Shown piece by piece: positions 1-64,000 of a stretch of DNA of 64,000 nt. This DNA is from an uncultured bacterium. GTDB taxonomy: Bacteria > Krumholzibacteriota > Krumholzibacteriia > JACNKJ01. The stretch's first letter is position 1, and every line of letters begins with the position of its first letter. The notes beneath the pieces were generated by a model that saw only the letters and a list, made by a program, of their open reading frames with translations, searched no databases and was not told where the DNA came from. Position numbers and translations under genes: made by a program. The stretch lies in NCBI GenBank assembly GCA_963695095.1, contig CAVOFT010000001.1, positions 160,001 to 224,000 of the forward strand, in the 5' to 3' direction.

Positions 1-1
1 C

Positions 2-1234
2 CCCAACCAGTTCTTCATGGACTGGCTCTCCGAACACCATCGCAGCACGCTCGAGTCCGCGGCCACGGATATCCTCGGCTGGCGCCCGTCGATCGAGTTC
101 GTGGCGGCCGAAGGCGCCCCGGCGCCCCAGAAGCGAGAGGAACAAGAGGACCGCCGCAACCGCGGCAGCTTCTTCAGGCGCTACTCGCCCCCGGTCGTCA
201 AGAGCGTCGGTCTACAACTCAATGCGAACTACAGCTTTGAGGAATTCGTGGTGGGCGACAACAACCGGATGGCCCAGGCGGCCAGCTTGGCCATTGCCGA
301 AAAGCCCGGGCGCGTCTACAACCCGCTGTTCATCTACGGCGGGGTCGGCCTGGGCAAGACGCACCTGGCGCAAGCTATTGCCCATTTCGTCCTCGCCGAG
401 CACCGCAAGGCCAAGGTCTACTACACCTCGAGCGAGCGCTTCATGACCGAGCTCATCCTGGCGATCCGCCAGGGCAAGACGCTTGAGTTCAAGAACCGCT
501 ACCGCAGCGTGGACCTGCTCATCATCGACGACATCCAGTTTCTCGCCGGGAAAGAGAGCACCCAGGAGGAGTTCTTCCACACCTTCAACGCTCTCCACGA
601 TTCCGAGAAGCAGATCGTCGTGACGAGCGATCGGCCGCCCAAGGACATCCGCGAGCTGGAAGAGCGCCTGGTCAGCCGCTTCGAATGGGGGCTGATCACC
701 GACATCCAGCCGCCCGACCTCGAGACGCGGATGGCGATCCTGCGCAAGAAGACCGAGAAGGACAACATTCCCATCCCGGATGACGTTCTCTTTCTCATTG
801 CCGAGAGCGTGCGCAACAACATCCGCGAGCTGGAGGGCAGCCTGATTCGCCTGCTCGCCTTTGCCGGCCTCACGAACAACCCCATCGACATCGATCTGGC
901 GCGAGAGGTTCTCAAGGACTTCATCAAGCGTCAGCCGCGGACGCCGACCATCCAGGACATCCAGAAGCTCGTCGCCGAGTATTTCCACCTCACCCTCGAC
1001 CAACTGAAGTCCGAGAAGCGCAGCAGCCAGATCGTCCTGCCCAGGCAGGTGGCGATCTATCTTTGCCGCGAACTGACGGGCAAGAGCCTGAGCGAGATCG
1101 GCCGTGCCCACGGCGGCCGCGATCACACCACGGTCCTCCACGCCTGCCGCAAGATCGAGCGCCTGGTGCGCGATCCCGGCGAATTGCGCAGCAACGTACT
1201 CGAACTGCAGCAGCGCTTCACACCCATCCCTTGA
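2..1234 (+). CDS. dnaA: Chromosomal replication initiator DnaA (5' end outside window)
   Basis: Frame is open from base 2 (PNQFFMDW...). Walker A GGVGLGKT, Walker B LLIIDDIQ, QEEFFHTFN, RELEG and domain IV RDHTTVLHA are present. Synteny with dnaN-recF-gyrB. Confidence 0.99.
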   Translation, partial: PNQFFMDWLSEHHRSTLESAATDILGWRPSIEFVAAEGAPAPQKREEQEDRRNRGSFFRRYSPPVVKSVGLQLNANYSFEEFVVGDNNRMAQAASLAIAEKPGRVYNPLFIYGGVGLGKTHLAQAIAHFVLAEHRKAKVYYTSSERFMTELILAIRQGKTLEFKNRYRSVDLLIIDDIQFLAGKESTQEEFFHTFNALHDSEKQIVVTSDRPPKDIRELEERLVSRFEWGLITDIQPPDLETRMAILRKKTEKDNIPIPDDVLFLIAESVRNNIRELEGSLIRLLAFAGLTNNPIDIDLAREVLKDFIKRQPRTPTIQDIQKLVAEYFHLTLDQLKSEKRSSQIVLPRQVAIYLCRELTGKSLSEIGRAHGGRDHTTVLHACRKIERLVRDPGELRSNVLELQQRFTPIP

Positions 1235-1460
1235 GTTGTACAGAGGTGTTGTGGATGACCTGTGCACGAAGCAAGCAGCGACCCCGGAGCCCGGATTCCG
1301 GGGGATATCTCCCGCGGCTTTCCACGCTCTGGCTCGCGCTTGGGGATAAGCGAAACGCAGCGACGGCCCGCAAAATAGGGGATTGCCAAGACAGCGCGGT
1401 GGTTTTACACATTACGCACAGCCTCTACTGCAGCAACTACCTTCTTGCTAAAGAATGAAG
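1235..1460. other. Probable replication origin oriC (dnaA-dnaN intergenic)
   Basis: DnaA-box-like 9-mers: TGTGGATGA 1250-1258 (rev), TGTGCACGA 1261-1269 (rev, weak), TGGGGATAA 1341-1349 (rev), TTTTACACA 1403-1411 (fits TTWTNCACA) and TTACGCACA 1412-1420. These are followed by GCC and CTA/CTG/CAG/CAA/CTA triplets. Confidence 0.85.
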
Positions 1461-1533
1461 AAGGGGAACCGATCCGCGCCGAAGGCCCGCGCCCTTGCGC
1501 TGTGCTCCGGTGTCGCGATCAGGAGGTGATGGA

Positions 1534-2646
1534 GTGAAGTTCTCCCTCTCGCAGCCCGAACTGAGCCGCCTCGCCGCACTGGCGGGCAACGTGGTTCCCG
1601 GCAAGTCCACGCTGCCGATTCTCTCGACGCTGCTCATCCGAGCTGAGAAGGACGGCATCACCATAGCGGCCACGGACCTGGACATTTCCATCCAGCTCAA
1701 GGCAGAGGCCGCAGTGGACAAGCCGGGAGCGGTGGCCGTGCCGGCCAGGCGCTTTGCGGAGATCGTACGCAAGCTCGAGGCTGTGGACGTGAAGCTGGAG
1801 ACGGCTGATGGCGCCCTCGGCATCCGCTGCGGGCGCGCGAGCTTCCGCATTCCCACGATGCCGGTGGAGGACTACCCGAAGCTCCCGGAAACCAAGGACA
1901 TCGAGACCTTCGCGGCACCGGCGGGCATTCTCAAGAACATGATCCGGCGCACGCGCTTCGCCGTCTCGACGGACCTGGCCCGGCCTTCCATGAACGGCAT
2001 CTACATGGAGATGGAGACGAAGCGCCTCTCCATGGTGGCCACGGATGGGCACCGCCTCGCCTTCTGCCAGCGGGATCAGGAGCTGCCCGTCAGCGCGAGC
2101 AAGGGCGTGATCCTGCCCGCCAAGGCACTGGATCAGCTCCTGCGCCTGTTGCCGGACGACGGAGACCTGGAGATGGGCATCGGCGAGAGCCAGGCCTTCT
2201 TCCGCACGGGCGGCGTCGCCTTCTTCACGCGACTCATCGAGGGGCCCTTCCCCAACTACCAGCAGGTCATCCCCAAGGGCAACGAACGCCAGATGACCCT
2301 GAACACGGCGAGCTTGCTGGAGGCTACGGATCGGGTTTCGACGCTGGCGGCCAGCCTGGCGACCAAGCAGATCAAGCTGGTGCTGGACAGCGACCAGCTC
2401 GTGCTGGAAGTGGCCAGCGCGGAGATCGGCCAGGCCCGCGAGGAACTCGAGGCCAGTTACGATGGCCAGGGCATGAGCATCGGCTACAACGCCACCTATC
2501 TGCTCGATGTCCTCAAGCACCTTGGCAGCGAGGAGGTGCGCTTCCGCCTGGACCGCCCCGACAACGCGGGCATCATCGAGCCCGGCGAGCAGAGTGCGGG
2601 CGAGCACTACTTCAGCTTGCTGATGCCGCTCAAGCTCAGCGACTGA
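1534..2646 (+). CDS. dnaN: DNA polymerase III beta sliding clamp
   Basis: GTG start with SD AGGAGGT at 1521-1527. Motifs LPIL, ATDLDI, VATDGHRL, LIEGPFPNY, C-terminal LLMPL. Confidence 0.98.
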   Translation: MKFSLSQPELSRLAALAGNVVPGKSTLPILSTLLIRAEKDGITIAATDLDISIQLKAEAAVDKPGAVAVPARRFAEIVRKLEAVDVKLETADGALGIRCGRASFRIPTMPVEDYPKLPETKDIETFAAPAGILKNMIRRTRFAVSTDLARPSMNGIYMEMETKRLSMVATDGHRLAFCQRDQELPVSASKGVILPAKALDQLLRLLPDDGDLEMGIGESQAFFRTGGVAFFTRLIEGPFPNYQQVIPKGNERQMTLNTASLLEATDRVSTLAASLATKQIKLVLDSDQLVLEVASAEIGQAREELEASYDGQGMSIGYNATYLLDVLKHLGSEEVRFRLDRPDNAGIIEPGEQSAGEHYFSLLMPLKLSD

Positions 2647-2652
2647 GCGGCG

Positions 2653-3750
2653 GTGCGCTACCTCGAACTGCGTGCGGAGGGCTTCCGCAATCTCGCCGTC
2701 TGCCGCCTCGAGTTCCACCCGGCCGTGAACTTCATCCATGGCGCCAACGGCCAGGGAAAGACGAACCTCATCGAGGCGCTGCTGTACCCGATCAGCGGGC
2801 GCAGCCATCGGCTGGCCCGCGACGAGGAGCTCATCGCCTTTGGCGGCGAGCACTTTCATCTGGCCGCCACGCTGGCGGATGACGGCGGCGGCCAGCGCCG
2901 CTTCTCGGCCGCCTACGGGCGCGGCGCTGTCAAGAAATTGACCATCGACGGCGAGGAGCTGGGGCGGCTGGCCGACCTCATCGGCCTCACCGGCACGGTC
3001 GTCTTCGGCCCCGGGGATGTGGAGCTCGTTGACGGAGAGCCCGAACTCCGTCGCCGCTTTCTCGACTACACCTTCGCCAAGACGGACCCCGCCTACCTGC
3101 GCCAGCTGCTCGAGTACCGGCGTATCCTCAAGCAGCGCAACGCTCTGCTGAAGACGGGTCGCGGCCGCGGCGAGCTCGGGCTCTGGAGCCGCCGCCTCGC
3201 GGCGGCGGGCGCGTCGATTGCCATGACCAGGCGCCGAAGCCTGGTCGATCTGGCCGCCGGGGCCGGCCGCTACTATGGTCAGATCGGGCCCGCCGAGGAG
3301 CTGCTCACGCTCGCCTACCAGGGCCGTCAGCAGGGGGAGGACGAGGCTGCGCTGGAGGCCGCGCTGGCGGCCGCGCTGGCGGCCGCCGAAAACGCTGAGT
3401 GGTTGAAAAAACGAACCTTAGCTGGCCCCCACCTGGACGATATGAGCATTGACATCGGAGGCCGTAATGCCAGAAAATTCGCCTCGCAGGGTCAGAAGCG
3501 CTCTGCCGCCGTGGCCCTGAAGCTGGCCCAGGCGGAGTATCTGGCCAGGGTCCGGCGGGACCGCCCCATCGTCTTCTTGGACGATGTATTCAGCGAACTT
3601 GACGGCAGTCGCCGTGAGAAGCTCTGCCACCTCGTCGGGCAGAATTACCAGACCTTCATCGCCGCACCTCAGGTCGAGGACCTGCGCCGTGAGCTCTTCG
3701 TGGAGTTGAGGCGCTTCGGCCTGGACGGCGGTCGGATTGCGGTGGCCTAG
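2653..3750 (+). CDS. recF: DNA replication/repair protein RecF
   Basis: GANGQGKTN Walker A, RRRFLD, GPHLDD, SQGQKR, LDDVFSELD. Confidence 0.97.
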   Translation: MRYLELRAEGFRNLAVCRLEFHPAVNFIHGANGQGKTNLIEALLYPISGRSHRLARDEELIAFGGEHFHLAATLADDGGGQRRFSAAYGRGAVKKLTIDGEELGRLADLIGLTGTVVFGPGDVELVDGEPELRRRFLDYTFAKTDPAYLRQLLEYRRILKQRNALLKTGRGRGELGLWSRRLAAAGASIAMTRRRSLVDLAAGAGRYYGQIGPAEELLTLAYQGRQQGEDEAALEAALAAALAAAENAEWLKKRTLAGPHLDDMSIDIGGRNARKFASQGQKRSAAVALKLAQAEYLARVRRDRPIVFLDDVFSELDGSRREKLCHLVGQNYQTFIAAPQVEDLRRELFVELRRFGLDGGRIAVA

Positions 3751-3776
3751 ACGCCCGAGCGGGCAGGAGCGATGGC

Positions 3777-6045
<2,269 letters not shown>

Positions 6046-6057
6046 AAGGGAAGCGCG

Positions 6058-8697
<2,640 letters not shown>

Positions 8698-8698
8698 C

Positions 8699-9370
8699 GT
8701 GCGCAGTGAGAGCAGCGGCAGCATGCATCGCGGCGCGGGCATCAGCGAGGCCACGGTGCGACGCCTGTCGAACTACTATCGCATTCTCGAGGAACTGGAG
8801 CGCGAGGGCGTGGAGACGGTGGCGAGCGAGGGCCTGGCCGAACGCTACGGCACGACGAGCGCCCAGGTGCGCAAGGACTTCTCCAGCTTCGGCAGCTTCG
8901 GCCGGCGGGGGCTGGGCTATCCCGTGAAGGGCCTGCGCACGGAGATCGGCCACATTCTCGGCATCGACATGGCCTGGCGCCTGGTGCTCGTCGGCGCGGG
9001 CAACCTGGGCCACGCGCTCTTCCACTACGAGGAGTTCCGCCGCCAGAACTTCGGCATCGTGGCCATCTTCGACGCCAATGCCGAGAAGATCGGCAGCCAC
9101 TGGGAGGGCGTGCCGATTCTGCCGCTGGCCCAGCTGCCACGCGTCGTGGCCGAGCGCGACGCCCGCATCGGCGTGATCGCGGTGCCCGCAGCCGCGGGGC
9201 AGGAGGTGGCCGACCAGCTCGTGGCCGCCGGCGTCGAGGGCATCCTCAACTTCGCGCCCGTCAAGCTGCGCGGGGTGGAGAACGTCTTCGTGCGCAACGT
9301 GAACCTCTCGATCGCTCTCGAGAGTCTCAGCTACTCCGTCACCGCCCACCGCAAGCTGGGGCCGCTGTAG
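8699..9370 (+). CDS. rex: Redox-sensing transcriptional repressor Rex
   Basis: ATVRRLSNYYR, QVRKDFS.FG.FG..G.GY, VGAGNLGHAL, ILNFAP. Start is either GTG 8699 (SD GAGGAGG upstream) or ATG 8723. Confidence 0.95.
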   Translation: MRSESSGSMHRGAGISEATVRRLSNYYRILEELEREGVETVASEGLAERYGTTSAQVRKDFSSFGSFGRRGLGYPVKGLRTEIGHILGIDMAWRLVLVGAGNLGHALFHYEEFRRQNFGIVAIFDANAEKIGSHWEGVPILPLAQLPRVVAERDARIGVIAVPAAAGQEVADQLVAAGVEGILNFAPVKLRGVENVFVRNVNLSIALESLSYSVTAHRKLGPL

Positions 9371-9377
9371 CCGCAGC

Positions 9378-9866
9378 CTAGTTCGCGATCGGGTAGTTGA
9401 CGCCCTGCGTAACGGGATGCCCCAGCAGGCGGCACATCGCCGCCACCTGCCCCATGTGGTGGTAGATGTGCGTCACCGTGCGCAGGACCACATGGGCCGG
9501 CGCGAGCGGGTGCTCCTTGCCGTCCCAGGTGGTCATCGGTCGCGCGGTGTTCAGCTCCGCGGCCGTGGCGCCCGCCAGGTAACCATCCGTGAACGCGAAC
9601 ACCTCCGCGCGCAGGGCCTCCAGGCTGGGCACGTCCGGGTACTTCTCCGCGTCGTTGTCGGCGTCCATCCGCCCGTGGATCACGCCCACCCAGTAGCGCT
9701 CGGCGGTGAGGGCGTGGTGTAGCTGCAGGCGCAGGGTGCCGTCGCCGAAGCCGTCCATGACGCGGTTCAGCGCTTCGAGATCGAGTTCTCCGCAGTGCGC
9801 GATCAGCTCGGCGAGCTTGCGGTGGGTGCGCTCGTGCAGGTCGCGCAGGCCTTCGGGCGTGTGCAT
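9378..9866 (-). CDS. DinB/YfiT family protein
   Basis: His motifs QLHH...AERYW and H-IYHH-MGQ, SD GGAG. Confidence 0.85.
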   Translation of the reverse strand: MHTPEGLRDLHERTHRKLAELIAHCGELDLEALNRVMDGFGDGTLRLQLHHALTAERYWVGVIHGRMDADNDAEKYPDVPSLEALRAEVFAFTDGYLAGATAAELNTARPMTTWDGKEHPLAPAHVVLRTVTHIYHHMGQVAAMCRLLGHPVTQGVNYPIAN

Positions 9867-9896
9867 GGCGGCTCCAGGGTCGGTGAGGAGACCGCC

Positions 9897-9964
9897 AGCA
9901 TAGCGGCCCCGCCCGGGTGCGGCAAGCCGTCCCCTTGTGGCCCTCCGGTCGCTTCCTTCATACT
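9897..9964. promoter_or_regulatory. Back-to-back sigma70-like promoters for the dinB-like and VOC genes
   Basis: Minus strand: TTGCCG(9925-9920)-N17-TATGCT(9902-9897). Plus strand: TTGTGG(9935-9940)-N18-CATACT(9959-9964). Confidence 0.55.
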
Positions 9965-10002
9965 GCCAGCCTCGCTGAGCAACCCCTCACGAAAGGCAAA
10001 CC

Positions 10003-10368
10003 ATGGCGAACAACCCCGTCGTCCACTTCGAGATCGCGGGCAAGGACGGCCCGGCCTTGCGCGACTTCTACAGCAAGCTCTTCGGCTGGCAGTTCAAGCT
10101 CTGGGAGGGCGGCCCCGACTACGGCATGATCGGAGCCGGCGCCGAGAAGAACGCCATCGGCGGCGGCGTGGGCGCCACGCCGCCCGGCATGAAGCCCTAT
10201 GTCACCTTCTACATCGAGGTGGCGGACCTGCAGGCCAGCCTCGACATGGCCACGAAGCTGGGCGGCAAGGTCGTCCAGCCGCCGACGCCCATTCCCGACA
10301 TGGGCGCCAGCGCCATGTTCACGGATCCGGACGGCAACCTGATCGGCCTCTACAAGGGCAACAAGTAG
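10003..10368 (+). CDS. VOC/glyoxalase family protein
   Basis: NPVVHFEI...FYSKLFGW, GGKVVQPP, FTDPDGNLIGL. Confidence 0.92.
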   Translation: MANNPVVHFEIAGKDGPALRDFYSKLFGWQFKLWEGGPDYGMIGAGAEKNAIGGGVGATPPGMKPYVTFYIEVADLQASLDMATKLGGKVVQPPTPIPDMGASAMFTDPDGNLIGLYKGNK

Positions 10369-10452
10369 GCGAAGGGCGGGGGCCCCGCCCGAGGCCCTCG
10401 CCGCGCCCGCAACGGACCGGCGCTCCGGGCGCCGCTGCCGACAGGAGCGTCG

Positions 10453-11223
10453 ATGTCCCAGCACTTCCTCGTCCGGCTCGATGGCACCCGTCCCGGCTGG
10501 CCGGAGGGCATGACCGAGACCGAGGCGCGCGCGATGAGCGCGCACTTCGTCACCCTGCGCAGGCTGACCTGGGCGGGCAAGTGCCTGCTGGCGGGACCGG
10601 TCTTCGGGGACGGCGGCTTCGGCCTCGTGGTGCTGGAGGTGGAGGACGAGATCGAGGCCCGGGCCATCATGGACGCCGAGCCCTCGGTGGTGGCCGGCGT
10701 GCACACCTACTCGCTGCAGCCCATGGTGGCCTCCCTGCTCGCGGGGCGGCAGCGCTTCCCGGCGGCGCCGATCGCGCGGGCCATCGTGTGCGACGCCGAG
10801 GTGCCGATTTCGCGCGCCGAGGCCTGGCGGGCCTGGACCACGCCGGAGGGGCTCCGGCGCTTCTTTGCCCCGGGGGTGCGGGTGGAACTGCGCCCGGGCG
10901 GGCCCTTCGAGATCCTCTTTCGCGAGGACGGCCCCGAGGGCGAACGCGGCGCCGAAGGTTGCACCGTGCTCGCCTTCGAGCCCGAGCGAATGCTGGCCCT
11001 GAGCTGGAACGCGCCCCCCGAATTCCCCCAGGTGCGTCGCCAGCGCACGCAGGTGATCCTGCACTTCGAGGACGCCGGCCCCGGCCGCACGCGCGTGCGC
11101 CTCGTGAATCACGGCTACGGCGAGGGCGAGGAGTGGGACCGGGCCTTCGCCTACTTCGAGCGCGCCTGGGAGCAGGTCATGGCCAGCTTCGCCAGGGCCC
11201 TCTCCAGAACGGAGGCGCAATGA
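10453..11223 (+). CDS. YCII-domain + SRPBCC (AHSA1-like) fusion protein
   Basis: N-half MSAHF...LLAGP...ARAIMDAEP (YCII-like). C-half AWTTPEGLRRFF...LALSWNAPP...TRVRLVNHG...YFERAW (SRPBCC). Confidence 0.75.
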   Translation: MSQHFLVRLDGTRPGWPEGMTETEARAMSAHFVTLRRLTWAGKCLLAGPVFGDGGFGLVVLEVEDEIEARAIMDAEPSVVAGVHTYSLQPMVASLLAGRQRFPAAPIARAIVCDAEVPISRAEAWRAWTTPEGLRRFFAPGVRVELRPGGPFEILFREDGPEGERGAEGCTVLAFEPERMLALSWNAPPEFPQVRRQRTQVILHFEDAGPGRTRVRLVNHGYGEGEEWDRAFAYFERAWEQVMASFARALSRTEAQ

Positions 11224-13715
11224 GCACAGAGCGCCCTGATGAGCAGCCCACCCGCCATCTCGACCCCGCATCCTCGGGCGACGAGGAGACCCTCGTCCAG
11301 GCCGCCGCCGCGGCCGCCCCGGCGGGCCGGCGGCTGCCGAGCAGCATCGGCGAGTACCGCGTCGTCGGCATCCTCGGCGAGGGCGGCATGGGCATCGTCT
11401 ACGAGGCCGAGCAGCCCTCGCCGAGGCGGCTGGTCGCCCTCAAGGTCGTGCGCGGTGCCGAGCTGGTCGACGAGCTGCGCCTCAAGCTCTTCGAGCGCGA
11501 AGCGACCACGCTGGCCCGCCTGGATCACCCCAACATCGGCAAGATCTATCAGTCCGGGCGCACGGACGAGGGCCGCCACTTCTTCGCGATGGAGCTGGTG
11601 CGGGGCCCCGACCTGGCGGCCTGGCTCGCCGCGCGGCCCGCGCGGCCCGATCGCGCGGAGATCGAGCTGCGCCTGCGGCTCTTCCGGCAGATCTGCGACG
11701 CCGTGCAGTACGCCCACCAGCGCGGGGTCATCCACCGGGACCTGAAGCCCTCGAACCTCATCGTCACCGAGGCGGTCGCTTCCGGCACCGGCTCCGAGGT
11801 GCTGCCGCCCCTGATGGTCAAGATCCTCGACTTCGGCCTGGCCCGGATCACGGAGGAGGACGTCGCGGCGACGCAGGTCACCGAGGTGGGGGTCATCAAG
11901 GGCACCCTGCCCTACATGGCCCCCGAGCAGGCCCGCGGCGAGGTCGGCGCCATCGACGTGCGCACGGACGTCTACGCGCTCGGCGTCATTCTGTACGAGC
12001 TGCTGACCGGCCGCCGCCCCTACGCGATCGATGCGGGCTCCCTGCTCACGGCGGTGCGGGTGATCTGCGAGCAGGCGCCGCGGCCGCTGGCCGCCGAGTG
12101 GCGGGCCTCGCTGCGCCTGGATCCCGACCTGGCCACGATCGCGGCGACGGCGCTGGAGAAGGACCCCGACCGCCGCTACGCCAGCGCGGCCGCCTTCAGC
12201 GAGGACGTCGGGCGCTTCCTCGGCTCGCAGCCGATTCTCGCCCGGCCGCCGAGCACCATGTACCAGATCAGGAAGCTGGTGGCCCGGCGCAAGCCGCTCT
12301 TCGCGACGGCCGCCGCCGCGCTGCTGCTCCTGATCGTGGCCGCGATCGGCCTGAGCGTCCTCTACCTGCGCTCGGAGGCCAACCTGTCGCGCGCCCTCGA
12401 GGCCGAGCGGCTGGCGCGGCGCGAAGAGGCCACCGCCGAGCGCAGCTCCAGCTTCCTCGTCGAGCTCTTCGAGCAGGCCAATCCGGAGCGCACGCGCGGC
12501 GAGACGGTGACGGCGCGCGCCGTCCTCGACGAGGGCGCGCGGCGCGTCAGCGAGGAGCTGGCCGGCGAGCCCGAGATGAAGGCCCGCCTGATGTTCACCC
12601 TCGCCCAGGTCTATCTCAGCCTCGGCATCGACACGGAGGCGCGGCGCCTCGCGGAGGCTGCGCTCGACCTGCGCCGCACCCGGCTGACCGCGGGAGATCT
12701 CGACATCGCCGCCAGCGTCCACCAGCTGGCGCGCGTGCTCGAGGCGCAGGGCAAGCCGGGCGAGGCCAAGGCCGGCTTCCAGGAGGCGATCGGGCTCTAC
12801 GAAGCGGCGGGCGAGCGCGGGCGCGAGGGCCTCATCGACGCGCTGGGCAATTACGGCTGGATGCTCGGCCAGTACGGCGAGCTCGGCGAGGCCGGCGCGG
12901 CCATCGACCGGGCCCTGGCCCTCGTGGAAGGCGAGCAGCCGGTCGACGAGGAGCGCCTGCTCAGCCTGCTCAACAACCAGGCCAGCATCAAGACGGACGG
13001 AAACGAGCCGGAGGCCGCGCTGGCGATCCTCGACCGGGCCCTCGCGCTGAGCCGGCGCCTCCATGGCGAGACCCACCACGAGACCGCCAACGTGCTCACG
13101 AACCTCCACGTGGCCAACTCGATCGCCGGCCGCCGCGAGGAAGCCGGCAAGCAGGCCGTCGCGGCCCTGGCCATCTACAAGGCGATCTACGGGGACGTGC
13201 ACCCCATGGTGGCCCGCGGCCTGGGCAACGTCGGCATCGGCCTCGCGCAGCAGGGCCGGCGGGACGAGGCCAGGCCCTACTTCGAGGCCGTCCTGGAGAC
13301 CCAGATCAAGCTCCAGGGCCCCGAGCACCCAGCAGTCGGCCAGAGCCTGATGAACCTGGGCCTGCTCAAGCTGGAGTCGGGGGATGCTCGGGCGGCGATC
13401 GTGGACCTCGAGCAGGCGGTGCGCATCCACGAGAAGGTCGCCCCCGAGGGCAGCCCCTCGCTCTCGATGTCGCTCTATCACCTGGGGATCGCGCGCCATC
13501 AGCGCGGCGAGGCGGCGGAGGCTCGCCGGCTCCTGCGGCGAACCCTGGCCATGGACGAGAAGATGTACGGCCCGGACTCGCCGGACGTGGCCGACGATCT
13601 CGAGGCGCTGGTGAGCATCGAACGCGACCTGGGCGCCACCGCCGAGGCCGCGCGGCTCGAAGCGCGAATGCTGGCGATCCGGGCGCAGGCTGCGGCCGCG
13701 GTACCCGAGGGTTGA
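11220..13715 (+). CDS. Membrane Hanks-type Ser/Thr kinase with C-terminal TPR repeats
   Basis: GEGGMG, VALK, HRDLKPSN, DFGLA, GTLPYMAPE, DVYALG. One hydrophobic helix, then TPR-like repeats (HP.VA..L.N.G). ATGA overlap with the upstream gene and SD GGAGG. Confidence 0.93.
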   Translation: MSTERPDEQPTRHLDPASSGDEETLVQAAAAAAPAGRRLPSSIGEYRVVGILGEGGMGIVYEAEQPSPRRLVALKVVRGAELVDELRLKLFEREATTLARLDHPNIGKIYQSGRTDEGRHFFAMELVRGPDLAAWLAARPARPDRAEIELRLRLFRQICDAVQYAHQRGVIHRDLKPSNLIVTEAVASGTGSEVLPPLMVKILDFGLARITEEDVAATQVTEVGVIKGTLPYMAPEQARGEVGAIDVRTDVYALGVILYELLTGRRPYAIDAGSLLTAVRVICEQAPRPLAAEWRASLRLDPDLATIAATALEKDPDRRYASAAAFSEDVGRFLGSQPILARPPSTMYQIRKLVARRKPLFATAAAALLLLIVAAIGLSVLYLRSEANLSRALEAERLARREEATAERSSSFLVELFEQANPERTRGETVTARAVLDEGARRVSEELAGEPEMKARLMFTLAQVYLSLGIDTEARRLAEAALDLRRTRLTAGDLDIAASVHQLARVLEAQGKPGEAKAGFQEAIGLYEAAGERGREGLIDALGNYGWMLGQYGELGEAGAAIDRALALVEGEQPVDEERLLSLLNNQASIKTDGNEPEAALAILDRALALSRRLHGETHHETANVLTNLHVANSIAGRREEAGKQAVAALAIYKAIYGDVHPMVARGLGNVGIGLAQQGRRDEARPYFEAVLETQIKLQGPEHPAVGQSLMNLGLLKLESGDARAAIVDLEQAVRIHEKVAPEGSPSLSMSLYHLGIARHQRGEAAEARRLLRRTLAMDEKMYGPDSPDVADDLEALVSIERDLGATAEAARLEARMLAIRAQAAAAVPEG

Positions 13716-13751
13716 GGCCTGGGCCCGTTCTACCGGGAGCCGTCCTCGAGG

Positions 13752-13951
13752 GTGATCAGCCCGCGGCGTCAACTCGGGGCCGGGCTCCGTCTCCGTCTCG
13801 CCTCGGACGCGCCGTACGAGACGCGGCACCTGGACAACGTTCACGATGCGAACTTCGCCACGGCACTCGAGCTGGGCAGGCGGCTGGACCTGCGCTACCG
13901 GCGGACGAAGCGATCTTCGCCGAGATCAGCCGACTGCTCGCCGGCGCCTAG
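13752..13951 (+). pseudogene. Possible C-terminal remnant of a hydrogenase maturation protease (HyaD/HybD-like)
   Basis: TRHLDNVHDANFATALELGRRLDL continues after a 1-nt shift near 13892 as ALPADEAIFAEI. The N-terminal part is absent. Family recognised by eye only. Confidence 0.4.
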
Positions 13952-15042
13952 TCGCCGAAGCAGACGCCGGTCTCGCGGCCCAGCTTGACGAGGTCGTGGT
14001 CCGGCGGCACGAGGCGTTGCCGATTGGCGATCTTGGCGATGGGCACGCTGGAGATCTGATTCTGATAGAGGCGCACCATCTGCCCGGACTCGCCGCGGGC
14101 GAGCAGGTGCACGGCCTGGGAGCCGAGGCGCGAGGCGAGCACGCGATCGTAGGCCGTGGGCGTGCCGCCGCGCAGGAGGTGGCCGAGCACGGTGACCCGC
14201 GTCTCGAGCTTGGTGCGCTCCTCGATCTGCCGGGCAACCACGTTGCCGATGCCGCCCAGCCGCACGGGGTCCGGGCTTTCGGCGACCATGCGCGCCACCA
14301 CCTTGTCGCTGCCCTCCTGGCGCGCGCCCTCGGCGACGACGATGATGCTGAAACGCCGGCCGCTGCGGTTGCGCTCGAGGATCTGCTCGCAGATCGAGTC
14401 CAGGCGATAGGGGATCTCCGGCAGCAGGATGATGTCGCCGCCCGAGGCGATGCCCGCGTGCAGGGCCAGCCAGCCGGCATTGCGGCCCATCACCTCGACG
14501 ATCATCGCCCGGTGGTGGCTCTGGGCCGTGGTGTGGATGCGGTCGATGGCCTCCACCGCGATCGAGACGGCCGTGTCGAAGCCGAAGGTTTGGTCCGTCT
14601 CCTCGATGTCGTTGTCGATGGTCTTGGGGATGCCCACCACGGGCACGCCGAGCTGGCGCAGGCCGTCGGCGATGGACAGCGTGCCGTCGCCGCCGATGCA
14701 GGCGAGGGCGTCCAGGCCGAGGGAGCGGATCACGTCCAGGGTCTCCTGGCCGCGGTCCACCGTGGTGCGCTTCGCGCCCTCGCCGATGTGCCAGGCGAAG
14801 GGGTTGGCCGTGTTGCTGGTGCCCAGGATGGTGCCGCCCTGCATCAGCAGGCCGGAGACGTCGTCGCTCGTCAGCTTGCGATACTGCCGCGTGACCAGGC
14901 CGGCATAGCCGTCCTGGAAGCCGATCACGTCCCAGCCGTAGTGGCGGGTGGCCGTGCGCACCACGGCGCGGATGACGGCGTTGAGGCCGGGGGCGTCGCC
15001 GCCGCCCGTGAGCAGTCCGATCGCATGGATGCCGTTGCCCAA
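13948..15042 (-). CDS. pfkA: 6-phosphofructokinase (group III, GGDG + PKTIDND signature)
   Basis: LTGGGDAPGLN, GGTILGT, IGGDGT, PKTIDND, EVMGR, LGHLLRGG. Probable TTG start at 15042 after AAAGGTGG. Confidence 0.93.
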   Translation of the reverse strand: MGNGIHAIGLLTGGGDAPGLNAVIRAVVRTATRHYGWDVIGFQDGYAGLVTRQYRKLTSDDVSGLLMQGGTILGTSNTANPFAWHIGEGAKRTTVDRGQETLDVIRSLGLDALACIGGDGTLSIADGLRQLGVPVVGIPKTIDNDIEETDQTFGFDTAVSIAVEAIDRIHTTAQSHHRAMIVEVMGRNAGWLALHAGIASGGDIILLPEIPYRLDSICEQILERNRSGRRFSIIVVAEGARQEGSDKVVARMVAESPDPVRLGGIGNVVARQIEERTKLETRVTVLGHLLRGGTPTAYDRVLASRLGSQAVHLLARGESGQMVRLYQNQISSVPIAKIANRQRLVPPDHDLVKLGRETGVCFGD

Positions 15043-15170
15043 AGCCGCCACCTTTCGCCGGGAGACTTCCTGCTGAGTAGCAGATATCGGCAAGTCCGGC
15101 AATGAGCTTGAGCCGCCACCCCCTTGGCCGGACGCTCCCTCGACGCTACCTTGTGGTCCGGAGGTGGCCG

Positions 15171-16073
15171 ATGCGGACGAGAGCCCGCTGCCGGGTGCTG
15201 GCCGTCGACCTGGACGGCACCCTGATCAGCAACGTCGAGGATCCCGCGCGCCCGGTGAGCGCGGCCAACCTGGAGGCCCTGCGCGAGCTGCGGGCGGCCG
15301 GGGCGCGCATCGTCATCGTCACCGGGCGCAACGAGGGCTCGGCGCGGAGCCTGCTGGCGCGCTGCGGCGACGGCGAGCTGGCGGCCAGCGATCTCATCCT
15401 CCACAACGGCGCCCTGATCGTGGACGGCGCGAGCGGCGCCACCCTGCGCGAGCTCGCCCTGCCCAGGGCGGAAGCCCTCGCCTACCTCGGCGTCTACCGC
15501 GCGCAGGGCTTGACTCCCCTGCTCTTCACGGACCGACGGCGGGGCGGCGCCTGCCTCGTGGAGGGCGAGCCGGGCCCCGAGAACACCCGCCTGGCCCGCT
15601 ACCTCGCCGTCCGCGAGCGGGAGGGCGAGGGCGAGCTGCGCCGGGTCCCCGACCTGAGCGCGGCGCTGGACGAGGACCCGCTGGCCCTGGCCACCATCGA
15701 CAGCCCGGCGCGCGTGGCGCCGGCCCGGACGGCCATGGCCGCCCTCGAGCTGCCCGGCAGCCGGGTCGCCGTGCAGGGGCTGGTGGGCCGGGGCGGCCAC
15801 GGGCCGGCTCAGTTCCTGGAGGTCTTCCACCGCGAGGCAGCCAAGGAGAAGGCCTTTGCGGCCTGGTGCGAACTGCGCAGCCTGCCCCTGGCCGAAACGG
15901 CGGCCATCGGCGACGGTCGCAACGACCTGGAGCTGCTCAAGGCCGTCGGACTGGGCATCGCCATGGGCAACGGCTCGGCGGAGCTGCAGGCAGCCGCCGA
16001 CCACGTGGCCCCGTGGCACGATCAGGATGGCCTGGCCGTGGCCATCCGGGCCCACCTGCTGATCTCGCCTTGA
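15171..16073 (+). CDS. Cof-type HAD IIB hydrolase
   Basis: DLDGTL, VTGR, HNGA, K..A, IGDGRNDLEL, AMGNG. SD GGAGGT. Confidence 0.92.
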   Translation: MRTRARCRVLAVDLDGTLISNVEDPARPVSAANLEALRELRAAGARIVIVTGRNEGSARSLLARCGDGELAASDLILHNGALIVDGASGATLRELALPRAEALAYLGVYRAQGLTPLLFTDRRRGGACLVEGEPGPENTRLARYLAVREREGEGELRRVPDLSAALDEDPLALATIDSPARVAPARTAMAALELPGSRVAVQGLVGRGGHGPAQFLEVFHREAAKEKAFAAWCELRSLPLAETAAIGDGRNDLELLKAVGLGIAMGNGSAELQAAADHVAPWHDQDGLAVAIRAHLLISP

Positions 16074-16117
16074 CTTTCTCATCGCGTTGAGTAAAATTAC
16101 TCAGTACATTGAGTAAA
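16070..16117 (+). promoter_or_regulatory. Sigma70-like promoter overlapped by TGAGTAA operator-like repeats
   Basis: TTGACT 16070-16075, N16, TAAAAT 16092-16097. TGAGTAA-AA-TTACTCA palindrome at 16088-16103, plus a third half-site TGAGTAA at 16110-16116. Confidence 0.65.
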
Positions 16118-16141
16118 TCCATAACCACCTGTAACGGCAAT

Positions 16142-17335
16142 ATGTACAGACGAGAACAGGTCCTCAGGCTGGCCCAGCGCTTCGCTGAACCGCGGCGATT
16201 CATGCAGGCCCTGGTCGGTCCGCGGCAGGTCGGCAAGACCACGGCGGCTCGACAGCTGGCGGCAGAGCTGGAGCTCCCTGTGCAGTTCGCCAGCGCGGAT
16301 GAACCGGTCGCCAAGGACGGGCACTGGATCGAGCAGCAGTGGGAGGCGGGCCGCGCGCGCTGCCGCGCCCAGGCCGGGCCGCGTCCTGCCTTGCTCATCA
16401 TCGATGAGATCCAGAAGCTCCCGGCCTGGTCCGAGACGGTCAAGCGGCTCTGGGACGAGGACGGCGCCGGGGCCCTGCCGCTGCACGTCCTCATTCTCGG
16501 CTCCAGCACGCTACTCGTGCAGCGTGGCCTCAGCGAAAGCCTGGCCGGGCGCTTCGAACTCACGCCGATGACCCACTGGTCCTTCGCGGAGATGAGCGCC
16601 GCCTTCGGCTTCGATCTCGAGCGCTACCTCCTCTACGGCGGCTATCCGGGATCCGCACCGATCAGCGAAGAGCCGCAGCGCTGGGCGAGCTACATCCGCG
16701 ATGCGCTGATCGAGCCCACGCTCGCTCGCGACCTGCTCATGATGACGCGGGTGGACAAGCCGGCCCTGCTTCGCCGCCTGTTCGAACTGGCCTGCGTGCA
16801 TTCAGGGCAGATCCTGGCCTACCAGAAGATGCTCGGCCAGTTGCAGGACGCCGGCAACACGACGACGCTGGCGCACTATCTCGATCTGCTCGCGGCGGCG
16901 GGACTCGTAGCCGGCCTGCAGAAGCACGCGGGCGGCCACTCGCGGCGGCGCGGCTCGAGCCCCAAGTTGATCGCCCTCAACACGGCGCTGATGACAGCGT
17001 CAGCGGGGCTGGCCGCTTTCACGGGGCCCGAGCGGGCCGAAGCCCGTGGCCGCCTGGTGGAAACGGCGATCGGGGCGTGGCTCCTGAACGCGGGCGCGGC
17101 CGAGGGGATCGAGACCCGTTACTGGTCCAGCGGCAACCGGGAAGTCGACTTCGTGCTGAGCCGCGGCGGGGAGGTCGTGGCCATCGAGGTCAAGAGCGGC
17201 CCCCGCGCCGGTCGGCTGTCCGGGCTGGCGGCCTTCGCCGCCGAGCAAGCCGTGAAGCGCAAACTCCTCGTCGGCGCCGATGGCATCCCCATCGAAGACT
17301 TCCTGCAGACGCCTCCCGGGTTCTGGTTCGCCTGA
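16142..17335 (+). CDS. AAA_14-type ATPase with DUF4143 and C-terminal PD-(D/E)XK-like motif
   Basis: GPRQVGKTT, LIIDEIQ, LGSS, ESLAGR, GGYP, GRLVE, EVDFV...AIEVKSG. Confidence 0.88.
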   Translation: MYRREQVLRLAQRFAEPRRFMQALVGPRQVGKTTAARQLAAELELPVQFASADEPVAKDGHWIEQQWEAGRARCRAQAGPRPALLIIDEIQKLPAWSETVKRLWDEDGAGALPLHVLILGSSTLLVQRGLSESLAGRFELTPMTHWSFAEMSAAFGFDLERYLLYGGYPGSAPISEEPQRWASYIRDALIEPTLARDLLMMTRVDKPALLRRLFELACVHSGQILAYQKMLGQLQDAGNTTTLAHYLDLLAAAGLVAGLQKHAGGHSRRRGSSPKLIALNTALMTASAGLAAFTGPERAEARGRLVETAIGAWLLNAGAAEGIETRYWSSGNREVDFVLSRGGEVVAIEVKSGPRAGRLSGLAAFAAEQAVKRKLLVGADGIPIEDFLQTPPGFWFA

Positions 17336-17382
17336 CCAGGGAACCCTTGCCCGCCAGCGCCTCCGCGCGCTAGCTTGAGGAC

Positions 17383-17706
17383 ATGTACCGCACCCTCCTC
17401 GCCATTCTGCTCGCCCTCGCCGCCGGCCTCCTCGCCGGCTGCGGCGACTGCGTCCGCTGCGACAAGGAGCAGGACCGCGTGCTCACCGAGATGGGCACGC
17501 CGGAAGAGACCGAGAGCCGCCGCGACGGCCACCTCATCACGGAGACCTGGTTCTACTGGGAGGAAAACCGCTCGGTGGTCTTCCTCTGGGACGAGCGCGA
17601 CTGCTCCTGCAGCGTCGACCACTACGACTTCGCGGAGGGCGGCGCGGCGGCGCTGCACTTCGAGACGAGGGGCGGCGCTCCCTACCGGCAACTGGCCCCC
17701 GAGTAA
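17383..17706 (+). CDS. Small lipoprotein, unknown function
   Basis: Signal peptide with lipobox LLAGC. MGTPEE...TWFYW core with additional Cys. Confidence 0.75.
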   Translation: MYRTLLAILLALAAGLLAGCGDCVRCDKEQDRVLTEMGTPEETESRRDGHLITETWFYWEENRSVVFLWDERDCSCSVDHYDFAEGGAAALHFETRGGAPYRQLAPE

Positions 17707-17710
17707 ACCC

Positions 17711-18940
17711 ATGCAGCGAAGCCCGCGCGGCATCGCCCTTCCCGCGGCGCTCGCCTTGCTGGCCCTGGCCGGGCCCGCCGGGGCGGCACAGCTGCGCGTT
17801 CCCGAGGACTACCCGAGCGTCGCGGCCGGCCTGGCGGCAGCGGCCTACGGCGACACGGTGAGCCTGGCCCCCGGCAGCTACGGGGAAGCCGGACTCGTCT
17901 GGCCGCGGGGCCGGGCCATCCTTGGCCGCTCCGGCGATCCCGAGGACACGGTCATCGACGCCGGATTCAAGGGACGGGTGCTGGGCGGCAGCGATCTCGA
18001 CGGCGCCAATGAGCTCGGCTACCTCACCTTGCGCAACGGGCAGGGGCCGGGCCCCTACGGCAGCGGGCTCATGGTCGTCGGCGATCCCCATCTCCACGAC
18101 CTGATCATCGAGTACTGCACGGCCAATGGCCCGCTCTACGGCATCGGCCTCTACGCGCGCGGCAGCGCGCGCATCGTCGACTGCCTGCTGCGCCACAATC
18201 GCTCCAGCGCGACCGGCACCGAAGGCGGGGGCGCCTGGCTGATGGGAACGCCGGCGGCCGGCGGCCACACCGTGCAGAATCTCGAGGTGCACGACAACGA
18301 GGCCTTCCACGCCAGCGGCATTCACTTCAACAACCTCTACGGGTTCTTCACGGGACTCTACTGCCACGACAACGTCGGCGACGGCATGGTGGTCTACAAC
18401 GGCAGCATCAACGGCACGGGCCCCACGGTCGAGTACTCGCTCTTCGCCGGCAACACGGGCTCCGGTCTCGCCTACGACGCCGATCTGATCCTCAGCAGCT
18501 GCACCTTCGTGGGCAACGGTAGCAGCGGGGCCGCCCCGGCGGCGATCGACGGCGGCTCCTCCTGGGACTTCACGCTCGAGCCGCACATCACGCAGTGCAT
18601 CGTGGCCTACAACAGGGGTCCCGGCATGCGGGGCCTGCCGCAGACGCCCTACACGATCGATTGCAACGACGTGTTCGGCAACGCCGGGGGCAACTACGCC
18701 GCTCTGCCCGACCTCGACGGCATCGACGGCAACATCTCCCTGGATCCGCAGTTCTGCGGCCAGGGCGATCGCCCCTACGGCCTCGAGGAGGACTCGCCCT
18801 GCGCCGAGGAGAACAACGACTGCGGCCTGCTGCTCGGCGCCTACGCGGTGAACTGCCCCGATGCCGGCTTCACACGCACGAGCTGGGGCGCCCTGAAGGT
18901 GCTCTACTCGGGCGAGCCCAAGGCTGAGCCGGAGCGCTAG
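17711..18940 (+). CDS. Secreted right-handed parallel beta-helix protein with SWG-x-x-K-x-x-Y tail
   Basis: Signal peptide, LRVPEDYPSV...GDTV.LAPG.Y cap, Asn/Gly-rich PbH-like repeats, CNDVFGN...GNISLDPQFC...SPC module, ending TSWGALKVLY. Confidence 0.85.
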   Translation: MQRSPRGIALPAALALLALAGPAGAAQLRVPEDYPSVAAGLAAAAYGDTVSLAPGSYGEAGLVWPRGRAILGRSGDPEDTVIDAGFKGRVLGGSDLDGANELGYLTLRNGQGPGPYGSGLMVVGDPHLHDLIIEYCTANGPLYGIGLYARGSARIVDCLLRHNRSSATGTEGGGAWLMGTPAAGGHTVQNLEVHDNEAFHASGIHFNNLYGFFTGLYCHDNVGDGMVVYNGSINGTGPTVEYSLFAGNTGSGLAYDADLILSSCTFVGNGSSGAAPAAIDGGSSWDFTLEPHITQCIVAYNRGPGMRGLPQTPYTIDCNDVFGNAGGNYAALPDLDGIDGNISLDPQFCGQGDRPYGLEEDSPCAEENNDCGLLLGAYAVNCPDAGFTRTSWGALKVLYSGEPKAEPER

Positions 18941-19965
18941 GGCACGAGGACGATCTTCCCGAACTGCGAGCGCTCGGCCAGGCGCCGGTGGGCCTCGGCC
19001 ACATCGGCCAGCGGCAGCACGCTGTCGATCACCGCCTTGAACGTGCCGTCGGCGACGAGCCGGTAGATGCGCGGCAGCGTGCCGCGACTGCCCATCGTGC
19101 TGCCCACGATCGCCAGGTTCTTGAAGAAGATGGGGCGCAGATCGGCGCTGAACTCCGGGCCGCTGCTCGCGCCGCAGCAGAGGATCCTGCCGCCCGCGGC
19201 CAGGGCGCGCAGGCTGCCGGCGAAGGTGGCCGCGCCCACGTGGTCCACGATGAGGTCGCAGCCGCGCTTCTCCGTGAGCGCGCGCACGGCCTGCGGCCAG
19301 GCGGGGTCGCTGTAGTTGAGCGTCTCCTGGGCGCCCAGCGCGCGCGCCCGGGCGAGCTTCTCGTCGCTGGAGGCGGTGGCGATCACCCGCGCCCCCGCGT
19401 AGCGGGCGATCTGGATGGCCGCGCTGCTCACGCCGCTGCCGGCCGCGTGCACGAGCACCGTGTCGGCCCCCGTCACGCGGCCCTTGACCATCAGCATCTC
19501 CCAGGCCGTGAGAAAGACCAGCGAGACGGCCGCCGCCGCCTCGACGCTGAGACCAGGAGGCAAGGGCAGGACGCTCGCCGCGGCCACGGCGATGAATTCG
19601 CAGTCGGTGCCGTCCGCGCTCTCGCCGTAGATGCCGTAATGGCGGCAGTAGTGGTCGCGGCCCGAGAGGCAGGCCTCGCAGCGCCCGCAGGAGTAGCCGG
19701 GCGCGATGGCCACGCGCTCGCCCACGGCGAGCCCCTCGACGCCGGGGCCCAGCGCCCGGATCACGCCGGCTCCATCGGCGCCCGGCGTGATGGGCAGGGG
19801 GAAGTGGTGCCCGGGCACGCCCCGCCGCACCCAGGTGTCGAGATGGTTGACGCCGGCAGCCTGGATCTCGACGAGCACCTGACCCGGGCCGGCGCTGGGT
19901 TCGGGCCGCTCCTCGAACTTGAGCACCTCCGGGCCCCCGTGCTCGTGGATGCGCAGCGCTCTCAT
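18937..19965 (-). CDS. Zinc-binding MDR family dehydrogenase/quinone oxidoreductase
   Basis: HGGPEVL, VNHLD, structural Zn motif CGRCEAC...C, AAGSGV, FGKIVL. Confidence 0.93.
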   Translation of the reverse strand: MRALRIHEHGGPEVLKFEERPEPSAGPGQVLVEIQAAGVNHLDTWVRRGVPGHHFPLPITPGADGAGVIRALGPGVEGLAVGERVAIAPGYSCGRCEACLSGRDHYCRHYGIYGESADGTDCEFIAVAAASVLPLPPGLSVEAAAAVSLVFLTAWEMLMVKGRVTGADTVLVHAAGSGVSSAAIQIARYAGARVIATASSDEKLARARALGAQETLNYSDPAWPQAVRALTEKRGCDLIVDHVGAATFAGSLRALAAGGRILCCGASSGPEFSADLRPIFFKNLAIVGSTMGSRGTLPRIYRLVADGTFKAVIDSVLPLADVAEAHRRLAERSQFGKIVLVP

Positions 19966-20011
19966 GTCGGTCTCCTTGCTGCCGGATTGAAGGCGCGCGC
20001 CGCGGGCGGGC

Positions 20012-20788
20012 CTACTCGCAGAAACAGGACCAGCTGCCCAGGAGGTCGTCCTCCTCGTCGCGCAGTTCGAGGAGCCAGGCGCCCGTCTGGCCCGGAAAGA
20101 AGGTCTTGTAGGACCAGGTCGCCCAGCGCTCCGCTTTCAGCGTCAGCGCGATCTCCTGCATCTCGCGCCCGCGAAAGATCCAGATGTGCCGCAGCACCTG
20201 CCCCACGCGCGCGCCGTCGACCTCCATCCAGAAGTAGACCCGGTCGTTCACGCCGAAGACCGTCCCCCGCCCCAGCAAGAGGCGGTTCTCCACGCTGTGG
20301 CCGAAGCCGGCGTCGAGCAGGCGCAGGGAACCCTTGCCGGCGGCCGCGGGCGCTGCCGGCGAGGGGGAGCTCCCGGGCGCGGTGGCGACGGGGTCAGCCG
20401 GCTCCGCCGGCGAAGCCGGGGCGCCATCGGCGGGGAAGCGCAGGAGCAGGATCAGGCTGCGGCGCTCGTCGCGGCGCTGGTCGGGCGCGGGCAGAAAGCG
20501 GCTCTGGCGCGCCGCCCGCAGGGCCTCGACCGTGAAGAGCTCCGGCAAACTGCTGCGCAGCAGCTCGGCCGCCGCCACGCGGCCCTCTGCGTCCACCTGC
20601 ACGCGCACCAGGGTAGTGCCGGTCAGGCGCGGTCGCTCGGCGGCCAGGGCCGGCGGGTAGCGCAAGGGCGGAATGTAGGTGCACACGGGGTGGCCCTTGC
20701 CCGGACCGGTGGCGCCGGCCGGCTCGCGCGCGAGGGCGGGAGCGCCGGCCGCGAGCAGACCGAGCAGGAGCAGCGCGCCGCGCCTCAT
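20012..20788 (-). CDS. Secreted TonB C-terminal domain + DUF2914-like protein
   Basis: Signal peptide, YPP...G...VRVQVDAEGRV...ALRAARQSRFLPA (TonB_C), Pro/Ala linker, VYFW...HIW...WATWSYK...GAW (DUF2914-like). Confidence 0.75.
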   Translation of the reverse strand: MRRGALLLLGLLAAGAPALAREPAGATGPGKGHPVCTYIPPLRYPPALAAERPRLTGTTLVRVQVDAEGRVAAAELLRSSLPELFTVEALRAARQSRFLPAPDQRRDERRSLILLLRFPADGAPASPAEPADPVATAPGSSPSPAAPAAAGKGSLRLLDAGFGHSVENRLLLGRGTVFGVNDRVYFWMEVDGARVGQVLRHIWIFRGREMQEIALTLKAERWATWSYKTFFPGQTGAWLLELRDEEDDLLGSWSCFCE

Positions 20789-21987
20789 CGCCGCCCCTCC
20801 GCCGCGCTGGCGGGCCGGCCGCGGCCGGCATCCAGCGAGCCGTAGATGCCCTCGACGGCCTGGGCCATCCGCTCGATGCCGTACTGGCCGAGCGCGCGCT
20901 CACGGGCGGCGAGGGCCATGCGCCGGCCCTCCTCTGGCGCGCCGAGGGCGGCCAGGAGCTGCTGGGCCAGGGCTTCCGGATCGCCCCGCGGCACCGAGCG
21001 GCCGCTCACTCCGGTCTCCAGGAGCTCGGCCAGGCCGCCGGCGTCGCTGGCCAGCACGGGCACACCCGCGGCGAAGGCCTCCAGCACGACGCTGCCCAGA
21101 CCCTCCTCGCGGCTGGGCATGCAGAAGAGGTCGAGCGCCGCGAACAGGCGCGGCAGATCGTAGCGGCGGCCGAGCAGGCGGAAATGCTCGCCCATGCCCA
21201 GTAGCCGTGCCTCATCGTCGAGGCGCTGATGCTCCGGGCCCTCGCCGGCCACCACCACATGGAGCTGAGGCGCCTGGACGCAGGCGATGCTCGCCGCGCA
21301 CAGCAGGATGTCGAAGCCCTTGCTGCGGTCCAGGGCCCCGGCCGCGCCCACGAGGAAGGCGCCCGCCGGTAGCCCGAGCGCGTCGCGCTGGGCCCGGCGC
21401 AGCTCGGGATCGTAGCCGGCGGGCAGCGGAGCGGCCTCGCCGAGCTGGGCGCGCGCCGCGCCCACCAGCGGCGCGGGATCCACGGCACTCGGCACCAGGT
21501 GGATGCGGCTCCTGCCGACCCCCCGCGCCACGAGGCCCGCGGCCACGGCCTCGCTGATGGCGATGTAGCACTGGATGCGCCGGTCGCCGTACTTGAGCCG
21601 ATGCCCCAGGCCACCCTGACGAGCGAAAGCCGTGCGCCGGGTGACGAGCAAGCGGCGGCGGGCCAGGGGCGCCCAGCCCAGGCCCAGGCTCGCGATGGCC
21701 TGGGCCCGCGCCGTGTGGGCATGCCAGAGCTCGAGCCCCTGCCGGGCGGCGACGCGGCTCAGGCGCCAGGCCGCCAGGAGATCGAGATCGCCGCGGGGGG
21801 CGAAGGCGAAGCCTGCAAAACCCTCGGCACGGGCGGACTCGGCCAGGGCCGAGCCCGGCGGCGCGGCCAGCACGTTCGTCCAGCCTCGCTCGCGCAGGGC
21901 GCACATGAGCATCAACACCTGGCGCTGGCCACCTCGGAGCAGGCGACCGGTGTCCAGGTGCAGGACCGCGCGGGGCCCGTCCTGCAT
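20785..21987 (-). CDS. GT4 family glycosyltransferase
   Basis: GGQRQ, HAH, KG..IL, PSREEGLGSVVLEA. Start MQDGP after SD GGGGGA. Confidence 0.93.
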   Translation of the reverse strand: MQDGPRAVLHLDTGRLLRGGQRQVLMLMCALRERGWTNVLAAPPGSALAESARAEGFAGFAFAPRGDLDLLAAWRLSRVAARQGLELWHAHTARAQAIASLGLGWAPLARRRLLVTRRTAFARQGGLGHRLKYGDRRIQCYIAISEAVAAGLVARGVGRSRIHLVPSAVDPAPLVGAARAQLGEAAPLPAGYDPELRRAQRDALGLPAGAFLVGAAGALDRSKGFDILLCAASIACVQAPQLHVVVAGEGPEHQRLDDEARLLGMGEHFRLLGRRYDLPRLFAALDLFCMPSREEGLGSVVLEAFAAGVPVLASDAGGLAELLETGVSGRSVPRGDPEALAQQLLAALGAPEEGRRMALAARERALGQYGIERMAQAVEGIYGSLDAGRGRPASAAEGRR

Positions 21988-22264
21988 GCTTCCCCCTCGC
22001 CTGGATGCAGATGCGGGCAGGCTAGCACGGGATCGGGCGGCCAACAAGCGCAGCCAGGGCTGGAGGCAGCCCCGCTGGCCGGATCCTGTCACGCGAGCGT
22101 GACGAAAGCCGGTATTACGATCTGCGATTGTCCGATGCGTCTGCAGGCAGGGCTCAAGCTGGGAGCCCGGGTGGCCGAAAACGGAAAGAGCATTCCGACT
22201 GCCCTCCTCGGCCACTGTAGCCTGGGGCCCGGGGGCGGCGGTTCAAGGCATCTGGAGAAGCGCC

Positions 22265-22703
22265 ATGCTGCGATGCTTCCCTCCTCTGCTGCGCGCCGGG
22301 GTTTCGGCCATGGCCTGGGCCTTGGCTCTGGCCGCCATCTCGGCAGTGCCTGCGGCGGCAGAGGGGGGGGCCGGCGAGGCCGTTGCGCCGGTCCAGGTCG
22401 AGCTGGCCGGCTGGATCGCCGACCTGGATGCGGCGAGCGCCGCCCGCCGGCGCGCCGGCCTTCCCGCAGGCGGCCGCCTGGTTGGCCGCCCCCGGGGGCG
22501 GGACGGAGCTGGAGCTCGCCCGCGCGCTCTGCCGCCCGCGCTATGCCAGCCTGGCCGGACTGGCCGCGCTGTGGGCGGCCCGCCGGGAGGCCGGGGACAG
22601 CGCGGGGGCGGCGGCCCTGCTCCGCGACCGCATCCTGCCCACCTGCTTCGAGATCGCCGTCTGCCTGCGCGCGGCGGCCGCTGCCGAGGGGGATCGGCGA
22701 TGA
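22265..22703 (+). pseudogene. Small secreted helical protein split by a +1 frameshift (~22430-22460)
   Basis: Signal peptide in the 22265 frame with SD GGAG. Protein-like AFPQAAAWL...LRDRILPTCFEIAVCLR continues in the 22383 frame and ends in an ATGA overlap with the next gene. Confidence 0.55.
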
Positions 22704-23329
22704 AGATTCTCTGCGTCGACGACGACCGCGGCAGCCTGCTCCTCACCTGCCGTGTGCTGGAGCAAGCCTTTCCGGATGACGATCACTTCGCGGCCGGCTC
22801 CGGCGAGGAGGCGGTGCGGCTCCTGGGCAGCAAGGCCATCGACCTGGTGATCACGGACCTCGTGATGCCCGGCCTGTCGGGCATCGACGTGCTCGAGGAG
22901 GCCAAGCGGGAGCGCCGCGAAACGGAGGTGATCATGGTCACCGCGCACTCCTCGGTGGCCTCAGCCGTGCTGGCCATGCAGAAGGGGGCGCGCGACTACC
23001 TGGCCAAGCCCATCCATGGCGAGCTGCTCGTGGAGAAGGTGAGCCACCTGCGCGAGCTGCTGCACTCGCGGCGCGAGCTGGAGGACTATCGCTACGCGAT
23101 GGCCGTGCTCGAAAAGGACGCGACCTATGCGGCCGTCGGCAGCGAGCGCCGCCTCGATCAGCTTCAGCAGCGCGTCACGGCGGCACTGGCCGTGCTCGAG
23201 CAGCGCGAAGCGCCTGCCGATCAGCGACTCGAGCGCGTCCGGGCCCTGCTGGCCGCCGTCGAGATGGCGGCGATCCCGGCCGGCGTCCTCGGCGGGACGG
23301 CGGTGGCGCTCACCGCACTGGAGAAGTGA
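22700..23329 (+). CDS. Response regulator (REC + coiled-coil)
   Basis: MKILCVDDD, ITDLVMP, MVTA, YLAKP. Confidence 0.9.
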   Translation: MKILCVDDDRGSLLLTCRVLEQAFPDDDHFAAGSGEEAVRLLGSKAIDLVITDLVMPGLSGIDVLEEAKRERRETEVIMVTAHSSVASAVLAMQKGARDYLAKPIHGELLVEKVSHLRELLHSRRELEDYRYAMAVLEKDATYAAVGSERRLDQLQQRVTAALAVLEQREAPADQRLERVRALLAAVEMAAIPAGVLGGTAVALTALEK

Positions 23330-24364
23330 TGGCAAGGATCCTGATCGCGGAAGACGACGGCACGAGCGCCCTCCTGCTCGAGCGCACCCTGCTCAAGGCG
23401 GGCCATGACGTGCTCAGGGCCGCCAACGGGGTCGAGGCCCTCGATCTGGCCCTGCGCGAACGCGTCGACGCCCTGCTCACCGACTGGATGATGCCCGGCA
23501 AGGACGGCCTCCAGCTCATCCGCGAACTGAGGCGGCAGCTGCCGCGCATGCCGCTGACCATGGTCATCACGGCGCTCTCCTCGCCCGAGGCGCAGCAGCA
23601 GGCGCTCGAGGCCGGCGCGGACGACTACCTCGCCAAGCCCTATCGACCCATCGACGTGATCGAACACCTGGACGCGCTCTTCGCCCGCCAGAACCAGAGC
23701 GCCGATGAGCCCGAGGCGCCGCCGCTGGTGGCGATGCCCGCCCGCCGCGGCATGACCCCGGAGCACCTCGCCGTCTGCGTAGCGGCAAGCAGCGGCGGCC
23801 CCAGCGCCCTGCGCACGCTGTTCAAGCAGCTCCCTGCCCAGACCCAGGTCGCCTATTTCGTCGTCCTGCACGGCCCGGAGCTGGGTGATCCAGAGCCTCG
23901 CCGACAGCCTGCAGCCCGAGGCGACGATGCCGGTGCGCCTGGGCGAAGACCACATGGTCATCGAGCCCGGGCACATCTACGTCGCTCCCGGCAGCCGGCA
24001 CATGTACATCGACCCCAGGGAGCACGACCTGCGGCTGAGCGAGGCGCCGCCGATCAACTACGTCAAGCCCGCCGCCGACCCGCTCTTCCAGAGCGTGGCG
24101 CTGGTCTACCGCGAATGCAGCCTGGGCGTGATTCTGACCGGGCTGGGTCGGGACGGCACGCGGGGAATCCAGCAGATCAACCGCTACGGAGGCCGCGTCC
24201 TGCTGCAGGACCCCGGGGCGGCCACGGGGTCCGCGATGCCGGACTCCGCCATCGAGAGCGGCGTCGCCGATGCCGTGCTCGCCCTGCCCGAGCTGCCGGG
24301 CGCCATCGAGGCCGAGATCCTCCGGCTTCTGCCGCGACTGCCCGCCGCGCAGGCGGTCAGCTGA
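23329..24364 (+). pseudogene. REC + CheB methylesterase-like protein with +1 frameshift near 23880
   Basis: REC motifs AEDD, TDWMMP, VITA, LAKP. CheB motifs AASSGGP and VVLHGP, then in the shifted frame HIYVAPG, KPAADPLF, ILTGLGRDG, AMPDSAI. Confidence 0.85.
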
Positions 24365-24403
24365 ATCCTCGCCCCTCCGGACGGGGGCCCCGGACGCCAG
24401 TCC

Positions 24404-25498
24404 CTAGATCAACTGGATGAAGCGGTTCTTGGAGCGACGCTTGAGCGCGCCGAAGGCCATGGCCAGCGGGAACATGACGGCCAGCAGCCCGAGCCAGCCC
24501 AGGAAGCTCTCCAGCACCGCCCCCTCGCGGTAGAAGAAGCCCAGCCGCCGCGTGAAGATGGCGAGCAGGGGAATGTGCACCGCGTAGAAGAAGAGCGGCA
24601 CGCGGCCGATGACGCCCAGGGGCTTGAGCAGGCCCGAGTGCATGCTGATGCGGCAGAAGAGCCCGACCATGAAGATCACGGCACCGGCGAACCAGAGCAG
24701 GTGCACGGCGTTGGGCGGGTACTTCTGCTCGAGGAAGAAGGACCAGCTGCCCAGCTCCGACCAGGGCGTCAGGTTGCCGTAGCCGCGGCCCGACCTCAGC
24801 AACACGGCCAGAACAACCAGCCCGAAACCGATCAGCATGCTCTTCGTCGAGCGCTCGGCGTGGGTCTTCCAGCCCTCGAACCAGAAGTGGGCCATCACCG
24901 AACCCACCAGCGCCATGCCGAACCAGGGCAGGGCGGGGTAGAGGTTGAAGGTGCCCGAATCGATGAACATCTGCATGGGCACGTGCACCCAGCCCTTGGC
25001 GCTGTAGGGAATCTGCAGCAGGAAGTGCTGGCCGAAGATGAGCAGCGCGCCCAGGGCGAGGCGCAGCTGCCAGCGCCAGGTGATGACCAGGGTGAGCAGG
25101 ATCATCGCCGTGCCGATGCAGGCGATGATGCTCCAGTGCAGAGGCCGCCAGGAATTGAAGCCGCTCCAGGCGGAGTTCACCCAGGTCATCTGGACGAGGA
25201 TCAGGAAGAGCCCGCGCTGGATGAAGTGCCAGCGCGAGGCCCAGTCGCCGGCGCCGCCCCGCCGCCGCCGCCAGTAGGCCCAGTAGACCATCGCCCCGTT
25301 CATGATCAGGAAGCCGGGCGCGCAGAGGTAGCCCATGTAGCGCAGGCCGAACTGGGCGCCGCTGCCGAAGAAGGGGTCCTGGAATTCGAAGGCGTACCAG
25401 ATGTGGTTGAAGTACTCGTTGCTGTGACCCAGGGCCATCATGATGCCGATCAGGCCGCGGAACTGATCGATGAAGTGAAAGCGTTCCTTGACGGCCAT
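24404..25498 (-). CDS. DUF1624/HGSNAT-like multi-TM acyltransferase
   Basis: RFHFIDQFRG...MALGH, CAPGF, QRGLFL, LYPALPW, KYPP, GRVPLFFYAVH. Several TM helices. Confidence 0.85.
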   Translation of the reverse strand: MAVKERFHFIDQFRGLIGIMMALGHSNEYFNHIWYAFEFQDPFFGSGAQFGLRYMGYLCAPGFLIMNGAMVYWAYWRRRRGGAGDWASRWHFIQRGLFLILVQMTWVNSAWSGFNSWRPLHWSIIACIGTAMILLTLVITWRWQLRLALGALLIFGQHFLLQIPYSAKGWVHVPMQMFIDSGTFNLYPALPWFGMALVGSVMAHFWFEGWKTHAERSTKSMLIGFGLVVLAVLLRSGRGYGNLTPWSELGSWSFFLEQKYPPNAVHLLWFAGAVIFMVGLFCRISMHSGLLKPLGVIGRVPLFFYAVHIPLLAIFTRRLGFFYREGAVLESFLGWLGLLAVMFPLAMAFGALKRRSKNRFIQLI

Positions 25499-25548
25499 GG
25501 GCAGCCCACCCTCCCGGCGCGGGGCCGCAGCCCCGGCGCAGCTGGTCG

Positions 25549-27957
25549 CTAGTTGCCGAAGTCGCTGCGCACCACGCGCAGGCCGACGAAGTCCAGACGG
25601 GAATCGGGCGGCGCCGTCTCGCGCGCGGCCGAACGGCAGGCCTTGGCCTGGCTGAACCAGCTGCCGCCGCGCAGCACCTTGAGAAAGCCACCGGCGGGGC
25701 CCGCGGCGTCGAGGCCGATCTGGCTCGGGTAGCCGGCATACCAGTCCCAGCACCACTCCATGGCGTTGCCGTGCACATCGGCGAGGCCGAAGGCGTTGGC
25801 GGCGAGGCCGCCCACCGCCTGGGGCGCGTCCCCGGAGTTGCCGCAGTACCAGCCGATCAGATCCAGTCGGGGATCCTCGCAGCCCTGGTCGCTGATGGCG
25901 CCGTTCGTGAAGGCGGTCGCGCTGCCGGCGCGGCAGAGCCACTCCCACTCGGCCTCGGTGGGCAGGCGCCAGCCGTCGGCCTCGCGGTCCCACTCGACGT
26001 CGGTGCCGTCCACGGCATAGGCCGGCGTCCGGCCCTCGAAGATCGAGAGGGCGTTGCAGTAGGCCACGGCCTCGTACCAGGTGAGCCCCAGCACGGGCAA
26101 GCTGCCGCCGAGGAAGCTGGAGTCCGGCAGGGCGGGCCCCATGCGGTCCTGCCACCGGGCCTGGGTGACCTCCTGCGTGGCAGCGATGGGCAGGCGGGTG
26201 AGCAAGGCGGGGTGCTGCGTCTCATCCGGCTCGCGACCGAGCTCGCTGAGCGGGCTGCCCATGGTGAAGACCACGTCGCCGACCAGGGGGCCGGACAGCG
26301 TGGCCGTCGTCGGCGTGTGGCCGTCGCCGTCGTCGAAGGCGGCGAGGAAGCTGTGCGCGCCGGGGGCGAGGGTCGTCTGCAGGCGGTAGAGCGCGTTCGT
26401 GGCGTGATCGCCGGAGACGAAGCCCATCGCCGTCGGCGCGCCGTCGATGACGAGATCGTGGGTGACGGGCACGTCGCCTTCGGGGTCCGAGTAGCTCACC
26501 GTGAAGGTGAAGAGCTGTTCATCGTCGCCGTAGGCCGGCGTGACGGCGAGGCCGAAGAGGAAGGTGCCGTCGGGGAAGGTCGTGGCGCTGGCGCCGACGC
26601 CGAGGCCGGACATCTGGCCGGCGTCGTCGGTGGCGCGCAGGGCGAAGTGGTACTGGGTCTCGGGCGTCAGGCCGCCCACGGAGAATTCCTGGGCCGTGCC
26701 GACCACGGCGGGCAGGGGCAGGCCGGTGACGGCGGTCGCCGCCGCCCAGGCGGTTTCGTTGTTGATCGGCGTCGCGGCATAGCGCAGGGCGTAGTGCTCC
26801 GCCTCGCCGATGTAGCGATCGTCGCCGGGCGCCTTCCAGCTCAGGCGGACGGCGGTGGCGCCCAGGGTCTCGGCGCTGAGCGTGTAGATGCCGCCGGGCG
26901 CTGTGCGATCCGCGAAGGGCGCGCCGGCCAGGATGAGCAGGCCCTCGTCCTCGTCGGTGACGAGCACCAGCCCGTCGTCGGTGAGTGCGACGCCGGTGGC
27001 GTTGCTGCTGCGGACGTTGCCCGCGTAACGCGGGTGGGCGGGGTCGCGCACGTCAACGACGTGCAGGCCGGCGTCGTTGCCCGCCACGAAGGCGAGGCCG
27101 TCGCGCACGGCGATGTCCACGCACCAGCCATCCAGGGGCATCCGCGACACGGGCACCGGCGCCTCGGCGCCATTGATGCGAAAGACGCTCATCCCCTGCC
27201 GCTTGTCGGCAACGAAGGCGTAGTCGCCCCAGATGTCCACGGCGAGCGCGTTGCCCGGCGTGTCCGTCCAGGAAACGAGCACCACCGAGTCGAGCACCAG
27301 TACGCGGGCATCGAGCACGGCCAGGCCCATCTGGTCGTCGGCCACGTAGGCGTAGCCGCCCTTCACCGCCAGGTCCATCGCGTAGCCGTTCGTGTCGGCG
27401 AAAACGCCGCCGTAGGCGAGCAGGCCCGGATACAGGGGGCTGGATTCGAAGACGCGCACGCCCTTCCAGCTCTCGGCCACGAAGAGGATGAAGGGCTGCT
27501 CGGGATTCTCCCGCTCGACGGCATGCATGCCGTTGCCGTCCACCGCCGTCGTGCCCTGGTTGAAGGAGACGGCGTTCGGCGGGTCGGTGATGTCGTAGGT
27601 GGTCACGCCTTCAGTGCCTTCGACGATCATCGCGATGTCGCGGATGACGCCCCCGGCAAAGCTGCGCAGCACCTTGATATTCTCGGCGTACTTCGTGGTG
27701 GGCACGGTCTTGACGAGCAGGGGTGCCGCGGGATTGCTGATGTCCACCACATGCAGGCCCGCCTGACCGCCGGCGACGAAGGCGTAGTCGCCGATGACGT
27801 CCACACTCTCGTTGATGCTGGGCAAGGGCAGGCGGCCGACCAGCGGGTAGGGCGAGTCGGGGATCTCGTAGAGATCCTCCTTCCCGCAACTGCCGGCGAG
27901 CGCGATCAGGGCGAGCGCCAGGGCGATGGCCGCGAGGCGGGTGGACTGCATGCTCAT
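25549..27957 (-). CDS. Lipoprotein: LVIVD beta-propeller + FN3 + Ig-like + FGE/SUMF1-like domain
   Basis: Lipobox LAGSC. YAFVA...GLHVVDISNP repeats, LSWKAPGDD...GLTPETQYHFAL (FN3), and FTMGS, EVTQ, RLPTEAEWE, NAFGL.D.HGN..EW, RGGSW (FGE-sulfatase). Confidence 0.88.
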   Translation of the reverse strand: MSMQSTRLAAIALALALIALAGSCGKEDLYEIPDSPYPLVGRLPLPSINESVDVIGDYAFVAGGQAGLHVVDISNPAAPLLVKTVPTTKYAENIKVLRSFAGGVIRDIAMIVEGTEGVTTYDITDPPNAVSFNQGTTAVDGNGMHAVERENPEQPFILFVAESWKGVRVFESSPLYPGLLAYGGVFADTNGYAMDLAVKGGYAYVADDQMGLAVLDARVLVLDSVVLVSWTDTPGNALAVDIWGDYAFVADKRQGMSVFRINGAEAPVPVSRMPLDGWCVDIAVRDGLAFVAGNDAGLHVVDVRDPAHPRYAGNVRSSNATGVALTDDGLVLVTDEDEGLLILAGAPFADRTAPGGIYTLSAETLGATAVRLSWKAPGDDRYIGEAEHYALRYAATPINNETAWAAATAVTGLPLPAVVGTAQEFSVGGLTPETQYHFALRATDDAGQMSGLGVGASATTFPDGTFLFGLAVTPAYGDDEQLFTFTVSYSDPEGDVPVTHDLVIDGAPTAMGFVSGDHATNALYRLQTTLAPGAHSFLAAFDDGDGHTPTTATLSGPLVGDVVFTMGSPLSELGREPDETQHPALLTRLPIAATQEVTQARWQDRMGPALPDSSFLGGSLPVLGLTWYEAVAYCNALSIFEGRTPAYAVDGTDVEWDREADGWRLPTEAEWEWLCRAGSATAFTNGAISDQGCEDPRLDLIGWYCGNSGDAPQAVGGLAANAFGLADVHGNAMEWCWDWYAGYPSQIGLDAAGPAGGFLKVLRGGSWFSQAKACRSAARETAPPDSRLDFVGLRVVRSDFGN

Positions 27958-27987
27958 CCTCCGTCTGCGAAGGCCGCGCGTGCGCGG

Positions 27988-29619
27988 CTAGAACAAGGTG
28001 CTGCTGAAGCCGATCCAGTAGGTGCGGCTGATGTAGTTCTTGTCTTCCTTGATATCGCCCCACCAGGGTGAATCCACGTCGCGCTCGGCGTAGCCGAAGC
28101 CGAAGTCCATGTCCACCGCTTTGGGCAGGCCGAAGCTGGCGAAGACGGCCGGCAGGTCGCGGCTGCCCTTGAGCTGGTAGGTGTAGCTGTTGTCCTGCCG
28201 TCCGACGTGATAGGTGTCGTCCGAGATCGTCTGCGTGCCCTTCGCCGAGTAGTAGTCGACGCTGTACTGGGCGCGCACGCGCAGGTCGCTGACCAGGCGC
28301 TTGAGCGCGGCCTGGCGCGGCACCCAGCGCAGCTCGGCGTTGTAGGTGTTCCCTTTGTAGGTGCCGTCCGAGGCGGGGCTGGTATCCAGCGCCTCCCCCT
28401 CGACGTCGATGGCACGCGCGGCGGCGTTCTCGAAGCCGTAGCTGAGCGTGAGCCGCCAGGGACGGGCGATCGTCCAGTAGGCCGTGATGTCGATGCCGAG
28501 GGTGTTGAGATCGTTCTCCAGGTGCGGCTTGTTGTAGTAGTAGAGCTTCTTGGTCAGGGCGACGTTGGCGCTGAGGTCCTTGCGCAGCCGATGGCGCCAG
28601 GTGCTGACGATGCGATTGCGCTCCAGGCGGAACTGCTCGCTCACGACGGGCGTGGTCCCCGCGACGAGCGGCGGGCGGTCGTTGAGCTGCCGCAAGTACT
28701 TCGAGGGGCTGTAGGCGTAGTAGACCTCGAGGCTGTTGCGGCCGAAGAACTGCCGCGCGACGACGCGGAACTCGTGGTTGTCGAGCACGGTGTTCGTCGC
28801 GTACTGCTCGCGCGAGTAGCGGAAGCTGAAACGCGTCGCGCCCTGGGCGAGGAACTTGCGCTGCCCGGTGAGATCCAGGGAGGGCGAGAGGATGAGATCA
28901 TCCAGGCGCTCGATCTTCTGGAAACGCTCCTCGTTCCAGTACAGCCGCGTCAGGTACTCCTGCCGGAAGGCCTCGGACATCTGGAAGACATTGTCCTCGT
29001 AGGTGAAGCCGAGGCTGGCATCCAGTCCCCAGGTGAGGCCGAAGCGTTCGTTGGCGGCCCGGGGCCTGGGCGGCTTGGGGACCTGCAGCGGCTCCGTGTC
29101 CCACTGCGGCGGGCCCTCGTAGAAGAGGGCGACGTAGAGCGGGCCGCCGCCATCGAGGCTGCCGGTGAGCCGCAATTCGTGGCGGCCGGCAGGGATGGCG
29201 AGATCGAGCCAGGTGCCGCGGCTGGGGCTGCCCGCGCGGCCGTCGGCGTAGCCGCCCAGGCGGGAGGCGGCGAGCTCGAGGGGCAGTTCGGCGGGCAGGC
29301 CGGGCACGCCGGCCAGGCGCAGCAGGCCGCTGCGCGTGGTGCTGTCGCCTTCGGCGACGTGGGTCTTCACGAAACCGCTCAGGGTGCCCGGCCCCTCGAG
29401 GCGGTAGGTCAAGCCGGCCGCCGGCATCACGCAGTAAACCGCGGCGGCTTCGGCGCGGCCGAGCAGTAGCGTGGCCGGCTTGCCCTGCGGCCACAGCTCC
29501 ATGTCGGCAAGCGCGGGGCCGGCCAGAAGGAGCGCGCCGACCAGGGCGGCGAGGGCGGCCAGGGAGCACCAGGAATGGCGGGGCCTACGCTGCATGGAAT
29601 GGCAGATCCAGCGAATCAC
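27988..29619 (-). CDS. Putative outer-membrane beta-barrel with N-terminal beta-sandwich domain
   Basis: Signal-like hydrophobic stretch, alternating aromatic beta-strands (LGFTYEDN, FSFRY, WRLTLSYGF, FGFGYAERD) and terminal YWIGFSSTLF ending in Phe. Confidence 0.75.
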   Translation of the reverse strand: MIRWICHSMQRRPRHSWCSLAALAALVGALLLAGPALADMELWPQGKPATLLLGRAEAAAVYCVMPAAGLTYRLEGPGTLSGFVKTHVAEGDSTTRSGLLRLAGVPGLPAELPLELAASRLGGYADGRAGSPSRGTWLDLAIPAGRHELRLTGSLDGGGPLYVALFYEGPPQWDTEPLQVPKPPRPRAANERFGLTWGLDASLGFTYEDNVFQMSEAFRQEYLTRLYWNEERFQKIERLDDLILSPSLDLTGQRKFLAQGATRFSFRYSREQYATNTVLDNHEFRVVARQFFGRNSLEVYYAYSPSKYLRQLNDRPPLVAGTTPVVSEQFRLERNRIVSTWRHRLRKDLSANVALTKKLYYYNKPHLENDLNTLGIDITAYWTIARPWRLTLSYGFENAAARAIDVEGEALDTSPASDGTYKGNTYNAELRWVPRQAALKRLVSDLRVRAQYSVDYYSAKGTQTISDDTYHVGRQDNSYTYQLKGSRDLPAVFASFGLPKAVDMDFGFGYAERDVDSPWWGDIKEDKNYISRTYWIGFSSTLF

Positions 29620-29625
29620 CGGGGC

Positions 29626-30528
29626 TCACCTCGTGCTCACGTCGGCTTCGGGGATGAGGATCTGGGCGGCGATGCCGCAGGCCTCGGGCCGCACGCAGCG
29701 CAGCTCGAAGCGGTGGCGGCCGCGGGGGACGGGCACGCGCAGCAGCTTGCGGTCGCCGGGCAGCACCTGAGGCTTGCCCACGTAAGCCGCGCTGTCCAGC
29801 TTGTCGGCCTGGTAGTGGTAGGTGTTCACGCTGACGCCGTCGCGCAGCAGCTCCAGCGCGTAGGGCTGGGCGCCGCTCATCTGATGATCGAAGTCCAGGC
29901 GGGTGTAGACCTTGAGCGTGGTCGGTCCGGTCACCGTGAAGCCGAGCGGGGAGTCGGCATGGAAGTGGTAGTAGGCCGAGGTGCTGCCGCTGGCGAACTG
30001 CAGCCTGGCCACGGAGTCGTACTGCTCGGGCGCGAAGGCCACCTCCTTGGTCTTCACCCGCTTGACTTCGCGGTAGAAGCGCGCTGCCGCCCGGCCCTCG
30101 CCCTCGACTTCGGCGTAGACCTGGATCTGATGCTTGCCGGTCGGCACGCGCACGGTGGTGCTGCGCAGGGCGGCCGCCTCGCCGCCACCGCTGCAGCGCG
30201 CCGCGCCGGCCAGGACATCGCTGCGGTAGCTGCGGCGCAGCACTTCCTCGCCGTCCAGGAGCACGCGCAGCGTGTAGACGCCCGTCGTCGCGTCGCCGGG
30301 CCCGAAGAGGTAGCGGCTGACGATCTTGAGCTTGCGCGGTCCGCGCAGCTCGATCACCGCCGGCTTGGCGGGATCCAGGAGCGTGTAGTCGAAGGACTGG
30401 CCCTTCACGGCGAGACAGACGTCGCCGGGGCTGTCCGCCGCCTTGAGGCTGCGCCAGGCGGCCGCAGCCTCCCGGGGCAGCAGAGCCAGCGCGCCGATGA
30501 AGAGCAGAGCGAGCCAAGGCCGTTTCAT
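29626..30528 (-). CDS. Secreted protein with two internal repeats, unknown function
   Basis: Signal peptide. Two copies of a GP..L...R / Y.L...DG / VP.G.H pattern. ATGA overlap with pgsW. Confidence 0.8.
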   Translation of the reverse strand: MKRPWLALLFIGALALLPREAAAAWRSLKAADSPGDVCLAVKGQSFDYTLLDPAKPAVIELRGPRKLKIVSRYLFGPGDATTGVYTLRVLLDGEEVLRRSYRSDVLAGAARCSGGGEAAALRSTTVRVPTGKHQIQVYAEVEGEGRAAARFYREVKRVKTKEVAFAPEQYDSVARLQFASGSTSAYYHFHADSPLGFTVTGPTTLKVYTRLDFDHQMSGAQPYALELLRDGVSVNTYHYQADKLDSAAYVGKPQVLPGDRKLLRVPVPRGRHRFELRCVRPEACGIAAQILIPEADVSTR

Positions 30529-31649
30529 ACCGAGTCACCATCCATTCGGCCGCTCCAGCGATCGAAGAGACCGCGGCGCAGCTCAGGAGCCAGGACCAGG
30601 ACACAAATGGCGCAGTATAGCACGAGCAAGGGAGCCGCCAGGGCCAGGCGATAGCTCTCGCGCACGAAGATGTCCCCCTCGCCCGGCTGGGGATGGTAAT
30701 CGGGCGCCACCGGCAGCCCCACCTCTCGCGCCAGATCCTCCATGTTGAGCAGGTGGATCACGGGGATGCCGCGCTCGGCCATCAGTACCATCGTGCCCTT
30801 GCGCGGGTAGTTGTGGGTGCCCAGGTCGAAGTTGAGGCCCTCGGGCAGCAGCACCTTGTTGCGGCTGGTGCCCAGGCTGGCCACGCCGCCGCCCACGTTG
30901 ATGAAGGCCTTCGCCCGGCGGCCGCGCAGGGCCTCGACGTAGAAGGTCATGCGCTGGGTGATGGCCTCCTCGATGTTCTCCGAGTCGAGCCGGCGCACCC
31001 CGTTGCGCTCGATCGCCACGCGCAGGCGCTCGCGACCCTCCGGGCTGAGGCCCTGGCCCATGTCGTCGCCGCCGCCATAGCTGGCGGCCGCCGAGCGGAT
31101 GTGGAAGATGTTCTCCTCCGCGAAGAGGCGCTCCATGTCCAGCCAGGTGAAGTCCGGATCGTTGGCGCCCCACATCGAAGCGCCCACGGAGGTGATCACG
31201 ACCGGCGCGAGCTCGAGCGTTTCCAGGGCCGCGAAAACGCTGATGTTGAGGCCGGGGAAGGAGCCCGAGAGCGCGACCGCCACGGGATCCCCCGGCTTGA
31301 GGCCGCAGCGGCGCAGGTAGCCGACGATGACCCCGGCCCAGTTGGGATTGAGCGTGGTGAGCTTGGAGCCGAGCACGCCCTGGGCGTTGGTGATCAGGCT
31401 GAACTCGGGGCCGATCAGGCCCGTGCCGGCCGGGTCGTTGACGAGGTCGAGGACGGCACCCTCCATGAGCCGGTGCCGGCGCACGGCGCCGAAGGCGAGC
31501 TCGGCCCGCCGTGCCGCCTCCAGCTTCAGGTCGTAGTCGCGCTGGCGCACGGGCTTGCGCGTCAACTCGAGCGAGGCCTGGAAGGCGAGAGCGAGCAGCG
31601 CGAGCCCCAGCAGGATGAGCTGGCGGCGCCTATCGGATCGCGAACTCAA
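30525..31649 (-). CDS. pgsW: Poly-gamma-glutamate system protein PgsW
   Basis: DP..TGLIGPEFS.IT...G.L.SK.TT.NPN, SGSFPGLN, SVGASMWGAN, GGGDD, FINVGG, IPVIHLLN. N- and C-terminal TM helices, directly after pgsC. Confidence 0.88.
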   Translation of the reverse strand: MSSRSDRRRQLILLGLALLALAFQASLELTRKPVRQRDYDLKLEAARRAELAFGAVRRHRLMEGAVLDLVNDPAGTGLIGPEFSLITNAQGVLGSKLTTLNPNWAGVIVGYLRRCGLKPGDPVAVALSGSFPGLNISVFAALETLELAPVVITSVGASMWGANDPDFTWLDMERLFAEENIFHIRSAAASYGGGDDMGQGLSPEGRERLRVAIERNGVRRLDSENIEEAITQRMTFYVEALRGRRAKAFINVGGGVASLGTSRNKVLLPEGLNFDLGTHNYPRKGTMVLMAERGIPVIHLLNMEDLAREVGLPVAPDYHPQPGEGDIFVRESYRLALAAPLLVLYCAICVLVLAPELRRGLFDRWSGRMDGDSV

Positions 31650-32103
31650 TGAGCCCCCCTCCCTGCGCCACCACCAGCGCCAGGCGCACGATGAAGGCCG
31701 CCATCAGCATGGTGCAAAGCGTCTCGAAGATGCCCTGCCGCAGCATCCAGTAGGCGATGAGCCCGGGGATGATGTAGCCGATGGACTGGACGATCGTGAA
31801 GTCGACGCCCAGGCCCATCCAGTCGCCCGCGATGAGCAGGAAGCGCGTGGCGTAGCCGAAGATGAAGCCGGCCAGCACGCAGAAGACCAGCGTCCGCCGC
31901 CCGTAGAGCAGGATGTGGCGGCTGAGCAGGCGCAGGCTGAGGTAGGTGATCAGCGCGGCGACGATGGTGCCCAGGATGCGCAGGGGCTGGTCCAGATAGA
32001 GCGCGATGTAGCCCGGCACGATGAGGCCGCCCGCCGCCAGGCCGAGCACCTCCGAGAAGACCAGGCTCACCACGAGACCGAGACCGATGGACTGGTAGAT
32101 CAC
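31630..32103 (-). CDS. pgsC: Poly-gamma-glutamate biosynthesis membrane protein PgsC/CapC
   Basis: IGLGLVVSL.FSE..GL.AGGLIVPGYIAL, ILLYGRR, IGYIIPGLIA. GTGA overlap with pgsB. Confidence 0.95.
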   Translation of the reverse strand: MIYQSIGLGLVVSLVFSEVLGLAAGGLIVPGYIALYLDQPLRILGTIVAALITYLSLRLLSRHILLYGRRTLVFCVLAGFIFGYATRFLLIAGDWMGLGVDFTIVQSIGYIIPGLIAYWMLRQGIFETLCTMLMAAFIVRLALVVAQGGGLIEFAIR

Positions 32104-33281
32104 ACGCTCACCTCGCGACCTGCAGCGCAGCGACCCTCGACGAGGTCGAGCAGGTCCACGCCGACGCCGCCGATGTTCCCCAGGCCCACCAGGCGCACCC
32201 GCGGGCCGCCGAGCTGCACCACCTTGGCCAGCACTGCGGACGCATTGCGCCCGCTCATGGCGACGAGCTTGGCCGCCGGCACGCCCCGCCGGCGCAGGAT
32301 CTCGGCGAAGACATCGGTCTGCTCGCCGATGATCAGGTAGTAGGCGGCGCGGATCCTGTCCCCGAAGAGCGGCGCCAGGTCTTTGCTGCGCCGCATGCGA
32401 TCCGCGCGAATGTTGATGAGGGCGATCGCCTCGTCCTCGTGTTCGGGCAAGCCCAGATGCTCCCAGACGAAGGCCGTGGACTCCGGGTCGTTGGCCGCGA
32501 AGAGGTTCACGAACTCGATGTCGGTGTCGCCCTCGTGCCAGCGGTAGGGCAGGAGGGCGCCGATGTCGGGCTTGACCGTCCACATGCCGGCCAGGGCGCG
32601 GGCCTTGTCCACACCGGCGGCCTCGCAGGCGGCCAGGGCCAGGGCCAGGTTCTCCGCGAACTCCACGTACTGGAAGCCGCGCAAGTCGTCTTCGCTCACC
32701 GACGCCGGATCGCTCTGCACGAAGCGCGCGCCAAGCGACTTGGCCTTGGCGGCAAAGAGCTCGGCGTAGTCGTCCTCGGCGGTGATGAGCAGGCTGCCGC
32801 GGGGCACGGTGCCGGCCAGGCTCTGGGCGACGTCCTGCATGCGCGGGCCCATGACTTCGAGGTGGTCCGGCCGCACGTTCGTGATGACGCCGATGGTGGA
32901 CGCCACGATCTGGTGCTCGCAGACCCACTGCAGATCGGGCCGCACGGCCATGCACTCGAGCACGATGGCCTCGGCCTTCTCGTTGGCCGCGCGGCGGAAG
33001 ATGCGCAACTGCTCGCGGATGTTGGGCGCGCCGCGGCGGCGCACGGGGATCTCGCGGCCATCGGGGAGGATCACGCGGGCCGCCGAGCCCGTGGTCTTGG
33101 CGAAGGTGCGCACGCCGCCGCCGCGCAGGCCGGCCGCGATGAGGCGCGTCACCGAGCTCTTGCCCCGGCTGCCGTTGACATGGATGCGAATCGGGACGCG
33201 CCGGCGCACCAATCGATGGCGGACCGTCTCGGCGATACCGAGGGCGGCCAGCAGCACGAAGAGCAGCACGATCAGCGTCAT
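32100..33281 (-). CDS. pgsB: Poly-gamma-glutamate synthase PgsB/CapB (Mur-ligase-like)
   Basis: RIHVNGSRGKSSVTRLI, AKTTGS, NIREQ, ECMAV.P..Q, ITNVRPDHLEVMG, FAANDPEST. Confidence 0.96.
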   Translation of the reverse strand: MTLIVLLFVLLAALGIAETVRHRLVRRRVPIRIHVNGSRGKSSVTRLIAAGLRGGGVRTFAKTTGSAARVILPDGREIPVRRRGAPNIREQLRIFRRAANEKAEAIVLECMAVRPDLQWVCEHQIVASTIGVITNVRPDHLEVMGPRMQDVAQSLAGTVPRGSLLITAEDDYAELFAAKAKSLGARFVQSDPASVSEDDLRGFQYVEFAENLALALAACEAAGVDKARALAGMWTVKPDIGALLPYRWHEGDTDIEFVNLFAANDPESTAFVWEHLGLPEHEDEAIALINIRADRMRRSKDLAPLFGDRIRAAYYLIIGEQTDVFAEILRRRGVPAAKLVAMSGRNASAVLAKVVQLGGPRVRLVGLGNIGGVGVDLLDLVEGRCAAGREVSV

Positions 33282-33353
33282 TGCCCGATTCCCGTAACGC
33301 GGGGAGGGTGGCGGTCCGGCGCCGCCGTCCCTGAGCCCAGCCGGCGATCCGCC

Positions 33354-36300
33354 CTAGTGGATCACCAGCAACTTGCGCGTGAGGACCCGGCCCCCCGCGT
33401 CCAGCCGGTAGAAGTAGATGCCCGCCGGCACCCGGCGGCCCGCCTCGTCGCGGCCGTCCCAGATGCGACTCGCCGGGCCGGCCGGCAGCGCGCCCTCGGC
33501 CAGCCGGCGCAGGAGGCGTCCGTTGGTGTCGTAGACCTTCAAGCTGCAAACCCCGGGCGCGGGCAACACGAAGTCGATGCGCGCGCTCTCCCGCATGGGG
33601 TTCGGGAGGCTTTGGCCGAGGCTGAGGCGCAGGCTGCTCGGCGCGTCTGCCGCCGCCAAGCTATGGAAGGGCCCGAGCGAGGAGATCAGCTCATAGGGAT
33701 GCAGGGCCTCGAGGCGGTAGACCTCGTCGCGCGCGGGGTCGGCGCCCGGATCCTCGCAGTGGCGGCGGCCGGGGGGCAGCTCGGCGACGAGCTGCTCGCC
33801 CGCCGGGCCGCTCCGCCACAGGCGCCAGCCGGTGACCGGCCGCGGGTCGCTGCTCGTCCAGGACAGGGCGAGGCCCGTCCCCGCCGCCTCGGCGCTGAAG
33901 CCGTCCAGGCGGTAGCGGTCGTAGACGGGCGGCTCGGTCGTCAGCTTGACGGCGAGCCCGGGGCTGGGCGGCAGCATGCCGGGCGTCGTCAGCCCCGAAT
34001 AGCTGAGCTCGAGGCCGATGGTCTCGGTGTCGTCCTCCATGCCGACGGTGGCATAGCCGCGCGCATAGTCGGAGTCGCTCACGAGGCGGTAGAAGAAGGC
34101 GATCTCGCCGTCACCGCTGGCCGTCGGGTGCATGGCCGGGTCGTAGAGCACGACCTCGAAGCTCTGCAGGTCGGTGATCTCCGGGCGGAAGTGGCGCACG
34201 CGGCTCCACTCCACGGTAAAGGTGCCGGCCGCCGCGTCCGCCTGCGTGTAGATGCCGTCGATGTACTCGCTGCCCGAGAGGCTGTCGGCGGCGATCACGG
34301 TGAGGTTGTCGTAGAAGGGTGCGATCACCGAGTGGTTGCCGTGCTGGTTGGGCAGGTTCCAGTTGTAGAAGTCGAACTGGCTGGCGTCGTCGAAGCTGAT
34401 CCAGCCGTTGTCCGAGACGCGGAGGCTGCTGACGGTCTTGCCGTAGTAGACGAAGTCGAAGGGCAGGGGCAGCATGGGCTGCACTTCGTTGTCGAAGTTG
34501 ACGACCAGCTTGGTGCCGCTGCCGCCGAAGAGCGGGCTCAACTCGCGCCAGGCATAGGCCGGCCGCTCGCTGTAGAAGAGGTCCGCGCTGTCGTAGGCGT
34601 AGTAGCCGTAGGCGTCGGGGCCCACCGGCGCGGCGGGATTCAGGAGGCCGGCGGTCAGGGCCAGGGGCAGGTCCACGCTGAAGCCCGCGTCATCCGTGAG
34701 CGTGAGCAGGAGCGGCAGGCTCTTGCCGTGGGGCACGTCGGCGGCCACGGCGAGGGTGAAGGGATTGCCTGCGTTGTCGCCCGTGGCGCCCAAGGCGAGC
34801 GCGGACCAGGCGCCATCGGCGTCCGACACGCTGCCGAGCGCGGGATCGAGCAGGGCCAGCGTGCCCGTCAGCGCGCCGGTGGCCAGGTGGCCCGTGTTGG
34901 TGAGCGCGAGCACGAGCTGCACGCTCTGGCCGGGCATGGCCTGGCCGGGATCGCCGAAGCTCGTGGCGGTGACGCTGAGGGCCGGCGCGACCACGGGCAG
35001 GATGAGATCGGAGTCGTCCTCGCTGCCGCCGCTGTGCTCGGCGGTGAGCGTGAAGCGCAAGCGCTGGCCGTCCTCCAGGGCGCTCGCGAGGGTGACGGTG
35101 AAGGGCGTCGCCGCCGCGGCCGTGCCGCCCGCGGCGATGTCGGCGAAGCTCGCGTCGGGCTGCTCCACGTCCGCGCCGCCGTGAGCGAGCAGGACGGCGG
35201 TCACGCCCGTGGCGTCCGCGTCACCGCCGTTGGCGAGCGTGACCGTGATGTCCAGGGTCTCGCCCGGCGAGGCCAGGCCGTCGCCGTTGCCGGCGGCGTC
35301 ATCGATGGCAGCGCTCGCCGCCGCGAGGAAGGCGCCGGCGGCCGTGGGACTCGCCGTGCCCTCGTAGGGAAGGCGGTCGGGATGGGTGACCGTGATCGCG
35401 AGCTCGCCCGTCGCGGCCACGCCCTGCGCGAGGCTGACATGGGCCAGGCCGCCCGCGTCGGAGAAGGCCGTGCCGAGGAGGGTCTCGCCCTGCACGACGC
35501 CAACGCGGGCGCCGGCGAGCAGCGAGCCGCCGGCCTCGCGGACCGTCACCTCGAGGCTGTTCACGCCGGCGTGGATCGTGGCCGGGTGGGTCACGACGAG
35601 CGCGGTCGGCGCCGCGCGCCAGATGTTCAGCTCCGGATCGCCGAGCAGGTTGTAGATGTGGACGTAGAACTCCACGGACTCCTCGTTGCCGGTCTCGTCG
35701 AGCTGGTGCGGGAAGTAGTCCATGAAGCGCAGCTTGCTGGCGAGGGCGAGCTGGCCCAGATCGCGAATCTCCGGCTCGTCGATCTTCTCGGCGAAGGCGA
35801 TGGCCATGGCGTCGTTGAAGCGCGTGTGGCTCCAGTGTTCGCCATTGCCGATGAAGGCCACGGCGCCGCGGCCCTGCGTGGGCGTGCCGGCCTTCAGCCA
35901 GACCTCGCCGAAGCAGTCCTCGTTGGCCTTGAAGTTGCCGTTGAGGCAGACGAAGCTCATCACCACCGGCGTCATGCCCGTGTTGGTGAGGGCGGGGATG
36001 TCGTTCACGATGAAGTGCGGCGGCTCCCAGCCGGCGGTGCCGTAGGCCCAGCCGCGATAGGCGACCATGCCCACGCCGCTGTTGATGGTCTGCGCGATCA
36101 GCGAGACGCCGTTGAAGACGGGCGGGAAGTAGACGCCGTCGAAGGGCGGCAGATAGGTGAAGGCGTTCTCGAAGCCGAGGCTGTCGAGCTGCTCGCCGAA
36201 GAACTGCACCGTGCTGATGGGCGTCTCCGACCCGAAGTTGCCGGCCACCATGAGGTAGCGGTTCATCCAGTCGGGGTTGGCGCCGGCCGGGGCGCGCTCG

Positions 36301-37127
36301 TAGGCCACCGTCTTGGCGACGATGGTCGCCACCTCGTAGGAGGAGTTGACGGGCATGCGGCCGAGGAAGAGATCGGGCAGCCAGTCGCCGGTGTCCATGA
36401 GCGCGTAGGGCAGGTCCGTGGGATTGTCGCTCATGTCCCAGGTGGGGATGTCGTCGACATCGCCCACGATGAGCAGGTACTCGGGCGGATTGGCCCAGTT
36501 CGCATAGGCGTTGCGGATCCAGGCCTGGATGGCGATCGTCGAGCCGCCGGTCTGGGCCGTGGTCGCCACGCGCACCTCGAAGCCCTTGCGGCGCTTCCAG
36601 TCGACGAGGGGCGCCAGGGCGTCCACGTACTGCGGCACGGTGATGATGAGATAGCTGCCGCTGGCGCTCTCCGTGCGGAAGTCCGGCGGCAGGGTCTCCG
36701 CGAGCAGGGCGGCGAAGCCCCGCGCGGGGCGGCGGGCCGCGGCCCGGGTCCAGTCCCCGTCGTGCGCCAGCTCCACGCGCAGGTCCTGGGCAGCGCTGAG
36801 ATCGCCCTCGAGCGACAGCAAGGCCACGGGCAGGCCACCGAGGCGGCCGAGGATCCGCGCCCTGGCGCTGGCGCCCGCCGGCCCCGCGGCCAGGCGGGCC
36901 GCGGCCCAGGTGGCATCGGGCGGCAGGGCCACCAGGCGAGCGCCGGTGCTCGGGGAGTCCGCGGAGCGATCACCGGCCGAGCCGGTGAAGCTCAACAGGC
37001 TGCGATCGGGGAGGATCTCGACATGGCTGACCAGGGCTTGCTGGACGGGCGCTGCGGCGGCGACCCCGAGGGCCGCCGCGGCAGTCAGTCCGCTTCCGAG
37101 AGCAAGCGCCGCGAGCGCGCGCTTCAT
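33354..37127 (-). CDS. C25 (gingipain/PorU-like) family protein with Ig-like repeats, NIDO-like domain and FlgD/T9SS-like CTD
   Basis: YLIIT...LVDWKRRKG, YLLIVGD, PDLFLGR, CLNG, YNLLGDP, GPDAYGYYAYDS and C-terminal PNP...WDGRDEAGRRVPAGIYFYRL. TAATG coupling to the upstream gene. Confidence 0.88.
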   Translation of the reverse strand: MKRALAALALGSGLTAAAALGVAAAAPVQQALVSHVEILPDRSLLSFTGSAGDRSADSPSTGARLVALPPDATWAAARLAAGPAGASARARILGRLGGLPVALLSLEGDLSAAQDLRVELAHDGDWTRAAARRPARGFAALLAETLPPDFRTESASGSYLIITVPQYVDALAPLVDWKRRKGFEVRVATTAQTGGSTIAIQAWIRNAYANWANPPEYLLIVGDVDDIPTWDMSDNPTDLPYALMDTGDWLPDLFLGRMPVNSSYEVATIVAKTVAYERAPAGANPDWMNRYLMVAGNFGSETPISTVQFFGEQLDSLGFENAFTYLPPFDGVYFPPVFNGVSLIAQTINSGVGMVAYRGWAYGTAGWEPPHFIVNDIPALTNTGMTPVVMSFVCLNGNFKANEDCFGEVWLKAGTPTQGRGAVAFIGNGEHWSHTRFNDAMAIAFAEKIDEPEIRDLGQLALASKLRFMDYFPHQLDETGNEESVEFYVHIYNLLGDPELNIWRAAPTALVVTHPATIHAGVNSLEVTVREAGGSLLAGARVGVVQGETLLGTAFSDAGGLAHVSLAQGVAATGELAITVTHPDRLPYEGTASPTAAGAFLAAASAAIDDAAGNGDGLASPGETLDITVTLANGGDADATGVTAVLLAHGGADVEQPDASFADIAAGGTAAAATPFTVTLASALEDGQRLRFTLTAEHSGGSEDDSDLILPVVAPALSVTATSFGDPGQAMPGQSVQLVLALTNTGHLATGALTGTLALLDPALGSVSDADGAWSALALGATGDNAGNPFTLAVAADVPHGKSLPLLLTLTDDAGFSVDLPLALTAGLLNPAAPVGPDAYGYYAYDSADLFYSERPAYAWRELSPLFGGSGTKLVVNFDNEVQPMLPLPFDFVYYGKTVSSLRVSDNGWISFDDASQFDFYNWNLPNQHGNHSVIAPFYDNLTVIAADSLSGSEYIDGIYTQADAAAGTFTVEWSRVRHFRPEITDLQSFEVVLYDPAMHPTASGDGEIAFFYRLVSDSDYARGYATVGMEDDTETIGLELSYSGLTTPGMLPPSPGLAVKLTTEPPVYDRYRLDGFSAEAAGTGLALSWTSSDPRPVTGWRLWRSGPAGEQLVAELPPGRRHCEDPGADPARDEVYRLEALHPYELISSLGPFHSLAAADAPSSLRLSLGQSLPNPMRESARIDFVLPAPGVCSLKVYDTNGRLLRRLAEGALPAGPASRIWDGRDEAGRRVPAGIYFYRLDAGGRVLTRKLLVIH

Positions 37128-38791
37128 TATTTGACCAGTATCATCCGTCTCGATTGGGTTTCGCCGAGGGCGTCCAAGGAGTAGAAGTAGACGCCGCTCG
37201 CCGCGGGCTTGCCCCGGTCGTCGCGGCCGTCCCAGACGACCTGGTGACTACCGGCCGCCAGCGTTCCCTGGGGAAGCGTGGCGATCCGGCGGCCCGCGAG
37301 GTCGTGGACGCGGATGCTAGCAACTCCGGGTGCATCAAGCACGAAGAATATGGTCGTCTTCGGGTTGAAGGGGTTGGGCGCATTGCCCACCAGGCGCGCG
37401 GCGGCCTGGGGCAGTTCGCCGACGCCGGTCTCGCAGCCCGTGCCGATGGCGCCGATGAGTTCGCCGTCGCAGGCCGCGGGGCCGTTCGGGTGATTGCCCG
37501 GCATGCAGGGGCTGCCGGCGGCGATGGCGCCGACGGCGGCATCGCGCAGGCCGACCGGCACGCAGAATTCGGGATCCAGCGAGAAGTTGCCGCCCCCGTC
37601 CGTGCCGCAGAGGGCGTCGCCTCCCGCATTGCCCCAGACGTCCGAGCAGCTGATCGTCGGGTTCGCGCTCAGGCAGTAGATGCCCAGCCCGCGCTCGCTC
37701 TCGGCGATGATGCACTTGTCGATGATGGCGTCGCCGCCGAACTGGCAAGCGATGTTGCCGCCGTAGACATCCGGGTTGGCGCTGAGCGTGTTGCCGGCGA
37801 TCGTGCAGTGGCGGATCGTCGGCACCGGGCTGTAATTCACGCAGACGCCGCCGCCCTCGGCCCAGAAGCCGGAGGCCGCATTGCCCACGATCACGAGGTA
37901 CTCGAGCAGAGGCGTGGAGCCGTCCACGTGGATGCCCCCACCCAGCCCGTAGGTGTAGACCGCGCTGTTGTTCTGCACGAGGCAGTGGCTCATGGTGCCG
38001 GCGGCGCCGTTCATGAAGGCGATGCCGCCGCCATAGCCCTGGGTGCTGTTGCCGGACAGGACGCAGTTGGTGATCAGGGGCGCGGCCTCGAGGCAGAGGA
38101 TGGCCCCGCCGCTGCCGAAGGCCGCGTTGGTGGAGTTCCCCTCGAAGGTGCAGCCATCGAGGATCGCGTTGCAATTGGCGCGGATGATCAGGGCGCCGCC
38201 GGCGGGCGAGGAGTTGCCCTGGAAATAGGAGTCGTAGCACTGGGTGTCGCTGGCCTCCTCGATGGCCAGGCCGCCGCCCTGCTTGCCGACGTTGCCGATG
38301 AAGTCCATCCGGCGCAGCACGGGGGCGGAGTTGTTGATGCAGATGACGCCGCCGTCGGTGTTGCCCTGGATCTTGACGTCGTTCACCTCGACGCTCGCGT
38401 CCACCTGGCGCATCAGGATGCCCGCGCCGTAGACGGTGGCGAAGGCGCCGCGCACCTGGAGCTGCTCGATGCGCACGTTGCTGACCAGTTCCACGAAGAT
38501 GCCGCGGCCGAGGCCCTGGGCGTCGATGATCGTGGCGTCCTTGCCGGCGCCGCGCAGGGTCACCCCCGTCTTCATGATCACCGAGGCCGGAGTGGAGCCG
38601 GCGCCCTCGGTCTCGTGCGTGCAGTCGTGGTAGGTGCCGGCGGCGACCTGGACCGTGTCCCCCGCCGGGCAGGCCTGGACGGCCGCATGAATGGTGCTGT
38701 AGTCGCCGGGGACGTTGATGACGCCGCCCTGCGCCAGGCTCGCCGCGAGGGCGAGCAGGGCGAGCGGCAGTAGCCCGAGCATTCTTCTCAT
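37127..38791 (-). CDS. Secreted parallel beta-helix protein with FlgD/T9SS-like CTD
   Basis: Signal peptide, INVPGDYSTI...GDTV.VAAGTY, N...GGG repeats, CSDVWGN...DPEFC, NAPNPFNP...WDGRDDRG...SGVYFY. SD GGAGGG. Confidence 0.88.
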   Translation of the reverse strand: MRRMLGLLPLALLALAASLAQGGVINVPGDYSTIHAAVQACPAGDTVQVAAGTYHDCTHETEGAGSTPASVIMKTGVTLRGAGKDATIIDAQGLGRGIFVELVSNVRIEQLQVRGAFATVYGAGILMRQVDASVEVNDVKIQGNTDGGVICINNSAPVLRRMDFIGNVGKQGGGLAIEEASDTQCYDSYFQGNSSPAGGALIIRANCNAILDGCTFEGNSTNAAFGSGGAILCLEAAPLITNCVLSGNSTQGYGGGIAFMNGAAGTMSHCLVQNNSAVYTYGLGGGIHVDGSTPLLEYLVIVGNAASGFWAEGGGVCVNYSPVPTIRHCTIAGNTLSANPDVYGGNIACQFGGDAIIDKCIIAESERGLGIYCLSANPTISCSDVWGNAGGDALCGTDGGGNFSLDPEFCVPVGLRDAAVGAIAAGSPCMPGNHPNGPAACDGELIGAIGTGCETGVGELPQAAARLVGNAPNPFNPKTTIFFVLDAPGVASIRVHDLAGRRIATLPQGTLAAGSHQVVWDGRDDRGKPAASGVYFYSLDALGETQSRRMILVK

Positions 38792-38849
38792 CGTGGAGTC
38801 CCTCCCGGGAGCGTGAATGGGGATCGAAATCTGGAGATGACAGGCTTTA

Positions 38850-39013
38850 ATTCTAACACAGGGGTTGAGGGCATGGCCAATCTTGCGCTTTCGCAAAGGG
38901 TGCCGGGATATCCCCTGGTGCCGCCTGGCTCCTCCGCCAGGATTGTTTCCCTTATCTGAATTTCTAAGCTCCCAAGACCGGTGTCGACAGCCAAACACCC
39001 GATCATGTACAAT
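38850..39013. promoter_or_regulatory. Divergent promoters for the PGA operon and the second C25 gene
   Basis: Minus strand: extended -10 TG-T-TAGAAT at 38858-38850. Plus strand: TCGACA(38984-38989)-N18-TACAAT(39008-39013). Locally AT-rich. Confidence 0.55.
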
Positions 39014-39105
39014 TGAGCGGACATTTCGGCCCGCCAAGTCCGGATGCCCTGCTGGGGGCGGCCGAAACCTTGCCACCCTCTCCGTCGATGCTACTGGAGG
39101 CACCC

Positions 39106-42100
39106 ATGCGCAGGCTTCTCGGGCTCTTCGCCATTGCCATCCTGTCCCTGGTTCCCACCGCCCAGGCGACGACCCAGCCGCAGCAGCTGATCCTGCTCCC
39201 CGGGTCGGAGGACCCCGCGCCCGCGCTGCGGCTGACCGCCGAGGCCGGCGACCGGCTGGAGCTCGAGTTCACGCTACCCGCTCTACAAATGGAGGACATC
39301 GCCCTCGATGGCCAGAGCTTCCAGGCCCTGGCCATCGCTGGAGGCGGCCTGGTCGGCGAGGAAGGCCGTGCCGCGCTGCCCACCTTCAGCCGCCTCGTGG
39401 CCGTGCCGGTGGGGATGGCCGTGAGCGCGCGCGTGGTCGCCAGCGAGGAGGCGGCCTTCGCGGGCTATCGGCCCCTGCCCATGCAGCCGGCCGAGGCGAA
39501 GACCCCCGTCATCGACCGCGCCTGGTACAGCGGCGGCGAGGCCCAGCGACTGCCCCTGGTCCAGGTGGGCGAGCCGGCCATCATGCACGGCCAGCGCCTG
39601 GTGCCCGTCTCCGTGAATCCCGTCTCCTGGAGCCCGGCCAGCGGCACCCTGACGGTGGCCAGCCGCGTCCGGGTCGAGCTGGAGTTCAGCGGCAGCGATC
39701 TGCGCGCGACGCCTCGCGAGCGGGACTACATTCCCGCGTCCTTCGACAACCTGTTCCGGGACCTCCTGCTCGGCTACCGCGCGGGCGAGGCCCAGGTGGG
39801 ACCGGGCACCTACCTCGTGATCGTCCGCAATGACGCCAGCATGCTCAGCGCCATCGAACCGCTCCTCCAGTGGCGGCGCCAGCAGGGCTACAACGTCGTC
39901 GTGGAGACGAACGGCGCCAGCGGCACCACGGTCATCAAGAACAGCATCCTGAGCCACTACAACAACGACGACCCGCCGCTCGAGTTCGTGACCCTCGTCG
40001 GCGACGCCACCGGTACCTACGCCGTGGCCACCTTCCACGAGTCCTACTCCGGCTACGGTGGCGAAGGCGACAACGAGTACTCCCTGCTCGAGGGCGGCGA
40101 CTGGTTGCCCGACGTGCACATCGGCCGCCTGACCTGCGACAGCCCGACCAACCTGACCGCCATCGTCACGAAGATCCTCGGCTACGAGCAGACGCCCCCG
40201 ACGGCCGACGCCGGCTGGTTCTCCCGCGGCGTCTGCGTGGGCGACCCCGGCTCCTCGGGGATCACCTGCGTCTGGGTGAACCAGTGGCTGGCCGATCAGC
40301 TCTGGGCCAAGGGCTACACGAGCGTCACCGAGGTCTACAGCGGCAACTTCGCCACCCAGATGATCACGGCCATCAACGCCGGCAGCTCGGTCTTCGCCTA
40401 CCGCGGCTACTGGAACATGAGCGGACTCACCGAAAGCGGCATCCTGGGCACCGCCAATAGCGGGAAGCTGCCCTACGCCGTCATCCCCACCTGCGACACC
40501 GGCTCCTTCGAGTCGGATGCCACCTGCCGCTCCGAGGCCTTCCTCAAGGACACGAACGGCGGTGGCATCGGCGCCGTCGGCACGGCGACACTCGGCACCC
40601 ACACCCGCTACAACAACTGCTACTTCATGGGCAACTGGGAAGGCGTGATCAACGGCAGCGACCACCACATCGGCTCCGGTCACACGCGGGGCAAAGTGGC
40701 GCTGTTCAACAACTACATGAACTACGAGAACAACCAGGTCTACATCTGGTCCACCTGGAACAACCTCATGGGCGATCCGGCCTCCGATATGTGGACCAGC
40801 TATCCCGGCACGGTGACGGCGACTTATCCGGCCACGGTGCCGGTGGGCGCCAACTCCATCGCCGTGCACGTGACCAGCGGCGGCAGCTCCCTGGCCGGCG
40901 CCCTGGTCAGCCTCTACAAGGCCGGCGAGCTGCGCTCGGTGGGCTACACGGATGCCGGCGGCAACGTCAACCTGCCGGTCTCCGGCGTCACCGCGGGCAC
41001 CCTGAACGTCACCGTGACCAAGCACGACTACTTCCCCCACCGGGGCACGCTGACCCTGGGCAGCGTCGGCACCTATCTGGCCTTCGGCGGCGTCACCATC
41101 GATGACGACACGGTCGGCAGCAGCAGCGGCAACGGTGACCACATCGTCAACCCCGGCGAGACGCTCGAGCTGCCGGTGGCCCTGCGCAACCTGGGCACAA
41201 CGACGGCGAGCGGCGTCACCGCGACGATCAGCACGGGCAACCCCTATGTCACGGTGATCGACGGCGCGGAGACCTACAGCAACATCGCCGCCGGCGCCAC
41301 CGTCTGGAGCGCCGAGGACTTCGACGTGGCGATCGCGGCCAGCGCCCCGGACGGTGCCACGCTGGACCTGGACCTGAAGGCGACGAGCGGCGCCGGCAGC
41401 TGGACCAGCCTCGTCCGCCTGACGGTGCAGAGCGCCGCTTTCAACTACCAGAGCTATGTCTGGAGCGGCGGCGGCGGCACCCTGGACCCGGGCGAGACCG
41501 GCAGCCTCACCGTGAGCCTGCAGAACACGGGCAGCGTCGGGGCCGGCTCCGTGACGGCAACGCTGGCCAGCGCCAGCCCCTGGATAACGATCACCGATGC
41601 GGCCGGCAGCTACGGCACGGTGGGGATCGGCGGCTCGGCCACCAACACCGGCAATCCCTTCGCCTTCAGCGTCTCCTCGGACTGCTTCCAGGGCCACCTG
41701 GCCAGCTTCACGCTGACGCTGAGCTTCGACGGCGGGCGCCAGGACCTGGTGGAGTTCAACCTGCCCGTCGGCACGGGCAGCACGGACGACCCCCTCGGCC
41801 CGGATGTCTACGGCTACTATGCCTTCGACAACACGGACACGAGCTATCCCTGGGCGCCCACCTACGCGTGGGTGGAGATCTCGGGCGTGGGGACGGACGT
41901 CAATCTCACCGACCTGGGCTGGGAGCAGGACGACACCAACCTCGTCAACCTGCCCTTCACCTTCACCTACTATGGTCAGGATTTCACCCAGGTCTCGATC
42001 TGCTCGAACGGCTGGATCGCGATGGGCGCCACCGACATGGTGAGCTATCGCAACTGGTCGATTCCGGCGGCGGGCAATCCCGACGCCATGATCGCCGGCT

Positions 42101-43897
42101 TCTTCGACAACCTCTACCTGTCCGCGAGCAACCGCGTCTACACCTGGTACGACAGCGACAACAACCGCTTCGTGATCCAGTACAACAATGTGCGCAACGA
42201 CTATAGCGACGCGACGGAGAAGTTCGAGATCATCCTCTACGACCCCTCGCAGTGGGTCACGGCCACCGGCGACGGTCCCATCCTCATGCAGTACATGACG
42301 GTGGGCAACACGGATGCCCGCGACGGCTACGCCACGGTGGGCATCACCAACCTCGACGGCACCGACGGCCTGCTCTACACCTACGCCTCCGACTATGCGC
42401 CGACGGCGGCAACGCTGCAGACGGGACGCGCCATCCTCTTCCAGCCCATCGGCGAGCTGGCGCTGGGCACCCTCGAGGGCGACCTCACCAACAGCAGCAA
42501 CGGCGGCACGCCGGTGGCGAACGTGGGCGTTCACCTGGTCGAGAACAACCAGACCCTGCTCTCGGCGACGGACGGCCACTACGCCGGCAGCGTGCAGGAG
42601 GGCGTCTACACGGTGCGCGTGGAGCACGAGAGCTTCACGACGGTGACGGTGACGGGCGTGAACATCGTCGAGGACCAGGTGACCGACCTGGACTTCCAGC
42701 TCACCGACATCCTGGGACCCTACATCACGAACGTCACCGTGCACGAGCACACCGAGGACACGGCGGGGCCCTACGTCATCGAGGCGAACATCGAGGACTT
42801 CTCGGCGATCAGCGAGCTGCACTTCCGCTACAAGCTCAACGGCGGCGGCGACTTCGAGGTGCCGCTCGTGCTGATCGACGCCGGCAGCGGCCTCTATCGC
42901 GCCGAGATCCCCGGCCTGCCGCTGAGCACGCAGGTCAGCTACTGGCTCGAGGCCGTGGACGCGGCGAGCAACGCGAGCCGCAACCCGGCGACTCCAGGCA
43001 CCTACTACGATTTCTACATCGTCGAAAGCCACATGGTGGCCGACCACGATCTGGAGACCGACCAGGGCTGGACGGTGGGCCAGGCGGGCGACGCCGCGAC
43101 CACGGGCATCTGGACGCGCGTGGACCCGATCGGCGTCTTCGCCGGCGACGAGCCGGTGCAGCCCGAGGACGACGTCAGCAATCCGGGCACGCTGTGCTAC
43201 GTCACCGGCAACGCGGAGACGGGCAGCCAGGGCGCGGATGACGTCGACGGCGGCCAGACCACCCTGCTCACCCCCTGGTTCGACCTCAGCGCGATGCTGA
43301 GCGCCACGGTCAGCTACTACTACTGGTACGTGAACGACACCGGCAGCAACCCGTACGAGGATTACTGGGCCGTGGAGATCACGGACGACGGCGTCAGCTG
43401 GGTGCAGCTCGAGCACTCGAACGTGAGCACGCACGCCTGGGTGCAGCGGAGCTTCAACGTGGCCGACTACGTGGGCCTCAGCAGCACGGTGCGCCTGCGC
43501 TTCGTCGCCTCGGACTTCGGCGGCGGCTCCATCGTGGAGGCGGGCATCGACGAGTTCTTGCTGAGCGGCTACCTGACGCCCGATCCCACGGCGGTTGACG
43601 AGGGCGCCGTGCCGGCCAGCGTCACCCTGCTGCAGAACGTGCCCAACCCCTTCAACCCGAAGACGGAGATCCGCTTCGGCCTGCCGGCGGCGGCAGCGGC
43701 CGATCTGAAGGTCTACGACACCACCGGCCGCCTCGTGCGCACGCTGCTGGACGGGGCGCCCTACGGCGCCGGCTTCCACCGGGTGAGCTGGGACGGCACG
43801 GACGAGCCGCGGCCAGCGCGCGAGCACGGGCGTCTACTTCTACGTGCTCGAGACGGGCGCCGAGCGGCAGCACGGCAAGATGCTGCTGCTCAAGTAG
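39106..43897 (+). CDS. Large C25 family protein (propeptide, C25, Ig repeats, NIDO-like, carboxypeptidase-regulatory-like, CTD) with +1 frameshift at ~43807
   Basis: SD GGAGG and signal peptide. WRRQQG, FVTLVGD, PDVHIGR, CDTG, NLMGDP, GPDVYGYYAFD, NVPNPFNP. After WDGTDE the shifted frame reads RGQRASTGVYFYVLETGAERQHGKMLLLK-stop (43895-43897). Confidence 0.88.
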
Positions 43898-43956
43898 CTC
43901 GTGCGAATCCGCCCTGAATTCGGAGGTCCGGCGGCAGCGCCGGGCCTCTCTCTGTT
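43892..43956 (+). terminator. Intrinsic terminator within direct repeat copy 1
   Basis: AGGTCCGGCG-GCAG-CGCCGGGCCT hairpin followed by a pyrimidine/T tract. 53/56 identical to 47651-47706. Confidence 0.75.
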
Positions 43957-44075
43957 TGTGGGTGCTGGGCAGGGCCGCCGGATACGGCTATACTTGGGGC
44001 GTTGCTACGGCGCTCCGAGCGCCCCGGAATGCGCCAGGAAAGGCCATGAACATGGGCGGTCTGGGGGAGGATGTC

Positions 44076-46529
44076 ATGACGGGGTTCTTCCGGTCGGTAG
44101 TCCCGGGAATGGTCCTGCTGGCGTTGCTCGCGCCGCCGATTCTCGCCGTCGAGGGGGATGAGCACTGGTCGCCGGCCTTCGCGCTACCCGGCGCCGGCGG
44201 CACGGTCTACGCCTCGCTTGCGTTCGGCGGTGATCTCATCGTTGCCGGGGACTTCCTGCACGTCGGCACCAGCACCGCCAACCGGATTGCCCGCTGGGAC
44301 GGCGACTCCTGGCACGCCATGGGCGCGGGCCTTGACGATACCGTCTACGCCCTGGCGGAGTACGAGGGCGCGCTCTATGCGGGCGGACTCTTCGCGCACT
44401 CCGGACAGTCGCCGGTGCAGGGCGTTGCCCGCTGGGACGGCGTGGCCTGGCAGCCCCTCCCCGAGCCCTTGGGCTTCTACTGCATCAAGGCCCTAGCGGT
44501 CTACAATGGCCGGCTGATTGCCGGGGGGATCGCCAACTACGACATCACCGAGGAGGAGTGGTCCGAAGTCGCCGGGCTCGCAGCCTGGGATGGCGCGATC
44601 TGGACCGAACTGGCCGACTTCGAATGGTACCTCTACTGCAGCGTCGACGCCCTGACCGTTTTCGACGGCGACCTCATCGTTGGCGGCAGCTTCGAGCAGT
44701 TGAACGGCGACTGGGACTTCGGGGGTATCGCCCGCTGGGACGGCGCGGCCTGGCACTCGATGGGCAGCGCGCGCGGGACCACCGCCCTCCTCGTGCACAA
44801 TGGCGCCCTCTACGCCGCGAACCCAGAGCTGCGGCGCTGGCAGGAGCCGAGCTGGGTGCTCGAAACCGATGGGCTCGAGCACTATGGCGGTGTCTTCAGG
44901 CTGGCCTCGTTTGAGGGCGATATTCTCGCTGCCGGCGGCTTCCAGTACGCCGACGGTCAGCTCGTGCGCGGTCTGGCGCGCTGGGACGGCGTGGCCTGGT
45001 TGCCCTTCAGCGAGCTGATCGACCCGCTGGCCGGCACCTGGGTCTACACGGTGTGCGACTATGAAGGACAGCTCGTGGCGGGTGGCTGGTTCCGCCGCGT
45101 CGGCCCGCGGGCGGCCTTCGCGCTCGCCGGATGGGATGGGCAGTCGTGGGGAACTCTGGCGAGCCCCGGCGATGAGGAGTTCTTCCGGGGCCTGGATGCG
45201 GAGAGCCTCGCCCTTGCGAACTTCAGCGGCGACCTGGCCGTGGCCGGCTATTTCCGCTACGGCGGCGACACGCTCCTGAACGGTGTGGGTCTCTGGAACG
45301 GCAGCGACTGGCAGTCCCTGGGCAGCGGGCTGCCCGGAGGCGACCGTGTCTGGGCCATGGCGGAGTATCAGGGCAAGCTCGTCGTGACGGGGAACTTCCA
45401 CGAGATCGGCGGGGTGGCCAGCCTCCACATGGCGCAGTGGGCAGGCTCGGCATGGGAGCCTTTCGGCGAGGGTTCCGCGCCGGAGGGCAGGGAGCTGTTC
45501 GCCGCCGGTACGGACCTCTACGTCGGCGGAGACTTCGCGACGGCCGGCGGACTGCCCGCGGAGAACATCGCCTGTTGGGACGGGACCGGTTGGTCCGACC
45601 TCGATGGCGGCCTGAACGACAGGGTCTATGCGCTCCTCATGATGGGTGGGGATCTCCTCGCGGCCGGCAGCTTCATCGCCGACGCCCACGGGGCGCCCTT
45701 GAATCGCGTCGCCCGCTGGGACGGCGCTGTCTGGAGCCCACTGAGTCAGGGCTTCAATGGGATCGTCAGCGATCTGGTAGTATGGAACGGAGCACTGATC
45801 GCGGGCGGGTACTTCAATCAGGCCGACGGTGCATCGACTCCCTATCTCGCAATCTGGGATGGTGCGGCCTGGCAGCCCTTCCCCTCGGGGCCCAACGGCT
45901 ACGTGACAGGGCTCGCCGTCTATAATGGAGAGCTCGTCGTCTGCGGCAGGTTCAGCGAGTTGGGCGGGATCCCTGCCAGCTTCATCGGCAGTTGGGACGG
46001 TACGAACTGGTCGCCCCTGGGCAGCGGTCTGGCCCTCTCCGACTGGGGCGCAGGGATGTACATGCGCGACCTGCAGGTCCTCGACAACCAGCTCTTTGTG
46101 GCCGGCAGCTTTCGCAATGCGGGCGGCAAGGCCTCCTACGGTATCGCCTGCTGGCGGGAGGATCTCACCGCAGTGCTGGCGGGCGGGCCGCCCGCGGGGG
46201 GCCTCATCGCCAGGAACGTGCCCAACCCCTTCAACCCAAGCACGGAGATCGTCTTCACGTTGCCGGCGGCTGCGCCGGTGACCCTGCGCATCGTCGATGC
46301 TGTCGGGCGCTGCGTGCGCACGCTGCTGACGGCGACGCCGCTGCCGGCGGGCAAGCAGCGCGTCAGCTGGGACGGCCGCGACGATGAGGGCCGGCGGCTG
46401 CCCAGCGGCGCCTATGTCTACGAGCTCGAAGCCGGCGGGCGGCGTGCCGCGAGCAAGATGCTGCTCTTGCAAGCGCTACGTGGAGACCTTTGGCCGCGTG
46501 GTGGTGCTGTGGGAGAAGGGCCTGCGTGA
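44076..46529 (+). CDS. Secreted double beta-propeller (about 14 W-D-G-x-x-W repeats) with CTD, C-terminus altered by insertion
   Basis: SD GGAGG and signal peptide. Repeats of IARWDGxxW...V.AL...L.AGG.F, then NVPNPFNP...WDGRDDEG...SGAY...KMLLL followed by 19 foreign residues. Confidence 0.85.
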   Translation: MTGFFRSVVPGMVLLALLAPPILAVEGDEHWSPAFALPGAGGTVYASLAFGGDLIVAGDFLHVGTSTANRIARWDGDSWHAMGAGLDDTVYALAEYEGALYAGGLFAHSGQSPVQGVARWDGVAWQPLPEPLGFYCIKALAVYNGRLIAGGIANYDITEEEWSEVAGLAAWDGAIWTELADFEWYLYCSVDALTVFDGDLIVGGSFEQLNGDWDFGGIARWDGAAWHSMGSARGTTALLVHNGALYAANPELRRWQEPSWVLETDGLEHYGGVFRLASFEGDILAAGGFQYADGQLVRGLARWDGVAWLPFSELIDPLAGTWVYTVCDYEGQLVAGGWFRRVGPRAAFALAGWDGQSWGTLASPGDEEFFRGLDAESLALANFSGDLAVAGYFRYGGDTLLNGVGLWNGSDWQSLGSGLPGGDRVWAMAEYQGKLVVTGNFHEIGGVASLHMAQWAGSAWEPFGEGSAPEGRELFAAGTDLYVGGDFATAGGLPAENIACWDGTGWSDLDGGLNDRVYALLMMGGDLLAAGSFIADAHGAPLNRVARWDGAVWSPLSQGFNGIVSDLVVWNGALIAGGYFNQADGASTPYLAIWDGAAWQPFPSGPNGYVTGLAVYNGELVVCGRFSELGGIPASFIGSWDGTNWSPLGSGLALSDWGAGMYMRDLQVLDNQLFVAGSFRNAGGKASYGIACWREDLTAVLAGGPPAGGLIARNVPNPFNPSTEIVFTLPAAAPVTLRIVDAVGRCVRTLLTATPLPAGKQRVSWDGRDDEGRRLPSGAYVYELEAGGRRAASKMLLLQALRGDLWPRGGAVGEGPA

Positions 46530-46698
46530 AGCGGGCGAGATCGCCTACGTGGTTGGCATCAGCGAGCGGCTGGCGGGCGAGTATCTGCGGCTACGGGAGC
46601 AGTATGCCGAGTCACCCTTCCGCGATCGTTTGGCGGAGATCGCCCGGCAGGTGCGCACCTCGCTCCCCGCGAACGGGGAAGAAAAGGGGGGCTCCTGA
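46470..46698 (+). pseudogene. C-terminal fragment of a DUF1670-like protein
   Basis: KRYVETFGRV...EIAYVVGISERLAGEYL mirrors the C-terminus of the next gene (DNYLKAYDRI...TICQATGRAQRTVAQYL). TGATG coupling to it. Confidence 0.65.
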
Positions 46699-47629
46699 TG
46701 GGTGATTACCGGGATCGCTACGCGACGGTGGGCCGCCGGATTTCGGCTCGGCGATGGAGCACCTGCTGGAGACCGACTTCAAGCTGGTGGGCAGCCATCG
46801 GGTGATTCGGCCGATCGCGGAAGCGATCGTGGATCTGCAGCGGGAGTTTTATCCGGAGCAGGATCGTGCCGAGCCGGGGACGATCGTGTGGGCGACGACG
46901 AAGCGGGGCGAGGGCACGAAGGTGAGCTAGGGCAAGCGGGCCGAGGCCTACGGTACGCAGATCGTGCACCTGCCGCTGGTGACGAAGGCGGAGATCGAGG
47001 CGCGGATGCGGACGGGGCGTAAAGGCGACGGTCGCATCAACCGCCGGAAGGAGGCCCGACGCGACATCGAGACGATGGCGCGGCTGGTGCGGAGCGCAGC
47101 GGAGCAGGGTGGTTTGCTGACGGGCGCGGAGCTGTCGGTACTGATGAACCGATCCCTGGGCAAGATCCACGAGTACGTGCGGACCTACGAGCAGGAGACG
47201 GGCGAGGCCCTGCCGCTGAAGGGCTACGTACTGGACATGGGCAGCTCGCCGACGCACAAGGGGATCATCTGCCGGAAGTTCGAAGAGGGGATGAGTCCAC
47301 CGGACATCGCTCGGGCCACGGGACATAGTTTGGCAGCGGTGGACAACTACCTGAAGGCCTACGATCGGATCAAGGTCCTACTGCGCCGCGGCCTGGATGC
47401 GCCGACGATCTGCCAAGCGACGGGGAGGGCACAGCGAACAGTGGCCCAGTACCTGAACATCGTGGACTGCTATCATCCGCAGCTGCTGACGGCAGGGCAC
47501 CGGGATTGGCTGGCGACGCTTCTGAAAAAGGGCAACGTGGCGCTGTCTCCAGAGGATGGGGAGCGGATGAGCCAGGGCCTGGAGGCAGGAACGCCGGCAA
47601 GGACCGGCGACGTGGAAAGAAATCTCTAA
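46698..47629 (+). pseudogene. DUF1670 family protein, frameshift at ~46738 and in-frame TAG at 46928-46930
   Basis: PGTIVW, LPLV, AAEQGGLLT.AELS, LPLKGYVLDMG...THK, DIARATGHS..AVDNY. Confidence 0.8.
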
Positions 47630-47650
47630 CAGGTCAGATGGCCTAAGAGT

Positions 47651-47714
47651 AAGTAGGTCGTGCGAGTCCGCCCTGAATTCGGAGGCCCGGCGGCAGCGCC
47701 GGGCCTTTTCTGTT
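47651..47714 (+). terminator. Intrinsic terminator within direct repeat copy 2
   Basis: Perfect AGGCCCGGCG-GCAG-CGCCGGGCCT stem followed by TTTCTGTT. Confidence 0.8.
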
Positions 47715-47720
47715 GTCAGC

Positions 47721-47750
47721 TTGCCCAGGCGTACCGGCAGGCTCTATACT
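47721..47750 (+). promoter_or_regulatory. Sigma70-like promoter
   Basis: TTGCCC-N18-TATACT. Confidence 0.6.
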
Positions 47751-47864
47751 CAAGGTGTCGATCCGCTTCCCCTGGCAATACATAAGGAGCGGCGAGCGAC
47801 TCCCGCGGTCCCCCAGCTCACCGGGATTACCCCTGCTCTGCCGCATCGACATGGGGGGTTGGGT

Positions 47865-50687
47865 ATGTGCACTCGTCGCCGGGCAGTGCTGCCCGCTGTA
47901 CTTCTTGCGCTCCTTCTTCATTCCAGTCCGAGCTTGGCCTACCAGGTGCCGCCCGCGCCGCAGCGGGGCGAAGTGCCGCTGCCGGTAACGCCGGCGGTCG
48001 GCGCGCGTGAGGACACGCTCTTTCTCTTCGCCGCCAGTGGGCCGGGCAGCTACGGCAGCCCGGGCACGGACGCCCGTGGCTTCACCTTCGACCACGCGGG
48101 CGCAGCGGCGCCGGCCGGCTGGTTCGGCGTGGACCTCACCGCCCAGACGGGCACCTGGTGGCACCTGGCGAGCACGGCCGTCTGCGCCGGCACGGGTACG
48201 GACATGAGCCAGGCGGCGCCCTTCGCTCCCGGCGACCTGGTGAACGACTACGCACTCTGGTGCGGGCGGCAGAACGTCTGCGGCTGGAGCGACCCGACGG
48301 GCTACGGCAATCAGTGGCAGCAGACGGTCGTCGTCGATCTGAGCGACCAGGAGATCGACCAGGACCTACAGGTGGCCTTCGCCTATCGGTCCGACTTCGA
48401 GGGCAATGCCTACGACGGTTTCGAGCTGCGCGTCGAGGTCGCCGGCGAGTGGGAGACCGTCTACGCCAACTACCTGACCGGAGACCGCAGCTACCGCGAG
48501 CTCAGCTTCACGATCCCGGCCACGGAACTGAATGGAGCGGGTAGCGGCACGCGGGTGGGCTTCCACTTCGTCTCCGACGGCGGCTGGTCCGATGAGGACG
48601 GCTCCTATCTCAGCGACGTGGGCGCGCTGTGGCTGGACAATCTCCAGCTCGCGGTGGACGGCCAGCCGGCCTTCAGCGCCGATTTCGAAGACGGCCTTGA
48701 GCCCGCCCGCCTCAGCTTCACCACGCCGGCGGCGCGGAGGGCTCTATGTGGGGCTCTTCTACGAGGACTCTGCATCGGCAACGACAGTGCGGCCTGGGCC
48801 TTGACCTGGACACCTACAACCCGGAGTACCCGATTCCGGTCGTGGCTATGGGAAGTGGACCAGCTGGGCACCCATTCAACCGGCCCCGAGGATCAGCGGG
48901 TCGAGCGGCAGACCTACTACGACCTGCCGCTGGAGCCGCTGATCTTCACGCGGAATCCCGCGGTGGCCGCCCGCACGGCCGCGGACGGCTGCCTGCGGGA
49001 CTTCAAGCGGCGCAACATCGTCCAGTATGGTCCGGATCGGAGTGGCGCACGGAGCGTTTCGATGGGCGGCATGTGCAATCTCGATGGCGCACACGCCGGC
49101 TTTCTGTCTTTGAGATCCGGCGCCGTGGCCGGCCAGCCAGACGGTGGTGGGCGACTCGCGGCGCTCGGCGTCTCGATGGGGTCCGGCGGATTGGCGACTA
49201 CTTACATGCCGAGGCCGGCGAGCGCGGCCGGAGCTGCGGCTTTGCTGGCGCGTGGTCGCCGGTCCGCACGCGGGTCAGACTGCCGCCGCTCAGGCCGACC
49301 CCGATGGCAGCGACGGCGCCTGGTCCCCTGGGCGGGTACGCTGAACCTGAACGGCGAGGTCTGGAGCAGCATGCAGGCGGACTCGGCCCGGGTCGGTGGC
49401 GTTGTCGAGCCCGGCAGCTTCGCCTTCGACTTCAACGACGCCTACTTCGAGCCGGGCGATGTCATCGAATACTTCTACCGCGCGCAGTCGCAGGAGGGCG
49501 CGGTGGCGGCCTATCCGCTGGCCGCGCTGGCGGAGGATCCCGCCCAGCGCGAATTCTGGCGAGTGCGCTGCCTGCCGACGGCGGGTGCGCGCATCCTCGT
49601 CGTCGAGGATAGCGGCGAAGCGGCTGACGCCTGGCGACTCGGCCTGGAGCACACGAACTGCCCAGGCTACGACCTCTTCACCACGCAGGCGCCTGCAAGC
49701 GGCCTCAACAACGGACTCGGCTGTCGGGCCTCGGCCGCGGATCTGGCCGGCTACAGCGTGCTCTTCTGGGATAGCGGCAGCCTGTCCCGCTACACGCTCA
49801 CCGGGCCGGGCACTTCGCAGCTCTGCACGGACACAGATCTGCTGCTGGCCTGGCTCGTAAACGCCGAGGACAACAGCATCGCCTGGATCATGGGCAATTC
49901 GATCGCCAGCGAGCTGAGTGAGGATGGCAGCGCCGCTCTTGCCCAACTGCTGGGGGCGGAGCGCATCTTGGATGGGTACAGCTACTTCGACCTGACGATG
50001 GACTTGACGCCGCGGGTCTACGGGGCGCACCCGGCCTTCGGAGTCGGCGGCCTGGATCCCTACTTCGACGTCGACGGCGCCTGTCCGGACATCCAGTACT
50101 TCGATCTCGTCGCGCCCACCGGAGGGCTAGCCGAGTCGGGTTTTCGCTGGTGGCACGATGGCGGGTCCGACGCCGTTGCCGGTGTGCTGAACTTCGATCC
50201 GGACGGGGACGGCACGTACCGGAACGCGCAGGGGGCTACGGCCTGGGTCCTCTACAATCCCTTCAGCTACGGGCTGCTCCGCGATGCGGGTTTCGATCCC
50301 GGTGGCTACGGCTTGAACTACCCATTCCAACTGCCCTACATCCTGGCCTGCAGTTTCGGCACGCCACCGCACTTCTGGTGCGATACGGCGGCCGAGGAAG
50401 TGCCGGCCGCCATTACCACCCTGCACGGCGCGCATCCGAATCCCTTCAACCCGAAGACGACGATCCGCTTCAGTCTGGCGGCGCCGGGGCGCGCAAGCCT
50501 GCGCGTCTACGACCTCGCCGGCCGGCGCATGGCCACGCTGCTCGACGGCCTCGCCGCGGCGGGTGCGCAGAGCATCGACTGGAACGGCCGCGACGACGCC
50601 GGGCGGCAGCTCGCCAGCGGCGTCTACCTCCTCCGCTTCAAAGCGGCGGGGACGAGCGAGGAGAGCAAGCTCGTATTGCTCAAGTAG
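47865..50687 (+). CDS. Large secreted protein with FlgD/T9SS-like CTD; middle segment scrambled by compensating indels
   Basis: Signal peptide, GYGNQW, FVSDGGWSDEDG, YFEPGDVIEYFY, HPNPFNP...WNGRDDAG...SGVYL...LLK. Protein-like text hops between frames at ~48730-49330. Confidence 0.75.
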   Translation: MCTRRRAVLPAVLLALLLHSSPSLAYQVPPAPQRGEVPLPVTPAVGAREDTLFLFAASGPGSYGSPGTDARGFTFDHAGAAAPAGWFGVDLTAQTGTWWHLASTAVCAGTGTDMSQAAPFAPGDLVNDYALWCGRQNVCGWSDPTGYGNQWQQTVVVDLSDQEIDQDLQVAFAYRSDFEGNAYDGFELRVEVAGEWETVYANYLTGDRSYRELSFTIPATELNGAGSGTRVGFHFVSDGGWSDEDGSYLSDVGALWLDNLQLAVDGQPAFSADFEDGLEPARLSFTTPAARRALCGALLRGLCIGNDSAAWALTWTPTTRSTRFRSWLWEVDQLGTHSTGPEDQRVERQTYYDLPLEPLIFTRNPAVAARTAADGCLRDFKRRNIVQYGPDRSGARSVSMGGMCNLDGAHAGFLSLRSGAVAGQPDGGGRLAALGVSMGSGGLATTYMPRPASAAGAAALLARGRRSARGSDCRRSGRPRWQRRRLVPWAGTLNLNGEVWSSMQADSARVGGVVEPGSFAFDFNDAYFEPGDVIEYFYRAQSQEGAVAAYPLAALAEDPAQREFWRVRCLPTAGARILVVEDSGEAADAWRLGLEHTNCPGYDLFTTQAPASGLNNGLGCRASAADLAGYSVLFWDSGSLSRYTLTGPGTSQLCTDTDLLLAWLVNAEDNSIAWIMGNSIASELSEDGSAALAQLLGAERILDGYSYFDLTMDLTPRVYGAHPAFGVGGLDPYFDVDGACPDIQYFDLVAPTGGLAESGFRWWHDGGSDAVAGVLNFDPDGDGTYRNAQGATAWVLYNPFSYGLLRDAGFDPGGYGLNYPFQLPYILACSFGTPPHFWCDTAAEEVPAAITTLHGAHPNPFNPKTTIRFSLAAPGRASLRVYDLAGRRMATLLDGLAAAGAQSIDWNGRDDAGRQLASGVYLLRFKAAGTSEESKLVLLK

Positions 50688-50720
50688 GCTTCCCTGCGCC
50701 CCGCCGGCGTGCTAGCATTC

Positions 50721-50756
50721 ACGGCCGGACGGCCCCGCCGTCCGGCTGTTTCTCTT
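50721..50756 (+). terminator. Probable intrinsic terminator
   Basis: ACGGCCGGACGG / CCGTCCGGCTGT 12-bp stem (one G-U pair) followed by TTCTCTT. Confidence 0.6.
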
Positions 50757-50799
50757 CCACCCGGACGCTTATCGACCGGATCCTGCGGGAGGAATCCCC

Positions 50800-51375
50800 A
50801 TGCCTCGCCGACTGCTGGCCCTCGCCCTCTCCCTCGTCATCGCCCTCGGCATCCTCGGCTGCGAACAGCGCCGCGTGCAGGAATTCAAGGCGGGACAAGC
50901 GCTCCTGGCCGAAAATCCCCAGGCGCTGGACGGCAAGCTCAACGCCCAGCTCACGCTCTGCCGCAGCATCGGCCGCAAGTCGGGTCGGCCCATCGGCGCC
51001 GGCACTGAATTTGAAATGCGGGAGGAGAGCCAGGTCGGCGCCGTGCTGGAAGTGTCCGGCGTCGAGCCCGGCGAGGTGAACATGTTCCATCTCGTCTGGA
51101 TCAAGCCGGGCGAGAAGGAGATCTTCCGCCGCTACGCCGAGGTGAAGGTCGAGCCCGCTGAGCAGGGCTATCGCGCGGTCGTCCAGTGGAAGAAGTTCGA
51201 CGACCGCCACTATCTGCGCGAGGACGTCCAGGAGCGCGAGTCGCCGAGCTTTTCGCTGACAAGCGAGCTCGACACGAGCTTCAAGAAGCAGCGCGAGCCG
51301 GGCGAGTACCGCTTCCGGGTCTACTTCAACCGGGAGCTGCTCTTCGATCAGGCCTTCACGCTCGAGAACGCCTAG
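50800..51375 (+). CDS. Lipoprotein with Ig-like (DUF2914-like) fold
   Basis: Lipobox ILGC, SD GGAGG, FHLVWIKPG...PGEYRFRVYFNRELL. Confidence 0.75.
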   Translation: MPRRLLALALSLVIALGILGCEQRRVQEFKAGQALLAENPQALDGKLNAQLTLCRSIGRKSGRPIGAGTEFEMREESQVGAVLEVSGVEPGEVNMFHLVWIKPGEKEIFRRYAEVKVEPAEQGYRAVVQWKKFDDRHYLREDVQERESPSFSLTSELDTSFKKQREPGEYRFRVYFNRELLFDQAFTLENA

Positions 51376-51404
51376 CGGGCCCACCCGAGCGCGGAGGTCC
51401 GGCC

Positions 51405-53102
51405 ATGAGCATGGATCGGCAGCGCCCGCGGGTGCCGGCGCTCCTGCCGGTTGCCCTTGCCCTTGGTCTCACGCTCGCCGCCGCGCCCAGCGCGCGGGCC
51501 CTCTTCTTTCCGCCCGACTACCTGAGCGTGCCCGGCGAGCAGGTGCTCGCCATGGTCGCCGCGGATTTCGACGGCGAGGGTGGCCCCGACCTGGCGCTGG
51601 TCAGCTACCAGGGCGACAGCCTGACGGTGCTACTCAATAGCGGCACCGGCGCCTTCCGGCCGCCGCGCTCCTACTGGGCCGGCGACGGTCCCAGCGCGCT
51701 GGCCGCCGGCGACCTGAACGGCGACGGCCATCTCGACCTCGCCGTGGCGAGCTGGGACGATCGCCTGCGCCTCTTCCTCGGCCAGGGTGGCGGCCTCTTC
51801 GCCGCCGGCCCCGACTATCCCACCGGCGACAACCCCTGGAAGCTCGTCCTCGCCGACTTCAACGGCGACGGCCTCGCCGATCTCGCCTGCTCCTGCCTCG
51901 GCGGGGCGCCGGCCGTCTTCAACGTGTTCCTCAACCAGGGCGGCGGCGCCTTCGCGGTGATGCAGGTGCCCACGCTCTCCGGCCAGCGCGGCCTGGCCGC
52001 GGCCGACGTCGATGGCGACGGCGACCTCGACATCGCGCTTGCCGTCTACGCGACGGACCAGCTCGCCCTGCATCTCAACAGCGGGCAGGGGCAGTTCGGC
52101 CCCGCGCAGCCCATCGCCGTGGCCGACAAGCCCTACGACCTGGCCGCCAGCGACCTCAACGGCGACACGCGGCCCGACCTGCTGCTCATCCACAAGGACG
52201 CGCAGCGGCAGATCTGGGCGCTGCCCGGCCTCGGCGGCGGCCTCTTCGGCGCGCCGATGGTCTGGAGCGCCGACCGCGACATGGACCAGCTCCTGCTCGC
52301 CGACCTCAACGCCGACCGCCGTCAGGATCTGCTCGTCACCTGCTCGGGCGCGGGCAGCGTGGGCGTGCTCCTGCAGCCGGCGGACGGCGCCTGGCAGCCG
52401 CCCTTCTTCGAGAGCGCCGGCCCTGGCGCCTACGCCCCGGCCGCCGCGGATTTCGACGGCGACGGCGACCTGGACCTCGCCGTCTCCAGCTACTGGACCA
52501 ACCAGCTCGCCCACCTGGACAACGGCACCTTCGCCACGCCGGTGGCGATTTCCAGCTTCAGCGCCGAGCCGGGCCCGGCGCGCGTGACCCTGCGCTGGCA
52601 GGTGGCCAGCGGCGAAGCGCCGGCCTTCCGCGTTGAAGTGAATCCTGAAGGAGGCGGCCTCGCGCGCAGCCTCGAGGGCGAGGCGCTCACGGACGGCGCC
52701 TGGCGCGCCGTCGATGCGAGCCCGGCGCTCCTGGCCGGCGGGCGCTTCGTCTATCGCCTCTTCGGCCGCGACCCCGGCGAGGACTGGCGCGAGCTGCGCA
52801 GCCTCTCGGTCGCGCTGCCGGCAGCGCTCTCCACGCTGCAGGCGCCCTGGCCCAACCCGGCCTCGCCCGAAGCGCGGGTGTCCTTTCTGCTCACGGCGCC
52901 CGCGCGGGCCAGCCTCAGCATCTGCGATCCGCTGGGCCGCAGCCTGCGCGCGCTTGCGGAAGGGCCGCGCCCCGCGGGGCCGCAGGAGTTCGTCTGGGAT
53001 GGCCGCGACGACGCAGGGCGGCTACTCCCCAGCGGGGTCTATCTCGCCGTGCTGAAGACGGCCGGCTTCACGCAGAGCCGGCGGATCGTGCTGATCCGCT
53101 AG
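51405..53102 (+). CDS. Secreted 7-bladed FG-GAP/VCBS propeller + Ig domain + CTD
   Basis: Seven D-[FLV]-[DN]-G-D-G-x-x-D-L-type repeats, TPVAISSFSAE Ig domain, PWPNP...WDGRDDAG...SGVYL. Confidence 0.88.
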   Translation: MSMDRQRPRVPALLPVALALGLTLAAAPSARALFFPPDYLSVPGEQVLAMVAADFDGEGGPDLALVSYQGDSLTVLLNSGTGAFRPPRSYWAGDGPSALAAGDLNGDGHLDLAVASWDDRLRLFLGQGGGLFAAGPDYPTGDNPWKLVLADFNGDGLADLACSCLGGAPAVFNVFLNQGGGAFAVMQVPTLSGQRGLAAADVDGDGDLDIALAVYATDQLALHLNSGQGQFGPAQPIAVADKPYDLAASDLNGDTRPDLLLIHKDAQRQIWALPGLGGGLFGAPMVWSADRDMDQLLLADLNADRRQDLLVTCSGAGSVGVLLQPADGAWQPPFFESAGPGAYAPAAADFDGDGDLDLAVSSYWTNQLAHLDNGTFATPVAISSFSAEPGPARVTLRWQVASGEAPAFRVEVNPEGGGLARSLEGEALTDGAWRAVDASPALLAGGRFVYRLFGRDPGEDWRELRSLSVALPAALSTLQAPWPNPASPEARVSFLLTAPARASLSICDPLGRSLRALAEGPRPAGPQEFVWDGRDDAGRLLPSGVYLAVLKTAGFTQSRRIVLIR

Positions 53103-54084
53103 TCGCCGCGATCGCCGCGGCCACGGCGGGCGCGGCCTTGAGGTCGCGCAGCCGGCAGCCGGGATGCGCCGCCGGCCACTCGCGGTAGATGAAGGCCGCG
53201 GCCTCGGCGCCCAGCGCGGGCACGCCGCGCCAGTCCAGCCATACCTCTCGGTACCGCTCGAGCCCTGCCATGAGCCGCTCTGCCTGCGAGCGGCCGGCGA
53301 GGCTTCTGGTCGCGCCGGGCAGCAACTCCACCGGCACGCGGGTGCGCGTGAAGTCCCCGCCCCCGGGGGCGCGGTGCTCGGCGCGCACCGCTTCCAGTTG
53401 CCGGCCGCCCACGAGAGACAGCGTGAGTTCAATTGAAGTCCCCGGCCGGGCCGGCGCCGCGCTCAGGGCCCAGCCCTCGCGAGCGGGCCGCCGTTCCAGG
53501 CGCAGCCCGTTGGCCGTGAGCGCGAAGGCGCCCGCTGCCCGAGCCGCCAGCAGCAGGCTGGCGCCGGCGCCGCCCTTGGCGAGTTCGAGCGGCGCCTGAT
53601 CCGGATCCTCCAAGGCCAGGTCATCGTGGACCTTGCGGAAGAGGCCACGGCCGTCGTCGCGCAGGAGCAGGTCCAGGCGCCCCCCCTGCCGGGCGAAGGC
53701 CAGCAGCAGGGCCTGGCCGCCCGAGTGCTGGACGGCGTTGGCCATGAGCGCAAGCGCGCAGTAGCGCAGGACCTCGAGGCTGGCGGCGGGCAGCGGCCCC
53801 AGACGGGGCGCGAGCAGGTCCCGCCAGACCTCCTCGGGGTCGGGCTTCATGGCCAGGGGCAGGTTGAGGCGCCGCTGCTGGAGCTGCCGCGGCGAGTAGC
53901 GCCGGCCCCGCGTGCGGCCGGAGGCCTCCAGCAGGCCCTCGGCCTCCAGCGCCCGCAGATGCGCATGCGCGCTCTGCCGGGTGATGCCGAAGCGCTCCTG
54001 CACCTGGCGGCTCAGCCCGGCCGGGTCCCGCTCGACCTGCTCGACGATGAACTGACGAATCAGCTCGCTACGCGCCCTCAGCAT
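53068..54084 (-). CDS. wHTH + HATPase-like + STAS-like DUF4325 protein
   Basis: FGITRQSAHAHLRAL...G.TRGRRY (wHTH), NAVQHS and DDGRG (GHKL-like), RSQAERL...VWLDWRGV...AFIYREW (DUF4325-like). Confidence 0.8.
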   Translation of the reverse strand: MLRARSELIRQFIVEQVERDPAGLSRQVQERFGITRQSAHAHLRALEAEGLLEASGRTRGRRYSPRQLQQRRLNLPLAMKPDPEEVWRDLLAPRLGPLPAASLEVLRYCALALMANAVQHSGGQALLLAFARQGGRLDLLLRDDGRGLFRKVHDDLALEDPDQAPLELAKGGAGASLLLAARAAGAFALTANGLRLERRPAREGWALSAAPARPGTSIELTLSLVGGRQLEAVRAEHRAPGGGDFTRTRVPVELLPGATRSLAGRSQAERLMAGLERYREVWLDWRGVPALGAEAAAFIYREWPAAHPGCRLRDLKAAPAVAAAIAATSGSARSAGSA

Positions 54085-54120
54085 GGACCCTTTGTAAGCT
54101 TGGCCGCCCAGACGGTCAAC

Positions 54121-56031
54121 TCAATTGTCAGTTATTCTAGGGAGCCGCTCTTCGACCGCGAAAAGGAAGCGAGGGTGGGCTTCGGACTCGCCTCCTATTG
54201 TCAGTTTATGGGCGCCGCGGGGCCAGTCGCGACCGGTTGTAGAGCCTGAATCCTGGATCAATGTCAGGATTCGACCCCCAGGCGGTGGCTCGATGATGAT
54301 CTCGGCGTTGAAGCCCCCCCGCGTCACCCAAACGGGCAGCTCCGTGCCGAGGCCCAGGGTGGCGGCCTCGGGGCCGACCAGTGCTCGGCAGGGCGAGCCG
54401 TCGGCCAGAGGCGCGGCGAGTCGGGCGGCGGCATTCCGAAGGGTGAAGCTCGGCTGCAGAGCCTGCCCGGCCAGAATCGCCAGGCCGAGCAGGGGCACGA
54501 GCCAGGGCAGGAGACGTCGCCCCCGCTCGAGGCCGAGCGCGGGCAGGATGCGGGCCCGGGCCATCGCCAGCCAGAGCAGGGCCAGCGTGGCCAGACCCCA
54601 GGGGATGGACCAGGCCCGGCCCGTCTCGGCCCAGAGCCGGGCGGCGTCGTAGCGGCCCATGGCTTCCAGCACCGCCGCCCAGAGCAGGAAGTCGAAGGCC
54701 TCCAGGCAGATGACGAGCCAGCCGATCAAGAGCCCCGCGACCAGGGCCATGGGCGCCCGCGTGGGTCGCCGGCCCAGCCAGAGCAGCCCGAGCCCCAGCG
54801 CGACCACGAAGAGCAGGGCCGCCAGGGCGCGCAGCCGCTCGTCGGGTACGGGCTCGCCCAGGGTGCTGCGAAGGCGTCCGTACCAGATGGCGAGCCGCCC
54901 GGGCAAGACGAGCGCGAGCACGAAGGCGGCGGCGAGCAGGCCGCCCAGGTCCAGCCGGCCGACGAAGCGGCGCGGCAGCGCCTCGCCCTCGGCCAGGGCC
55001 GCCCAGCCGCGGGCGCCGAGCAGGGCCAGCGCCGGCAGGAACACGAGGAAGCGCCGGTCGGCCGGGTTGCTGAAGAGGGCCTGGCAGAGCCCGCCCAGCA
55101 CCAGGAAGAGCAGGGCCTGGCTGGCCGGCCCCCGTGCCCGCCAGTTCAGGCCCAGCACCCAGGCCCCCACGCCCGCCAGCGCGAGCAGGGGCGCCACCTG
55201 GTAGAGGAAGGGCGTCGGGAAAGGGAAGTAGGCCAGGTTGGCGAGCAGGTCCATGGGCGTGGCGGGCAGGTTCTCGCTGCTGTAGAGCGCCTCGAGCACC
55301 GCCAGCTCGCCCGGGTAGCGCAGGCCGAAGCTGAGGCGCAGGAGCCCCCAGGCCACCAGCGCCGTGAAGGCGAAGTGCAGGGCCGTGCGCCAGCGGGCGC
55401 GCGGCGAGGCCGCGAGCAGGGCGCCGCCGCCGGCGGGGAAGACCAGCTCGGGTTCGGCCAGGCGGAAGGCGATCCAGGCCAGGGGCGGCAGGGCCACCAG
55501 CACGCTGAACTTGGCCGAGAGCGCGGCGCCGAAGCAGAGGCCGGCCACGGCGGGGCGCAGGAAGCCCGCGCGCCTCAGCCCTCCCAGCAGCCACCAGGCC
55601 GCCGTGACGCCGAGCGTGGCCAGGGCCTCGGGCATGGCCAGCCGGGCGTGGAAGATGAAGGGCAGCGCGCTGGCCAGGAGCAGGGGCGCGATGAGCGCGT
55701 CGCGCGGACGCTCGCGCCGCGCGATGAGGCCCACGAGCAGCAGGGTGAGCAGGGCAGCCAGCGCCGAGGGCGCCCGCGCCGCTTTCAGGGTGACGCCGCC
55801 GAGCGCGAAGGCCCCCCGCCAGGCCCAGCTCGCGGCCGGCACGGCCAGGCCCTGGTTGTACTCGTCCGTCACCCAGCGGCCGAAGAGCGTGCGGTCGCGG
55901 GCCTCGGCCGTCCACCAGCCCTCGTCGGTGATGAAGTCGCGCCAGACCATGCGCGGCGGGTCGGCGTCCAGGTGGAGCACGATGAAGAGGGCGGCAAGGG
56001 CGAGCAGCAGCCAGGCGAAGAAGCGGGCCAT
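54121..56031 (-). CDS. ArnT/PMT-like (GT-C) membrane glycosyltransferase
   Basis: DEGWW acidic motif after TM1, ARAPSAL, ARLAMPE, LSAKFS, many TM helices. Confidence 0.75.
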   Translation of the reverse strand: MARFFAWLLLALAALFIVLHLDADPPRMVWRDFITDEGWWTAEARDRTLFGRWVTDEYNQGLAVPAASWAWRGAFALGGVTLKAARAPSALAALLTLLLVGLIARRERPRDALIAPLLLASALPFIFHARLAMPEALATLGVTAAWWLLGGLRRAGFLRPAVAGLCFGAALSAKFSVLVALPPLAWIAFRLAEPELVFPAGGGALLAASPRARWRTALHFAFTALVAWGLLRLSFGLRYPGELAVLEALYSSENLPATPMDLLANLAYFPFPTPFLYQVAPLLALAGVGAWVLGLNWRARGPASQALLFLVLGGLCQALFSNPADRRFLVFLPALALLGARGWAALAEGEALPRRFVGRLDLGGLLAAAFVLALVLPGRLAIWYGRLRSTLGEPVPDERLRALAALLFVVALGLGLLWLGRRPTRAPMALVAGLLIGWLVICLEAFDFLLWAAVLEAMGRYDAARLWAETGRAWSIPWGLATLALLWLAMARARILPALGLERGRRLLPWLVPLLGLAILAGQALQPSFTLRNAAARLAAPLADGSPCRALVGPEAATLGLGTELPVWVTRGGFNAEIIIEPPPGGRILTLIQDSGSTTGRDWPRGAHKLTIGGESEAHPRFLFAVEERLPRITDN

Positions 56032-56150
56032 GTCTGGGTTGTAGGGGCCCGCGCCGCGCCCGGCAAGGAGGAAAAGCACCGGAAGCCGGCGCGGCAGATC
56101 TGCTACCCTGCGGCACTCCGTTTCATCTCCCCAGGCCAGGAGCGACGCCC

Positions 56151-57080
56151 ATGCCCGCACCCTTCACCGTGGCCGTGGTCCAGGCCGCGCCGGTCTTCCT
56201 CGATCTGCCCGCCAGCGTCGAGAAGGCCTGCACGCTCATCGCCGAGGCAGCGGCGGGCGGCGCGCGCCTCGTTCTGTTCCCCGAGGCCTTCCTACCCGGC
56301 TACCCGGACTGGGTGTGGGTGGCCCCGCCGGGCTCCCAGAAGCCCATCCACAACGCCATGAATCGCGCGCTGCGGGAGAACGCCGTTACCATTCCCGACG
56401 CCAACACCCGGCAGCTCTGCCAGGCGGCGCGCAAGGCGAAGGTGATGGTGGCCATGGGCCTGCACGAGCGCAACACGGAGGCCAGCGGCGCCAGTCTCTA
56501 CAACACGCTGCTGCTGATCGACGCGCGCGGCGAGATCATCGCGCGGCACCGCAAGCTGATGCCCACCGGCGGCGAGCGCCTGGTCTGGGCCCAGGGGGAC
56601 GGCAGCTCGCTGCGGGTGCACGACACGCCGCTCGGCCGGGTGGGTGGCCTGATCTGCTGGGAGAACTTCATGCCCCTGGCGCGGCAGGCCCTCTACAACC
56701 ATGGCGAGCAGATCCACCTGGCCCCCACCTGGGATTCCGGTGACGGCTGGCGGGGATCCATGCAGCACATCGCCCGCGAGGGCGGCATGTTCGTGCTGAG
56801 CTGCTGCATGGCCCTGCGCATGGACGAGCTCCCGGACAGCCTGCCCTTCAAGGCCCTCTACCCCGAGGGCAAGACCTGGGTGAACCGAGGCGGCAGCTGC
56901 ATCGTGGACCCCCTGGGCAGGATCATCGCGGGGCCACTCATGGAGGCGCAGGGCATCCTGACAGCAGAGCTCGACCTCGGCCTCATCGCCGAGTGGAAGT
57001 GGATGTTCGACGCCGCGGGCCACTATGCGCGGCCGGACGTGTTCCGCTTCAGCGTTCCCGCCACGGAGGACTCCGCCTGA
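56151..57080 (+). CDS. Nitrilase (carbon-nitrogen hydrolase family)
   Basis: Glu-Lys-Cys triad in FPEAF, HRKLMPT and LICWEN, plus DAAGHYARPDV. Confidence 0.93.
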   Translation: MPAPFTVAVVQAAPVFLDLPASVEKACTLIAEAAAGGARLVLFPEAFLPGYPDWVWVAPPGSQKPIHNAMNRALRENAVTIPDANTRQLCQAARKAKVMVAMGLHERNTEASGASLYNTLLLIDARGEIIARHRKLMPTGGERLVWAQGDGSSLRVHDTPLGRVGGLICWENFMPLARQALYNHGEQIHLAPTWDSGDGWRGSMQHIAREGGMFVLSCCMALRMDELPDSLPFKALYPEGKTWVNRGGSCIVDPLGRIIAGPLMEAQGILTAELDLGLIAEWKWMFDAAGHYARPDVFRFSVPATEDSA

Positions 57081-57256
57081 GCCCGGCACCGCCAGCTGGC
57101 GCCGGGCGCTGAATCGGAGCCAATCCGATATGGGGGAATGGCTTAGCGGCCCCCATCGCCCCCTTTCTAATCAGGATCAGCTATGCTAGTTTGTCCGGGC
57201 GCCCGCCCCCGGGGGCGGCTTTCCGCGGCGCGCCCACCCGAAACGAGAGGCTAGCG

Positions 57257-57976
57257 ATGAGTGGATTCAGCGACCAGCTCTGGTCCTCGGTCGGCAAGAA
57301 GCTGCTGACGGGGATCACGGGCTTCTTGCTCATTGGCTACATCGTTCTCCACTTGCTGGGGAACCTGACCCTGCTGATCGGGCCCCGGGCCTTCAACGCC
57401 TATGCGCACTTCCTCGAGGGCCTCGCCTTCGGCAAGTTCGTCTACGTCTTCGAAGTGGGCCTGCTCGCGATCCTCGCCGTGCACCTGGCGGCCACGGTGA
57501 CGGTGGCGGTCACCGACAAGACGAAGGCGCGGCCGGTGGCCTACGCCAAGCGCGAGGACGCGGGCTTCACCAGCCGCATGACGCTCTCCTCCAAGACGAT
57601 GATCTACACGGGCGTGCTGATTGCGCTGTTCATCATCTGGCACGTGAAGAGCTTCAAGTTCGGCGGCGCGCAGATGATCCCCGACGGCCACGGCGGCCAC
57701 GTCAAGGACCTCTACAGCGTGGTCGACGCCGCGTTCAGCCAGCCGCTGATCGTGGGCGTCTACGTGGCGATGATGATCCTGCTCGGCCTCCACCTGCGCC
57801 ACGGTTTCTGGAGCGCCTTCCAGAGCCTGGGCTGGGCGAAGAAGAGCACGCTGCCCATCCTCGAAACGCTGGCCGTGATCTTCGCCGTGGTGATGGCCTT
57901 CGGCTTCCTCATTATCCCCATCATCATGTACTTCGGCGGCGACGCCGGCGGCGGCATGCACGCGGGAGGTCGGTGA
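57257..57976 (+). CDS. sdhC: Succinate dehydrogenase/fumarate reductase cytochrome b subunit
   Basis: SVGKK...[27 protein letters not shown]. Five TM helices. Confidence 0.92.
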
Positions 57977-59895
57977 TGAGCACGGTGCTGAACGCGAAGA
58001 TCCCGGCGGGGCCTCTGGCCGCGAAGTGGGAACGGCACAAGCAGGACAATCCGCTGGTGGCTCCGGCCAACCGGCGCAAGTACAGCGTGATCGTGGTGGG
58101 CACGGGCCTGGCCGGCGGCGGCGCGGCGGCGACGCTGGGCGAGCTGGGCTACAACGTGCTCAACTTCTGCATCCAGGACACGCCGCGCCGCGCGCACAGC
58201 GTGGCCGCCCAGGGCGGCATCAACGCCGCCAAGAACTACCAGGGCGACGGCGACAGCATCTACCGGCTCTTCTACGACACCATCAAGGGTGGCGACTACC
58301 GCTCGCGCGAGGCCAACGTCTACCGGCTGGCCGAACTCAGCACGGCGATCATCGACCAGTGCGTGGCCGCGGGCGTGCCCTTTGCGCGCGAGTACGGCGG
58401 CACGCTGGCCAACCGCAGCTTCGGCGGCGTGCAGGTGAGCCGCACCTTCTACGCGCGCGGGCAGACGGGCCAGCAGCTCCTGCTCGGCGTCTACAGCGCG
58501 CTGATGCGCCAGGTGGCGGCCGGCACGGTGAAGCTCATCCACCGCTACGAGATGGTGGACCTGGTCGTGGCGGGGGGCCGCGCGCGCGGGATCATCGCCC
58601 GCGACCTGGTGACCGGCGAGCTGAAGCGCTTCGCCGCCGATGCCGTGGTCGTGGCCACCGGCGGCTACTCGCCGGTCTACTACCTGAGCACGAACGCGGT
58701 GAACTGCAACGGCACGGCCATCTGGGTCTGCCACAAGCGGGGCGCGCTCTTCGCGAACCCCTGCTTCACGCAGATCCACCCGACGGCGATTCCCCAGGCC
58801 GGCGAGTACCAGAGCAAGCTCACCCTGATGAGCGAGAGCCTGCGCAACGACGGCCGCGTATGGGTGCCGCTCAAACCCGGCGACAAGCGCGCGCCGGGCG
58901 AAATTCCGGAGGCCGAGCGCGACTACTTCCTCGAGCGGCGCTACCCGGCCTTCGGCAACCTGGTGCCGCGGGACATCGCCAGCCGCGCGGCGAAGACGGC
59001 CTGCGACGCCGGCCAGGGCGTGGGCCCCAGCGGCTACGGCGTCTACCTCGACTTCGCCGATGCGATCAAGCGCCTCGGCCGCGACGTGGTGACCGACCGC
59101 TACGGCAACCTCTTCACGATGTACGAGGAGATCACGGCGGAAGACCCCTACCACGTGCCGATGCGCATCTACCCGGCCCCCCACTACACGATGGGCGGCC
59201 TCTGGGTGGACTACAACCTCGAGAGCACGATTCCCGGCCTCTTCGTGGGTGGCGAGGCCAACTTCAGCGACCACGGCGCCAACCGCCTGGGCGCGAGCGC
59301 GCTGATGCAGGGCCTGGCCGACGGCTACTTCGTCCTGCCGCGCACGGTGGCCAGCTTCCTGGCCGGCGTGAAGCCCGGCGAGGTGAAGGCCGAGAGCGAG
59401 GCTTTCGCGGCCGTCGAGGCCGAGACCGCCGCTCGCTTCGCCAGGCTGCTGGCGATCAAGGGCACACGGACGGTTCGCGACCTGCACACGAGCCTCGGCA
59501 AGGTGATGATGAAGGAGGTCGGCATGAGCCGGAACGCGGCGGGCCTGGAAGCCGCGATCAAGGAGATCGGCGCGCTGCGGGCGGCCTTCTGGAACGACCT
59601 GCGCGTGCCCGGCGAGGCGGCCGAGCTGAACAAGAACCTCGAGCAGGCCAATCGCCTGGCGGACTTCATCGAGCTGGGCGAGCTGATGGCCCGCGACGCC
59701 CTCATGCGCGAGGAGAGCTGCGGCGGCCACCTGCGCGACGAGCACGTCACGCCGGAGGGCGAGGCCAAGCGCGACGACGAGAACTACATGTTCGTCGCCG
59801 CCTGGCAGTGGCAGGGCGAGGGCAAGCCGCACACGATGATCAAGGAGTCGCTCGAGTACGAGGACATCGAGGTCAAGACCCGGAGCTACAAGTAG
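57976..59895 (+). CDS. sdhA: Succinate dehydrogenase/fumarate reductase flavoprotein
   Basis: [45 protein letters not shown]. Confidence 0.97.
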
Positions 59896-59909
59896 GCGGA
59901 GGCGCACCG

Positions 59910-60668
59910 ATGAACGAGGCAAAGACGCTGCACCTGAAGATCTGGCGGCAGGCCGGCCCGAACTCCCGCGGGAGCCTGGTTGACTACACGCTCGCCGGCG
60001 TGCTGCCCGAGATGTCGCTCCTGGAGATGCTCGATCTGCTCAACGAGCAGATCATCGGCGAGGGCGGCCTGCCGATCGAGTTCGACAGCGACTGCCGCGA
60101 AGGCATCTGCGGCATGTGCGGCCTGGTGATCCAGGGCGTCGGCCACGGGCCGCGCGGGGCCACCACCACCTGCGAGCTGCGCATGCGCCACTTCGCCGAC
60201 GGCGAGACGGTGACCATCGAGCCCTTCCGCGCCCGCGGCTTTCCGATCATCCGCGACCTCATCGTGGACCGCAGCGCCTTCGATCGCATCATGGGCGCCG
60301 GCGGCTACACGAGCAGCAACGTGGGCTCGGCCCCCGACGGCAACGCGGTGCTGATCCCCAAGGCGGCGGCCGACAAGGCGATGGACGCCGCCACCTGCAT
60401 CGGCTGCGGGGCCTGCGTCGCCGCCTGCCCCAACGCCAGCGCCTCGCTCTTCGTGAGCGCGAAGATCGCCCAATTCGCCTACCTGCCGCAGGGCCAGGCC
60501 GAGCGCTCCCGGCGCGCGCTGGCGATGGTGAAGGCCATGGACGCCGAGGGCTTCGGCGACTGCTCCAACCACGGCGAGTGCGAGGCGGTCTGCCCCAAGC
60601 AGATCTCCATCGAGCACATCGCCGTGATGCGGCGGGAGTTCATCAAGGCGATGGTCAAGGGCGGCTAG
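59910..60668 (+). CDS. sdhB: Succinate dehydrogenase/fumarate reductase iron-sulfur subunit
   Basis: CREGICGMC, CIGCGACVAAC, CSNHGECEAVCP. Confidence 0.97.
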   Translation: MNEAKTLHLKIWRQAGPNSRGSLVDYTLAGVLPEMSLLEMLDLLNEQIIGEGGLPIEFDSDCREGICGMCGLVIQGVGHGPRGATTTCELRMRHFADGETVTIEPFRARGFPIIRDLIVDRSAFDRIMGAGGYTSSNVGSAPDGNAVLIPKAAADKAMDAATCIGCGACVAACPNASASLFVSAKIAQFAYLPQGQAERSRRALAMVKAMDAEGFGDCSNHGECEAVCPKQISIEHIAVMRREFIKAMVKGG

Positions 60669-60755
60669 GTCAATGCAAAGCGGCGAGCGCCCGAGAGCGC
60701 CCGCCGCCGCATCGATCCCGACGCCGGCCCGCTGTCGCGCGGGCCGGTCAGCCTT

Positions 60756-61280
60756 TTACATCTTGCTCTTCATCGTGCCCGGCGCGGCGGGCGCGGCCTG
60801 CGCCATCATGTCGGCCTGCTTCTGCGCGGCGGCAGCGTAGCTGTGCAGGGCCTTGACGCCGTCCGGAGTGCTAGCCGTAGCCACCGTCACGATGCCGAGC
60901 GGCGTGTTCACGTTCTCGAAGGACAGATCCTTGCGCCCCATCAGCTTCACGTGACCGGCGCAAAACGCGCAGAGCTTGTCCTTCTCCGCCTTGGGCATGC
61001 TCGCCACGCCGGCGGCGCGCTTCTCGCACTCGGCCGCGCACTTGTCGAAGGCGGGCTTCATGCTCTCGTTGGCGGTCGACAGCGTCTCGATGTAGCCGGT
61101 CTTCGTGTTCGAGATGCTGTAGCGAATCGTGGGACCGAGGGTCGGCTCCGCGCTCCAGGCGGAACAGACGGGGCAGTTCATCATCGACTCCATGGCCTGC
61201 TGCGGCGTCATGGCGTCCGGGCTGGCGACGGCAGCCATTGCGAGCACGAGCAGCGCGGCAGTTGCGAATAGACGCATCAT
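60756..61280 (-). CDS. Secreted Cys/Met-rich hypothetical protein
   Basis: SD GGAGG, signal peptide, CPVC, CAAEC, CAFCAGH. Confidence 0.75.
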   Translation of the reverse strand: MMRLFATAALLVLAMAAVASPDAMTPQQAMESMMNCPVCSAWSAEPTLGPTIRYSISNTKTGYIETLSTANESMKPAFDKCAAECEKRAAGVASMPKAEKDKLCAFCAGHVKLMGRKDLSFENVNTPLGIVTVATASTPDGVKALHSYAAAAQKQADMMAQAAPAAPGTMKSKM

Positions 61281-61513
61281 TGGTCGTGGCCTCCAGGTTC
61301 TCGTGAGCGAGTGGATCGGCGGCAACGAGATCCGCCGAGCGGCGAGGGGTCGCCGCGTGGGATTTCTCCATCTCAGTGCATTTTCGCACTGGCGTCAAGC
61401 GGGCAAGGGGCTCCGGTCCCGGCGATTTCATCGGACAGACGGCTCTCGAAGTGCTATCCTTATTGGGAATCCATTCTCGAAAACTATCTGGCTCTGTCCC
61501 GGGAGGCCGTCCC

Positions 61514-64000
61514 ATGCGCCGGATCGCTGTCGTCGCTCTGTTGCTCGTTCTCTTTACCTTACCCGCACAGGCCCAGCGCGTCGGTCCCGACGAGGCGCGC
61601 CAGGCCGGCGAGGCATTCCTGGCCTGGAAGCTGGCCGGCGCCGACGGCTGGGCCGGCCGCAGCGCCGCCGGCATCACTGCCTGCCAACCCCTCGTCGAGA
61701 ACGGCCGCGTCTACGCCTACTGGCTGCCGGTGTCGCCGGCCGGGCATCTGATCGTCTCGCCCTTGCGCCAGTTGCCGGCCGTCAAGGCATGGTCGGAGAC
61801 CGACGACTTCGACCCCGATCAGCGGGACGGCTATCCGCTGCTCATTCGGCAGGTGATGAACGCGAGCCTCGACTACCTCGTCGACACCTACGGCTCGCTG
61901 GACACCCTGCCCCGCGATGTGGCTCCGGCCAGCAACCGCGAATCCTGGACTTGGTTGCTCGATGGCGGCTCGGCTCCGCGCAGCCGCGACCTCGTGGGTC
62001 CGCTGGTCCCCGCGCTCTGGCACCAGAGCGCACCCTACTGGAATGATTGCCCGGCCGGCGACGGCGGGCAGTGCCTCGTCGGCTGCGTGGCCACATCGGC
62101 CGCCATGATCATGAACTACTGGCAGTATCCGCCGGCGGGTATCAGCAATCCTTCCTACTCCTGGAACGGCGACGACTCCTGTGGCGGGCAGTACGGCGGC
62201 GGACTGCTGCAGGTCACCTGCATCGATCCCTATGACTGGACGAGCATCCTGAATACCTACACCGCCGGCTACACGCCCGAACAGGCGGCGGCCGTGGCCG
62301 AGCTCAACTACGAAGTGGCCGTCGCCTTCCACATGGACTTCGGCCACTGCGCATCGGGAGCCTACGTCAGCGATGGCGAGACCGTGTACGAGGACGTCTT
62401 CGACTATCGGGAAGGCGCCACTTTCGTTCAGCGCTCCAACTATGACCAGGACGAATGGTGGGAGCTGATCGTCTCGGAGCTGCAGCAGTTGCCGCCGCGG
62501 CCCATCCACTACCGGATCTACGCCCACTCGATCATCTGCGACGGTTACCAGGACAACAGTAACCGTTACTACCACGTGAACTACGGCTGGGGCGGCTCGA
62601 ACAATGCCTGGTACGCCCTGGACAACCTCTTCTGCAACTGGGCGGGCTGCGACATCATGCAGGAGGGGCTGCTGTTCGGCCTCGAACCGCGCAACTACTT
62701 CCCCGTGAGCGAACCGGGCACCGCGACCATCTGGACCCACGGCGAGGAGCCGGCGCTGCCCATCTCCTGGTCCGGCTCGACGGCCGGGCAGGTGATCATC
62801 GACCTCTACAAGGGAGAGGTCCGCCTGGGCACCGTCGTCGACTGGACGGCGAACGACGGCAGCGAACCGCTCAACTACGCGGTGCTCGCGAGCTGGGGCA
62901 CAGGTGCGAACTACCGCCTCAAGGTGGTGGGCGATGACAACAAGTTCGGCTGGAGCGCGGCCTTCGGTATCTACGGTGCCGGCGGCTGGAGCGATGTCAC
63001 AGCCGGCGCCCCCCTGGGCGACACCGGCAACGGGCAGGGGATGGCCTGGGGCGACTGCAACGGCAACGGCTGGCCGGATCTCTACCTGGCCAACGAGATG
63101 TCGGGCAACCATCTCTTCGACAACCAGGCGGGAGCGAACTTCACTGACATCACCGCCGCACCCCTCAACGTGGCCGGGCACTCGCGCGGAGCCGCCTGGG
63201 CCGATGTCGACAATGACGGCGATCTGGATCTTTACCTGGCCCAGACCACCGGCAACGCGAACTTCCTCTTCCGCAACGACGGCGGCACCTTTACGGATAT
63301 CACCGCCGGCCCGCTCGGGGACACTTCCTACAGCTCCGACTGCGCCTGGGCGGACTACGATGCCGATGGCTTGGTGGACCTCTACATCACCAACATCTAC
63401 GCCGCGGACAAGCTGCTGCACAACGAGGGCGACGGCGTGTTCAGCGATGCTACCGCGGCGCCGCTCGGCGACACGGGCTACGGTCGCTCGGCGGTGTGGG
63501 GAGACTACGACGGCGACGGCGATCTCGACCTTTACCTGGTGCGCAGCGGCACGAACTTCCTGTTCCGGAACGAGGGCGGCGGCAGCTTCGCGGACGCGAC
63601 CTACGCCACGGGCACGGGCGACGCGGGGCTGGGCTACGGCGCGGCCTGGGGTGACTACGACAATGACGGCGACCTGGACATCTACATCAGCAACCAGGGC
63701 GCCAACGTGCTGCTGCGCAACGACGGCGGTTCGTTCAGCAGCGTCGCGGCCGGCCCCTTGAACGATGCCGGCGGCGGGCGCGGCGCCGCCTGGGGCGACT
63801 ACGACAACGACGGCTGGCTGGACCTCTACCTTTGCAACAACGACGGCGGCAACAAGCTCTTCCACAACGGAGGCGACGGCAGCTTCAGCGAGGCCACCGA
63901 TCCGCTGCTGGGCGACGAGGGGGCGAGCCAGTCGGCCGCCTTCGCCGACTATGACGGCGACGGCGATCTCGATCTCTACCTGGTCAACAGCAGCAGCGCG
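61514..64000 (+). CDS. C10 (streptopain-like) peptidase + FG-GAP repeats, 3' end outside window
   Basis: SD GGGAGG and signal peptide MRRIAVVALLL. WHQSAPYW...VGCVATSAAMIMNYW (Cys), YAHSIICDGY (His), YHVNYGWGG, then WGDYDNDGDLD-type repeats. Absent from the ORF track because there is no stop in the window. Confidence 0.9.
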   Translation, partial: MRRIAVVALLLVLFTLPAQAQRVGPDEARQAGEAFLAWKLAGADGWAGRSAAGITACQPLVENGRVYAYWLPVSPAGHLIVSPLRQLPAVKAWSETDDFDPDQRDGYPLLIRQVMNASLDYLVDTYGSLDTLPRDVAPASNRESWTWLLDGGSAPRSRDLVGPLVPALWHQSAPYWNDCPAGDGGQCLVGCVATSAAMIMNYWQYPPAGISNPSYSWNGDDSCGGQYGGGLLQVTCIDPYDWTSILNTYTAGYTPEQAAAVAELNYEVAVAFHMDFGHCASGAYVSDGETVYEDVFDYREGATFVQRSNYDQDEWWELIVSELQQLPPRPIHYRIYAHSIICDGYQDNSNRYYHVNYGWGGSNNAWYALDNLFCNWAGCDIMQEGLLFGLEPRNYFPVSEPGTATIWTHGEEPALPISWSGSTAGQVIIDLYKGEVRLGTVVDWTANDGSEPLNYAVLASWGTGANYRLKVVGDDNKFGWSAAFGIYGAGGWSDVTAGAPLGDTGNGQGMAWGDCNGNGWPDLYLANEMSGNHLFDNQAGANFTDITAAPLNVAGHSRGAAWADVDNDGDLDLYLAQTTGNANFLFRNDGGTFTDITAGPLGDTSYSSDCAWADYDADGLVDLYITNIYAADKLLHNEGDGVFSDATAAPLGDTGYGRSAVWGDYDGDGDLDLYLVRSGTNFLFRNEGGGSFADATYATGTGDAGLGYGAAWGDYDNDGDLDIYISNQGANVLLRNDGGSFSSVAAGPLNDAGGGRGAAWGDYDNDGWLDLYLCNNDGGNKLFHNGGDGSFSEATDPLLGDEGASQSAAFADYDGDGDLDLYLVNSSSA

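Follow-up and report, generated by a model that had tools for sequence, protein, structure and literature searches.

Research on poly-gamma-glutamate, a polymer of capsules, biofilms, and industry, has dealt almost wholly with one-membrane bacteria. The monoderm systems of Bacillus subtilis (PgsBCA(E)) and Bacillus anthracis (CapBCADE) include PgsA/CapA, CapD/GGT, and CapE/PgsE, and they lack the four proteins designated R, O, L, and A below. To our knowledge, the polymer has never been demonstrated in Krumholzibacteriota or Candidatus Eisenbacteria. In a passage of PMC3815933, Fusobacterium nucleatum is listed as the only Gram-negative bacterium with proven production. Francisella likewise carries a three-gene pgsB/pgsC cassette in a diderm (capBCA), with a third gene of the PgsW type; this capA is tabulated as a "poly-gamma-glutamate system protein" (PMC5362203 Table 3, PMC9643745), and a passage of PMC4688374 describes the function of capBCA as unassigned and both capB and capC as dispensable for the capsule. 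Partners corresponding to R, O, L, and A are not reported in these accounts. In a search of open-access papers and preprints, we found no paper naming an outer-membrane route for poly-gamma-glutamate and none describing a pgsBCW-R-O cluster such as the one presented here.

We identified, in a 64,000-nucleotide window (i.e., the whole stretch of DNA analyzed), a conserved cluster that probably makes poly-gamma-glutamate, or a gamma-glutamyl polymer much like it, and moves the product across the two-membrane envelope. A tight minus-strand block (24404-38791) contains nine genes. Its first gene, H (37127-38791), encodes a secreted right-handed beta-helix protein with a C-terminal sorting domain of the type IX secretion system (T9SS) and is followed by C25a (33354-37127), whose 1,257-aa product belongs to the gingipain family and has Ig-like domains as well as a T9SS sorting domain. 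The synthase cassette comprises pgsB (32100-33281; the ligase subunit of poly-gamma-glutamate synthase), pgsC (31630-32103; the synthase membrane subunit, with a GTG start), and pgsW (30525-31649; the third cassette protein). Behind it lie R (29626-30528), for a basic secreted protein of two jelly-roll (CBM-like) beta-sandwiches; O (27988-29619), for a predicted outer-membrane protein with an N-terminal beta-sandwich and a 14-stranded barrel; L (25549-27957), for a putative lipoprotein with an LVIVD propeller, an fn3 domain, and an FGE-sulfatase/C-type-lectin-like domain; and the last gene, A (24404-25498), for an integral-membrane acyltransferase of the DUF1624/HGSNAT type. The divergent gene C25b (39013-43917, plus strand; 1,634 aa as the longest open reading frame [ORF]) encodes a gingipain-family protein with propeptide, Ig-like, CarboxypepD_reg, and T9SS sorting domains.

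The junctions within the block are compatible with a single transcript: H/C25a is TAATG, C25a/pgsB spans 72 nt, pgsB/pgsC is GTGA (the pgsC GTG lies over the pgsB stop), pgsC/pgsW is a 20-nt overlap, pgsW/R is ATGA (the R ATG lies over the pgsW stop), and the R/O, O/L, and L/A gaps are 6, 30, and 50 nt, respectively. The divergent intergenic region between H and C25b (38792-39012) carries one promoter-like site per strand (38984-39013 on the plus strand and 38879-38850 on the minus strand), which are matches to a consensus and nothing more; the consensus scan returned 3 promoter-like sites versus 0.9 expected and 7 terminator-like sites versus 5.1 expected. An ORF check and family scans with Pfam and NCBIfam, covering 39 window ORFs (11 + 28), reproduced all of the gene positions, identities, and junctions of the original prediction (i.e., nine minus-strand genes and a divergent C25 gene).

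At the equivalog level, PgsB and PgsC match the Bacillus synthase families. PgsB matched TIGR04012 (5e-121; 404 bits versus a cut-off of 222.7) and PgsC matched TIGR04011 (2.8e-33; 115 bits versus 96.45) in NCBIfam, and the latter also matched Caps_synth_CapC (PF14102; 3.5e-32) in Pfam. Directly behind these two genes, pgsW encodes a TIGR04332 "poly-gamma-glutamate system protein" (4.8e-93; 311.7 bits versus a cut-off of 100) with a hydrophobic segment at either end and a middle part of ~300 aa. Its atlas neighbors are exclusively clusters of "poly-gamma-glutamate system protein." A 27-sequence PgsW profile found no sequence relative in the PDB at an E value of 1, and PgsW, R, and O had zero Pfam matches even at an E value of 10. 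Common to this locus and the Bacillus systems are a third membrane protein behind pgsBC, with PgsW occupying the place of PgsA/CapA, and polymer-handling genes beside the synthase. In contrast to the Bacillus systems, the locus has a TIGR04332 protein instead of PgsA/CapA (PF09587), is without CapD/GGT and the small CapE/PgsE gene, and belongs to a bacterium with an outer membrane, with R, O, L, and A as additional components.

The 39 window ORFs scanned include no member of the PGA_cap (PF09587), GGT, or Asp/Glu racemase families, and Pfam and NCBIfam revealed no small CapE/PgsE gene at the locus. Elsewhere, the genome contains three CapA-family (PGA_cap) ORFs, two GGT genes, and one glutamate racemase gene; the three PGA_cap ORFs are at least 47 kb away, and one of them encodes a 1,027-aa T9SS cargo protein. 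The predicted absence of capA and capD is accurate for the window but does not extend to the genome, where CapA-family and GGT genes may serve as helpers of the system.

The flanking genes co-occur with pgsBCW in two phyla and in rearranged orders, as neighborhood profiling revealed. Across 208 Krumholzibacteriota genomes, pgsW was detected in 73 and O in 67; in a tally by hand, 65 genomes carried both, 2 carried O alone (both fragmented assemblies), and 8 carried pgsW alone. Across 206 Candidatus Eisenbacteria genomes, pgsW was detected in 67, O in 78, and both in 63; of the 15 genomes with an O-profile match but without pgsW, 10 had weak matches (E > 1e-20). The order H-C25a-pgsB-pgsC-pgsW-R-O-L-A is retained in 30 of 40 pgsW-centered Krumholzibacteriota loci, and a contig end truncates one more. 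Among 72 O-centered loci from species genomes, R lies directly ahead of O in 56, pgsBCW-R follows O-L-A in 5 further loci, and all five genomes whose O locus was without pgsBCW carried pgsW elsewhere (5/5). The gene orders seen (abbreviating pgsB, pgsC, pgsW, C25a, and C25b as B, C, W, Ca, and Cb) were H Ca B C W R O L A; Cb< H Ca O L A B C W R; A< B C W R O L; and O L Ca< H<, and they vary at an O identity of only 27-38%. Dozens of genomes share the arrangement at protein identities of 28-60%, which is far more than chance would give. Within the genome, R, O, A, and pgsBCW are each single copy.

The invariant core consists of pgsB-pgsC-pgsW, R, and O, with L and A usually next to it, and a divergent Eisenbacteria group retains B-C-W-R-O only. 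The trio of H, C25a, and C25b is frequent: H and C25a occur together in 41 of the 72 O-centered loci (C25a alone in 5 more, at contig ends), and a divergent C25b is found upstream of H in related loci wherever the flank is long enough. The trio is missing within ~4-10 kb in several Eisenbacteria loci that retain B-C-W-R-O(-L), and the sub-modules B-C-W-R, O-L-A, and Cb-H-Ca can lie apart by up to tens of kilobases. The proposal that the C25 and beta-helix proteins are part of the system gains from their linkage in many loci and is weakened by their absence from some core-keeping lineages.

Structural models were informative for R and O. The AlphaFold model of R (pLDDT, 92.5) folds into two CBM-like beta-sandwiches, with tandem CBM22/CBM51 modules as the best Foldseek matches. 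In 7 of 31 loci, PgsW and R are fused in a single open frame of ~670 aa, and the profile matches include further long proteins resembling this fusion. The model of O (pLDDT, 86.7) consists of a 14-stranded barrel (residues ~190-543) and an N-terminal beta-sandwich (residues ~40-168), which is homologous to domain 1 of R (hhalign probability, 97.2%; E value, 2.9e-11) and is present in 0, 1, or 2 copies in relatives of O. The pI of mature R is 9.37, and the median pI values of the R and O orthologs are 9.29 and 9.2, respectively; judged from these sequences, basic R and O orthologs (medians, 9.3 and 9.2) would suit a polyanion. The O barrel matched CymA (Z score, 24.1; rmsd, 3.4; 280 residues aligned) and OmpG (Z score, 21; 250-267 residues aligned), with a sequence identity of 6-13% to these two proteins, and O matched FadL/PorV with Z scores of 15-17. 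Known polymer exporters match O less well (PgaA, 14.3; BcsC, 13.8; PelB, 13.0), and AlgE is also among the structural matches. Neither CymA nor OmpG is an exporter; both serve uptake or diffusion. A candidate R-O fusion (a 1,004-aa frame in one Eisenbacteria genome) was rejected, as R is read in a different frame and the long frame reflects GC-rich DNA that happens to lack stops; in that genome, the barrel has two N-terminal domains. The original prediction listed R as a "repeat protein" and O as a "barrel" and took the locus to supply periplasmic guidance and outer-membrane passage. Both proposals gain from the models: R is built of two CBM-like beta-sandwiches, with a fusion to PgsW in some genomes, and O is modeled as a 14-stranded channel whose N-terminal domain is homologous to R. 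Together, the R and O folds, the PgsW fusion, and the shared domain fit synthesis, periplasmic guidance, and outer-membrane passage.

L matched LVIVD (9.6e-30), fn3, and FGE-sulfatase (9.5e-32) in Pfam, and, among solved structures, its best relatives are T. denticola TvpA (2e-28), PvdO, FGE, and PorK; its gene is directly behind O in 66 of the 72 O-centered loci. A matched HGSNAT_cat (DUF1624; 3.7e-13) and Acyl_transf_3 (4e-4) in Pfam, and an ortholog with 53-85% identity is present in 30 of 40 pgsW loci. That this acyltransferase modifies the polymer is a guess.

The trio proteins qualify as T9SS cargo by their sorting domains. H matched Beta_helix (3.7e-25) and FlgD_ig (2.6e-10) in Pfam and Por_Secre_tail (T9SS type A sorting, TIGR04183; 27.8 bits versus a cut-off of 23), and an ortholog with 47-81% identity lies upstream of C25a in related loci. 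C25a matched Peptidase_C25 (PF01364; 2.1e-60), and its sorting domain scored 25.4 bits versus the cut-off of 23. C25b matched Propeptide_C25 and Peptidase_C25 (2.3e-44) in Pfam; its sorting domain is under the TIGR04183 cut-off and just above the FlgD_ig cut-off (27.2 bits versus 27), and its translation probably begins 25-31 codons further downstream, where the signal peptide lies. The genome encodes SprA (532 bits), a canonical PorU (C1:2160338-2163721; 438 bits) with both His and Cys present, and a PorV-like protein, and this gene content shows what is predicted to be a working T9SS for the three proteins with C-terminal sorting domains.

Comparison of the C25 proteins with the structures of gingipains R and K yielded phmmer E values of 9e-31 to 6e-26. 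In alignments to gingipain R, YRGWAY of C25a corresponds to YTGHGS (structures 4ief/1cvr), such that the catalytic His is replaced by Trp; in C25b, Tyr stands in its place (YRGY), and both proteins retain the nucleophile Cys. The label "atypical C25" given in the original prediction was apt. This pattern (i.e., His lost and Cys kept) is constant across the orthologs examined (32 C25a and 22 true C25b sequences), whereas other C25 paralogs of the same genome retain GHG. The PorU model NF033707 scored 40.4 bits with C25a and 43.2 bits with C25b versus a cut-off of 420. With the catalytic His lost from the pair and a canonical PorU encoded elsewhere, the suggested anchoring of the polymer by a PorU-like transpeptidase is not supported. 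The YRG-type C25 is not specific to pgs loci, a notion that we considered and rejected; a third such gene adjoins genes for isocitrate dehydrogenase and a phosphoesterase, which are housekeeping genes.

A second pgsBCW locus type was found in Krumholzibacteriota, in which a GGT gene (GGT being the CapD family) adjoins pgsB at the place of the trio and R and O are absent. Seven of the eight O-less pgsBCW genomes of this phylum carry this type with its adjacent GGT, and GGT is adjacent to pgsBCW solely in this second locus type of the relatives. The eight genomes with pgsBCW but without O indicate that R and O are not required by every diderm pgsBCW system.

The following route gives the polymer, its direction of transport, and each individual role as we infer them. 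PgsB and PgsC would polymerize glutamate at the inner membrane, with PgsW filling the position of the Bacillus PgsA/CapA. The basic periplasmic R would bind the polyanionic chain on its exit from the synthase and hand it to O, the putative outer-membrane channel with an R-like beta-sandwich on its periplasmic N terminus. The lipoprotein L is probably located beside O beneath the outer membrane. The N terminus of poly-gamma-glutamate is its sole free amine, and the acyltransferase A may cap it. At the surface, H, C25a, and C25b, exported by the separate T9SS, would act on or hold the polymer through binding or noncanonical chemistry and not as PorU-type sortases.

The place of the trio in this route has a rival explanation, namely, that only the core (pgsBCW, R, O, and perhaps L and A) is polymer related and that the trio is ordinary T9SS cargo kept by shared ancestry or regulation. 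The genome encodes ~13 C25 paralogs, and a tblastn search with H returned 166 matches, mostly to the sorting domain, which points to some hundred or more proteins carrying a domain of this type; such neighbors are common as a consequence. The core without the trio in several Eisenbacteria loci, the lost catalytic His, and the third YRG-type C25 in an unrelated neighborhood point in the same direction, as does the strong acidity of the trio proteins. These proteins and L have pI values of 4.3-4.8, which does not suggest simple polyanion binding. We nevertheless consider this explanation unlikely: H and C25a are paired in 41/72 loci, including reshuffled Eisenbacteria loci with C25b alongside, and a linkage that outlasts rearrangement at ~40% identity is hard to ascribe to ancestry alone. 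Moreover, the second locus type has GGT beside pgsB in the trio's place. This substitution, together with the persistence of the trio with the O-L module despite rearrangement, hints at a more far-reaching reading in which the His-less C25 proteins (with an invariant Cys and an invariant Arg in the YRG motif) are new surface handlers of gamma-glutamyl polymers that replace CapD/GGT, either tethering the polymer or using the polyanion as an anchor for T9SS cargo. Porphyromonas anchors T9SS cargo on anionic lipopolysaccharide. We regard this reading as a long shot; if true, it would link type IX secretion to a polyamide capsule.

The remaining alternatives concern the core itself. R, O, and L could form an uptake or turnover route for fragments of poly-gamma-glutamate or another polymer, with the surface C25-like and beta-helix proteins as depolymerases; the best structural matches of O are to uptake channels (CymA, Z score of 24; OmpG, Z score of 21), R resembles carbohydrate-binding modules from degradative enzymes, and the surface proteins have peptidase and lyase-like folds. 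We give this only a slim chance, given the fusion of R to PgsW, a synthase-cassette protein, in 7/31 loci, the translational coupling of R and O immediately behind pgsBCW, and the occurrence of O without pgsW in only 2 of 67 Krumholzibacteriota genomes, both fragmented. Pfam and NCBIfam scans also found no inner-membrane importer or cytoplasmic peptidase in the cluster, and the C25 pair is without its catalytic His. A co-regulated envelope island, whose genes stay together through shared conditions of expression, without direct mechanical coupling and not as one machine, would account for sub-modules (B-C-W-R, O-L-A, and Cb-H-Ca) that are separable by up to tens of kilobases. However, the PgsW-R fusion, the domain shared by R and O, the overlapping stop and start codons, and the near-perfect co-occurrence of O and pgsW in two phyla make this explanation very improbable. 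A secretion cluster for a gamma-glutamyl polymer is the reading that we retain, and its conserved gene set may explain how the polymer exits two-membrane cells.

The cluster provides concrete candidates for the passage of a polyanion through the outer membrane, backed by linkage in two phyla: a putative polymer-binding protein of the periplasm, which some genomes fuse to the synthase cassette, and a 14-stranded channel dedicated to the task. The two locus types also offer a natural contrast of two accessory sets for one synthase (i.e., GGT versus C25-like proteins). Relative to gingipains and PorU, C25a and C25b share the C25 catalytic-domain fold by sequence, the Ig-like domain, the T9SS sorting domain, and the Cys; they differ in the replacement of the catalytic His by Trp/Tyr and in their PorU scores (40-43 bits versus 420). 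O is a barrel of the same 14-stranded type as CymA and OmpG, to which it adds a periplasmic beta-sandwich and a synthase-operon setting. The logic of the whole cluster is shared with synthase-dependent exopolysaccharide secretion (AlgE/AlgK, PgaA/PgaB, BcsB/BcsC, and PelB/PelC), in which an inner-membrane synthase is combined in one operon with an outer-membrane barrel, a lipoprotein, tethered periplasmic polymer-binding domains (as in BcsB), and acyl-modifying and polymer-active enzymes. Here, too, the outer-membrane barrel is encoded with the inner-membrane synthase (O stands behind pgsBCW-R in 56 of 72 loci). We found no sequence relationship of the cluster to the Alg, Pga, Bcs, or Pel systems, and Pfam detected no TPR family among the ten cluster proteins, which have a beta-sandwich domain in place of a TPR scaffold. 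Barrels of the AlgE/PgaA/BcsC type have 16-18 strands; O is modeled with 14 strands and has Z scores of 21-24 with CymA/OmpG versus 13-14 with exporters. The polymer would be a polyamide, not a polysaccharide. The cluster would represent a synthase-dependent secretion route of an origin independent from that of the polysaccharide routes.

The ORF listing and family scans bore out a cluster of 10 genes, 9 on the minus strand and a divergent one on the plus strand, in the window (G000:C1:160001-224000, i.e., contig C1 of genome G000, which comprises 3.64 Mb in two contigs; the GC content of the window is ~70%). In the direction of reading, the minus-strand genes encode a beta-helix protein with a type IX secretion system (T9SS) sorting domain (H; 37127-38791), a C25-family protein with a sorting domain (C25a; 33354-37127), PgsB (32100-33281; TIGR04012, 404 bits), PgsC (31630-32103; TIGR04011), PgsW (30525-31649; TIGR04332, 311.7 bits), two proteins without a family assignment (R, 29626-30528; O, 27988-29619), an LVIVD/fn3/FGE-sulfatase protein with a lipoprotein-like signal peptide (L; 25549-27957), and a DUF1624/HGSNAT_cat membrane protein (A; 24404-25498). 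The divergent gene encodes a second C25-family protein with a sorting domain (C25b; 39013-43917, plus strand). The junctions agree with the couplings and the maximum gap of 72 nt in the original prediction: TAATG between H and C25a, 72 nt between C25a and pgsB, GTGA between pgsB and pgsC, an overlap of 20 nt between pgsC and pgsW, and ATGA between pgsW and R, followed by gaps of 6, 30, and 50 nt. Nongenic promoter-like sites, which are mere consensus matches, were confined to the divergent H/C25b spacer.

The remaining genes in the window are unrelated and include dnaA-dnaN-recF-gyrB-gyrA, a Ser/Thr kinase gene, glycolysis genes, response regulator genes, and genes for further sorting-domain proteins. 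The dnaA-to-gyrA row (17-8697, plus strand) indicates that the window begins at the likely replication origin region, and the pgs cluster lies ~25 to 40 kb from it. A response regulator gene (23326-24420, plus strand) matches the CheB methylesterase profile over positions 1 to 36 of 174 only and then becomes Arg/Pro rich, and a second frame (23885-24364, plus strand) has a coding-like third-position GC of 0.93; together, these frames may represent a CheB-like gene that carries a frameshift and converges on the cluster end. Beyond C25b, the plus strand encodes three more sorting-domain proteins (43956-53102): a DUF5122 propeller protein, whose adjacency to the cluster is not conserved in relatives, a protein of 988 aa, and an FG-GAP protein. 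A gene for a Peptidase_C10 and FG-GAP protein (61376-64000, plus strand) continues past the end of the window.

To characterize the linkage, we compared 40 pgsW-centered stretches from Krumholzibacteriota with the proteins of the window. The genes for H, C25a, PgsB, PgsC, PgsW, R, O, L, and A occur in the same order and orientation in 30 of these loci; one more is truncated at a contig end right after R, and nine are of other kinds. The divergent C25b gene lies upstream of H in every locus whose retrieved flank is long enough, locus L037 being the sole exception. Identities fall to 30 to 38% for O and 41 to 50% for R, and thus the gene order has outlived much sequence change. A family search detected TIGR04332 in 73 of 208 species genomes of Krumholzibacteriota, including all 11 other genomes of the family represented by the window and 57 of 91 genomes of a second family, and the O profile matched in 67 of the 208. 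In a hand tally of these genomes, which include close kin and are not independent of each other, 65 carry both O and pgsW, 8 carry pgsW alone, and 2, both fragmented assemblies (one with its match at a contig start), carry O without pgsW.

Searching species genomes with the O alignment yielded 72 loci, of which the distant ones (27 to 31% identity) are labeled "Candidatus Eisenbacteria." R is immediately upstream of O in 56 of the 72 loci, and L immediately follows O in 66. Several arrangements recur: (C25b<) H-C25a-O-L-A-pgsB-pgsC-pgsW-R in five further loci, and elsewhere A<-pgsB-pgsC-pgsW-R-O-L and (A<)-O-L-C25a<-H< (where < denotes the opposite orientation). Neither pgsBCW nor R was within reach in 11 loci, several of which are short contigs; in all five genomes checked among the loci without pgsBCW in reach, pgsW is present elsewhere, in one case on the same contig at a distance of ~25 kb. 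Among 206 "Candidatus Eisenbacteria" genomes, pgsW was found in 67 and an O-profile match (E value of ≤1e-10) in 78; by hand tally, 63 have both, 4 have pgsW alone, and 15 have O alone. Ten of these 15 matches are weak (E values above 1e-20) and may represent other barrels. Given these recurrent arrangements and a divergent "Candidatus Eisenbacteria" group that retains just pgsB-pgsC-pgsW-R-O, the constant core consists of five genes, usually followed by L and A, with the C25b-H-C25a trio as a frequent third module. The proposed co-occurrence of the neighboring genes with pgsBCW in other genomes is thus substantiated across the two phyla searched (i.e., Krumholzibacteriota and "Candidatus Eisenbacteria") by the 30 of 40 collinear pgsW loci and most of the 72 O-centered loci. 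The best argument in these data for a common function is that the linkage has withstood the shuffling of modules, and the cluster as judged from genome comparison is a conserved functional unit.

A single uninterrupted frame of 668 to 672 aa encodes both PgsW and R in 7 of the 31 collinear loci; its residues 1 to 364 align with PgsW and residues 377 to 665 with R. Open frames of 675 to 699 aa occur at pgsW in 17 of the 208 Krumholzibacteriota genomes searched with TIGR04332, and 671- to 693-aa proteins with a C-terminal R were among the best profile matches in a library of 1.84 billion proteins (1,013 matches at an E value of ≤1e-3 and 189 at ≤1e-30). Profile comparison revealed homology between the first domain of R and the domain at the N terminus of O (hhalign probability, 97.2%; E value, 2.9e-11), and relatives of O contain zero, one, or two copies of this R-like domain. 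An O homolog of 732 aa from an Eisenbacteria-type locus (L155:6938-9136) has two N-terminal beta-sandwich domains, and some Krumholzibacteriota O homologs of 370 to 430 aa apparently have none.

The model of R (pLDDT, 92.5) consists of two beta-sandwiches. Among solved structures, it is matched best by carbohydrate-binding modules in tandem (CBM22 and CBM51), with BcsB at rank 29; the TM-scores are low owing to a difference in the placement of the two domains. The model of O (pLDDT, 86.7) comprises a beta-sandwich and 14 strands, with OmpG and CymA as its first-ranked Foldseek matches. A second aligner gave Z scores of 24.1 for CymA, 21 for OmpG, 15 to 17 for FadL and PorV, and 13 to 14 for PgaA, BcsC, and PelB. 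Orthologs of R and O are basic (median pI values of 9.3 and 9.2, respectively), and pI values of 4.3 to 4.8 make L, H, C25a, and C25b very acidic. The FGE-fold domain of L is nearest to TvpA, a variable protein of Treponema (2e-28), followed by PvdO, FGE, and PorK, which suggests a binding fold no less than an enzyme.

According to the best-supported reading, the cluster encodes a poly-gamma-glutamate synthase together with a dedicated trans-envelope route. PgsBC would polymerize, with PgsW in the place of PgsA; R would bind the emerging polyanion and pass it to the homologous domain of O, and the polymer would exit via the 14-stranded channel. The putative helpers are L, A, and the surface trio, whose roles are guesses. 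As regards A, HGSNAT-type enzymes perform transmembrane acetylation of an amine, and the sole amine of poly-gamma-glutamate is its N terminus. Alternatively, the trio may be cargo unrelated to the polymer, the module may serve uptake or turnover, or the genes may be merely co-regulated. The PgsW-R fusion, the domain common to R and O, and the near-obligate co-occurrence of O with pgsW argue against both uptake or turnover and mere co-regulation, and we infer, on good grounds, that the polymer is exported via R and O.

Anchoring by the C25 proteins, as originally proposed, found no support: both lack the catalytic His, and a canonical PorU is encoded elsewhere in the genome. Alignment with the structures of gingipain R places a Trp of C25a at the His position (YRGWAY versus YTGHGS); C25b has YRGY, and the Cys is retained in both. 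These motifs are invariant in 32 C25a and 22 true C25b sequences (the other 6 of 28 rows in the C25b alignment are C25a cross-matches where the flank stopped short of C25b); G-H-G is retained in other C25 paralogs of G000, a genome with ~13 C25 paralogs. The genome encodes a full-length PorU above the cutoff, with both His and Cys, an adjoining PorV-like protein, and SprA. Because the His is replaced and a genuine PorU is present elsewhere, C25a and C25b are predicted to be T9SS cargo and neither sortases nor canonical peptidases. A third His-less YRGY protein with a sorting domain (G000:C1:3218363-3221485; L156:6363-9485) is encoded away from any pgs gene, next to housekeeping genes for isocitrate dehydrogenase and a metallophosphoesterase. 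The T9SS cargo set appears very large (166 tblastn matches with H as the query, many of them to its ~90-aa sorting domain).

The noted absence of capA and capD holds for the window, where none of the 39 ORFs scanned belongs to the CapA, GGT (CapD), or racemase families, but not for the genome, which contains three PGA_cap (CapA)-family ORFs, none close to pgsBC, two GGT genes, and one glutamate racemase gene. Such genome-level presence says little, since these families also occur among 14 control genomes (PGA_cap in 7, GGT in 8, and glutamate racemase in 10). One of the three PGA_cap ORFs encodes a secreted 1,027-aa protein that combines a PGA_cap domain with a T9SS sorting domain, and its gene adjoins another C25 gene (G000:C1:2736923-2743182). 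More telling is a second type of pgsBCW locus within Krumholzibacteriota (L046:4812-13308; also L031 and L051), which lacks R, O, L, A, and the trio. Its pgsB is instead immediately preceded by genes for a 670-aa GGT, a DUF6305 protein, and a DUF6923-like protein. Both locus types occur together in two genomes. Of the second-type genes, those for the DUF6305, DUF6923-like, and 427-aa proteins have no relative in G000, and the two GGT genes of G000 share only ~33% identity with the second-type GGT.

Full-text searches of open-access papers and preprints revealed no paper combining Krumholzibacter with poly-gamma-glutamate; those for poly-gamma-glutamate with Gram-negative bacteria or the outer membrane returned reviews and Bacillus work, and those for the PgsW family name, TIGR04332, or pgsBCW returned two Francisella papers only. 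Within the literature covered, the cluster is thus undescribed. The two Francisella papers list capA in tables as a "poly-gamma-glutamate system protein" (PMC5362203 and PMC9643745), and a review refers to capBCA as being of unknown function (PMC4688374). Fusobacterium nucleatum is named as the Gram-negative producer of poly-gamma-glutamate (PMC3815933).
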